A DNA stretch of 63,627 nt, counting the filler, from Sluysia triapertura (taxonomy: Eukaryota): the NCBI GenBank assembly GCA_046118255.1. It is 4 parts of 4 records of this genome, joined end to end, with 100 filler letters (N's around TTAATTAATTAA, not from the genome) between each part and the next. Parts side by side here need not be neighbours in the genome. Positions count along the whole stretch, not along the records: positions 1 to 12,863 come from JBJNIA010076939.1; positions 12,964 to 28,538 come from JBJNIA010224573.1; positions 28,639 to 51,921 come from JBJNIA010208479.1; positions 52,022 to 63,627 come from JBJNIA010182868.1. One strand, given 5' to 3'. Below the pieces are notes generated by a model. It was not told the origin of the DNA. It saw nothing but the letters and a program-made list of their open reading frames with translations, and did no database searches. Shown here piece by piece: positions 1-63,627 of the stretch. The position numbers and the translations under genes were made by a program. How positions within the stretch are numbered: the first letter of the stretch is position 1; each line of letters opens with the position of its first letter.

Positions 1-429
1 TTAGTGAACTTCATAATATATGATTGTGCTTATATCATCTTTTATTTTTATATTAATGTTAAACGTTTAGTAAAATACATCAATTCTACTCGTTATTTTG
101 AATTTATTTTATTGAATAATAGTAATTTTAGTAATAATAACTTTTTACAAGACCTTAAGTCTTATTTTTCTTTAATGGTAATTTTAAATTTAAACTCTAA
201 CTCAATTATGTATCGTAATCGGCCATTTCAGTACGTACTAATCTATATTTAAACTTATAACTAACAACGCAATTCGGATCATCGCTCTCGGATCGTTCAT
301 AAAGAGAGGACCGTATGAATTTGATTCTGCATACATGGTACCTTTTTCCGATTGTATCAGCCAACCTGTAACTAATTTCTCGAAAGTCATTTAAGGTTAC
401 TAAAAACATATGTTCCTTAACTTGTACAT

Positions 430-986
430 TAACATTATAAATAGGTTTTTACATAATAATCTTTTTAATTGTTGAAATTCATCCATAATCTTGGATCATA
501 CCATTTAAATTTGGATTAGAAATCTGTGTTGGATTTATTTGTTTCAAAATAAGTTATCTTATTCAGGTAATTATTATTTATGAAAACATTAGCAAGTCTC
601 AAGTCTCCGTGCATTAATATAGAAGAGTCAATATGATAAAAGCCGTGAAACATTTGATATACAAAATAGCTAATTTGATCATACGGGCATTCTTGTTTGG
701 ATGATATTATACGATGTAATTCTGTTTTTGCAAAACTAAACATTTATTCGTAATTAATAATCAAATAATTAACTGGTTCTAGAGTAACATCTTCAACGTT
801 AACTTCTTTAATTAATTTGACTTTATTGATTATTTCATCACAGAAATAAACAGTTATTTCGTTTTTTGTCCGTTTCTGTGACTGGCACTGTAGTTTTAGC
901 TCATCCGAGCTTTTATTATTCTTCCAAAATTTAAAAATACTGAAGTTATTTTGTTCTTCCTTAGATTCTAATACAAAAGTAGCCAT
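430..986 (-). pseudogene. MAP kinase (ERK/NLK/ERK5-like) pseudogene, N-terminal half of kinase domain
   Basis: ORFs 744-986 and 516-743 are in frame, split by a stop. TELHRIISSKQ..DQISYFVYQMFHGFYHIDSSILMHGDLRLANVFINNNYLNKITYFE matches MAPK SDLHxII..DHVxYFLYQILRGLKYIHSAxILHRDLKPSNLLVNxNCxLKIxDFG with HRD and DFG degraded. A KWY..RLWMN remnant follows a further stop. Confidence 0.7.
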
Positions 987-1055
987 TTTCTTTTTTTAAT
1001 CAGTGATGACAAAGAATCATGAATTATATTATTGAACTGAAGACAGAGATTATTG

Positions 1056-1236
1056 ATTGGTCATCCAACCAGAAGTGTTTTTATTATAATAGTAGTACTT
1101 CTTTTTCTAATTGGATGGCCAATACAAATTAACAACAAAGTGAACATTGACTGAATTACACTGTGATTCCAACCATCATTTACAGCGACATGAAATTATA
1201 AATGTAAATCAAAAATGTCACTGCCGATGATGGCAG
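1056..1236 (-). promoter_or_regulatory. Double inverted-repeat module upstream of the MAPK copy
   Basis: IR 1173-1191/1215-1233 (15/19 match) and CCAAT-containing IR 1056-1068/1111-1123 (12/13), about 70 nt upstream of the ATG at 986. Same layout as 47339-47532. Confidence 0.5.
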
Positions 1237-1299
1237 CTACTCAGTTAATTAATCGTCTAATTTTTGATTTAACATCATATACAAATGAAAATAAAAGTG

Positions 1300-2195
1300 G
1301 TAATATTAATAATAACAACAAAATGTTATTATCATTATTATTACTAACTACATAAACCCTTTGTATTTGAAAGCTTTCTACACGATCTTACTTTTATGAG
1401 TCTTAATTTTCTCAACATATTAAATTTATAAAAACCGATACCTTAAAGAATTGTGAGACTAATATTATAAAATAATGTGTGAAATGTTTTAAATGAATTT
1501 TTAAATATTATCTACTAATTTTAGCTGAAGATAAGTTTAGATGTTAAAAGCCTATGATTTAAGTATTTTAAAATAATACACGTGTTTTTAGATGTTAGTA
1601 GGTCGTGGGTTAAAAGCATGTTGAAAGATAGTAGTATCGATGATGAAAAAAGTATAAGTTATAGTCTATCTTTTGGTGTGTTCAAAAGATGCTTATAGAA
1701 TGTTGAACTGTGATTTATTGACTTAATGTTTTTAAATAGTGATGTTTTTATGTGCTGTTGAAAATTAAATGATGCAGATCATAAGTTTAGAATGTTTTAA
1801 TTGCTTTGAAGATGTCTGTTAGTCAATTTCAGATTGTAATTGAATTGTTGAGAAATGAAGAATAAAATATTTTAGATGGATTTTTTAAATAATTTAAATA
1901 ATAAATGTTATGAGATTGTAGGTTTAATTGATTTTAACGGATAAAGATGTTTTTAGTGGATGTAAAAGAGATAAAGATGGAAGTGTTAAAATGTTTAAGA
2001 GAATGGTTTTATATGCGATGTGTTGATTTAGTTTAATATTGTTTTATGTTGATTTTAGAATGTAAAAGGTAGGTTTTGAAGGTGAGTGTTATGCTGGCAA
2101 AACTTATGTAAAATGAATGTTTTTGATGAGTGTTTTGGGAAATATGAAATGTGAGTTTTAATAAAATTTATTAAGGTTACATGTTGGCCACCACA
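1300..2195 (-). mobile_element. Arm of TGTGGTGGCCAAC-ended element
   Basis: GTTGGCCACCACA at 2183-2195 closes a G/T-rich, C-poor stretch (on +) of about 850 bp that begins at an AAT/ATT-rich run. The end matches 40690-40715. Confidence 0.55.
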
Positions 2196-2410
2196 CTAAA
2201 CACAGTCGTTATTTAGTTTATTTAACTGTTATGATTTCAGATTATTATTTCTATATATTTAAAACTTTATTTTAGTAAACAATTAAATTAATCTATGTTT
2301 ATAATAAATTGTTTGAATTATGAGATCAAAAATGTAATATTTAATTTTTCTTTTGTCAATAATATTACATTATGTTACTAATTCAGAATAATAATAAAAT
2401 ATATAATAAA

Positions 2411-2950
2411 CAACGCCGGATAAAGGAGAGGGCATGCCGGGGCGCCGATATAAAAATAAAATACTTTTTTAGATTTTATAAATTAAAATCGATCATTTTT
2501 CATGAGACATCGATTTTTTTAGCAAGCAGTAAATTTTTTCTTTAATAATACCAAATAAAGGTCACAATGCGCTAATTATTTTAATATTGTGAACTGTTCA
2601 CAAACTGATTTTCAAAAAAATTAATTTAATTAACTATGTTATTGAATTTCTGACAAATAGCATTACAAAAAATCTTTTATTCCAAACGTATACAACAGGA
2701 ATAGCATAACTTACTTTTCAGAATTCTTGCTCCGTGACTCAAACTTCAAACGCGCTCGTCATGTTATTCCATATGTTGTATCGCTTGTTGTATTATTTTT
2801 TTAAATAAATAAATATTTTACACAGTTCTTTATTGTGTAATTTTGATTATTTGCCTTTTTTTAATTCGCAGTAAATTTGTATATTCTTGTATGAAATGGC
2901 GCCAAATTTTGTTTTGGATCGGGCGCTCGAAACCCTAGATCCGACAATGA
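2411..2950. mobile_element. Degenerate hAT-like MITE
   Basis: GC-rich ends CAACGCCGGATAAAGG...GGGGCGCC and GGGCGCTC...CCCTAGATCCGACAATG form imperfect CA..TG terminal inverted repeats in AT-rich background. Confidence 0.4.
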
Positions 2951-2969
2951 TAATAAAATAATAAATTTT

Positions 2970-3335
2970 TTTCGAATGTTCATATTAAAAAATAAAATGA
3001 ATATCCAGAAAAATTATATTTATTATACCTATTTATTACAATTTTTATTTCTTTGATAAAGTCTGTGATTATTAATGGCCTAGATGCTTTTTCTTCTTGA
3101 ATTTCATCAATTAGATCCCATATTTTGCGTACTCAAAGGCTTCCACCTCTTCAACAGAATTATCATTTGTTTCCTCTTTTTCAGAACTTTCTTTTTCATA
3201 CTTCTCTACTAGATCAAATAAGATATGTTCATCAAATTTTGGATTAAAAATTTTCCCTGAAAACCATATGGTTTTCAATAATTTTTGACTTAAATGTTCA
3301 TATTAAACTCTGTTCATATTAAGCAGGGTTCAGAT
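2970..3335 (-). mobile_element. pogo/Tigger-like transposon remnant
   Basis: Repeated GTTCATATTAA subterminal motif around an acidic, frameshifted coding remnant ending ..IITDFIKE*, like Tigger transposase C-termini. Confidence 0.3.
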
Positions 3336-3757
3336 TGAACATGATTGAGAGTCTAAATTATATATAAAAATACTAATTATTATAAACATACTATTAAATA
3401 TTTTTAAGATTAAAAATTTAGGAATAGTAGAAGCATAATTTCCATTGATTATGGTATATCAGAATAATGCATGTCATGAAAAGAAAAAAAAGTTATTTAA
3501 GTTTCCTTCATGATTTTGCACACAATCAAATTTTTTATAGTGACATTTTCAAAAAAGGGTCGACCATGCCAATAGATTTTAATTAATTGTAAAATAAAAC
3601 GTGGGAAAGATATTGAATTTAGGATGATTTTTAATCGCTTTATTGATTTTGTGTTTGCTACGAATTAATTACTAGTTGGCAGTAAACGTGTTAAATAGAA
3701 CTGATTTAAAATAAAAATGATTTTGAAGTAATGGTAAAATTTTTCGATGTACTAGTT

Positions 3758-4033
3758 CAGTGATTCTCAACCACTATGCCGCGAGAATCTTGAAGTTTGC
3801 AGCCACTACTACTCATAAATGCATATAACTACTACAGCTTTAATTACTTCCCTGTAATATTGCGTATGTAGTCTACTAGTTGACAGATTGAAGTGCAGTT
3901 CTACAAAATAAGTTATAGGTGGATCAATCAATTAAACAAGTGAAATTCTTTTAAATTTATCTTAATGTTGCTTTATTTTATCGCCAAATTATTTTGTTAT
4001 TTGTTGCGACAAGAAAAAGGTTGAGAATCACTG
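3758..4033. mobile_element. hAT (Buster/Charlie-type) MITE
   Basis: Perfect TIR CAGTGATTCTCAACC / GGTTGAGAATCACTG. Left flank tacTAgtt fits the Buster nnnTAnnn target, but the two 8-bp flanks no longer match. Confidence 0.85.
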
Positions 4034-4393
4034 TGATCATTTTAAATAAAATGTTTACACAACAAAATCATCTTGGAGGGTCAACATGAAAACATATACG
4101 TTAAACTTTTACTTTTTCGAATACCTTCTTTGTGATTGTATTTGGACGAAAATACAAAAAAATCTATTTGGTAGAAAAAATCAAAAATAGTCCGCATAAA
4201 TGTATTTCATTCATTTTTCCATTACTTTAATATCGCTCTCTAAATCACGAACTTTACGAGTTTTGTTATTTAAACAGTTATTTACGAGTATGTATAAAGA
4301 AAGAGTTGCGTTTATAAGTTAAAAATTAGATTCTTGAGAATCAGTAGAATTATTTATTATACATTTAATTTTTTGAATTTTAATATATTTAAG

Positions 4394-7239
4394 CCACTGA
4401 TCCGCCAATCCTTAGAATGTCGTGATTTGATTGATGAAGCTAAACTGTACCATTTACGACCAGATGTACGTGCTAATTTAATGAAGCAATCCAATGAACG
4501 ATTTTGGTCAAGAACTGAAGCTAGTTCAAATCATTATATGGTATTAGTAGGTGGATTCGGAGCAGATCAAGCACCTATTAGTTCAGTAGAAATATTTGAT
4601 CCTCGTACATTTAAATGGGGCACATTACCAGTTAGAATTGTAATATGTTACACGAATTTACAATTAATTTCGTTATTCTTTATTTTTAAGCAGATTCAAA
4701 TTTCAAATTTAAATATTTAATTAAATTTGAGATAATCAAATTATTTATTATAGTGTTATTAGTGGATTTTATACTTTCGCTTTAATATGTTTAGTGATAC
4801 AATTCTATCAAAAATGAAAAGTAAAAAATAAATAAATAAGTAATTGAATTTGTTATACATATAAGACATAAAACATTAATTCTTTTGTATTAATAAATAT
4901 ATTTGCTGTAAGTGGCTTTAAAATAATTTCTGAAATGTAACCGCACGTTCCATTAAAAAGATAATTTACATTGATTAACTTTGATCTGATTTTGTCTTAT
5001 CAAGTTAATGTCATATTTATACAATTGATAATAGTTTTTTAAATAAATATTATGTTCCAAAAGACAATGCATCACAAAAATATTTACTTGACATAATTTA
5101 GAATAAAGCAAAATATTTTATGATCTTAACTAAGTTTTAATTCAACTATGCTTATTTCTTATATGGATTGCTTGTTGTATTATTATTTTTCAAAGAGATA
5201 TTATATTTAAAAAACAAAAATATTAACTCAAAATGCAGATATTAATTTTAGATTAATTTCAAAACAGAATCAGTAGAATTATAAAAATAATGACATTATC
5301 TTATTCTGAAAACTTTTTATCATAAATACAAAAGAAATTGTTAGATTCTTGAATTGAAGTAATGTTTATAAATATAAATAAAACTGAATATTTTCTTGTT
5401 ATTTGATGCATGATGATCTATTGGTAAGATGAATCAGGATTCGCCTATAGTAAGCGGTTTGTGTCCTAATGGATGGCACCCCTATAAGATTTTTGTTTCA
5501 AATGTGGTTTCTTAGTTCTAAGATTTAAGCTTATCTTACAAATTATGTAAATTTAAACGCAATATTAGAAATTAACTGATACCAAGTGCGTCGGGTTTCT
5601 TTGTGAGTTACTTGATCAAACCGACCATACATTGCCACACTAATTAGTAATACTAAAACGAGAAATTCTTATGTATCGGAATTTCTTGGATGGTTATTTA
5701 GTAGATTCTTTAGTTTTTACTGTCACTAAAGTTACCTTAGATGAGTATACTTTATATAATTATCAATGCACTTCTATTTTTATTTATTAAATACAGCCAA
5801 TTAACTTCTTGATGAACAAAACACGAAAGTAGGAAATTAAGTTCGAAATAGACAACGCAATTATACCATAAAAGCGCTTATAACAGAATTTGATAAAATG
5901 TAAATGCACAACTAAAAATTTTGCTAAAATTATATGAATTATTATTTCAATGAGCATCATTCTCTGTAAATAATTAATTAATTTATTGTTTTTGAGTGTC
6001 CTAACTTAATAAAAAATTTTTATTTTTATTGAATGAACGATAAGCCCTAAATTTCTTTTAAAATAATGTAATTGTAGTTATATACGTTTCCTATTAAAAT
6101 ACCTAAAAATGTTGAATGATTGATTTTTTATTGAATATGTTTGATATTAAATTGTTTGAGCAATCATAAAATAGTGAACCAACGCTAATCAATGTTTAAA
6201 AAAATGGTGAACCACCAAATTACTTAAAATGTGTGAAGTAATGGATGCTGATATTTTTGTAATAATCTAAGATAATTAATACCAATAATAAACATCAATA
6301 TCACTCGAATTTATTAATATGAGTAAACCAATATTTCGAAACGAAAAGGTTAAACGAATAATTATTTGAAAATTTCAAAAATTTAACAAAATATTAATTG
6401 ATTAGTAAATCGTTAATTATTATTTTAAATTTATTTTTAAGCGAAATTTTTACAATATTTTTATGTTTTGAAATTAAAACCTTCATGAATATTTTTAATA
6501 GTAAAGCTACCAAAAGTTAGTTTTAAAATATATTCATTTATTTCACAAATATTAGAAATTTTAAAAAATCAAGATTAATTTAAAATAAATCAAATATGTA
6601 CAGGAAGAAATAAATTTTAATAAATCTTTATTTGTAATATTTGACAATTTGGTTATTACTCTTTCTGTTTACTGAGTTTTATTTTTATTTTACTTCTAAT
6701 TTACTGTAAAAATTGCATAACTTTTTAAAACTATTATATACAGTAGACAACAAAAATTAGAAATGTTAATTTTTAAATTATTTACAATTAACACATTGTC
6801 ATACAATATTTAGAGTCTTCCTGGTCGATATCGCTACGTTGCAGCATGCTCTATTGGCCATTGTATATATGTTATTGGTGGTTTTGATGGAAAAGAAAGA
6901 CTTAATACTGTGTCTATGTTAGATATAGGTAATCAAGCTCAAGGATGGTGTGAATTAGCATCAATGAATTATAAACGTGGATTAGCAGCAGCTTGTGCTT
7001 TTAATGGTGAATTTTTATATGATTATTTTTATAATTGTAGGCAAAATTTATGTATGTGGCGGATTTGATGGTATTGCACGATTGAAGTCTTTGGAAGTTT
7101 ATGATCCTATCGAAAATATTTGGACTAGACAAATGAGTATGGATACGTCTAGAGAAGGTGCTGGATTAGTTGTCGTTGATTCGTATTTATACTGCATTGG
7201 CGGTTATAATGGAATGCAACTGTTAGACACTGTAGAAAG
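4394..7239 (+). CDS. KLHL12: Kelch-like protein 12 homolog, three internal exons (4394-4630, 6814-7006, 7041-7239)
   Basis: GT-AG splicing keeps the frame open. PLIRQSLECRDLIDEAKLYHLRP..VGGFGADQAPISSVEIFDP..RYVAA..IYVIGGFDGKERL..MNYKRGLAAA..REGAGLVVVDSYLYCIGGYNG matches the KLHL12 BACK end and kelch repeats 1-4. Second intron is 34 nt. 5' and 3' exons were not found in the window. Confidence 0.85.
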
Positions 7240-7369
7240 GTTTGTAATAAAATTAAAATTCAATATGTTAAATATTAATTAATTATAATTTTGTTTTTAT
7301 TTGATGCTTTAAACATTTGAGGATTTTATAATGGTTTACGTTTTATTAGTATGCATTTAAGCTTCTCAA

Positions 7370-7371
<2 letters not shown>

Positions 7372-7448
<77 letters not shown>
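7372..7448. repeat. (ATT)n microsatellite
   Basis: About 25 perfect ATT units. Confidence 0.95.
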
Positions 7449-8930
7449 GTACGCATATATAATTATTTTATTTAACTGTGGTTTTATTTTAATTGAGGTC
7501 CTAAAATTTGACTGTCGTTTGACATTTGTGACCTTACTGGTGAGTAATGCTACAGGATTTTAACAAAATTTAACTAGTTTAGATATGACTGTGGCTGTAA
7601 TGATTAAAACATTCAATTCATCATTTTATACCCAATATTATTATTTCAAACATTTACGAAAATCTATTAATTCACATTCAATCATTCACTGTTTCATTTT
7701 CATCTTATAGACTTCCATACTTTTAATAACTTTCTCTGCATTAAAATTAAAAATTTTAAAATTAAATCAATTACAAAGATTAAATCCTTTTAAATTTTAA
7801 ATATTTCATTATTACATCATCATTATTATTGGTTTTATTATTAATATATAATATGAATTTTTATATATTATTTTCACTAATTCTAGTATATTTTATTATT
7901 TTTATTACATTTTATATATTATTTTAATTAAAAACCTTTGTACAAAATTTTTTGCTTTTTGTCTATTTCTCTGACGTTATATAGTATAAAGCTTTTAAAG
8001 TCAAGAGTAGTTAGGAAATTTGCAAATAAATATTCAATAAATTATGTCGCGCAATCAATAATGAGTTATTTTTCATTTTATAGAATTATTTTTACAGCTT
8101 TGATAATGATGCTTATTAAGTTTATGTTGAAAATCATAAAAACATTAGTAGCTTCTGTTTTAAAGAAAAATAAAGTAAATTCACACTTGTTATTGAACAT
8201 ATTTCGTCTGTTTTTACTGAATCAATAGAAAAAGTGAAGAAATCTGTTAAGCAATGATATATTTTAGTCGGAAATTTTTTAGTGCATTTTGATAGAAAAC
8301 CTTTTAATTTTTATTTCATCCTAAAAGATGATGACAATGATCCTGTAGCTTTTACAAATTTGTTTTATGTATAGTAAATAATGAATTTTTCTGAGCGCAA
8401 TATTAAAGTCCTTTTTGATCTATTATTATTGAAAATTTAAATAGATCTGATTTAAAAATGTGCTTGGAACTCATGTATAATATAAAAAATTAACAAATTA
8501 TAAAGATAAATTCCACGTGGATACTATTTATACAATCAATAAAAGTAGAGTTTACAATATTATAATATCAACCAAAGTTAATATTTTTGTTAGAGATTTT
8601 AAAATGGATTTTATATATGAAAAATATATCAAAGATTTTAAACCTTGATTTAATATAATTAAACTTAATATAAGATACTTAATTAAAACAATCTGTTAAT
8701 AAATATTTAGTCAAAATACCATTTTAATTGTTATAATTTTTTCCAACAAGGATTGCTATCCAATAAAATTTTCTGTTAACTAAATTTAATCTGAAGTTAT
8801 GTAAATAATTATTTTCCACTGAGTTTGTACGTATATAAATCGGCCTTTATTCCAAGTAAAATATCACGCTATTTACAAATAAATAATTTAATAACTGTTT
8901 AATAGACTTAAAGCCTAGATTTTACTATAA

Positions 8931-8987
<57 letters not shown>

Positions 8988-9014
8988 GTTGTTGTTGTTG
9001 TTGTTGTTGTTGTT
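8931..9014. repeat. (ATT)n(GTT)n compound microsatellite
   Basis: Directly visible. Confidence 0.95.
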
Positions 9015-9329
9015 ATAGAATGTTTAAGGTTAAGGATGCGAACGTTATAATTAATTGTTTAGGACCAAAATCGTTTAATGAATAACATTTTGATTTAAAT
9101 GGCGTTCAGAATTTGAAACACAAAATGCTAAATGTTGAAAGGTTTGATAAAGTTAGCGTAAAGAATGTAAAGAGATTATTTGATGATTTACGAATGTGGA
9201 GTACGAAGTGGATATAAATTATGTGATTTAACATGATTAAAATTAGAAAATTTCTTATGTGATTTGTGAATTACGGAGTGTTTGAGTAATTTGTGTTATA
9301 AATTGAGTCACCAGTCTAACAAAGTGATA

Positions 9330-9870
9330 TGCCTAGTGAACGAGAATTTCACATCACATTTCATTAAGCTTTTTAATGGTTATTTTTGCAGAACGAAATT
9401 CATATGTAAAAAACTTGTTGGCTGCAATTGATTAATTCTGTTTGTTTTTAATGGAATTTATTATGCACATTTTCAATTTCAACTAATGTAATTTTCAGCC
9501 TCAATCGTTTTACCAGCTTTAAAGAAGCTATAATTAATTAATCCTCTTTCAGTTCACCAAACCATCACCATTATCATTTTTCTAGATGGAAAGTTTTGAC
9601 ATATTTATCTTCATCTACCCATGGAAAAAACTTATATCAGTAGAATATCTGCGCTTAAATTGAATTGGCATAGATCTTTCTGATTCTTTGGTTAGAATAT
9701 TATATTAAATTCGGATTTGGTGTTAAATAATTGAAGGACGTTTTTAGATTTATCATAACTAAATGAAATACTAAACAAAATGAACGTACCAAATGCAATA
9801 AAAAATAGTGATAAAACTAATGTTTTGAATATCATAAGAGCGATGGGAAATATTACTCTACTAATTTTCT
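9330..9870 (-). mobile_element. mariner transposase remnant
   Basis: Frameshifted translation gives WVDEDK..FHL(E)KMIMV(W)W..GLINYSFFKAGKTIEAENY..EIENVHNK..KQTELIN, typical of the mariner catalytic region. Confidence 0.55.
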
Positions 9871-11331
9871 GCGGCGAGAGCTAGATACAATTTTTCTAAT
9901 ATGTTATTGATACAATTTTTCAATTGTGGAACATTTTGAAACTAAACTCAGTATAATACATTGATGGGAGTTAAAATGAAAATGAATTTAAATCGAGTGA
10001 ATTTTACTAAATTTGAAAGAGCCCCTCATTTTCCTCAAAAGACTAATATCGTTGTGAATTATGAATTATATTGTTCTTATTCTTACAATATACTCGTGAA
10101 AATATTCTTGGTATGAATTAAAATAGCTTCTTGATATAGTATTTTGTTCATACATGGTGAACATCGTATGATAATCTATTTTCAGTCATTTCTTTATCAA
10201 CTGAATTTAATATAAACAATTTAATATTTTATTTTTATATAATAAAAATTCTTGGATTTAATAAGATGTATAGAACTTATATAAAAATCCTTAGTGGCGA
10301 TGAATTATTGCATATTTTTTTAGATTAAAGTTTTTCATATATTTTTGTCCAAATGAACTTTTTTATAATGCACCATAGTGTAATTTCACTTGTATTATCG
10401 TTCAACATAAAATTTGTTACAAAATTTGCAATTCCAATGAATTTTTGTTTGTAAATTTACAAATATTGAATTATAAAAATATAAACTCTATAAAAAATTA
10501 TTCAAATAAAGCTTTAAATATAAGTCGAACTTGTATTTAGTAAAATAAAATTTAAATAATTATAGCCAAAATAAATTTAATTTTATAAAAATGTGTTTTT
10601 AATATTTTCAAGTATTAATGAGAGTAGAGAAACTTTTGAGTGATGTGATTGGTTTGTTTATTTAGAAATGCAATAACGAAATGTTGTACTAATTTCTGTT
10701 TTAGAAAATAATTATACAGCAATTTTTTATTAGATTTTGCAGTTCATTTGTTTCAGGAAAATTAAAGATTATTTTGTTATAATAATAATTTTCTAAAAAT
10801 TTAAAATAAAATATACAGCACTTAATTTTAAATTAATATCACACTATTCAAAATTATAGTGCTTATTTAAATAAAATTTTAATTTATAGAAACAAATTTT
10901 TATGATGAATATCTACGATAAATTACTGATATAATTTATTATGTATTATATAGTGCTGCGTAGAAAAGTAATTATTTAATCAAGTAATTCATTGAATAAT
11001 GAATTTGATTAATCAATGGTGTACAATAACTATTATAATAATTAATAATTAATAATTAATAATAATAATAATAAACTCTAGTTATTTCGAAGGTATTTGC
11101 TAAATTTATAAAATCGTCACGACTAATTGTTTATTGATTGATAACTAATATTACATTCACTTCTAGACAGAAAAGTGCAAAAATTTAAAGAAGTATATTA
11201 GTTATCAATAAAAGCAAGAGTAGACTCTAATTTATAAATGCTAAAGTCATGGAAGTAATAAAAATGCGGAACCAAAATGAATGGCTTTACAAAATAAAAA
11301 TGCTGAATATTTTAAAAAGAAATGAAATGAG

Positions 11332-12863
11332 TTGAAGAATAGAAAAAACACCTTTATGAAGTTTGTCAAAAACGATAATGATAATGCTTTGGAAGTATCT
11401 TATCGGGTTAGTTATCTTATTGCTCAACAGGGTGAAGCGTATACAATCGCAGAAAAATTAATTAAGCCATGTATAAAAGATGTAGTTACTACCATGATTG
11501 GAGAAGAACATGCTAAATTAGTTGATTGTATCCCCCTTTCGGATACTACAATTTCAAGACGTATTAAAGATATGTCTATTTTTTGCGAAAAGGAACTGAT
11601 AAGACGTTTGCAAATTTCTGAATATGGATTTACTATTCAACTTGACGAAACTACAGATATAGCTGGATTAGCGATCTTGCTCGTTATTGTGAGATATATT
11701 CATGGAACGGTTGCTCAAGAAGATGTGCTAATTTGCAAAAGTCTGCCAACCAGAACAACTGCGGAAGAAATTTTTAATTTGATAGATTCATATTTCAAGA
11801 AGCAAGATATATCTTGGGATTTATGCCATCAAGTATGTACCGACGGAGCCAAGGCAATGCTTGGCAAATTGAACGGCGTAGTTGCACGCATGAAACAAAG
11901 AAATCTTCAAATGAAAAGTACTCATTGTTGTCTTCATCGACAAGCTCTTGCAGTAAAGAAAATGCCAGAAGAGCTAAAAGACGTACTTAATGATTGTGTT
12001 AAAATTATAAATTTTATCAAATCAAGGCCATTAAATTCAAGAGTTTTCAATTTACTCTGTGAAAGTATGGGAAGTTTACATAAAACACTACTGTTGCACA
12101 CAGACGTCCGTTGGTTGTCTCATGGAAAAGTGTTAGCAAGATTTTGCAAATTAAAAGATGAAATACGAATTTTTTTATTTGAAAATCAACCTCAATTAGC
12201 TCAAAAATTAAATGATGCTGTTTGGATTCAAAAAATGGTATATCTGGCAGATATCTTTACTTATTTTAATGAGCTCAACACATCGCTCCAAGGAACAAAT
12301 ATCAATATTTTCAAAGTACAAAGTAAAATTGACGCTACTTTATTAAAATTGAAATTTTGGGCAGACTGCATTTTAAAAGGAAATATTGAATGCTTTCCTA
12401 ATTTGCACAATATTTTAGTAGACAGTAACGCTACTCTCGATAAAAATGTAAAAAATAATTTAGTCCAGCATTTAACGGATCTGCAAAAAACATTTGTTGA
12501 ATATTTTCCTCCTCAAAAAGAAAAACTATCTTGGATTCAAAATCCTTTTCAAGACTGCGACACATCTGAACTCTCAATACAAGAAAGAGAACAACAAATT
12601 GATATAGCGACTGACTCTGAATTGAAAGTAAAGTTTAATCAAGTTGATATCATGCACTTTTGGATTGACATTAAAAATGAATATCCAGAAATTGCTAAAA
12701 GAGCTGTGAAACATCTAATGTCCTTTGTATCTACATATATATGTGAAAAATCGTTCTCTTTGTATACTGCTACAAAAACCAAATACAGAAACAGATTGGA
12801 TGCTGAAGATGAAATTAGATTGCAAATTTCAACAATTATTCCCGATGTAAAAATGCTTTGCGA
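11332..12863 (+). CDS. hAT transposase, Buster/Charlie (ZBED8/GTF2IRD2-like) family
   Basis: Open for more than 510 codons with PLSDTTISRRI, QLDETTD, CTDGAKAM, HCCLHRQAL, RWLS, YLADIF and STYICEKSFS motifs. N-terminus is disrupted and the 3' end runs into a gap. Confidence 0.93.
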
Positions 12864-12963
12864 NNNNNNNNNNNNNNNNNNNNNNNNNNNNNNNNNNNNN
12901 NNNNNNNTTAATTAATTAANNNNNNNNNNNNNNNNNNNNNNNNNNNNNNNNNNNNNNNNNNNN

Positions 12964-13057
12964 TTCGTATTACTTTAGTAGGATCTTGCATAGCAGTTGT
13001 GTAAGAGAAAAAATCGCCATTGATGCCATATGGCGGTCCCGGGGCTGAAAGGGTTAA
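12964..13057. mobile_element. piggyBac-like right terminus
   Basis: ...GCCATATGGCGGTCCCGGGGCTGAAAGGG-TTAA, i.e. a CCC-type TIR followed by TTAA. Confidence 0.65.
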
Positions 13058-14258
13058 TAATATTGATATTATTAATATTATTATTAATATTAATACTAAT
13101 ATTAATATTATTATTATGATTATGATTATTATTATTATTGAATTAATTTTTGAATAAATATTTCAGTCAAGGTACTAAATCAACAGAAAATATTAAAAGT
13201 AAGTTGAATTTTTTTATCCTGCCACATTATTTCTTTTATTATTTTCTGTTTTATTCAATAATTCAAATATAATTGTTTGAATATACAAAAATTTAATTAT
13301 TTTATTTAAATGTTTGACTTTTAATTTTGTTGGATTAAGCGGTTCTAATGTTTTCTTTACTTATGTACACTAGGGTGCTCCTAAAAAGTGAAGTTTTGCA
13401 AATCAATCTCTCAAGCTCACCATTTTGTTACACTTCGTAAAAAAGTCATTTGAGTTTTTTTTGGGAATTTATAAACCAAATTTACTCAAAATTTGCAAAA
13501 CACAGAAATATTACAAAAGCCTCTGATACGATCGCGCAGACTCCACTCATCAGTGACATTCATAATTGCTACTGCAGTACAGTCTAACTTCCCGCTGTGC
13601 AGCTTTGGCACAGACAGAAGCTTGACTACATTTTCATCGGAAACAAGAAAGGGCAACCGGATTTTGACAAGTGAAATAGTCAATGATTTTATCGTCCTAA
13701 TGCAGTATTAATTGGACTGTTGGATGTGGAAGCTTGTTTTTTGGAGTGAAGTTTTTAAAATAATGTTTACTAAGTTCTTTAATTTTACTTAAGTTAAAAT
13801 TATCAAAACATGAATTATTAATATTAATTATTAATGTAGGCTTATTGAAATTATTCTTATTACTTTTCAAATTCGAGTTAATTACATTAAGAGTTAAATA
13901 ATAACGTAAAATGTTTTTATTCAAACTATACTCTAAAATTTTAAATAATGTTATTTTGTTGCACATTAAGTATTGACATATTTCCGAACATATTGAAGTC
14001 CATACATAGCAAAATTGATAAAATTCAACTAAAGAAAAATCATAAAATTTAAAATGTCGTACTTTGATTAATAACATAGTTCTTCATCTGTTGTGCTGGA
14101 ACATGACTCGTATCAAATGTACTTGTATCAATCGTCGTATCAAGGTAAAGATGGAATTACCACCTGAGGAACTTATATCATGTTGAGATTCATAATTTAT
14201 ATATTTACGTATCGTTTGAATGATATTCATAGGATTTAACAAATAAATTATTACTTAA

Positions 14259-14329
14259 CACATTATGAACGGGTATTCTTAAGTACAGTCCATAAAACGG
14301 GTAATAATACCCGTCCCGCTCATAATGTG
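14259..14329. mobile_element. 71-bp piggyBac-type mini-MITE
   Basis: TTAA-CACATTATGAACGG ... CCGCTCATAATGTG-TTAA: 13/14 TIR with TTAA on both sides. Confidence 0.75.
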
Positions 14330-14783
14330 TTAAGCATCATTATTTATAAGTAATTGAAAAAGTTATAATGAAAGAATGTCATTAATTATAATATAAATAT
14401 ACTTGATAAAACTTTTGTTACTTTTAATAATTACGTTAATATCAACAATTTTCATTAATGAATTAGGTGAAATTTCAATTTCTTGTGAATTGATGGTTTT
14501 ACTTTTATTACGAGTTTCATGATTAATTTTAACGAATAAAATTTAATTTTTTTATACGCATTAACGATGTATTGAACTTCATCACTCATATTCATATTAA
14601 GTGGATAAAAATTTTGCAAGTTCCAATTTTTTAATTTCAATAATTAATTGATACTCTCGCGAGGTTTTCAGACGTTCGTATAATGTATTGTCAATTGAAC
14701 GTATAAACTATAGTGATGATAATAAAAATTTTTTAAATCATTATTGAAATAGTTCTTCATAAGTATAAGAACGTTAAGATTTA

Positions 14784-14876
14784 CTAAAATTGTGTCCGAA
14801 TAAATTATGACTAAAATTGAATCTGAATAATTTATGAATAAAATTGAGTCTAAATAATTTATGACTAAAATTGTGT
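14784..14876. repeat. 27-bp minisatellite, about 3.5 copies
   Basis: Unit CTAAAATTGWRTCYRAATAAWTTATGA. Confidence 0.85.
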
Positions 14877-17819
14877 TGCTATTTAATTTAAACTGCCAGA
14901 TGCTTAATTTGTCATCTAATCGAAATTTTATTGGCTATTCAATAATTGTCTTTTTTGAATGGAGCCAATGTATCATTTTTTAGCACAGATATATCACAAT
15001 ACTTACACAAATAATCATTTAGAAATTTAATGGAATAATGATAATAATAATGATAATGATACTAATAATTAATAACGATAAGAATAACAATAATAATAAT
15101 AATGAAAATGTAATAATAATAATAATAATAAAATAAACTGTTATAATCAAATTTATAAATATAAACTTAATTCTTCTGTTGATTCATTAACTTAGAAACA
15201 TAAGTAAAACTTTCACTAACTCTACTTAAACTTTTCACTTCAAACTTTGTACTTTGTTCATTTTCTTTATGTTACTTTTGTCATCCATATTTTCACTCCT
15301 ATTGTTATTTTTATCAACTTCTGTGATATTTAATACAGTAAGTGATTTAAAATTTGAATCCAATTCTTCATAATTTAAAATATTAAATGAAGAGTCTTCA
15401 TTTTTGATAATTTCATCATTAAATTTTAATTCTAATGGATTCGAATTTGTGGCTGAAGTCGATGAAACTGGTATTTGATCTAGTGGAAATGATGGTAATT
15501 CAAAATCTGATTCTTTGGGATACTATAAATTTATGCGCTGCTTGCATCTCCTTTTGTGATCTTCTAACAATATGTTATCATGAGAATCATTTTCGCTAAC
15601 CGATTGTTCTTGCTCCATGTCTTCAATTGGACGGTCAAGTTCTTGTTTTTGAAACTTATTATCTACTTCTCGTTTAAATAATTGATCTTCTACATGTTAA
15701 ATAGGTTCTTCAAGCTCTTGATTGACTAATACAATTCAAAAGGGATTTAACTGTTGTATTAATCCTTTTTTTAGATAAAGAAGTATCATGTCTGTGCGAA
15801 ATCATAGTGGAATGTGTATTAGATGAAAAATGGAAAGTAGGAAGGATATAATAAAAAAATATGAAAGAGAATTAATGAAGTTAAAGGTGTTAACAGAAAT
15901 TCCATTTAGTTTATTATTATTTTTAAATTTTAAGTATGAATTTAATGATTTTTGATGTAATGAATGGATTAGATGTAAAGGTATAATTTTTAGCGTAGTG
16001 TGATGTAATGAAATTCTCTGTGAAGATACTCTTTCACGGTGTTTCATCCTTGCACTCCACAGAGCACTGTGGCTGATAATGATTTGTGACGGGTGAGCTC
16101 ATTTGTCAAAGCTACTGCCGTTAGTAGATAAGCAGCATTGCGATTACTCATGTTTGTCCTATTCAGTGCTGCCGCAACTGTAGGAGTTACAACATTCACT
16201 GTCCATCTCTTCAAATGTCTTGCATTTTTTTGAAGTGAATGCAGTTTTTGAATCTGACGACGACAAAATGTTTGTGCTTTCGCTGCTCTGCTGGCTTCAG
16301 CGAAATTTCTCTGCTTGATTTCTATCTACCCCAGCCATGGAACCTCTGCGACCTTCTCTCAGTGCTGTCAAAAACAAGTGATCTTCCTCAATATTTAGCA
16401 GATCCGTGGCATTGTTATGTGCAATGTCAAACCGGATGTTAAGGCTTTTTTTTGAATTCTTGCTAAATTTTTATCTGACTTTCGGTTAATGAGTTTCTTG
16501 AGCTCTTGTCATTGAGTATGTAGTTTTCTTACTTGCTCCACTATGTGACTGGGTGCTCTTGTTGAAATTCTGGTCTTTCCCAGATTGGTAACAGCAACCA
16601 GGTTGATCATTTTGTCATGATTATGATAGTGGAATAGGATTCTAAAGACCTCTCCACGAGATGGAACTTGGAAATAGTAAAACTCCCATGCGTCCCATCG
16701 ATAAGCTAGATAGTATCTAGAGCTCGTGCCTTGACAGTGACCTGTGGTTGAATAACACAAAACTCCAATGTTTCCATTGTCAATCTGAAATTTAAATTAA
16801 TAAGTCAAGGTCTATTCTGTAATAAATGCAATATCATTACCCATTACCAAAAATTGTTTTAAAGCATTACACAATAGGGTTATTTAGCAGAAAATTATAA
16901 AATTCTGACAATATGTGCAGCACACAAAACAAAATGATTAACACTCACAGAAAAGAATATCAAGTTTTTAAATCTTTTTGTCCAAATAAGCAAGTACATA
17001 GGCATTATGACATTGCTTGAGGATATGGATTCTTAACAAAGTTACTGTGTTACTAACAAGCAAAACCGTATAATGGCATCTGTACAATTTCTCGTTGCGT
17101 TTCAGTTAATTGTGTAAGTCCTAAATATCAAAATAACTGAACAAACCTTTCAATAATAGTATTTATACATAATTTAGTACAAAACTACAGCTTGGAGAAA
17201 GCAAACAGAGAACATCTAATTTTTGCTATAATGCATGAGAGCACCCTAATATTACTTAAATATTAGAATATTGTAAAGATTTAATCAATACATTTGGTGT
17301 CAGAAATATGTCATCTTCTGCTATTATTAAACGTTTTTAGAATTTATTTTACGTTAATACATTTATTTGAAATTACATTTAAAAATACGTTTAACTGTAA
17401 AATGTAGATTTAAAAATCAAATTCATTGAGACATAGGTGTTAATTTTTGGATTTACACATTTCTTTAGATTCAAAGTAATTCAAATTTTTCGTTACTTTC
17501 GAAATTCTTTATAAAATCTTAAATATTTTTTTCATTTTTTAGTTTTTAAACAAGCTACGTCGTAATATTTCATGTTAATGTTGTGTTCCAATATTTTACT
17601 CAAACCTTTATTCCAATTTTAACAAATATTACCATAATAACAAATTAAACTTTAAACCCTAATCACAAACGTTTCAATAGTTCAACACATAAAATCTATA
17701 AAAGTTATATGGTTCTACAAATCATATTGAAATTTTAGCTGAATATCTTATTTTTAATTACATTGAATCCTTCGGTAGAGCTAACTTTGTGTTGAAGAAT
17801 GAAAAGATTTGTGATTCGA

Positions 17820-18275
17820 AAAATTTGAATAAGAAATTTAAACTGTAGAGTGCAATGCTAGTTTCGAAACAGAATTTGTTTAATCAGCAATGTGATGCCC
17901 TTACTGAAATCAAGCATATCAACAACAGTACATTGCGACAATAACAAAATAGAATCACCAATAAAAAATAAACCAAATGTATTTGTCGAAAAGAAGTATT
18001 GAAATATTAAAACAAACATGAAAGATTAATCTGAGAAGATAAACAAAGTAAAGATAAGTTTAATAACAGATAAATTATTATAAAAAAACATGACGAACCT
18101 CAATGTCACCAAGAAACAAAGAATTTAATTGAAAATAACCAAGATTTATTGAAGCACCACAACCATGAAGAAGCAGAACACAAATTATGTTATTACAAGA
18201 AAGATTACATATCAAACAAAAAGATATTTAGAACAACGAAAATACTGAAATATACAAAGATTTTAAATCGAATAA
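17820..18275 (+). repeat. Dispersed repeat (decayed ORF) shared with 33060-33510
   Basis: Shared blocks such as AAGATTTATTGAAGCA..GAAGCAG.ACACAAATTATG..ATATTTAGAACAACGA..AATACTGAAA.ATACAA. Both copies follow a TG-terminus arm. Confidence 0.7.
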
Positions 18276-18479
18276 ACATGTTTAATTCGTGTAAGATTGT
18301 GTATAAAAGAACACGTAGTAAAGTTTCGAAAGCTTTAATAATAATCATTACAGTAAGAATTATAATATGCAACTCCAGAAAAAGAACATTTATGCATTTT
18401 ATTGGTTACAAATATGTTGCGATACAGGCCTAAGGTGCCATAGTGTAATTGAGTATAATAATCTAAAAATTGTTAGACG

Positions 18480-18523
18480 AGGCTGATAGCTCAGTGGTAG
18501 GGCATCGATCCCAGGTCAGTCCA
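18480..18523 (+). pseudogene. Internally deleted tRNA-Ala-derived copy
   Basis: Same as 50656-50726 but with the anticodon and variable region deleted between two TCGA microhomologies. Confidence 0.75.
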
Positions 18524-20010
18524 TTTTATGAAGTCTAACGGATATAATCAATGTAGTGTTTACGCTATTCTATGAAAATAATGATTATCATTTAAGTAAC
18601 AAAGAATTTGTGTCGGTAATGAAGCAGCGTTTGTTACGAGGTCTTGATAAACCGATGGATACACCGGTTTTGTCAGAATGTTAACTGTATTGACCAAATG
18701 TGACAGAGAATGATTATTGAATTGAAAAAAACAGTTAACATCACCCATTTAATAAAATTTTAATTTGTACGTAAGCAATTTTATTCTATTATTTACCTTT
18801 GTAAATTAAGTTATTAAATTAAAATAATGACAATAATAATAAAATTCATTTTTTAAAGATGTAATGCCAAAATGGCTTCCAAATTAATATAAAACACACT
18901 CGCATCCATTCAAATTATAATAATAACTATTTTTGATTTATACTATTTAATTTTAAATAAAAATAATGGTGGTGAGTATCTCACTTTTTTAATCTGAAGT
19001 CCAAATATTTAAGCCAACATTGTGTGCCGGTAAATATCTTGCAAATCAGTCATTGATAATATAACAAATAAATTTTATGGACCAAAATACCAAAATACAA
19101 AATGTCAACCGATTGATAAATAAACTTTAATAGAGATTATGATGTACATTTTTGATTAACCTTCGTCATTTGAAGTTAAATTTTTCAAAAATCAATGTTA
19201 ATTTTCACTAAGCAGTTTATAAATAAAAGTAGTGAATTACAAATAGAGCATTAATTTACCAAAAAACATTTTAAAATGTATTAAACTGTAGTATTAAATA
19301 TTTTCTTTTAAAATTTACCAACTTTAACATTTCCAATAATTTAATAAAATAACAAAGCTAAGTTTCATCATTATGCATTTTTATAAAAAAGTTAACTTTC
19401 AAAAATTATTAAAACAGTAAAATTCACAAGATTTCTAATTATTCAAAATCAGTAATCAGTAATATTTTACGTTTGAAGTTAATTAAATAAATTGGTCGAA
19501 ATCTTGATTAGGCAAATGTGATGAACCAGCTGATGAATCGCGAATCTGGCGAATGTTACTTCAATGTCACATATTTTTCACGAGCTGCTTTCGATGTAAA
19601 CTGTGAACATGAAAAATATTAGATTAAATGAAAGTGGATGATTAAACAAATTAAATTAAATTAAACAAAATAACCAGTTTAGGTATTATCAAATTGTGTA
19701 TGCATGAATCAATAATCAATTGACTTACGCTGCTGAAATTGAAGTTAGTGATTCATCTATGACAATTTCTCGTACATTTTCTAAAATTTCGGTTGAAGAA
19801 CTTGACTTTTCTTTATTCAAAACGGATTACTTGGTTCGTTAAAGATTTATTACTAAATTCTTCTTTTTGAAGAAATAATCATTTCTGATATTTTCTTAGC
19901 TTCTGGCTTATTTAATATTTTTACAATTTTCAGAAATAAGAATTTGTTAAAGTAGCTTCGATTATTAAAAAGCCATTATTTATGGATACTACTATTATGC
20001 TTATTTTCAG

Positions 20011-20873
20011 AAGATGATCCAAAAAAGAAATTAGAATATTTTATGGAATCGGATAAATTGTACAATAAAACAGATGAAACTATTTTCACAACCATTACGG
20101 GATCTGTTAATGATGACATGGCAACTCTTTTTACTGAAAGTCCAAGACGAAGAAGTATGGATAGCTTTTTAGATAGTCCAGTACGATTAAAATCTCGTAA
20201 ATCAAAAGTATTATGATAATAATTATTTTTATTATTATTAGGAGTTTTCAGGTAATGAATTTTTGTTTGAAAATATTCGTCCTAAAACAGGTCATGGATT
20301 ATCGCAAAATTTACCAAATGTTAGTTATATTATTCATTAGTCATTATTGTTTAACATGTATACAATAAAGATCTTAAATACAGGTGCTTCTAACAATATT
20401 TAGAATGTTTGTTATTGTTGTGTAAGGTTTATTATTTTTATTATTTAATAGAGCATTTTGTAAGAAAATTGAAAAGACTTTATAAAAATTACAAAATTTG
20501 TCGAAATCATCGTTAGATTTATCATTATATTTAATTTTCATATATTTACGAATTTTATTAATAATTTCGTTCTTAAGGCACTTAATAATAGTTACTTCAT
20601 GCCTCTGAGGGCGAATTAAATAAAAGTAAGACAATTTAGTTGTATTAGTAAAGACATAAAACATAACTACATTCTTGACACGCAAACAAAGTTAGATAAA
20701 TTAAAATTCTCACACAGATAAAGTCGGATAAGCCGCGATTTCAGATTCACCGGACCTGGAATTTCCTCGAGGATCCATGCGATTTCGATTTTGTATTCAG
20801 TTCTCACGCTTTGAATACGTTCAACACCGTGGATGACGCTACTCTTAAGAGACTATTATTTCCTCAAATTTAA
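20011..20873 (+). CDS. 3' exons of a protein of unknown function (20011-20207, 20242-20319, 20718-20873)
   Basis: Two phase-0 GT-AG introns (34 and 398 nt) join an open frame EDDPKKKLEYF..SPRRRSMDSFLDSPVRLKSRKSK|EFSGNEF..LPN|IKSDKPRFQIHRTWNFLEDPCDFDF..LLFPQI*. GC is elevated in the exons. Confidence 0.6.
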
Positions 20874-23061
20874 AATCATTTATTTCATAATTTCTAATAA
20901 CTATCATTTTACTCAAAATATCCAAATAATTACGAATTAATTTCAAATAGCTCTGGGTACATTGTCTGTATATAAAGCTACAAACATATATTTCCAAAAT
21001 GATCATCTTTAATTTTCCTTGCATGCGTTACAATGTTTTTTATAACATTTTCACTAAGTTCTATACCAAGTGTAAAATCATTAAACTTAGATACATAAAT
21101 TAGGCATGAACGACATTCAAGTACTTTCATATTTTACATTTGTAATTACATTTATCCATCGACTGAACTAAGACAGAAATGTTACCATTATTTTTTACAA
21201 AGAGCTTACTAAATTCCGCACTATCATCAGTTATATGACATTAATATCAATCCAAATGCTAACGATCTCAATTGACTAGATAAATTAACATTCCATCCCG
21301 TAGACCATTGAAATTTTAAAAATACTGATTTATCTACTCTAATAAACATTTCACAACATTTTTATATTATTCGACATTACTAAATAATAACATAGTGTAA
21401 ATATATCCAATAGTAAATTGTATTTTAAGATCAAATGAATTGCAAATAAACAGAGATAAAAATTAAAATACTTTAAATGATCTGAAATGATAAATAAAAT
21501 AATAAAAACACTTACTAATAAATCTTTTCGCCAATGAAATAACAAAAATAATTATCCGTTTGTGTGTTTCCGAAATGGAAATCATTAATATTAAAAATCG
21601 AACCAATAATAATCCCAACATACCTCATTCCTAAGGGAAACTGTCTGACCTCCGATACAAAAAATCACACTGTAACATACAAATAGTATAAATGTATTAC
21701 ATTCAGACCGAATAAGGTATGAAAAAAGCATATCACGTACAATGTTATGATAGATCATATCCGTTGATACCACAGAAATATACACTATCTGCTAGAAAAT
21801 GTTCAATTAATTTAAGTTTATGAAATACTTAGAAATACTTATGAAATACTCATTGTATCATATAATACTACAATGAATGATATATTTCAGGCTTTTTGAG
21901 TACCTGTTTCACTCTAAATAACAATATAATACTAATATACTATTAATATTTATTTGTATTCTTTTGAAAATTTATTTAACATTTCAATTAAATTTTTAAT
22001 TTAGCATTGCGTAAATTTTTCTCAAATATATATATATCCATAAGCTAAGGAAGTTAACTTTTATAATTGAAGATTACATAAAAACCCGCAAAATATAATT
22101 TTTATAGTCATTTTAAATAAGGACTCAAAACACTTTGCAACTACTAATTTATATAGAGTTTAAACTGCTGAATAAAAATCCTTCAGACAAGTACTTAATA
22201 ATTGAATCATTTTTAATTTGTGATAATAGGTTCTTGGATTACACCATATCAATATGTCTTCTTGTTAAGATTGTTAAAAATTGATAATGATTTAGTTTTT
22301 CGTGTAATTAATTTTGGTATTAACATAATTTGGAATTTGTTTAAATAAAATAAAAATATATAAAATCTTTATTCAAAAATGGACACAGGAAATGTTGCTT
22401 CTGTAGCTCTTCTATGGGCTCATGAGATGTAAATAAAGCTAACGAAGATTAAACGTGTTCATCGGTTACAACTAACAGCTACAGAAGGCCAAATAAAATA
22501 AAATTAAGTAGTCAAATATTTATAAATTTATTCCCAATTTAAATAAACAAATTTGTTTTACGTGCGTCCAAATACAGCTGCAGTTCAGATAATTGGAAAT
22601 ACAGCTGTGGTACAGTGATCTTCGTCTCGAATCCAATCAAGATACTCATATTGGAATTCAAACTGCTTTTGTGACAAGAAAAATGAAAATGATTTCGTAA
22701 GTTCTCAATTGGCGTGATACAAATACTTTTAAAGTATCAGATAAATATGTGAGTATTTTCAATCTTGCAATTTTTATATTTGTATAATTTTCAATATTAA
22801 ATAATTTTTTCGTAAATAATACCTTTTAATAAATAAAAATGAACTTAATAATCAAAAGTTAATGTAAAGTGACTTCATGAAACTGAAATAGATGTAGTGT
22901 ACAATTGATGCATTTTACAAGATCATTTTAATACGCACAAAAATTGAATAAATGAATCGTGATAAAATTACTGACCTTTGTAATTTCTCGGGTTTGTTAA
23001 TTTTTATTACGAAACTTTTCTCTTTTTTTTTCTCTTAAACTTTTCTCTGTGATAACCAAAA

Positions 23062-25219
23062 ACAATATTACAATAATTAAGTAAATAAATTATAACAGGA
23101 ATATCTGGAGAATATTTACTAATATCGAAATTTTTTACAATTGGTTTAAATTTATTTTTGTGTATTATTGGATATTTAAGCATAATTGATTAAATTTTGC
23201 ATTGAACGATATTTAAAGGTCTTAGTAATTGAATAAGTAAAGTTTTATGAGAAAACTTTAAGAAAATGGATAAACCGTATTATAGATTGATTTTTGGTTA
23301 GTTTATTATTTAATTTATATTATTTATAAGTAATGCATAATATAGTTAGAGTTAAAAGTGTTATCGATTTTAAATTAAAGTCTTATTTATTATAACATAG
23401 TAATGCTAAAAATGATAAAACTTTTGTTAAATTGATTTTATCTGTTTTTACTTATTAATAAGTTTAATAAAATAAATCTTTATAATTGTCACTACTGGTG
23501 TAAGAAATGTTAATAAAATTTATTTTGAAAATACATTTTAATAATAAACAATATTATGCACAAAATCAATTCCATTATATTGCTTTAGCATACTTGTATT
23601 AAGTTTGTATAATAATAATTGCCTAACAATTTCAATTCTTATTAATAAGTTTAGTTACTTTTTTTCAATACATATTATATAATCTTTAAAATTGCATAAT
23701 GTTTGAAATAGCAGTAATAGGGCGTTCGTAATTGTTTTCGTAAATCAATACTGTATTGACAATAAAGTTGATATTGTAATTATTGGTTTTATAAAATAAA
23801 CTAATTTAAAATAATTATTAAATAATTTTCGTCATGTTTTTTTAATAAATAATTGCCAAAAAAATCATAAATTCACTTTGTACACTTATTTTAAAATTTA
23901 CTTATTACACAATAAAAACATTATAATTGTGATAACAAGTGCTGAAAATTGCCTAAAGATATTTTATGATTTATTTAATAAAAAATATTTTAAAATTACT
24001 CAATATCAAAAATAAAATTATACAATGTACATTGTAATTTAATACTAATCAATTTAGAAAACTGAATTTTGATAATTAGTATAATAAAAAATGTTTTGAT
24101 CATAATTTTAGATTATGAACTTTATCAAATACATTTAAAGTTTTATAATACATTGAATTATATCAAAATGATAACAATGTAATGTATATTCCGAAATTAC
24201 ATTAAACAATTTATATTATAATATTTCTAATATACGGCCATATATAGTATCTATATAGTATATATTACTAAAGCAACTTAATTGAAAGAAATATTTGTGA
24301 AATGCAATGAATTTATTGCATGCTTATAGAAATATCTCCTAAAAAACATCAATTCTTATGAAATTTATAAACGATCTTCTATTCGAACAACGACTAGATT
24401 ATTATGAAGAAATTAGAGTCATATTTTCTAAATGTGATTATATTATAACTTGATAGATTATATTATAAATTTATAATTTATACAGATTTATATACATTAT
24501 ATTATAAATCTGATTATATTATATTTTTACTAAACCCATTATCAAATTTGTAGTAGTAACTGTGATAGCCAAAAACGATATACACATTTTTACCTTTACA
24601 TAGGGAAATCTTTCGTTTCCTTATTTCAAACATTATGCAATTTTAAAGATTATATAATATGTATTGAAATTAAAGTAGTTAAACTTATTAATAAGAATAG
24701 TTAAAATACAAACCATTTCTTATTGAAATTGTTAGGCAATTATTGTTATACAAACTTAATACAAGTATGCTAAAACAATATAATGGAATTGATTTTGTGC
24801 ATAATATTGTTTATTATTAAAATGTATTATCAAAATAAATTTTATTAACATTTCTTATACCAGTAGTGACAATTATAAAGATTTATTTTATTAAACTTAT
24901 TAATAAATATACCTGTAAAATCAATTTAACAAGAGGTTTATCATTTGTAGCATTACTATGTTATAATAAATAAGACTTTAATTTAAAATCAACAACAATA
25001 ATCCTAATTTTTAACAATATCTATAATACGGTTTATCCATTTTCTTAAAGTTTTCTCATAAAACTTTACTTAATCAATAACTAAGACCTTTTAATATCGT
25101 TCAATGCAAAATTTAATCAATTATGCCTAAATATCCAATATGCAAAATTTAAATTAAACCATTTCGATATCAGTAAATATTCCTGTTATAATTTATTTAA
25201 ATAATTATTGTAATATTGT
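23062..25219. repeat. Long inverted repeat, arms about 23062-23710 and 24622-25219
   Basis: For example GTTTTATGAGAAAACTTTAAGAAAATGGATAAACCGTATTATAG is reverse-complemented at 25021-25065. Arms are highly similar with small indels. Confidence 0.9.
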
Positions 25220-27979
25220 ATAATTTATTGAATCTATATGTGTAATTATCACTTTTATAATTGATTATAAAATTATATTGTTGTTTTAACTTATCATATG
25301 TGTGTTTGCTGTTTGAAATTTAATATTTAACAAATAAAATTTAATTTTGTCTCGTTGATGGTTTATATTTATACATATGCATAAAATCATATGATATATA
25401 GTACTTAAAATAATTTGGATATTAAGTGACTATATCTAAAATAATGCTATACTTGCTTGCTACTACTACTACTGATGCTGCTTATGTTTTATATAAAATT
25501 AACAAGTAACTTTTTGAAAACCAGTTAAAATCACTTTGAAGGTAAAATGGTTAAATTAAAACGTTATGAATTATAATGATAATAAAAATAGTATAAATTA
25601 TTATTATTATGAAGTATACATTCGTTATCACAGTGACTACTACAAATTCGATAATGGGTTTAGTAAAAATATAATATAATCACATTTATAATATAATGTA
25701 TATAAATCTATATAAATTATAATATAATCTATTACATATTATTATCTTTACATGGGAAATCTTTCGTTTGCTTCTTAAACCTTCACTTATTATAAAATTA
25801 ATATATTTATTCAAAAGTAAAAGAAATCCATTTCAAAATTTTAATTTTTGAATATAAGCATATAAACAAAACATGCAGCATAACTTCATGCCTTTAATGG
25901 AAAATCAGACATTCAGAAGAACTTTACCAAATACATTTAAAGTTTTATAATAGATTGGAATTATATCAAAATGATAATGTAATATATATATTCCGAAATT
26001 ATATTAAACAATTTATATTATTACAATATTTCTAATATACGGCCCTATATAGTATATATTACTAAAGCAACTTATTTGAAAGAAATATTTGTGAAATGCA
26101 ATGCATTTATTGCTATAACCTCAACCTTATAAAAATATTATTATTAGATCATTCGCGGGTTTGCTGATTTCTTTTACAATGCTTTTGTCTTAAATTTAGT
26201 AATATTAAATTAATTGTAATATTGGTATTGCAAAATACATTATTTAAGATATATATTTTATTTTATTTAGAATATTTAAAATTTAAAAAATAATTCGTAT
26301 AAAATAATATTAGGAAATTTGTGTAATTATTTATAATAATTGCAATTTAATATGAAATATTTAATTATTTAACAAATCCGAAACTTTGTTCTATCCGAAT
26401 TAAGTTTACAAGTACTATTTTTATTTTCTTTTATGAAAATTTATTAGTATTATATTGAAGTTAATGGAGCCGGAACCATGTAATTCTATACAGTGCATGT
26501 AAATATCAAGAAAACAATTCCATAAAGCAAATTATCCAATAGGAGATCGATTTACAAATTCAATTATTAAGCTTTCGAATTAATTCAATTGATGACCTGT
26601 GAAAATTCACGACAGGTTTTACTAAAATCATCTATTCGAGGATCATGAATTCATGAAATGAAAAGGTGTTAAAGTATCACCCTTGAGACGTGTAAATAAA
26701 ACTATTAGTTAAAGACACAGAGTACTAGATTATCAACTTTCTGAAACACCAAGACTATGATTGTGGGTATGATTAGATGACTTACGAATTGCACCGAACG
26801 AAATTGATGCTATAGTAAAAATTTTAAAACGTAGCTTAGTAAGTGGAGATCGTAGAAAAAGTATTAGCATAATGGGATCTTATTTCCAGTAAAAGTTTCA
26901 CTTACATCTAATTTTTCAATTAAAGCTTAACACTTACAGGTAAAATTTAGTGAAACATTAAGAATTGGAAATAAATAAATTGCGATGCACTAAGTAATAA
27001 AAACTACAAACTTTTTTAAATTCTCGAGTTTGTCAATTTTTTTTATAATGTTTTTGTCTTTATTTTAGTAATATTAAATTAATTGCAATATTGGTATTGC
27101 AAAATATATTATTTACGATTTATATTTTATTTAATTTAAAAAATATTTCTTTAGTTATAAGCAATTTTATCAACTTGAAATTGCTTTAAATATATGGTAT
27201 CGGCATGCAAAGATTTTACATTTACAAAGCCATTGTACCTACAGTTTTAATGAATTTGCACATTTTTATTATGTACAAGCATTTATTCATTGCACACGAG
27301 CGCTAAATTATGTGCATTAGTCTACTGATATTTAGTAGTGGAAGGTTATTAACATAAGATTTGTACTTGTTTACTTGGATTTGGGACAAAATTTTGTTTT
27401 AATATGATCCTAAATTTTTAAAGTTTATTGTTAATACTTTATGTTGATCAGTGTTTTTTGTCAGGCCTATTCCATCTATTGTTAACAATGTTATGTCATA
27501 TATTAGTTACTGCTAAATAAACTTTTTATTTTTATTCATTACTTAATTATTATAAAAATCGTAATTAAAAATTATTTCATATTAATGATTTATATTTGAA
27601 TTAGTTTTATCTAATTTTATTTTAATAAAGGTAAATTTATAAATTAAGAATTTCATTTTATTTATTATCAGATATTTGTATTATTTGAACAAAATAGCGT
27701 TCTAATTGTTTATCATTGTAACACTTATTTTATCTTCTCATTTTCAAATTATGTATTTATTTTGTCATAGTTTTTAAATATTTCATTTAAATAGGTCAAT
27801 TTTCAATTTAATTGATTTATCAAATTACATTTAAAGGTGTTTAGGCTATTTTTTATAGTTTTGTTATTAGCAGAATTATTTGAGTAAGGTTTATTATTTA
27901 ATCTTTTAAAACAACAATTCACATACATTATTATATGAATTATTAATATGACAATTAATTAAAATTAATTTTATTTTAG

Positions 27980-28308
27980 ATGTTTACAAGATAAAATCGA
28001 AATCTTTGCCTATAATGATCGAATTGTACGTAATAATTATTATCCAGACAATTGTAAAATAAGTAGTTTAAGATATTTTCGATCCCTTACTAGGATATGG
28101 TTGGGATAATTTGGGAAATACTGAAAAATTTCAAGTTTATTCACATAATTATTCTAAATGTCTCTTTGAAGCCAATTATAAATATTTGGTACCTAATTAT
28201 GTAACTCTTATACCAGTTAAAGAAACAGGTTTAGATTTATTTGCAGATATTTTACATCACTTTCAAAGATATCAATCATTAAGTTCAAATTCAATATCAT
28301 TTAAATAA
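27980..28308 (+). CDS. Exon-like open frame of unknown protein (gene or pseudogene)
   Basis: After acceptor TTTTAG, about 109 open codons CLQDKIEIFAYNDR..SNSISFK*. The downstream piece (HRLQL..HYVRP) is paralogous to 22380-22600. Confidence 0.4.
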
Positions 28309-28993
28309 CCTTTCAAAGTTTAATCACATCATACTAAAAGTAGATCTATCCATTTCTTCAATTAGGGAATATAAAATTAAAGTTGCAAATGGACACCGGC
28401 TACAACTATTAACAAAGGAAAGCAAAATAAAATATATTCAAAAGATTGTGTTTACTCAATACAAATTAAGTAGCCTAATATTGATAAATTGATTTCCAAT
28501 TTAAATAAACATGTTTTCATTATGTGCGTCCAGAAACANNNNNNNNNNNNNNNNNNNNNNNNNNNNNNNNNNNNNNNNNNNNTTAATTAATTAANNNNNN
28601 NNNNNNNNNNNNNNNNNNNNNNNNNNNNNNNNNNNNNNTATATATATATTGGTTCATATATATTGTAGACCGGTTGGTAGGAAGCATTTTTGTTACGATT
28701 TATTACAAGGGAAGCTATATATAGTATACTTATAATTCACTAGATATAGAGGTTCATAGTAAATGAAAGAATTATAAAAGATCGAGAGACAATTCGAGTA
28801 TGAACTAGGTAGAGCGATTTCATAGGACCATTAAGGCTTTTTTATGTTCCATATCTATCAAAAATAGTCGATCCAGCGCGTTACTCAACTACTCAACACT
28901 TTCAAAACTTTAAGAACCTTCTCTATTTCATTTATACTATTAAGTGAGAATTTGTATAAAGATTTAATATTTAATTTAATGTTTACTTATGAG

Positions 28994-29060
28994 TTTATGT
29001 GAGTGCTCTATTATACGGGACTTACACACTTAAGGGCCGATACATAGATGTCAGCGTAAA
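28994..29060 (-). ncRNA. Structured RNA motif, copy A
   Basis: TCTAT..ATCGG-CCCTTAAGTGT-GTAAGT-CCCGT..ATAGA-GC-ACTCAC on the minus strand. Confidence 0.4.
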
Positions 29061-32000
29061 AGAGTATTGGAAGCTTTTAGATGTTAAAGAAAATTTGAAT
29101 TGGATTTTTGGTATTTTTAACGAGATTATAATTACTTATTTATGATCTAAAACGAACTTTGATTAACTATTTTAATGTAAAATAATGTTGCGTTTATTAT
29201 AGATAGTCAGAATTTTTATAAATTTATAACAATTTAAATTGAATATTACGAGAAATTAATAAACTAAGTCTCACTATTAATTTAATGATGATTTCTTTAT
29301 CGCAATATATATTTGGTAAATAATAATAAAATTTATAAAATAAAAATGTTAAATAATACAATAAAAATTATAATAATCAAGAAGTCAAAATTAATTAATT
29401 AATACAAATGTTAATAGATTATGCAAAATATTACTTCCAAAAATTTAAGTACAACTAATGCGATTGCTCAAAAATTATACAATTAATACAATTACACAAA
29501 TACAAATATAATGATTATGATTCTAAATTAATAATTCTAAAATACACAAACTAATATAAATTATTGAATTACAAAAATTTAATAATTATGAAATATATGA
29601 AATAACACTAAAACTTGTTAAATCCACACAATGTTTATATAAAGAGATAATTAAATTTGAATATCATTAATTGTAATAATAATGTTTCCCTTTTTTAGAT
29701 TGAATTTTATATTAGTGCTGTGGTTTTAATATCTTAACCTTACTCAAGCAGCAAAATGGAATAAAAGAGTTCGTCTACAATACACGACTTACTAATGGCG
29801 TGGCTGTAGATACTTGAGCTAATATAACGAAAATCTTTAGATAAAGCTAATTAAGATGCGTGATCTATTACTTAGTAATTTCAATAAAATATCTTGTCGA
29901 TTAAGTTAAGTAACTTGAGTATTGAGTATTTTATTATAGACTTATTTTACACTAAATATTAACGTATTAAAAAATTATTTATTTAAATATTTAATAATTC
30001 AAATGTTTTAATGACCAAATAAGAAATACGTTCATGTTTATTAGCTACAATAAATAATACTAAAACGACAGCGATACTAATGTAAAAAAATGAATGTCCA
30101 ATTATTAACAAAAATAAAAAGTATTATATCAAAATATAATTAGTTTAAGAATATAATCAAAATGATAATATATTTCAAAAGGACCTAGTGTACTTGAGGC
30201 TCAGTCAAAAAATTTAATTAGTTTATAATGATTTTATAACTGGTCTTAAGTACCAACGGAAATATGGATATTTTAAGTAGGATTTTATGTACTCTATTCG
30301 AGTACAACTATTATTCGCGATATAAATTATTATCCAAATTGATAAAATAGTCTGGAATGATCACTTGAGAGAAATATTTACTTCGTCCTTGTGTTAAAGT
30401 TGTGTTGTTTTTTATGCATAATATCTGTTTTTATACTAATCCGTGTTTAAAGACATTAAATTTTTTGATTTGGAAAAACAAATAATTTCTAGAATGTTCT
30501 TTATCTTTAATTCAATTTTTTAATTATAATTTTTGATATAATTTTTAGTGTAATTTTTAAATAATAATAATTTATATAATTTTGAACAATATTTTAATTT
30601 TTTACAAAATACATAAAACATAAAATATAAATAATAATAAAATGTAATAAAACATAATTGAATTTTATACAATTTTTTAAAATCAATTTTATATAACTTT
30701 ACATTAGTAACCAACTTTTACAGAAATTAAAAAAATCTTTTCGTTTATTTTATTTTGTAAAATTAAAACCTTATGAATATATAAACTAACTTAACACAAA
30801 AATTTATAAAAATAGAGTTTTTGCCTTCAAATTATCACTGTTTGTTTAACCACCAACAATTTATAATAATTTAAAAATTTATATTCACTGCACCGTGTAA
30901 GAAATCTTCAATGAATGAACTGTGTTGAATAATCAAATTTTAAACATTGAATTATGAAACGAATCGTCTTTAAAAATATCTTGCAAACACTTGTATGACT
31001 AATAATGATTGAAAATTGGTTGACTATTTATATATATTTTATCAAAATTAAGGTCATTTGACCTTATGACTAATGAACTTTATAAGTACTTATAAACTTA
31101 TAAGTACTTTAATGATAATTGTAATACTTTTTAATAATAATGCTTTTTATAATAATATTAATAATGATATACTTTAATGATATCCTCAGTGTAATCTTCA
31201 ATGTACTTTTCCAACGTGAATTCGTATATTAGGCTCATCCAATATAAACATAAGCAGAAGAACCTTATGTCCTTTATAAAGTCAATCAGCAAGATATTGT
31301 CAGCTAACGTTGAGAGTATAATTCACTTTAAACGCCCTAAACCCTTAATACAACCAAAACAATAATAATAATATTATTATTTTTATTATAAATCACACAA
31401 ATTCTTGTATCTCTTTAATATTAACATGATCTTTTAACTAATGATTTATTTGCCTTTTTTATCAAGTACTCATACTGAACACATTTGATACAGATTGGGT
31501 ATCAATTCAAAAATTCGGTTTGGCTACACTTAATATGAAAATGTCACAGAAATATCAGACACAATAATAGAATATACTTATAAAGAATAGATATTTTGTG
31601 TTAGTGTGTTAGTTTTATTTAACATCAAGTTAATACTTTCAATCTTGGAGGAATGTCCTATAACTTTAATAGCCTTAATAGCCTTTAAGAAATAATAAAA
31701 AATAATTACAATTGTAACTAAAAAATTTTTGGGAAGATTATTCTAGAGTCGAAGTCAATGTAGACAAAAGGCATGGAAGCAATAACCAAAAGATAATGAA
31801 ATGTATACATGTGAAAGATTTCATAGGTGAATGAAGGATTCGTAAAAGTGAATCAAATGCAATGCAATAATGAATGTTAATCGCTATTTAAAAATACGAG
31901 CTCTTTGTATTAAGGAAGTATTTCCAGTTTTAACTCATGTTGTTTGACCTTCTCTATTTTCTAACTGTGTGTGGGGAGTTCTAATGCATGTTTCTTGCAT

Positions 32001-35000
32001 TCTATTTATTATTTTATTTTCTTTACTTTTCGATTCAGGATAATTTGAGATGCTCATTTTAAATATTATTCTTTTATATTTACGAAGATATTTTAGATTT
32101 ATTTTATTTAAATGTTTAATATTATTTTAAAATTATTTTAGGCATTTTACATATTATTCTGCATTACAGTTTACTATAAAAATAAGAATTTAATTTAAAC
32201 CCCACATCTAACGTTAAAATATATATACTTTAAAATATTCCAAATTTTAGACTGTATTTGAGGATTGTGAACCAGAGCTTGTATTGACTCCCAGTATATT
32301 GCGGTGGACCTATGAAAATTGTCTAGTTTATATTCTGTCATTATATCTCGACCAACTGCAATGTCATAAGTCTAAATTATAAATGTAATGCTTAAATTAT
32401 TTCCTTAAAAATAAAAATTAAAAATTAAAATATTAATTTAAATTAAATAAATATAAAACTAAATTAAATTAATGAGTATTGTAACTTATTAAAAATATAA
32501 ATTTTAATATAACCTTATACATGTACTGGTACATTAGTTTTCAAAAAAAGTTTGCTAAAAGTGACAAGAAATATGCACAATATTTTTTGAAATTGTTTTA
32601 AATATTAAATTAATTACTGCGGTGGTTCAACTCTTCACGCAAAACTTTATTAATGTTCACCACATAAAATATACTATCATCAGAACAAAGTAAATCTTAA
32701 AATTTTAATCTTTTAAGCATTGTTATATCAAAACTTTAAATCTAAAATCCTATATCACAATTTTAACATAATTTTCACACAAATAAACTAAATTCTGATA
32801 ATGAAATTTCAAATAAAAAACTATTCCATTATTCAATTACTTTTGTCTGTTCTTAGTTTCTCTGTACATATTCTAGAGATTTAAAGCAATTTTGTTAACG
32901 TTATAACGAAAACAGCCTCCTCCATACTACAGTAATACTTCATATTACACCTAACACAAAAAATAAAAAATTACAAGTACATCCGAAACAGGTACTTAAA
33001 CTGATATCAATGCCTGACAAGAGCTTCTTTTTGAGTGGTAAACATTTCAACTATCACCACGTAAACTCGACTAGATAACAAATGGAAGTCAGAAATTCTT
33101 TTTGCAATTGTGCTTAATTGCAAATAAACATCAGAAGGAATTATCATGAAGAAAAATAATTTACGACATCTTAATAAATCAAGGAAAGAGTTTTATCAGA
33201 ACTGTGCTATAGTCTGCAAGTAAAGTTGTAGATCTATACTTTGAAACAAACATGAAATATTACTCTAAGATCAACAAAATATTAGATCAAGTAAAAATCT
33301 AGTTGATAACAAGTAAATTATTGTAAAAAAACACTACCAAACTCAAAATCACCGAGAAAAAAAGAATTTAACTGAAAAGAACTAAGATTTATTGAAGCAT
33401 CATAAACATGGTGAAGCAGGACACAAATTATGCCAATGCAAGAAATTTTACATTTTAAACGAAAACATATTTAGAACAACGATTAATACTGAAAGATACA
33501 AAGATTGTAAATCTATTTGAGAGTCATCCAATGGTTGAAGGAATAATAAAAAACAAGGAAACCTCAGAAAACTCAGAAATCCCAGAAAAAGAAAACAACA
33601 AACCCAAAATAATTGAAATGAAATAAAAAAAAGAAAAAATATCTCAATCTTACCTATCAGAAAACAGATAAAATAAATTAGAAAAACATCAAGTACGGAA
33701 AAGAACAACATTGTTTGAAGATGTTGAAAACAACTATTTATGAAGAAACATTTTAAGACGATCGGATTATTAATTATTAAAGCCTAACACTGTGAATATT
33801 ATCAATCATTTAAGGCAGACTATTAAAGAAAAATTTCAACAACGTGAAGAATCAGTATTCATAGCAAAACGTTTGCGAATGAAATGTCACAAAATCAATG
33901 TCACGAACAAGAAAGAGATATTTAAAAAAAGATTACACAAAAACAAACCGAAAGTATTACAAATAACTTAGACATTGCAATTAATAATTTTGAATCAGAA
34001 AAGAAAATGCGATCAGTTTTAGAAAATTTATTCCAAAAAGCATCATTTCGAATTAATTAAGAAAAAAGTGACATTAATTATTAAACTAATAATGACAGAT
34101 TAGTCGTATCTTACTAAAATAGGAGAATACGAAAAGAAAATATATGAACAATTTTATCTATTAACATAAAAGGATCGAAATCGGAATGCAAAATTGGACG
34201 TATTTGGTGCCATGGTATGTGTCAGTAAGCAAGAGGAAGTAGTAGAAACATTGACTCATTATTGTAAAAAAACAAGTAGATAAAGAAAATAGGGCAAGAA
34301 GGACAATACTGCACATCCTGTTATAAAAAAGCGCTTAACAGATTGTATAGAGGAGAAACGTCTTTTACCAATTGATAATTATATCGCGATATTAAATTAA
34401 GAAAATCAAATTTCCAGTCAAGATACAAGGCAATCTCACAACAAAAATGAACAGAAAAAATACAATATCTATAAAGGATTGAGATGAACTTAATGAATAT
34501 TTTGATTCTGAAATTAACCATACAGATATTAATACTTTTTGCTACGACTACCACAGTTATGCCTACAGAAACTCTTCAAAAAGGTTCATTTTATGCTACT
34601 ACATTTCATCCATTCTGCTCGCTACCAGTTTCTGTAAAACATCAAATAGAAAAGAAAGAGTGGTACAGTCTACAAGCACGAATGTGAAATTAAAAACGAA
34701 AGACGAGAGGCTGAAAGATAATTTTGTTGGAGATGATGAAGAATATATTGATAATGGAGNNNNNNNNNNNNNNNNNNNNNNNNNNNNNNNNNNNNNNNNN
34801 NNNNNNNNNNNNNNNNNNNNNNNNNNNNNNNNNNNNNNNNNNNNNNNNNNNNNNNNNNNNNNNNNNNNNNNNNNNNNNNNNNNNNNNNNNNNNNNATTGT
34901 CAACGTGGCTGCCAAAAAATTAATGTAATTATGTCATGATCCAATCAAATGCGATTGGCTACCTCACTGGATGTTTATGTATAAAATTATCAAGAAAAGT

Positions 35001-36919
35001 GTTGAGACATATGCACAACCATTAAATAGAATAAACTAGAATGTATTATAAGCTGTGTACAAACGTACATGAATGAACTATCCAATTAATTTAAAGCATA
35101 ATATACAAAGATAATTAAAAGTATTAATCACAAATAATTTTGATCTAACCAGACAAAATAAAAAGAGTACAATTAAATTTAATAAAATGTTTTTAGAATA
35201 TGGAAGACAATAAAATTGCCTAATATCTTGATGTTTGAAAAATAGTTAATCATATTTATGCAATTATGCTCATTTTCTGTAATCATCCAAGATCGAATAA
35301 AATGAAATTACAAGTTGACAAATTCAAATCAGACCAATTATTACTACTACGAGAAATACTACAAACTAATAAAATTCATGGCCGTTTGAAACTTAACTCA
35401 AACATGAATAACTGAGTTATCTTGCGCGATAAAGACGAAACGGTTCAGTCAAAATTAATTAACTGCAATTCAGATATTTATGCAAACTTTAAATACGACA
35501 AGTTTATAAAGTACGATGAGTTCTATATAGATATGATCATTAAATCAATAAATTAAACGTCTACTGAACTAAGAAATGTTATGAATACAACGTTATTCTT
35601 AAAATAAATATAACGAGTTTAATGTCTTCTAGCTATACATTGAGTCTAAAGACAAATTAAATGCAATATACAATGAATTTGATTTGAATCAAACACGAAG
35701 AAGAAATCCTTAATCCACACACGAACTTTGATAAATTAAATATAAAATTAAACAAAAGCACAAAAAAATTGAAGGATAATCTTAACATAATACATGATGA
35801 ATTAAGTTATGAATTTAAGGTAAATTATGATCAATCAAACTTAAATATGAGTCCAGTGATGGGTTAGATTCTAAACTAAATATTAAGTGTGATGAATTAA
35901 ACTTAAAAACAAAGCGTCGAATAACAAGTTAAAAACGAAGCATCAACGGTTGAACTTTGCATAAACTACAATGAATTTTGCGATGATCTACGTATAAAAA
36001 CTAATATCAAGTATGATGAATCGTACATTTACAAGAACATAAATTACCAAGATTTGAATTTCAAGTTAAATACAGACAATAACATCAATTCGAACAAAAA
36101 AGAAAAAGAACTCGGCTTTTAATCCAGTATAAAACATTATATGTTATACCTGAATCAGATCACAAAGTACGAAGAACTTAACATCAACACAAATACGAAT
36201 TGTTACGACATTAATACTGAATTGAATATCGTGTTTTGTGTAACTTTATTTGTTTTAGATTTATACTGCGTAATTTTATAGATGCATATGGTTTTACGTT
36301 GACAGAATTCTTATTGCATTTGAGGTGTTGATTAGTGGGGTAATTTAAGTGGGTTAAGAAATGAGGAATATGGTTTGTTGAAATTAGAAGTATAGATAAT
36401 GCAGTATTGGTCAGGGTGAGATGCAATCATAAGCATGAATGCTTCGAAAGATATAGGTTTACCGTTGTTGATATCAGGATTATATGTATTTGTTTGGGCA
36501 AAAGATGATTGTAAAAGGAGATTTATATCTATAACGTTAGGTTCTATCATTTGCACACATTAAACTCAAATTAAGAAACTTATGGTTCATGTAACTACAA
36601 TACAAATTTTTTTATATTATAATTTATTTGACTTATCCGAGTGTTATAAAGTTGAACAAAATCTATCGATTATATCTATTGATTATCAAAAAATTAAAAA
36701 TAAGTTTAACCGTTTTTAAAAATATACGTTCGTAAAATATTACTTAAAATATTATCGTCATAAAAATTTTAAATTCTAAGGCAGTTAAAAGCCGTATTTA
36801 AACTATCACAAAGGAAAGTCGAATAATACATTATTTGATTTCTAAATTTTAACTGCTATTACAGAAACGAAATTTTTTAAAACATTAACTAAAAATCTCC
36901 ATTAATATTTTATTCTTAT

Positions 36920-36975
36920 TAATACCTATGGACTAGCCCTTAAGTGCGTAAGCCTGGAATCGTAGGGGACTCGCT
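36920..36975 (+). ncRNA. Structured RNA motif, copy B
   Basis: CCTATG-G-ACTAG-CCCTTAAGTGC-GTAAGC-CTGGA-AT-CGTAGG-GG-ACTCGC. Confidence 0.5.
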
Positions 36976-37739
36976 TTTTTCATTAAATTTCATAAGAAAA
37001 ATCTAGCAATACGATTTGGTTTTACTTATAGCACTAGATGTTTTAATAGTCGGTTTGGCATTGTGAATAGGTGAAGTAGTTATTTTATTTTCTATCTTAG
37101 TTGTAGTTGAACCAAAAATTGAAAATAGTCTTTTAAGTGGACATAATTGATATTGTAGGTTTTGCAGATTTGGTTTACCAGTAAGAGTTTACAAACTGAA
37201 AAAAATAAAATAAAAAGCTTAAGAAGGATAAGAAAATTAAGAAGGATTTGAGTTGAATTTATGGAAAATCCATTATGATTTTGCTTTATTTCAAATGTGT
37301 TACTTTTAAGAGTTTTATATGCTAAATGTTTAGCTGTTTTAAGGTTTGTACAAATGTGACATTGTTGTGAGTGTGATGTTTTGTTTATTTGTTTATGAAT
37401 GAAATTTTAAATGAAAAGGTTGAATCACATGTATTGTACAAATATTAAAATAGAAAAACTAATAGTTCGTATTATTAAAACCTTATTTCTGCACAATTGT
37501 TACTATAATTTTGATAATAAATTTGTACGTTGATGTTTATTTTCTTTTTGCTTAATTCAACTTCCCGATAATATTATTGATTTTAAATTTTGAAACTAAG
37601 ATGAATATTTCATTGAGTTATAATAGTCTTGACAGAATCCACAGTGATAATAAGCTAAGTATTAGGTTGTATACCGTTTATATATACAACCAGTTATTAG
37701 AGAATGTCAAATTACTGGAAGATTATGAAATATTTAAGA

Positions 37740-37765
37740 TTATTACTATATTATTATTATTATTA

Positions 37766-37811
<46 letters not shown>

Positions 37812-37826
37812 TACTATGTTGCTATA
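37740..37826. repeat. (ATT)n microsatellite running into a gap
   Basis: Directly visible. Confidence 0.9.
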
Positions 37827-38935
37827 NNNNNNNNNNNNNNNNNNNNNNNNNNNNNNNNNNNNNNNNNNNNNNNNNNNNNNNNNNNNNNNNNNNNNNNNNN
37901 NNNNNNNNNNNNNNNNNNNNNNNNNNNNNNNNNNNNNNNNNNNNNNNNNNNNNNNNNNNTTACTAACATTAAAACAAGTCTTAGATAGAAGTTAATAAAA
38001 TTTTAAAATTTTAAATTTTTTAAAGCATATGTGATAGGAAGAAAAATGAAATATTTAAATAATTGTGGAACTAACTTTATTTTCGACATTGTCTAAGCAA
38101 GTCTTTAAATTTTGTGAATAATAAATTCTGAATCTAAATTTTATAAATAATTTGATAATTTATCCAATATAAAAGAAAAAAAATTATATTATAATTATAT
38201 AGTAATAATAATAATTATACAATTGTTACTAGATGGACATTATTATTTATTTATATATTGTACGGAAGCCAATCAAAATTAAACAATCTATTCAATATAT
38301 CTCAAATTGTTTATATTATTTATATTATTAATTGTTTTATATGGAATAATAAAGTTGTTTTGAGAAAAAAATCATTAACATTTATTATCTAAATTAATTA
38401 AGAGGTTTTTAAAATTTTATGATTTTCAGGTCGTGAATATTTCGGATGCGTATTAAAAATTTTATTTTGTTTAAACTGCCTAAAAAATGCCATTTTATGA
38501 ATGATAGTCTAAATTTGTTTAAATAATTAGCATATATTTGGTTTATTATTGTTGTGTATTTATTTAAAATTATTAACAATAAGATGATTAATGTTGCTGA
38601 TGTAGTAATAACAAAAATAAGAATTTAATAACAATAATTATAATAGAACAATAATAATAATAATTGAATATTTATTTACTTGATTGTTTCTTGATTACTT
38701 AAAATTAAGACAATTTTAATTAAGTTAGAAATTATTTATATATAAAACATAATTAACTAAATAAATTTTTTTAACTTTTAAATAAATTTTAAATTTTAAA
38801 TAAATTTTAACTTTTAATTATTTGTGTTTTGTTAATCGTAAATTTTTAGAAATTGATTATTAAATAAATAAATACATAAAACATATATTCAAAAACACAA
38901 CGAACAGAACATCATTATCATTAACGATAAGAGTT

Positions 38936-40713
38936 TGTGGTGTTCAACACTTTCCAGACTTCTTTCTTTCTCATCGCATGCATACACGTCATACTCAAAC
39001 ATACACTCAAATTCAGCTTATTAAACGAACATGAAATTACGACAGTTGAAACCAAAATTCATAGGCTATGAGACTTAAAATAATAATTCACAGCTAAAAT
39101 TTTAACTCTACGTAGACTCAATAGTATATACTAGGAAGTTAGGCATGCGTCACACGCTTTGTTAGTAGTGAAATTGTGTCACTGTCATTGACCTACTTTT
39201 GTTGCGGATAAATCGCTACTCCGGTATAACATGCCGTTGTGAGATTGTACTATATCATTATTGTTTTTACCGGGATCGCGATTTTGGTGTGGTCCAGTTC
39301 TGATTTTTCGCGATTTATTATTAATATTGTTAATATTAGTGTTATTATCGTTATTTTTCAAATTACATTTTTTAAACGTTTCAGAATTCGGTCAGTAAAT
39401 GATTTCATTATTGTCAAGGTAGTTATAAAATTCCAAATTTTAATGATACATCCGGAATTAAACGAAGAATCATTTATAATTTAATATATTGTCAAGTTAA
39501 TTATTTCCTTATTTTATTAACATCTCTGGTGATTACACAGATATTCTATCCGTTTTTCTACTGGGTTTTTCTAATTCATAGTATATTATAGTATAGTATA
39601 TTAATTTTGCTATTTTTGTATGAATAAACAATTTTCAATATATTATTATTATTTTTATTTTATTCTTACTTTGGTATTATTACGTTTGATGGATATGTTA
39701 CAACTGTAAGTTTATTTACAAAAGGTTTTATTTTTAATAAAATCGTAATTAAAACTTTCTTCATTGTATTCTTTACATGGTCATTTAAATTTTCATTATA
39801 AATTTGATTAACAATAAAAGATATACCAACTAAAAATATTTATTATTACAATGAAGAATTAAAATTTTTATATCTGGACGTCTACTTCTGCATGACCCAC
39901 TACCTGAATAAAATTTAATAAAATCATCATCATTATCAAAAATTAAGTTAAATTTTACCTTATTAGAATATACACTATGATGGTTTGTTATAAAGTTAGA
40001 AGTCGCCAACTTGATGCTTTTAATTAGTTTCATGATTTGCCCATTATTCATGCCGTGTACATATTTTCATTTATCTCCATATTTTGAGCAAACTCCTAAA
40101 TCAGTTGAAGAAAATGACAGAAAGCGATGTCACAGATTGCAGGATTCATTTTTATCTTAACATTCTTGTACTTGTCTTGGTAAAAAGAATCGACTTTATA
40201 ATCTTTATCATACATATCTAATTTATGTTCATTGTTAACGACATTAAAGCGTTGGATGATCTTTAAATTTATAACTTCTTTGTTCATATTATCTTGACCA
40301 CAGTTAATGCTTTTCTGATGATCAAGAATCGAACTAATGTAATTCTTATAACAATTATAAAAATTATCAAATTTAATTTCTTTATAAACTTTTAAAATCG
40401 TATCATTATATGATGAATTCACAATAAATATAGTTTTGTTTAGAACAGGTTCTAGAAACATACTAATATTGTTTAAATACTTACTGCCTTCAACATTACA
40501 ATGCATTTCATTGTAACAGTCAAAATAACGATTAACACAGTTATTATTTTTCAAGAAAAGATATCCATAGTTATCTTGATGGCTTTCTGGTTATAAGTTG
40601 ATGGTATTTTATTATGAATTGTAGATTTTCGATGTATTAAGAAATAAATTTTTGCTGTGTAAATTTATAAGGTTTCAATATATTTTGTTAAGGTTATGAG
40701 TTTGGCCACCACA
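38936..40713. mobile_element. TG...CA-ended element with inward-facing termini and ORF cargo
   Basis: TGTGGTGTTCAAC at left and GTTTGGCCACCACA at right enclose broken minus-strand ORFs 39830-40554. No TSD found. Confidence 0.45.
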
Positions 40714-40842
40714 CTTACTATCATTAATATTATTTTATTTTTTTATTACTATTATTATTTTTTGACTATTTTTATAATTGCAATTGTTAACAATGTGGTG
40801 AAAATTTTTTTAGTTTGAATATTAAACGTCTTACTACTAAAA

Positions 40843-42330
40843 ATGAAAAATTTCAAAGTATTAGCTGTTAACACTGTGATAACAAGACCTTGTTTAGCTG
40901 AACACTCCTGCAGATAGGATAATTGTTGTGAACAAAAGTGATGGTGTTATAAATTTTTATGAAATAAATTTGAAAGCGTTTATCAGATTAGATTTTACTT
41001 TTATAAATCATTATTTTTCGAAATTTGACATGAACAATCGAGAAAACGTATATGATTTTTACACGCCAGAATCATCTTTAACAATCTCAACTTATAGAGA
41101 AGTGCCATTTTGAAAGACGTAGGTAATGTGAATAAAGATGACAGTGAAAGAAACTCGTTCACTGATTTATGTCTACAGGAAATTGAAATTTAAATTTAAA
41201 TATTCCCGAGAACCACATTTTTATAGATATTGGCCAATGGCCAAGATACATGACAGACAAAGAAGTTGATGCTTATTTTAGTGCTAAACCTCTTAATGAA
41301 ATTAAATCTAAAATTGGAAAATCTAAATCGAGTCAGTGGCTGAAACATGCCGAAAATTTAGAAATCTATCAAAATGAACATTCGAATTATTTTAAATTTA
41401 GTGCTTCAATGTATGATAAATGTATGAAAAATGAGATAGTGGAATTAATCGAACTATCACTTTCAAGCGAAAATAGTTTAAATATTAAAGAATATAAAGT
41501 ATATTTAGGTGCTAATGAAGAAGAAGTTATGCCAGTGTTCAATAATCCAGTTACCGTTTGTCCTACTGAAACTAGGAAAGTTTCTGAATTTGTTGGATTA
41601 GTTTGTTGGAAATATGCTAACGAAATTCGAAATCCACGGATTTCTTTTGATTCTAGTTTTGTTATTCTATCCCATATAAGTCGCATGGGCCTGGATATTG
41701 TTGAAAATAATGATGTTAACCAATCAAAAAAATTCAGAAATAAGCATCATATATTAGAACAAACTGAAACAGTTTCTCTGAAATTGGGCGTGGTGTTTGA
41801 TGAAGTGCATTTGGCTCATGATGTTTTTCATTTTGCACTTAGGCCTTCCATTGCATTGGAGCAAGTTGTTGAGGCTGTTATTGAAGAACGAAATTGTTTA
41901 AAAAGTATCGACCGATATACATGTTCCCTAAAATAGATAAATAATGAAAATAGAAGTATTGATGAATCAGCCTTACTATCGAATTCTAAAGATTACAGAT
42001 TTTCAGTTGTAAGTGATAAAAGAAATAGAAATATGCAATCGAAGCTCTACACGGGTAAAAAATTTAAAATCAAAATCTCTCCAAGTGCAAAGTTTTTACT
42101 ACGCCGTCGACTCGGTGTCACCAGAACTCGCAATCCGGCTAGAATTGATCGATGTTACGGTAATATTGTGTAATTGTTTTATTATATTAATATTCTTACG
42201 GGCTATTCAAGAAGAGGTCTGGGTAGGTCAACGCACGGTACAACAATATTTATTCTAATGTAAAAGCACTTTCTTATAGACGGCAATCTTAATATTATGA
42301 ATTTTGATGAATACATTTTTAGCTTAATGT
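40843..42330 (+). pseudogene. MAPKAP1: SIN1/MAPKAP1 (TORC2 subunit)-like degenerate copy
   Basis: YFKFSAS..KVYL..PVTVCPTETRKVSEFVGLVCWKYANEIRNPRI matches the SIN1 CRIM domain ([33 protein letters not shown]). The AEDDGEVDxDFP block is absent, and flanking parts contain stops and frameshifts. Confidence 0.6.
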
Positions 42331-42574
42331 TAATTTTGTTAAGTATTTTATTAAAAAGTGCCTTAAGCGCAAGTCTTTAAATTTAAGCAATTTAATTCTT
42401 TTAACTCGACCACATAGTGTAACAAACTGACATTCGTCAACTTATTAGATGCATTTCTGTCGATTTTCAATTTATTATCTAGCAATTATCCAAATATAAT
42501 GGGATTTGTGATAATCAGTCCTTTTATCATATTAACATAACAGAATCAAAATTTAACGTGATTATCGTATTAAT

Positions 42575-42740
42575 TGTGGTGGCTCAACCCTTTACCTACG
42601 ATTGTATTATATCACAAACAATACAAATACACACGAAACCTCATCTTGAACACATATTAAAACATACTCTAACGTATACCATTACACAACACCACATTAA
42701 TTCTCATATTTCCATTACCAAATATTTAATACTAGTCTTA
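42575..42740 (+). repeat. Truncated TG-terminus arm, paralog of 44409-44560
   Basis: Both share TGGTGG.T.AACCCTTT.CCTACGATT.TATTA..ACACGAAACCTCATCTTGAACAC. Confidence 0.8.
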
Positions 42741-43041
42741 GGAAATAGTGATTTATTAAAAGAAATTCATAATATATTTACACGATCATAATGCATCAGA
42801 AAATTTAAATAAAACGTAAATAAGCGAATTTATCATTAATCCAATAAAATCATCAGCATATATAATACCTATACGGTACTATAAAATTTGGCTTATGATG
42901 GTTTTCTCTCAGACTAAAACTTTTTATAAGTATTTTGAAATAACCAAATAATTTCAAAACCAAAGATAGACTAGAATTTGATGTAAAGTTCTTAATTTTA
43001 ATTCGTAACTGAATATAAATATAAATATAAAATGAACTTAC

Positions 43042-44261
43042 TCATAATTTTGACGAGAAACTAAAAATGCCAGTATTTCTATAACATATCCTGAAGCTTG
43101 ATATATTCTTTGAGGAGTATAAGATTGTTTATTGGGATTTATTTCATGTGAATTAAAAAATGGGTCTTCCTAAAAAAATAAAATTTTTAATTATTAAATA
43201 TCCTTTTTAAAAAAAGTTTAGTTTACAATGTTTAACAATGCAAGTGGTATCTTCAATCTCATGTGAATGTTACTTGCACGCGTGTTGCATCATAAATTTT
43301 GAAGTGAAATTGTAAATTGAAATTTTGAAAGATGCTTTTAAAAAATATTGTACTTTTAATGATTATTATTTTTTTTATATTCTAAATATGCAGCACTATT
43401 TTTGGCCAAGCGAAAATAATAATACTTGAAATAATGATAATATTATTAACATAATATCAATAACCATAATAATAATTATTACAATAATATTATTAATTTT
43501 ATTTGTATAAAATAAATTCACAAATATTAATTGAAAATAAAAATTAATCATTTAATTACTTACATAATCAGATATTCTATCTCAATTGCTTTGGTAAAAA
43601 TTAGTAAGAACAATAACTTAATATATTTGCTATTTATAATTTTTAACTTTTATTCGATTAATTATCATTCTTTAATGAATATATACTTATAAATTCGTAT
43701 ATTAAATTCGTATATATAATTTATTTTAATCTTTGAAGCTTATTAAAGCAAATTGAAATTACGATAAATTTATTACAAAATTTAAATTTGAAATTGTGTC
43801 TGCGAGTTTTAAAGATTATAATGTTAAATTCGTTGATAAAAGGCTCACAAAATCTCAAAAGTAAAAGACATGAGGTCTTTATTTTTTAAATAAGAATTTA
43901 AAGTGTCTTATTAAATTTCACTAACAACTTAATATAGCACTTGATGTGCCTAAAGAAATCATTTATCATTAGTGGCTTACTGCTTGAAAGCGATTACTTG
44001 TTAAGAGCGCATTCAAAGGTTTACTTATTATTGATGGGGTACACAAACTCAAAATGAAAATACAAGACTAGCTAAAATTTATGTACGGCAAAAAGAAAAG
44101 TTTTCATTATCTTTTCTTATTTTCTAACTTGAATGTTTTATTTTTTTGACATAACTTACATTATATTCATCACGACTTAAAATAGCACATGGACATCGTC
44201 TCAGAAAGATTTTCATGCATGAGTATATCTGTTTGATCCTCGTTACGGATTTTATTTTCAG
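43042..44261 (-). pseudogene. Intron-containing gene remnant, possibly RhoGAP-like
   Basis: Exons with GTAAG donors (44160-44261, about 43981-44067, 43042-43169) and a 31-nt intron. IYSCMKIFLRRCPCAILSRDEYNSCI loosely resembles RhoGAP LKxFLRELPEPLIxxxxYxxF. In-frame stops follow. Confidence 0.3.
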
Positions 44262-46299
44262 CTAATAAAAGTGGATCTCTCATATCACTATACTAAAATA
44301 AATGTAACATAATGACATAAGTCTTTAATAACATAGAAATTAAAAATTTACGAACTAAAATTTACGTTCATTTTCGCTAATTGGTTTCTTTTATTCACAT
44401 AATAAGCCTATGGTGGTTTAACCCTTTTCCTACGATTATATTAAATTATAAACAGTGCATACACGAAACCTCATCTTGAACACTTATCAAGACGTACTCC
44501 GCACATACTATTACTCAACACTACAATTCCCATATCTTCATTGCCAAACATTAACTTCTGCATTAGTTAATTTATAACAATCTCTTTTACCTAATAACAC
44601 TATACAACATTAACTTTTAAGACAGTAAATTTATAAAATTTTTAAATAAATCTAACTAATTTCTTCCATTTATTACCACTATTAGATTTCAATTTTCTCA
44701 AATGTTGTAATTATGATTATCGCCATTATTATTATTAACGTTATCATCATCGACACCATTAGTCCGATATCGACCTCAAAGATTTTCGAGACTCAATGTT
44801 AAAGTTCATGTTATAATTAAAGAGCCGTGTGAAGAATGTTGATCAGAAGCATGTACATATGAAGTAATAATTCATAATAATAATAATAATATGATAATAA
44901 TTTCACTTTGATCAAAATGATTCACTAGATGATTGTTAGTTCTTTCCAAGGCTTGACAATGTATAAAAAATGACTTACTAAACAATTAATGGAAAATAAA
45001 ACTGAATGCTAATCGATAAGCTAAATTGCCTGCTAAATTTTTACTAGCTAAGAATTAAAATTAAATAGCACTGTATAAACCACAATATGGCGTAAATAAA
45101 AATTGGTAGTGAATAATATATTATCTGATAAATAAAATTGTGAATTTAAATTAGATTAATATTAGTATATACATACTAGTTATCAAGTAATGAATTTTCG
45201 ATTTTTTAGTAAGTAGTATTTTCTTTTTTAGAAAATTATTTTCTGTTATGTAAATTAGATTTTAAATGATTTATTTTATGATATTTGATAATTTTAGAAG
45301 GTTGTGATGACAACATAACAGAATCATATTTATATTAGTTCGATCAAAGAAAAAATCACAATTAAAAGAAAACAATGTTTGAAGATTTATGTAACTTTGT
45401 TGGAAATCCTAATTCATTTTGAAATCGTTTAATTTTGATATGTATTTTGAAAATTAATTGCGTCAGAACCATATTAATTCACAAAACCTACTTGTGAAAG
45501 TGAAATGTTGATTTATCCGAGTTTGCATTATTCTCACCGTTTACAAACATTTCTTTTATTTTTATAATAATCTATGTAGATTCTTTTATTTTAATGGTAA
45601 AAATTTAGTTTTTAATATTTTAGTTTTTAATCCGTTATGTGACAAAATTGATTTAACTAAATAAAAAAGTGAAAAAGATTTTAGTCGTTTAAAATATTTC
45701 TGTGGAATTTTTAATCAAAAATGTCTCGAAAAATATTAAGAATTAAACTATGCCAATATTTTACAAATTATTTTTGAAAAGACTTCGAAAATGTGTAAAC
45801 TTTGTCTATCTTTCATGTATTTTCCTGGCAATGAAATGCAAATTATTCAAAAATTAGTGAATACTCTGACGAAACGACACCTGATATTGCAGGGTTTGAT
45901 TGTGAAGACGGAGATCTGGCTCGTGAGAACTTTGGAGTTTCATGATGTTTAAACACTTTATTTACGTTTTTAACATGAATTATCTCATTAAAATTAATTA
46001 CAATTAAATTAAAAGCTTTCATTTTATAGTTCATAAAACTAATTTAATTTAATTTATTTATATTTATTTTTCATAATTAACAAAATGACCGAGAAAACAA
46101 ACATCGATTTATTTTTATTATCTTGAACATAAAGGTTATACTAAAATTAAAAGTTAGAGTTATTTATGATGTTGAATGGGTTGTTTGCATTTCGAAATGT
46201 CACAAGTTTCTTCGATTGAGGATTTCTTAAATAAAAAGAATCAAAATTACATATCTGCTGATAAAAAAATAAAAATTACTTTTGATTCTAAATCATCAA

Positions 46300-47131
46300 T
46301 AGAACTAATAGGTGCAGTATTGTCCAAGAACTCGGCATGATTTTTGTTAAATATGAGTTTATCTTTAACTTTATCAGTCATTACTAAATTACTTACACGT
46401 TCTAAGTGATCATTAAGCATGTTTTGTTTAGCATCAATATAACTTATTTATTGAATATAATGATAGAAATAGCAAGATTGTCCAAATTTACATCATTCAT
46501 CCAATTCATTCAATTGGAATAGACATTGGGCTGTTCGTCTGTGTCTAAGAAAAATTCATACTTCTGTTGGTTTGAAGAAATACTGATTACTCATGTAATT
46601 GATGGAAAGGTACAATTGTTTGTGGTATCAAATTCGTTAAAAAGATAATCGTTAAATGTAAGCTGTTTGAATCCATGCTGAATAATCTACTGTAGTTTTA
46701 TTATCAAGAAAATCGACATTATATGAATCAGGATCTGACAAAACTATGCTCGCTATTGTACATCCATCTTCTGTAGAATCATACTTACTTTCATGGCCTT
46801 CATTACCGTTACGAGGCACGTCTGTAAACAGACATGAATTATGTGAAAGAATTTCATATTTTACGACTATCAATGTGTAATGTTCTTCTTTGAATTCGAT
46901 TATAATACAATCATCATTCTTTAATTGTCTTTTATCAAGAGCAAGACTTAGCCTTGTAGTATCAATTGAATTCGGTAGACATCTATTTAAAATAATTGAG
47001 CTTGGTTTTTCATCATCATTAAAATTATTCCATATGTGACTAAGTAATTCGATTAACGTAGAGTTTCTCTTAATTTCGATAACATTTTGTTTGACATCAA
47101 ACTTTAGTTTTAAACGAAGAGTTTCATCCAT
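46300..47131 (-). pseudogene. YOD1: YOD1/OTU1 deubiquitinase pseudogene
   Basis: Ubl-like N-terminus (LRLKLK..DCIIIE), then (D>H)NSCLFT..IASIVLSDPDSYN..L..Y.AWI matching OTU1 DNSCLF..IAQIVASDPDFYS..YCDWI. A stop falls where WGG is expected and the remainder is degraded. Confidence 0.8.
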
Positions 47132-47338
47132 TATAAAATATGATAGATTCTTTTATTATTTAAATAATTAAACCAAAATAATTGAATAGGATGAATAATT
47201 AAAGTTTTTCCTTAAATATAATATTTTAAAATATGTTTTTGGGGTAATCTAATTTTTTTACTTTGTACTTTTTAAAATCTAAATTTTTATTAGATTCCAT
47301 TTTTAGCTTTTTAATAGTAAAAATGTCAACGTACTCGT

Positions 47339-47532
47339 GATTGGGCGTCCTATAAAATAAGAAATTATAATATACAGAAATAGAATTGATAGGACGTCCA
47401 ATCAGATGAAACCAACAAAATGAAATGGTGGAATTTGTACAATAATGTATTAATTCGGTAAGCAACTGTCATCAGTCGACAGTTGATAAAGTAGTGTAAA
47501 ATGGTTTTAATTACGCTGTCGATTGATGACAG
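47339..47532 (-). promoter_or_regulatory. Double inverted-repeat module upstream of the YOD1 copy
   Basis: IR CTGTCATCAGTCGACAG 47466-47482 / 47516-47532 (16/17) and CCAAT IR 47339-47353 / 47389-47403 (14/15). Confidence 0.55.
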
Positions 47533-47559
47533 GCTATTTAATGAGGGATATTGATTAAA

Positions 47560-47942
47560 TGTTGAAAATAATGATGAAAGTGACTAAAGTGATGATAAAT
47601 AAAAATAATAATGATAATAAAAGTGGTTACAATAATAATAATTATAATAAAATAAATAAAATTAAATAAGATTGAATGTTGAAGAATTCTGAACTTGAAG
47701 TGTTTTGGATTGTTTTTAACATGTATCTTTGATAATTTAAGATGTAAATTGTGATTACAATGTTGTGAAATTGTGAACTAAGAATGTTTTAGATGAAATT
47801 TAAAATGTTATAAAGTTGTGAATTTAAAATGTTTTGAAATGTAAAAAGGTTTTAATAGATTTGCAAAAATATGTAAAATGTGAGAATATGTGATATTTCA
47901 TGTGAAGTAATTATTTGAATTTTATGTGAAAAGTTGGCCACA
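47560..47942 (-). mobile_element. Arm of TG-terminus element
   Basis: GTTGGCCACA at 47933-47942, G/T-rich arm, AAT-rich run on the inner side. Confidence 0.55.
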
Positions 47943-48601
47943 AGAATATTTTAAAATCTTTTGCTAGTGGTACTTTATACGATTGTAAATATAGTATAGT
48001 TTGTATTCGTATCAATTCACATATTGTATTTTCAAGTTACAAAGAAGATATAAAATTAATTGCTCAGTGATTACAAAAACAAATCATTAATATACCAAAA
48101 GTTGATGCGTTTGATTTTTCGTTTTTAAAAGCCTGATTATACAATTTTTATTATCATGTTTAGATATATTTGATTCAGCTTTTCCTGACTTAACTGAAGC
48201 CAAGCGATTGTATTATGAAACGGAAATATTTATTAAGAATCTTGAGAAAAGGTGCTCTTCTAAACGAACATTTAAATTTGAAACAGTTATAAATTTTTTT
48301 ACATTTTCTTAATATTAAAATTTCGAACAACGTTTATGATTAGTTTCTTAAAAACTTATTGCATGAGACTTTGAAGTTAATTCGTTTCGTGAAACACTCG
48401 AAGTCAGATTGTTGTAGAGCCTTGCAGAAATAGCCATGTAATCACCAACGCGCATGGTTGGTGCACCTTAAATAAATATTTGCCTAAACTGTTCGATCTT
48501 CCTACGACTTCAATTATTCTTTCTTCGCCTATATTAACATTATGTAATTTAAACAAATTTTTTTAAAAGGTCCTAAGTAAAATCATCTTTGCTGGTTCTG
48601 T

Positions 48602-49350
48602 TGTTGTGGCCACTTCTTCACACAACATTTTATTATATCATTATACACTAAAATAATACCTTTACAACACTTAAAATATTCACTAGATCAAAATCATTAA
48701 ATTTATATTTTAAAAATTTCAAAACAACAGTAAACAAAATGGAATTTCTTTTAACATTTCTAACGTCATTAAATATCTCTCAAGATTTCTCTTTTCTTTA
48801 ATTTTTTGTTATTCGTCCCTTTTCTCATTTTCTGCAATATCAAAACGCATATCCATCAGCATCATCCAAGTTCGTTTCAGAATCGAAGAAATGTCGAAAC
48901 TAAACAAAATATAGAGAAGAAAAACTATTTGATGATCACAATATTTTACCGATTTTGTGTCTACAGTAAGAAGTTACTATGTTACCAATAAATTGTCAGA
49001 TTTTTCACCGAAAGCAGCCGGAATGAATTATGATTCGCAAAATCGAGATTCAATTAACAAAGACGAATATTTAGATATTTTAAGAGATCGGTGGTCACCA
49101 GCATTAACTATTTCTAAAGATTAACTTTTAATATGCTCACTTATTTTATCAATACATCATTTTGAAAATTTTCAAAGAAATTCGTGGAGAGAGAATTTTA
49201 TGTATTTTTGTTTTTATTTTTATTTTATTATTACTAATTTTATTTTAATAATAATATTATTATTTACATTATTACAATTGTATTATCATTATTATTACTA
49301 ATTATTATTATTAATTATTATTTTCATTATTATTTTCTATTATAATTATT
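48602..49350 (+). mobile_element. Arm of TG-terminus element with embedded gene fragment
   Basis: TGTTGTGGCCAC start, C/A-rich arm, ATT-rich run 49200-49350, followed by CTGTCAAAAACGACAG. Confidence 0.5.
49050..49146 (+). pseudogene. Ubiquitin-conjugating enzyme E2 (UBE2D/Ubc4-like) fragment
   Basis: [31 protein letters not shown] versus Ubc4 [34 protein letters not shown]. The catalytic Cys is lost. Confidence 0.75.
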
Positions 49351-49686
49351 TGAACTGTCAAAAACGACAGCTTTTCATTTAAAACATATCTACTCGTCAA
49401 AAAATCAATTTCTATCCTTTTAGTTAAAATTTGCTTGGTAGCAGATAATCACGTTGATTAATTTTGTAATTTGCCAGGATCAGAAACAATTTATTATGCT
49501 CGCTCTTATTGACCAACAAAGTTAACGGAACTGACCACTCTATAATTGAATCCTTAACAGGCATATGACATTATTGACCAATCATTTTAATTCCAATTAA
49601 ATTGTTATTTTTATAACTAGTTCATTAGATAAAATTTCATAACTATAAAATTTGTTTGGTTTGAAAGTAGCTAAAAGTAAAGAACA

Positions 49687-50350
49687 ATGTTGGTGACAAC
49701 TTCAAATGCAAATATTTCCCAATTTCTAAATTCTTATATTTTTCATAATACAAATTTGCCTAATCAAGCTGCAAATTCTAAGGTTGTACGTCAAGAAAAT
49801 TTCAAACATTTACATTATTTAAATGATTTTCGAACTCAACAATGTCTATTACTTCTCAATCATAAATGTCAATCATAAAGACGATTCGCGCATTTTTATT
49901 GGCATTTTCTAAATCAACGTCGTCGTACACCAGTAAAAAAATCTGATGGGACATTCAATTACAATCCTGAAATTTATTGTACTTCATATGATGAAAACAC
50001 AGGAATTTGCCCAAATTGAGATAATTGTCAATATGTTCATTGAAACGCTGGAGATACGGAACGTCAATATCACCTACGCTATTATGAGACAGTGTATTTA
50101 TGAGACATCAAACACTAGTCAATGTGTTAAGAATGGTCAGCATTATGTATTTGTGCATGGAGTCTATGATTTACGACAACCGTTGTATTATATCAAAAAA
50201 GTTAATGACGCTGCCGAACATATGGCTAATTCCCTAACTAAGTTAGAAAAAGAACAAGCTCTAAGTGAAGAGATTGTACAGTATTTTAATGATTTGATTC
50301 AAATAGCGAGTTCTTCGATCAGTGGCTACCCAATTCAAATGAGTTAAAAC
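49687..50350 (+). pseudogene. UNK: Unkempt (CCCH zinc-finger RNA-binding protein) pseudogene, ZF1-3
   Basis: Read through the stops: HYLNDFRTQQC..HKC..FYWHFLNQRRR..DGTFNYNPEIYCTSYDENTGICPN*DNCQYVH*NAGDTERQYHLRYYET / CIYET..CVKNGQH..VHG..DLRQPLY, an unmistakable Unkempt match. Stops at 49876, 50017 and 50041, plus one frameshift. No introns in this span. Confidence 0.9.
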
Positions 50351-50655
50351 TCTTGTGTCCTCGGCAATTTATGCCTCACGATGATGACGAGAAGATTTAT
50401 TTAGAGGTATACTATTATATTTTACTATTAAACTATAATGATTATATGTTTTCCTTTTATTAAGACAACTAACTAGCATATGGACCGCAACCTCTTCAAA
50501 CATAAATCAACATTTACTATTATCTAAATTTTGTTTTACAAAATCCTTGCCATTTTTATTAGAAACAATATTTCATATATTTTTATATCAGAGATCTGGT
50601 TCATACCACTTATTGAGATGTCGTTTCCGTTTGAAAATTGTTAGACTTCGTAAAA

Positions 50656-50726
50656 TGGACTGACCGGGGATCGAACCCTGGACCATCGTCTGCGAAGTCG
50701 ATGCTCTACCACTGAGCTATCAGCCC
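50656..50726 (-). tRNA. tRNA-Ala(CGC)-like gene, probably a pseudogene or SINE-like copy
   Basis: Acceptor GGGCTGA/TCAGTCC with G3:U70, D arm GCTC/GAGC, TTCGCA anticodon loop one nt short, GTTCGATCC T loop, followed by TTTT. Confidence 0.7.
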
Positions 50727-51697
50727 CGTCTAACAACTTCATTTTTATTATATTCAATTTTACCAAATGGCACTTTTAGGCTTTTACCCCAACATAATGT
50801 TGAATAATTTATGAATAATTAAATCTGAAATTCGCAACAATTTTATGCTCTTTAATAATCATTTAAATTCGACCTATAATGTTAATAATAATTCAAAAAC
50901 ATTTATTAAACCTCCAAATCTGTTTAAATAGAACAGTAGTAAACTATCTACTAAATCTAAATCACAAACTCATTACACAATTTTAATTATTTATCATGTA
51001 AAAAAACTGTAATGTTTTAACAATAATAAAATCGTTTGAGGTTTTTTACAAGGAATCTTAATAAAATTTTTTCTATTTGTTGGTTCTGTTTAAATAGAAA
51101 CTTAGTAATCTAATTTTGCTTGAATTCGTAGAAAGTGAATTAATCAATTTAGCTATATATACTAACCCCGATTTCGCACATAAGAAAATCATAAAAAAAT
51201 AAATAATACATAAATAAGTTTGAAAGCTTGCATATAGATATGTTAGTATAAACATTTATGAATTTATGCAAATATTTTGTCTTTTAATATTTTATTTATA
51301 TTTTAAATATTTTGTTATTTAAAATATCTATATTTATTATAAAGTAAAATATAAATCATTAATTTTAAATAAATAAAATATAAATTATTAAACAAAAAAC
51401 GACTAAATTATAAATATTTTTAATAATTAAATAATAAATGTTTAAAAAATAATTTTATTTTAAATATTTTCAATTTTTGTATATAGACATTAAATTACTT
51501 TTATTAATTTCGACATTTAACAGTTAACAATTTTAATCAACAAAAATTTCAACGACAGTTTTGGAAGATCCATGATGTAGTAAGTCGGTTTTTTGTTAGG
51601 TTAGCTTATTCTTAAACTAAAATATCAACATAATATCAAATAATCTTCTGAATATTGCAAGAAATGTATAAAGAGTAGAGAGAATAAAACTTAAGAA

Positions 51698-51762
51698 TAC
51701 AAGTGAGTCCACCAACGTATTGGGCTTACTGACTAAACGGCCAACCGTTGGATTTTTTCGTA
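51698..51762 (-). ncRNA. Structured RNA motif, copy C
   Basis: TACGA-AAAAAT-CCAACG-GTTGG-CCGTTTAGTCA-GTAAGC-CCAAT-A-CGTTGG-TGG-ACTCAC-TTGTA. Confidence 0.55.
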
Positions 51763-52122
51763 AAAAGTAAAATGGAGGTCAAGAACTTACTCAAATAGTC
51801 AAAATTAAGATGCTAAAAGAATCCTCTAGATTGTAGATTAATTGAATATCAAAAATAAAATAAAATATCAAATAATTTAATAGTTTAACAATAATAAAAT
51901 AAGTGAGATTTTAGGGGCAAANNNNNNNNNNNNNNNNNNNNNNNNNNNNNNNNNNNNNNNNNNNNTTAATTAATTAANNNNNNNNNNNNNNNNNNNNNNN
52001 NNNNNNNNNNNNNNNNNNNNNTTTCCTTTGATCTTATAAGTAACAAGATAACAGACAACTCCAGAAGTGAGACAGATAAGTATAAGTTATAGGATTAATG
52101 TTAATTAAGCAAATCTTTCATT

Positions 52123-52171
52123 TTATATAGCAAAATCCAATGGCTGGCCCTCGCTGGTGAACTCACAATAA
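52123..52171 (+). ncRNA. Structured RNA motif, copy D (loop deleted)
   Basis: GCAAAAT-CCAATG-GCTGG-CCCT-[deletion]-CGCTGG-TGA-ACTCAC. Confidence 0.4.
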
Positions 52172-53466
52172 GTTTTTCATTTCTTTTTATTCTCATTCTC
52201 ACATTTTGCTAAAATTATTTTAATGTTAAATTTTAAAGTTATTTCCTTACAATAAAGCTGTTAAAATGGGTACATATTGTTGATTCCGATGAAATATAAA
52301 TTGATTAGAATAGTTAATTTTTCCAATTACGTACAATATGTACAAAACGTATGAAAATGTATCTAATCAAATTATGCAATAACTGTAAATTTTGCCTATA
52401 TCAAAACGATTATCACTTCATTACGTTTTATATAAACATGTGAGGAAATGCTTCTACTCAAATAATTTACAAAATATCTAAAATTAAAATCAATTATAGA
52501 TGCAAACACAAACTTTAGAAACACAATCAACATAATTAAAATCAATATTTGAAGGAATATTTTATCTCAGGAAACAGTCTTCTTTGATAGAAAATTAAAC
52601 CTAAAATGTAAATCATATTTTACACATTAATTGTTTTTTGATTAATCTTTCACTGCGAATTGATTTACTATTCATCAATCAAGTTTTATACAAGCATGAG
52701 ACATCTAAATTATAATAAAGTAATTGTTTTAGCGTCAAATCTGACATTTTTTGCAATTTAGTGTTTGTTCCGATTAATTTATGCACAGAGTTAAAGTACA
52801 CGTTTGACTGTTGAAATTACTTTTTTATTTTCATGCCGCAACACTAAATTTTTTTTCAAAATTAGGTTAATCATACAGGTAATTTTAATCAAGTATATAA
52901 ATGTCAGCAAAGATCTGCTTTAATTTAGAATTTCAAATATTGTTTTAAATACCTTAAATATTTATTCAAAAATTTAGATATAGAATATTGTTTTGTTCAG
53001 GACAAAACCAAATCATCAGACTATTCAAAATGATAAAAATCGAAAGTGAAATTGAATTTCTGCATTATATATTTTTTCAATTAAAATATTAAATTTTGAT
53101 GAAATATTATTATATAAAATATTGATTGGATTTATAATTTAATCAAGGTTTTCGTGAAACATAATGGTATTTCTTTTTCGATCATCATCAAATAAATTTA
53201 GGAATTATAGTGGAAAATATTAATGAGTAAAAAATAGATTTAAAATTAAATTTTTATTACAGTAATTAAGTAGAACGAGTTAAAACTGTTTGAAATTATG
53301 TTAATTAAATAATTAAAAAATACTAAAACAAATTCTATATATTGAATACGATATGAATTCAACATAGCTACTGTATTTGAATATAAATTAGAAAAGTTAC
53401 TATATGAGAAACACAAAGCGGTGTGTGATAGACAATTATTACTACCGATCTTTCATTTTAAGTGTG

Positions 53467-53703
53467 TCATAAATTGCCACTGTTACCTCCAGCAATTGTT
53501 TGTTCTCTGCTTAAAACAGTATTAGCATCTAACATATGAACTATGCGTCTTAAACGAATAAGTTCGATTTCAGATGCTGCTCTTTGTTTCTTTTCTTCGT
53601 CTACTTCTTCTATTAAAGTTTGTATTCGAATATTAAGTTTTGAAATTTTGTATTCTACATCGATTTTAAATTTATCGAATTCTGTCTTCCATAATAAATA
53701 ATC
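53467..53703 (-). CDS. Terminal exon encoding a coiled coil resembling the CD2AP/CIN85 C-terminus
   Basis: Acceptor TTAAG, then 78 open codons DYLLWKTEFDKFK..IQTLIEEVDEEKKQRAASEIELIRLRRIV..GNL*, similar to [27 protein letters not shown]. Upstream exons were not identified. Confidence 0.55.
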   Translation of the reverse strand, partial: DYLLWKTEFDKFKIDVEYKISKLNIRIQTLIEEVDEEKKQRAASEIELIRLRRIVHMLDANTVLSREQTIAGGNSGNL

Positions 53704-53943
53704 CTTAAGATAATGATTTAATTAAAAATATAATACTACATTTACTGAAAAAAATACAAATTATAGAAAGATAAATAATTTTATGAAGATTTATTTTAAT
53801 CATAAATTGTTAATATTTTAGAAGTAGATTTAAGATTTGAAATTCATTAAATTTTTTCTTTCACATTACCAATGCTATTTTATTGGTTTATGTATAAAAA
53901 GTTTGTAGCAGGGCACAGTATTTAAAAAATACAGATAAAACTA

Positions 53944-54837
53944 ACGGATAACTCCAAATAGTATTACGAATTAAATAAAATTAGTGACACTGTTTAGTAG
54001 TGTCATTAATTTTTTAACAAATATTGTTTTAATAATAAGAAAATTTATTTCAAAAAAGGCATTTCAAATATGAGTTAAATAACAATTTTTTTATTTTAGA
54101 AATCATAATTATGACGAGAAAATTTTTTACAATGGAATTCAAGAAGGGAGTCATTACCTATATGGAGCATGGAGAATATTGCCATAGAATGTTTAGGAAA
54201 TGGAATATGAATAAAGAGGGAATTCAAACCCAGTCAAATCTTATGAAACGAGTTAAAGGAGGAGGTCGGAAAACATCAGAGGGAGAATTATAAGAAATGT
54301 TCTCAGAAATTTTGGAAATACATGAAGTTAAAAGTAACAAGGACATTTATTTCTGACAGGCCAGTCTATATAACTGAAGAAACCAACATTTCATTAAAAG
54401 GAAATGGTCAATATACTGATGGTTTTGTTTTTAAGAACAACAAATCTTAGTGATGTTTTGGTTGACAGTGCTTTTTTATTTATTGTGTATCTTCAGAAAT
54501 TAAAATCATCAATAAAGGTATCGAAAACAGTACTAATGGGCGAAGAATGTCTATTTTGAAGAAAATAGGACTGAAAGGAAGGCGTCATGTCTATGTAACA
54601 TTATTTACTGAAAAATATTTACAAAGAAAAGTACCTCATCGATCTATTGAACCGACTGATGTTTCCGAAGAATCGGATGAACTTGAAACAGAAGTTGAAT
54701 AAATTTATTAAGAGACTTGTTTTGTTTTATGCAACTTTTATATTCATTTTCCATAAAATCCAAATAATAAGGAGACATTTTTTAATTTTTTGGTGACAGG
54801 ATTTAATAGTGTCCGGGACACTATTGGAGTTATCCGT
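53944..54837 (+). mobile_element. pogo/Tigger-like non-autonomous element
   Basis: TIR ACGGATAACTCCAA(A)TAGT / ACTATTGGAGTTATCCGT flanked by TA. Internal MTRKFFTMEFKKGVI..RKW..KGGGRK matches a pogo N-terminal DNA-binding region. Confidence 0.85.
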
Positions 54838-56875
54838 TATAATAAGACTTAATGTCATTATCTTCATAATAAAAAATTTCATTTTAAAGTATAAACTATT
54901 ATTTTGATTATTTTAATAACTATATTATTGACATAGGTCTTAAGGTTTTTTTAAAAAGTTATACCTTGATACAAACTTTTTGCCGATAGTGCATATAACA
55001 TGCAGTAATATATGTTAAATTTGTATACTTTAGCAATGATCAGGACCCAAAAACATAATAAATAAATAACATAATATAATTTGGATTTGGATAAAAATTT
55101 AAGATTTTTATATATGTGAAAGAGTAAGAGTTAAAATTTAAGTAATTCCTAAAGAACACAAATAATTCAAACGAGTTAGAATGCACAGAGACCGTCGAAA
55201 GATCGTGCGGAAAATGGTATCAAAAGATTCAAATGCATTTAGTCAACTAAAAAATGTGAATTCAACCTCAAAACATAATATCAACAATACTGCAAGGTGT
55301 TTTCTTTTTATGTTGTTAGGTTATCATAACAACCCTTCTAAAATCTTAAAAAACATTAAAAAGAAAAAAAGGAATTTTCTAGAATATTGAATCATAAAAT
55401 ACCATTTGTTTTGTTTAAAAATATTGGATACTTTTTTGTTATTTGACAAGGAATAACCTAATGGAAAATATTCCTTTCAATTCATCAACCGATCTGTTTA
55501 TTTTAGTGGATCTAACCTTTTCTAAGTTTTTGTTATATTCGTTCCATGAAATTTTGGTAAGTTAATTGTTGTAAGGCGAAGTTAATATTTTGTTTTCCGA
55601 ATTACTGAGGGATAAAATCATTGTTGAAAATTAAAGACCTTAACAGGTTTTAATTTTAAAATCTTTTTTATTTATCGTATCTTATAGCTTTTATATTCTT
55701 CATTAATCGATCGTAATAAATCCTTACGTATTAAACTTATTAGTTAATTTTTTTGGATAAATATTGATTTATCGTTTAATTTAGAACATGAGCACTTGTT
55801 CATTAACATTAATTATTGACTTTATTAGTGGCAAAAAATAGACCCTCAAAATTAAAATAAGGTATTTATTACATATACATAAGTGTTAATTTTAGCGGTT
55901 ACAGGTACACCAATTCACGTCATAAGTGGTATACTGTGCTCAGACGCTGCTCAATTTTATTTTAGTCGTAGGTTAAGAGTTAAGAAAACTACAGCATTAT
56001 TAATCGTTTGAAAAATGAATTTCCTAGGGTCCGCCTATAGCATATGCTTTATGCGTGATCGTAAACGCATCTCTAGGGATCTTTTAATCTATGCTATTAT
56101 ACTCGATATTTCTATCTTAGAGGATCTTTATTTATTCTAAGCTTTCTAACATGATTGTCAGTGAAAGATCGGGGAAAGTGCTTTAGTAGCTAATTATCAG
56201 ATTTGTTTATAAATTGTGATGAGTATTCACAGTAAATCTCGTCATGCGACATGAAAATTTAATTTCTAAGGAATGAGATAATTTTATTATGACCCTCTAA
56301 CTTTCTAGCAATTAAGGTATTTGAAGTGAAAGAAAATCGAAAGTTGCATTTATTATTTTGTTACAGGAACGCTCACTTTACGTTCTAAGTTGTTTATCGT
56401 AACCGGACCCTACTAAAATTTATTTTGCTGTAGGTTAAAAGTTATTTTAATTTATGTTGAAATTTGATGTATACAAACAAAGTATTGTTTTAGTACTTGT
56501 AAAGTTAATAGTGCAAAAAATATAGAGAAATAGCTGAATTTGTTAGTAAAAATATGGAAAAAATATTCTAAAGTTCTATTATTGTTCTAAGACGATTAGA
56601 ATAAGCAGAATCTCAATATAAATCAATTATCCTAAGTTTTGTTAAGTGAACATTGTTCACGAAAAATTAAATGATAGTATCGAAGTTAGGACAATAAATT
56701 TCAGACAAATAATTACAATGAAAACGTTCCAGAACTTTTTTTAGCTTAATTATCTGTTTTTTTTGTTAAAATTAATTTTAGTATTTGGTATTTATTGTTT
56801 ATTTTTGAGGCACACACCCCACTAAAATATGGCCATTTAATTTTGCTAGGCCTTAAGGTTTCAAGACTGAAGTTA

Positions 56876-56970
56876 AACAACTGCAGGAGTAGTCTTAAAT
56901 CCTATAATACAATCCTTATAACAAATAAATGCAGGAGTAGTTCTAAATCATACAAAACAATATTGAGAAT
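56876..56970. repeat. 48-bp tandem duplication
   Basis: Two copies of ..TGCAGGAGTAGTYYTAAATC.TA.AA.ACAAT. Confidence 0.7.
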
Positions 56971-58358
56971 AATTAAATCTTCAAAAGTATCATTGAAAAT
57001 ATGTAATGTTTTCTTTATTTTGATGGAGAACTTTTGCACAGTTAGGAAAGAAAAAGAATTTTTATTTAAAATTAAAACAGGAGTTAAAAGATTAACTGAT
57101 AGTAAAACTGAAAAGTACTGAAGGTTTAATTTTATCGATCAAAAGTCAAAGTGACAGTTACCGACACATGAACAAAAACACATAAAATAAATGGAATTGT
57201 CATATTCATTCCAGCTTAAATAGATTTTTCATTCTTTAGAAAGCAGAAACTAAATAATCACACCGAGAATAATTTTATAGATAATGTACACTTTCAATGA
57301 GCATGGAAACGTTTTAAAAGAACGTTTAATTTCTGATTATTATTCTAACTTGTACCAATTATTTATTACTTGAATTTTTTTTAAAAATTTAATATTTTAT
57401 TTCGGAGAATTAATTAAAATTGGACAATATTTAGGTTTTCTCGCATGAATTTGTTTAAATCATATGTCTATGAAAGGTCTACTTAAAAAAATTACACAAA
57501 GTCATGATATTTTAACATAACATTTCATATTCAAACGTTATTTTCCTTAATTAAGTAAACAATAGAAATTGTATAACCTGATAAAATGTTTCGAATTCGT
57601 TAATGAGCTATTTCTAAAACTAGGTTGCAAATAATAATTCACAAACAACATTCTTAATGTATATTAACTAAATGTTTCTAATTTATTATAACCAAAAAGC
57701 AGTAAAATATATACACAATAATATATGTGGTCAACTGAATTATAACTAGAAATATATATATTCTAGTTTAATTTTTTAATTTTAAAAAGTTTTTATCTCC
57801 AGCCAAAAATAAAGTTGTAAAAGATTTATTAATTTATGTCTAATTTATGTCTCCTTTAACAGAGACAAAACTTAACAAAAATGACTTACAAAATTTTCAA
57901 ATGTAGGTTCCAAAAATCAACAATGCAGTGCAAAATTAATCTAATAAAAGCTGATATAATCAATGTTTTGACCAAGCAATAATATCTTCATTAAGCTGAA
58001 TAACACATTTTTTGTAGTCTGGAATCCTCGATACTATAAGGGCTTTTATAAATCCAAATAGAAATAAGCAAACAAATCAAAACTATTGAAACAGTTAAAC
58101 TAATTGTGCCGCTGTTGTGAAGATTTTTAAAAATTGTACGTCTTTATTAATAATTTTTCAATGTGGCTTATTACAAATAATTATTAAGTAATAAGTATTT
58201 TTATATATTTATTTTCAAAATATTTTATATATTATTTCCAGCCAATTTATATAATTGATTTCATAGGGTTATTTTTCATTATTTTTACACTATTTATTAT
58301 TATTTTAGATAAAAATCGTGGTAAATTCAACAATAGGTTTATTATTATTAAGTTACTA

Positions 58359-58360
<2 letters not shown>

Positions 58361-58436
<76 letters not shown>
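58361..58436. repeat. (ATT)n microsatellite
   Basis: Directly visible. Confidence 0.95.
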
Positions 58437-58437
<1 letters not shown>

Positions 58438-59419
58438 TCTTTTTCAGGCAATATATTTTTCGTTTGATCTCACAACCTTTATCATTCTGATTCATTTTTC
58501 CTAAAAATGATAAATAGCAACATATAAAATTTGTGATGTGGCTAATTGTGTAAAAGATCTGGTAATAAATAAACAAACAATTTGAAAAATCATATTTTAT
58601 GTATCAGCAACATTTGATAAATATTTGAAGATTTATATTTAATAAACTTTTGTGTAATTATAAATATTTATCTGCTTGCATCATTAACTCAATTGATGAG
58701 TCGAAAGTATTGTGATTCTGAATATAAGAGTAACGATTGAATATAAGATATATGTTAGATTTAAATGTCCTTTCATTTTTTTACGTTTTTGTTTTGTAGA
58801 ACTTATGATTACAATATACACTTGAGTTATGCAAGATAATGCAATAATTAAACTTTATTAGTACCGTTTAGATTTCCTTATTAATGAAAATTGCGTTTTC
58901 ATAAAGTTTATAAAATCTTATTCAACAAATCGAAACTTTAAGACGTGTTTTATAATATAAATCTTGCAAACCAATTTTGTGCACACTGTTCCATTTCGCA
59001 TTTTCATTATTATAAAAAGTTAATCAATAAATGATGCAAATAGGATGTAAACACGTATTGTTTAAATGTAAGTATTATTATTTTCATTACAGATGATTTC
59101 TTATTTTAGATATTTTGTAATTTTATTACATATTACCTAAGATAAAAACAAATTACAAAAATTATTTACTTACAATAATAAGTATGAGAATTAAAACTTA
59201 TTAAAGCGATTAAAATTTATTAGCGTATTAATGAAATTTCGATGTTCATATTTAGAATACAAATGTGTAATCAAACAAAGGTATGTATTAAAATTTTAAT
59301 TAAAAATAGTTAAATTTACAAACTTTGAAAGGTATTATTTTTATTATAACTATTGATATATTTTTGATATATAATTTTGCAATATTAAACTTCTTATTTA
59401 AAATAATTTGTTTAAGATA

Positions 59420-60520
59420 GGGTGATAGCTACCGTAAAAGCTTAGTCCAAATTGGCGTTAAATGCTTTTTACTTTAAAGTTTGAATTTAATTTTTTTTAT
59501 CTAAAAGGAGCGCCTAGCCATTAAATTTTATAGATCAATTTTATTCTAGAATAAATTCTGATTACCCTAAAGCGAACAACTCTAAGTACTGAAAACAAAA
59601 ATTGCTTAGATTTATATGATGTGTTAAGAGAACAATTAAAAGACTGAATGAATATTTTTAGGTCATTAGCATTGTTCTGTAGAATAAAGCGCTATTTATC
59701 ATGCAAAACAATGCAACAATTTAGAATCGCAAGAGAATTTCCCGTAAGTTATACTCACTATGTGCAAAATGTAATTTATCAAACGCCATTAAAATGTTAA
59801 GAGTTACGCTGAATAATTGACCTTAATTTTGAGAAAACACTGGTGAACGCCAAATCTTTAAAAAATTTCAAAATGTTGAGAACAGCAGTCTAAAAATTAA
59901 ATGATGTTAGATCAAGTTTTAAACGTAATCTTAATCTGAGTGACTTTGACTTGCACAATTATAATTATAAAGCTAATAAATGCGATAAAGTTGCAATGGC
60001 TAAATCTGAGGTTAAGCATGTTGGGAGTTGAACTCTTGACATTTTGCCTAGCAATCCGAAAATTAAATGTTTTAAACATAAAAAGTAGGACATTTTTCTA
60101 AATCGTGTAAATGTAAATATGGGAGCATCAACCTATTTGAATGTAAAAGGCGCATATAATAAGAAACTCGTAGATTCTAAATAGAATGAAATTAATTTTA
60201 TCACATATTTTATCACTTTGTCTCTAAAACGTGTCAAATTTAGTAACGATACATTATAAATGTCTAGTGTGAAAAATAAAAATTTTATTAAGACCATAGT
60301 TTATAAGATTCAGGTTGGTAAATAGAACCAAAGAGTTGTAACTCACTATGTATAGTTCTTGCAGTTAAGGATAAAGTTAAGCTTGAACTAGATAAGTTAT
60401 TAAAAGGTAATATTAATGGAAAAATAAAATATTATGAATGATGTTCACTATTATTTCTCGCAATGAAAGGATAATGGGTTTTGCAGAGATTATAGATACG
60501 TATAAATTGTAAATGTATGC
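59420..60520 (+). mobile_element. Heavily decayed Ty3/gypsy-like gag-pro-RT remnant
   Basis: In order: frameshifted knuckle KCFKHK(K)VGHFSKSC (about 60065-60108), LVDS protease-like motif (about 60167), CRDYRY RT-like motif (about 60483). Confidence 0.5.
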
Positions 60521-61449
60521 ATTGAACTGTTATGCACAGTGGACTATCAATGTGTGTTAAATTTTTATTTGATGATATTTTTATTATTAATTTTGCATTA
60601 TTGATTTAAGTATTATTAATTTTATATTAACAATTAAAACAATTAATACTTGGATTTTAATAACAATATTATTACTTTTGATTCATTAATAATATTTGGA
60701 TTAATTATTAAAAAAATCAATTTTTTTCACCTAACGTAAGTATTTTATTAAATAAAATAATTATAATATTTTTGTATTGTTTTAGTAAGACCACATATTC
60801 AGATGTATCACACATGTAACAAAGCTCTTAAAGAGTAGAATCAAAAATTTTTTAAAAATATTAGTTATAAGAAGACATTGAATACAGCCAGGATTTTGTT
60901 TTCTTTGAAGAAATAGTTTACGTTAGTTCATTTTATTGATATGAATTCAGTATCATCGTAAAATATACTTAAAATCTTCATTCTGTAAAGATTTGGAAAA
61001 CTTTTTAATAGTTTTCAGTAAAATACGATTTTTAAAAATTTCTTCATTTAAAATTAACTTTTAGTTAATTATCGTAAATTCATATTTATATCTATTGAAT
61101 TATTGTAATTAATTATGAATATATAATTAATTAAAAGAGGAGTTTTTATTTTTTAGAGTTTCAAAATCATAAACTTGCTACTGCATTAAAGCTTTATCAG
61201 AATTTAATTCTGATCTCGAAAAATCAATTTAGTATAAATCCTTGTCATAGGATTTTCGCAAACTATTATCATAATATAAAAATTTAATTTTAAAAAAATC
61301 ATTCGACCAGTTAAATATTCTAAAACCTTGAAAACCTCCGATTTACATTTTACCATTAAATTAAAAATACTTTGTCACTAAATTAGAACATACTTTGGAT
61401 AGAATCTAGTGGGCCTTAGCAAGTTACTCTCATCTTCAATTGAACTTCT

Positions 61450-61516
61450 TTATAAACAAATCCAACGGCTAGCCCTAACCGGTAAGCCTAGTGCGTTGGT
61501 GAACTCACACATAAGC
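61450..61516 (+). ncRNA. Structured RNA motif, copy E, in the leader of a gag element
   Basis: ACAAAT-CCAACG-GCTAG-CCCTAACCG-GTAAGC-CTAGT-G-CGTTGG-TGA-ACTCAC. Confidence 0.55.
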
Positions 61517-61770
61517 TTTACTTTATTTTATAAGTAAGAAACTCAGCAATAGAATTAACTCGTGCCCAGAGTGAGGACCAGTATTGAAGTAATATAAGAA
61601 TAAATATAAGTATTTAAGTATTTAAGAAGAATCTTTAGAATTTGTTACGATAAGTTAAATTTGAGCAAAATTATTATTCCCTAAGTTGATCATTAATGGA
61701 TTAAGTTTTAAGAAAAATAGATAAACAAATTGTACTATACGACGATTACAGATCAAAACTAAGAAATTAT

Positions 61771-63550
61771 ATGGCACTACCTAATGATTTTAAGGAATAT
61801 ATGGCTCAATTAGCCAGAGAAATTCGCCCAATAATGGCATTATCTGAAATGAAAAAATTTGACGGAACAGAGGAAGTCCTCTGCGATTTCTTATTCGAAT
61901 ACTAAAGCAAACGGCTGGAATGAAGCCGAAAAAGTAAAACGAATCCAAAATTATTTAACTGGAGTGGAAATAAGTAATAATAATAAATAGACATGGAATG
62001 AATTTTTTAACGCCTTTATTGAAGAAATAGCACTTGATTACATGAGAAAATATTATACTCTAGGATAAAAAAGCCAAATGAATCTGTATATGAATACGCT
62101 TGTGCTTTTAAAAGCCTTGTCGCCAGAGCTAAAATCCCTGAAGATAAAAAAAGAAATAACATTAATAGATAAATTAAAAACTGGGTTACGACCAGAATTA
62201 ATAACAGATGTCACCTTAATAGAAGGAGAACCTTTTAATGAAGTAATTAAGAAATTAAGAAGTATAGAGCGTTCCTATGTGTATAAAAAGAATAGTAAGA
62301 ATAATATTGATTATTTAAGTGGCAATGAAGACAAAGGAAATAAAAGTCCAAAATTAAGAAGAAATATAATTATGATAATAAATTTACTTCTCTGAATTAT
62401 GAAAGATATAATGACAGTAACTACAATAGCACACGTAGAAGCAATGATAATTTGAATTCAAATAATTATATAGGTAATTCAAACAATTATAAAAGTAACT
62501 CAAATAATTACAAAAGTAATTCAAGTAATTATAGGGGTAATACGAATAGAAATAGAGGTTACCAAATAAGTAATTATGGTGCCTCTAACTATGAATACAG
62601 ACCAGCACCGAGATGGCAACCCAGTTCCAACTTTAATAGGAATAGGAGTAAGAGTCCAATAAGATATGAAAGTAATAATAAAACTCAAACTAATATAGAT
62701 GGAGAAATAATCTGTGACAACTGCAATAAAAAAGTACATAATGCAAGAGATTGTAGGAAATTAAGACAAAGTGTATTTACTCAAGATTTTACTAAAGTAA
62801 AGGGTCAACACCAACAAAGATACCAAAGCCCTAATAGGAAAGTAAGGTTTAATAATAATAAGAGTAATAATAATAATAATAAGAGTAATGATAATAATAA
62901 GAGTAATAAGGGACAGGTAAATTATAACTATAGAAGTTAAAAAGATTATGGAAATAACAGAAACGAATACGAAGATGAAGATGAATTTCAGTATCGAGAA
63001 GAAAGAAATAGGACTAGAGGACAGCGAAGAAGCAGATGATAAAAATCTTAAGTTAATTACCGATGAGGAAAAGAATTCAATGCTTCGTGAATTTTATATT
63101 ACTGGATTAGATTGTGAAAAAAATAGATTTAAAAATAAACATGAAATCTTTGAGTTATAGGCACGATAGATATTTGGAATTTGAGAAGGATAAGCAGAGA
63201 AGGGAACATCGAGAAAAAGAAAATGGATTAACAATTCAACCAATTCAAGTTAGAATTCGAGAAATATTAAAGCAACCTTTGGAAAAAAGAAATAAAAGAA
63301 GTAATCATAAATGAAGATAAAATAAAAAGAATTCAAGAAATAATTGAATTCTGAAGAAATCTGAATCAAATAAGGTAATTGACAAAAAATAGATTTTGAA
63401 TCAAAAGAAAGTAACGATGAAATAGAAGAAACAAATGCAGAATCAAATTCAACAGAAGAAGAAACAAATCAAAAAGAAAAACAATCGAATAATGAATTAA
63501 GTGATGACCAAGAAGTAGAAACAGGTATAGAAAATATTATTAATAATAAA
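61771..63550 (+). mobile_element. LTR-retrotransposon (Ty3/gypsy-like) gag pseudogene
   Basis: MALPNDF..KKFDGTEEV / KANGWNEAEKVKRI..YLTG / IDKLKTGLRPEL capsid-like motifs, N/R/S-rich linker, and CDNCNKKVHNARDC CCHC knuckle. Multiple frameshifts, no pol seen. Confidence 0.75.
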
Positions 63551-63551
63551 G

Positions 63552-63627
63552 TGTAGTGGCCAACCCCATAATTTAAGCTTAAATATAACTCCACTAAAAC
63601 AATTTTAATCACAATCATACTATGTAG
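63552..63627 (+). mobile_element. Start of a TG-terminus arm (runs out of window)
   Basis: TGTAGTGGCCAAC followed by C/A-rich sequence. Confidence 0.55.

Follow-up and report, generated by a model that had tools for sequence, protein, structure and literature searches.

Retrocopies usually come without a promoter, and SVA-type 3' transduction, which can carry a spliced gene, is comparable to the leader-plus-copy units described below. Helitron ends consist of a 5' TC after A and a 3' hairpin with CTRR. According to the accessible part of their description (PMC2848041), the Sadhu elements, non-LTR retroposons of Arabidopsis, have a short 5' motif common to diverged subfamilies and target site duplications (TSDs) of 7-16 bp. 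All tests reported here were run within a ~64-kb window (the whole stretch of DNA analyzed) of the AT-rich animal genome of Sluysia triapertura. Three 100-N linker gaps divide the window, so the order of elements across the gaps is unreliable. The terminal motif and G-poor arms found in this window are a confirmed, real feature.

Terminal motif and G-poor arms

The original prediction had placed variants of one terminus at 13 sites, and all 13 are present where it put them. A composition-only segmentation (model with C 20% and G 5%, set after the arms had been inspected, yet motif-blind) delimited 15 G-poor segments, of which 11 start directly behind a cited motif; shuffles (n=20) yielded 0-2 G-poor segments each. 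The cited sites absent from the segment list are 38936, whose arm is less strongly skewed (C-G=18 over 150 nt, which ranks in the top 3% of windows), and 63552, whose unit is truncated by the window end. In leave-one-out scoring with a PWM, 12 sites reached 8.0-25.2 bits; 37432 (8.0 bits) and 7590 (below 8 and off the match list) are at chance level as motifs and rest on their arms. Allowing one mismatch, TGYDGTGKYCMAC occurs 6 times vs 0.57 expected, and 10 of the 13 motifs, at the cited coordinates, start with TGTNR. The motifs have a density of about one per 5 kb. The skew sets in within ~10 nt of the motif, the pooled arm composition is A 40, C 19, G 5 and T 36%, and TCACA words in the arms number 26 vs 6.5 expected. 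The predicted G-poor skew was thereby upheld, but the arms measure ~115-740 nt rather than 150-900 bp.

The highest-scoring motif (2183-2195, minus strand; 25.2 bits) opens the MAPK unit, whose ~740-nt arm (1448-2182, minus) is weakly similar to the 47945 arm (z=5.5). A weak motif with its arm at 7590-7822 (plus) is probably intronic. Motif and arm were recovered by both segmentation and PWM at 8932-9315 (minus; motif 9302-9315, CAA/AAT microsatellite at the end), 32618-32990 (plus), 40576-40713 (minus; motif 40701-40713, short arm), 47680-47945 (minus; motif 47933-47945, YOD1 unit) and 48602-48869 (plus; Unkempt unit). The unit at 37037-37432 (minus) has the weak motif of 8.0 bits (37419-37432) and an arm, and the mildly skewed arm and motif at 38936-39120 (plus) were identified by PWM and composition. 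Motif, arm and A-rich sequence at 17579-18335 (plus) are colinear with the 32618 unit. At 44409-44755 (plus) motif and arm are followed by an ACCACT motif, an ATT run and a degenerate palindrome, with no gene start after them; motif and arm at 42575-42732 (plus) are 77% like the 44409 arm. The last motif and arm start (63552-63627, plus) stand immediately after a gag-like remnant. An additional, 14th arm at 15807-16026 (minus) is motif-less and 78% like the 48602 arm, with different downstream sequence.

In 3 of 3 homologous arm pairs, homology begins where the motif or arm does and does not extend upstream, which indicates a true repeat boundary. The motif therefore marks the edge of a dispersed repeat, as the original prediction had it; the repeat comprises at least three subfamilies. 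One arm type can be joined to differing downstream sequences: the arms at 48602 and 16026, and those at 42575 and 44409, are kindred, with unlike sequence behind them. The 17579 and 32618 units, in contrast, share both arm and downstream sequence (18007-18269 vs 33241-33513, 80% identical), which suggests co-mobilisation.

Host-gene copies and the promoter-like module

Host-derived internal sequence lies beside arms for five genes (MAPK, YOD1, UBE2, Unkempt and SIN1). The decayed MAPK copy (1-986, minus; E 2.4e-10) extends towards the window start, has 7 stops among its first 201 codons and, across the 110 residues aligned, carries no insertion. The decayed OTU1/YOD1 copy (45700-47131, minus; E 0.007, 3' limit by eye) has a frame broken past codon 159. 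The decayed 5' part of Unkempt (49687-50293, plus) has a frameshift and, within 136 codons, 3 stops; it lacks any intron-size insertion and is gapless against a homologue over 96 and 72 codons. Its best matches, at 64-67%, are from a flatworm and molluscs, with no parent copy among them. The UBE2 piece, which the original prediction had missed, and SIN1 are further host copies. The former is a decayed UBE2D/E fragment (49068-49151, plus; E 1.8e-6) in sense orientation between arm and ATT run; the latter is a decayed SIN1/MAPKAP1 copy (40843-42170, plus; CRIM E 3.4e-5, second search E 0.002, 5' limit by eye) with a 249-codon open stretch, the frame of which has no homologue of similar or greater length in a large set of proteins. 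SIN1 has no module upstream and sits between outward-facing motifs, the nearest one pointing away.

All identified coding neighbours behind an arm (MAPK, YOD1 and UBE2/Unkempt, 3/3) are in sense orientation, in agreement with the prediction of host copies so oriented. The adjacent host copies are decayed, sense and, where aligned, intron-free, the absence of introns being gauged by one control gene, the intact, spliced Kelch gene of the window (exons of 237, 193 and 199 nt). The host copies retain their 5' ends and lose their 3' ends, and they are dead today. No further Kelch exons were found in the window; the 7590 motif stands 350 nt past the last exon seen, and two arms are located where a Kelch intron is expected.

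Other coding remnants include an A-rich, decayed coding-like stretch behind the 32618 arm (33241-36200, plus; AT skew +0.21 to +0.29) and a frame of 164 codons, free of stops, that follows immediately on the 40713 arm (40099-40590, minus). By-eye readings of hAT transposase at 33684-34755 (plus) and 40099-40590 (minus) were rejected, with 0 matches among 1.84 billion representatives, no Pfam family, no Atlas lead, and a CDPK kinase as best PDB match (E 0.21). A by-eye LINE endonuclease start at 34148 and a P-loop reading of 48002-48562 (minus) were likewise dropped, neither having a PDB match. In line with the original prediction, which had found no matching transposase, none was found behind any arm in the window, and no LINE enzyme was identified there. 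The gag-like remnant just before 63552 (Pfam E 0.04-0.08) has no viral relative, and its LTR-like segment belongs to another repeat (61436-61508 resembles 51703-51776).

A module of fixed spacing (a palindrome, then CCAAT-TATAAT-CCAAT, with CCAAT/TATAAT spacing of +33 to +35) precedes MAPK, YOD1 and Unkempt. In the MAPK unit it follows an AAT/ATT run with the ACCACTTTTA motif at the arm end (1292-1350, minus) and comprises a CTGYC-n-GRCAG palindrome (1221-1236; 4 such palindromes vs 0.025 expected) and an inverted ATTGG...CCAAT pair flanking TATTATAAT (1056-1123, minus). In the YOD1 unit the ATT run with ACCACTTTTA and the whole module span 47340-47665 (minus), including two palindromes (47516-47532 and 47466-47482) and an inverted CCAAT pair with TATTATAAT (47340-47402). 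The Unkempt unit (49198-49583, plus) has an ATT run, a palindrome (49355-49370) and a ATTGACCAA / TATAAT / CCAATC module. In the MAPK, YOD1 and 44409 units, the inner end of the arm carries AATAAA on its G/T-rich strand. The predicted order of terminus, arm, ATT run, palindrome and gene holds cleanly in only 2 of 3 units, since in the Unkempt unit the arm is separated from the ATT run by the UBE2 fragment. The element may bring its own promoter: motifs and spacing of the module are common to the units, but its spacers do not align between genes and, of 13 arms, just 4 have some part of it behind them.

An Rfam scan of the window returned one tRNA-like element only, and hence the module hairpins (z -4.7) match no known RNA. 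The module pattern was seen at 35 unrelated metagenome loci, 0 of them with a blastn match to the window, and at 0 viral loci. A literal literature search with four 12-mers of the motif gave 12 papers, none with a title on mobile elements. Likenesses to hammerheads, CTCF sites, telomere repeats and adenovirus origins were dropped after consideration by eye.

Unit ends and possible origins

Four inward-facing pairs, 1.7-4.8 kb long, are present as predicted, but strand alternation (9 of 12 neighbours) reaches only p=0.07. Arm homology beyond the motif was found in 0 of 5 inward pairs tested (z -0.7 to 1.0), and none of the five has an exact TSD at its ends. Only 4-5-bp A/T-rich matches occur, at shifted or non-partner ends, and their number (2 of 102 partner candidates) is at chance level; one of the two, 4 bp long and delimiting a MAPK unit of 1085 nt, was discarded accordingly. 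With these results and cargo that looks processed, the two-ended Pack-type anatomy of the original prediction was not sustained.

Its report of no TSDs holds for paired ends, but two candidate 13-15-bp direct repeats occur at single motifs (background of 2,969 random anchors). The first (47220-47232, minus; partner 47945-47957; 13/13, A/T only; p 0.029 per site) encloses a 713-nt motif-to-module unit and leaves YOD1 outside. The second (left copy 48588-48602, plus; 14/15; p 0.0047 per site) has its right copy at 51076-51090 (plus), shortly after AATAAA, and encloses the arm, the UBE2 piece and Unkempt together. Both end at the same motif base, which makes 2 units out of 12 with a joint p of 0.014 in a post hoc test; the best candidate alone gives p 0.055 after correction, and 10 of 12 units are without such a repeat. 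The last 30 nt before the candidate repeats are 40% and 57% A, with no clean poly(A) in these old copies; one end is A-rich and the other carries AATAAA.

The intron-free, processed-looking cargo favours an RNA route, and the two candidate repeats ending at the motif point to LINE-type retroposition of one-ended units. Our preferred, tentative reading is that processed host copies were attached to the leader of a Sadhu-like retroposon. The motif would be the 5' end of an old, much diverged, non-autonomous retroposon family, and its units would be one-ended, opening with the motif and the G-poor leader, to which some add an ATT run, a palindrome and a CCAAT-TATA module. Transcription would begin at the motif, and the RNA might run on into a downstream host promoter and gene and be spliced and shortened (3' transduction); alternatively, a template jump might join leader RNA to a host mRNA copy. 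A LINE enzyme would then integrate the chimera through target-primed reverse transcription, with target duplications of 13-15 bp as the result, and inward-facing pairs would be neighbours or nested insertions rather than two ends of one element. Against this stand the 10 of 12 units with no such repeat, the lack of a clean poly(A) tail and of an identified LINE enzyme, and the candidate repeat at 47945, which is A/T only and would exclude YOD1. The host copies, moreover, keep 5' and lose 3' ends, whereas copies made by LINEs ordinarily show the opposite. The prevalent TGTNR start also speaks against it, being a pattern of integrase-cut ends in the accessible part of PMC2836005.

It is unlikely, though the TGTNR start would suit it, that motif, arm and module are the U3 of a Gypsy-type LTR, template-switched onto host mRNA 5' ends and later fragmented. 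The fixed CCAAT and TATAAT spacing, which we take to resemble a U3 promoter, and the gag-like remnant directly before 63552 would also fit, as would UBE2 plus Unkempt, since this route typically gives partial, 3'-truncated, multi-gene retrocopies (PMC5131818, accessible part). However, no cargo in the window is flanked by two homologous direct arms, and on inspection no arm is preceded by a PPT or followed by a PBS. A search for solo-LTR ends, taken as CA with a TSD of 4-6 bp, turned up stray A/T-rich matches only, none at a common position, and the LTR-like segment of the gag remnant comes from another repeat.

An equally doubtful alternative dispenses with capture: motif and arm, with the module or not, would be a small mobile promoter cassette, or else the module would be an ordinary housekeeping promoter of this animal, and cassettes would merely have landed beside pre-existing pseudogenes in AT-rich, promoter-proximal DNA. 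The exclusion of YOD1 from the 13-bp repeat, the unalignable module spacers, SIN1 with no module and its nearest motif facing away, and the two arms at the expected Kelch intron all suit it. It accounts poorly for the arm and downstream sequence common to 17579 and 32618 and for the 15-bp repeat that brackets arm, UBE2 piece and Unkempt as one; nor are native promoters expected on processed copies, barring read-through from upstream.

The Pack-type DNA transposon of the original prediction, be it MULE, Ginger or hAT-like, is quite unlikely; its terminal repeats would be short, its left and right subterminal arms would differ, and it would capture genomic promoters together with 5' gene pieces. 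The four inward pairs agree with it, TCACA words could be transposase sites, and Pack-TIRs are known from animals (PMC8277862, accessible part), but within-pair arm homology and TSDs at pair ends are missing, the cargo has no introns, and no transposase matches, the by-eye hAT reading at 33684-34409 having 0 matches. Helitron ends and the 3' hairpin are absent, by inspection, from flanks and palindrome contexts. It is very improbable that the motif is a non-mobile chromosomal signal at the native genes of a region decayed in place, where it would delimit some process that treats the two strands differently (a zone of antisense termination, an insulator or a site of programmed breaks): motif density, skew onset and the AATAAA positions would fit, but homologous arms have unrelated flanks, one arm type precedes different genes, one motif adjoins the gag remnant, and an intact spliced gene stands amid dead copies.

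Significance and comparison with known systems

A family of repeats that time and again puts a promoter-like cassette before processed copies would show a gene-duplication route in an animal lineage, and five decayed host copies with 14 arms in 64 kb suggest a large effect on the Sluysia triapertura genome. Interest is limited in that all copies seen are dead, similar routes are already in print and the class assigned is tentative. It is unlikely that the family is a portable promoter-cassette retroposon, in which many lineages would keep motif, leader and module geometry under selection while their spacers diverge, each cassette fused to a different processed housekeeping mRNA 5' end. Such a family would generate retrogenes equipped with promoters throughout the genome, three host genes or more being involved in these 64 kb.

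The comparisons that follow rest on the accessible part of each source. Like Sadhu (PMC2848041), the family consists of non-coding, diverged subfamilies with only a brief 5' motif in common, behind which comes a patch of biased composition; in both, the units are one-ended and no partner enzyme is evident. Here, however, the leader is G-poor and 115-740 nt long, a TATA/CCAAT module can follow, whereas Sadhu is described without TATA, and copies of host genes are joined on; no poly(A) tails are apparent, and the TSDs are candidates only. With LINE chimeric insertions and transductions (bioRxiv 10.1101/2025.02.02.635956) the units would share a defined 5' RNA joined to another RNA copy inside one 10-30-bp TSD, but the 5' part is a different repeat, not U6 or Alu, and a LINE 3' end or A-tail is not evident. 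Animal LTR-mediated retrocopies (PMC5131818) are similarly partial, mostly 3'-truncated and intron-free, with two-gene chimeras, a promoter supplied beside the copy and a TG-type end; LTR-element sequence at both flanks, twin LTRs, a PBS and a PPT are, however, all missing from the units here. Pack-TIRs and Pack-MULEs (PMC8277862) also show host-gene pieces beside repeat ends in several copies, whereas the units here have no long TIRs, no TSD at paired ends and cargo that appears processed. Ginger1 and Ginger2 (PMC2836005) share the TGTNR start, but not their 40-270-bp TIR, 4-bp TSD or integrase. Finally, bat Helitrons (PMC4224331) resemble the family in enrichment at promoters and 5' gene ends, nested retrogenes and the lack of TIRs, whereas the ends in Sluysia triapertura are TG-type.

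Motif, arms and repeat boundary

The ~13-bp terminal motif was recovered at all 13 sites claimed in the original prediction. Its leave-one-out scores range from 8.0 to 25.2 bits, the sites at 7590 and 37429 being weak as motifs, and 16 sites (training sites counted in) reach at least 14 bits, compared with 2-3 in Markov controls. Segmentation by composition only, with a model picked after the arms had been seen, detected 15 G-poor, C-rich segments, and 11 of them start directly behind a cited motif; 20 shuffled controls produced 0-2 segments each. Of the remaining four segments, one covers the Kelch exons with an AAT run, one is a motif-less arm at 16026 (-), one falls inside a foldback repeat, and the last is 36524 (-). 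The arms, the G-poor leaders directly behind the motif, contain 40% A, 19% C, 5% G and 36% T, with abundant TCACA. The motif-arm feature is real and was well spotted. A literature search for the literal motif returned no mobile-element paper by title, which does not in itself show absence from print.

Three pairs of arms, named by motif position, form subfamilies: 42575 and 44409 (77% identity), 48602 and 16026 (78%), and 17579 and 32618 (arm z 4.8-5.3, with 80% identity over 276 nt further down). Arms 2195 and 47945 show a weaker likeness (z 5.5). In the three pairs, similarity begins at the motif, or in the case of 16026 where the arm begins, and the preceding 600 nt show none; the post-arm sequence is unlike in two pairs and common to both members in the third. 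This is what a mobile end attached to a variety of neighbours looks like, and the motif marks a repeat boundary.

Host-gene copies and the promoter-like module

The identified neighbours include a MAPK copy behind the 2195 arm (E 2.4e-10) and an OTU1/YOD1 copy behind the 47945 arm (E 0.007); the Unkempt and SIN1 identities were also confirmed, and the 48602 arm is separated from the Unkempt module by a UBE2D/E fragment (E 1.8e-6). The predicted sense orientation of host genes behind arms holds for three of three identified neighbours, and the SIN1 copy is flanked by outward-facing motifs. The proteins most similar to Unkempt come from a flatworm and from molluscs (64-67% over ~70% of the query). 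All host copies are broken, with stops in 7 of 201 codons in MAPK, 3 of 136 (plus a frameshift) in Unkempt and 1 of 328 in SIN1.

The Unkempt copy aligns ungapped over 96 and 72 codons and ends at about residue 227 of the 820 in a homologue, and the MAPK copy has 110 aligned residues with no insertion, whereas the intact Kelch-like exons at 4394-4630, 6814-7006 and 7041-7239 (+; 237, 193 and 199 nt, 209 open codons) are joined by GT-AG splicing, with introns of 2183 and 34 nt between them. The host copies therefore look processed and 3'-truncated, as gauged from sequence against this one control gene. Other Kelch exons, earlier or later, were not found within the window. A 276-nt MITE at 3758-4033, bounded by 15-bp terminal inverted repeats that match perfectly (CAGTGATTCTCAACC), precedes the first of the Kelch exons found.

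The palindrome CTGYC-n-GRCAG occurs four times (0.025 expected), always upstream of MAPK, YOD1 or Unkempt, and ATTGGnCRTCC or its inverse also four times (0.075 expected). Counted from the first ATTG, the three modules place TATAAT at +35, +33 and +34, CCAATC at +63, +58 and +71, and ATG at +137, +271 and +180. CCAAT and TATA are promoter elements, and the geometry of the module is promoter-like. Module spacers do not align between genes, module parts follow only 4 of the 13 arms scanned, and no relative of the module pattern was found in metagenome and viral contigs. The module may be a component either of the repeat or of the host genes. Another promoter-like site, a CCAATC...GATTGG pair at 34941-34958, immediately follows an N gap and is itself followed by an A-rich coding-like stretch.

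Other sequences in the window

The window (24.8% G+C), to whose interior all tests were confined, is animal DNA, to judge from its Kelch, Unkempt, SIN1 and MAPK genes and its hAT transposase. It is broken by two sized gaps and three 100-N gaps (12864-12963, 28539-28638, 51922-52021) that carry the stop linker TTAATTAATTAA and are probably artificial contig joins; the order of the pieces is uncertain.

Database searches gave no identity for the A-rich sequence that follows 17579 and 32618, nor for the frames that come after 40713 and 16026. At 33300-34750, the skew (+0.29) is nearer to that of a gag remnant (+0.27) than to that of the host copies (+0.04 to +0.08). The read-through frame 33684-34409 (+), with a non-significant 139-residue alignment to a calcium-dependent kinase (E 0.21), may be another dead host copy. 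The segment 16047-16796 (-; 38% G+C) abuts the 16026 arm where a motif is expected and is transposase-like by eye, a reading that found no Pfam support.

The gag-like remnant with a CCHC knuckle (61436-63551, +; Pfam E 0.04-0.08) includes what looks by eye like a PBS near 61560, and its LTR-like segment recurs at 51703-51776 (-) and, by eye, near 52137. The hAT transposase frame 11326-12861 (+), Buster/Charlie-like by eye, has 512 open codons (Pfam Dimer_Tnp_hAT, E 1.9e-7) and continues as far as an N gap; neither a motif nor an arm adjoins it. A tRNA-derived SINE-like repeat is present in two oppositely oriented copies (80-94% identity), at 50640-50796, with an Rfam tRNA match at 50656-50726, and at 18413-18539, with an internal deletion. 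A foldback-like inverted repeat (23062-23710 / 24622-25219, 80% over 675 nt) is accompanied by nested direct and inverted duplications (24117-26113), and a 27-bp tandem repeat (3.4 copies, 87% matches) occupies 14783-14873.

Origin of the units

The element is not two-ended. In all five inward-facing pairs tested, the arms share nothing beyond the motif, and no exact target-site duplication closing any cited pair was found in the window. Strand alternation of the motifs gave p=0.07.

A search of each motif's outer flank for a downstream copy yielded two candidates, both finishing on the motif's first base. One (14/15 bp; 48588-48602 and 51076-51090) brackets 2474 nt that take in the arm, the UBE2 piece, the module and Unkempt; the other (13/13 bp; 47945-47957 and 47220-47232) encloses motif to module (713 nt) and leaves YOD1 outside. 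Against 2,969 random anchors their p values are 0.0047 and 0.029. Over the 12 sites the joint p is 0.014, and that of the best repeat by itself 0.055; a Fisher test that took in every one of the 12 sites, at three offsets, did not reach significance (0.085 and 0.30). No clean A-tail precedes either repeat. As 13-15-bp target duplications they are suggestive only.

One-ended units, a conserved 5' motif on diverged leaders, sense processed cargo and candidate duplications fit a LINE-mobilised retroposon, which we favour tentatively. Its RNA would begin at the motif, host sequence would be picked up through read-through or template jump, and LINE machinery would mobilise the unit. LTR-mediated retroposition is unlikely: it would account for the TGTNR start of 10 of the 13 motifs (PMC2836005) and the 3'-truncated two-gene cargo (PMC5131818), but its structural marks are missing in the window, where solo-LTR ends, PBS and PPT were looked for and not found. 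Independent insertion of arms next to pre-existing pseudogenes is likewise doubtful. Pack-TIR capture (PMC8277862) is improbable; the idea of gene capture stands in part, and the Pack-type anatomy is not supported, as the paired arms lack terminal inverted repeats and no pair-closing duplications were found. A fixed chromosomal signal is very improbable.

For the LINE-mobilised retroposon, the joining step is illustrated by LINE chimeras (bioRxiv 10.1101/2025.02.02.635956). The nearest structural analogue of the motif-arm units is the Sadhu elements (PMC2848041), and the units would be a form of the retro-capture already known.
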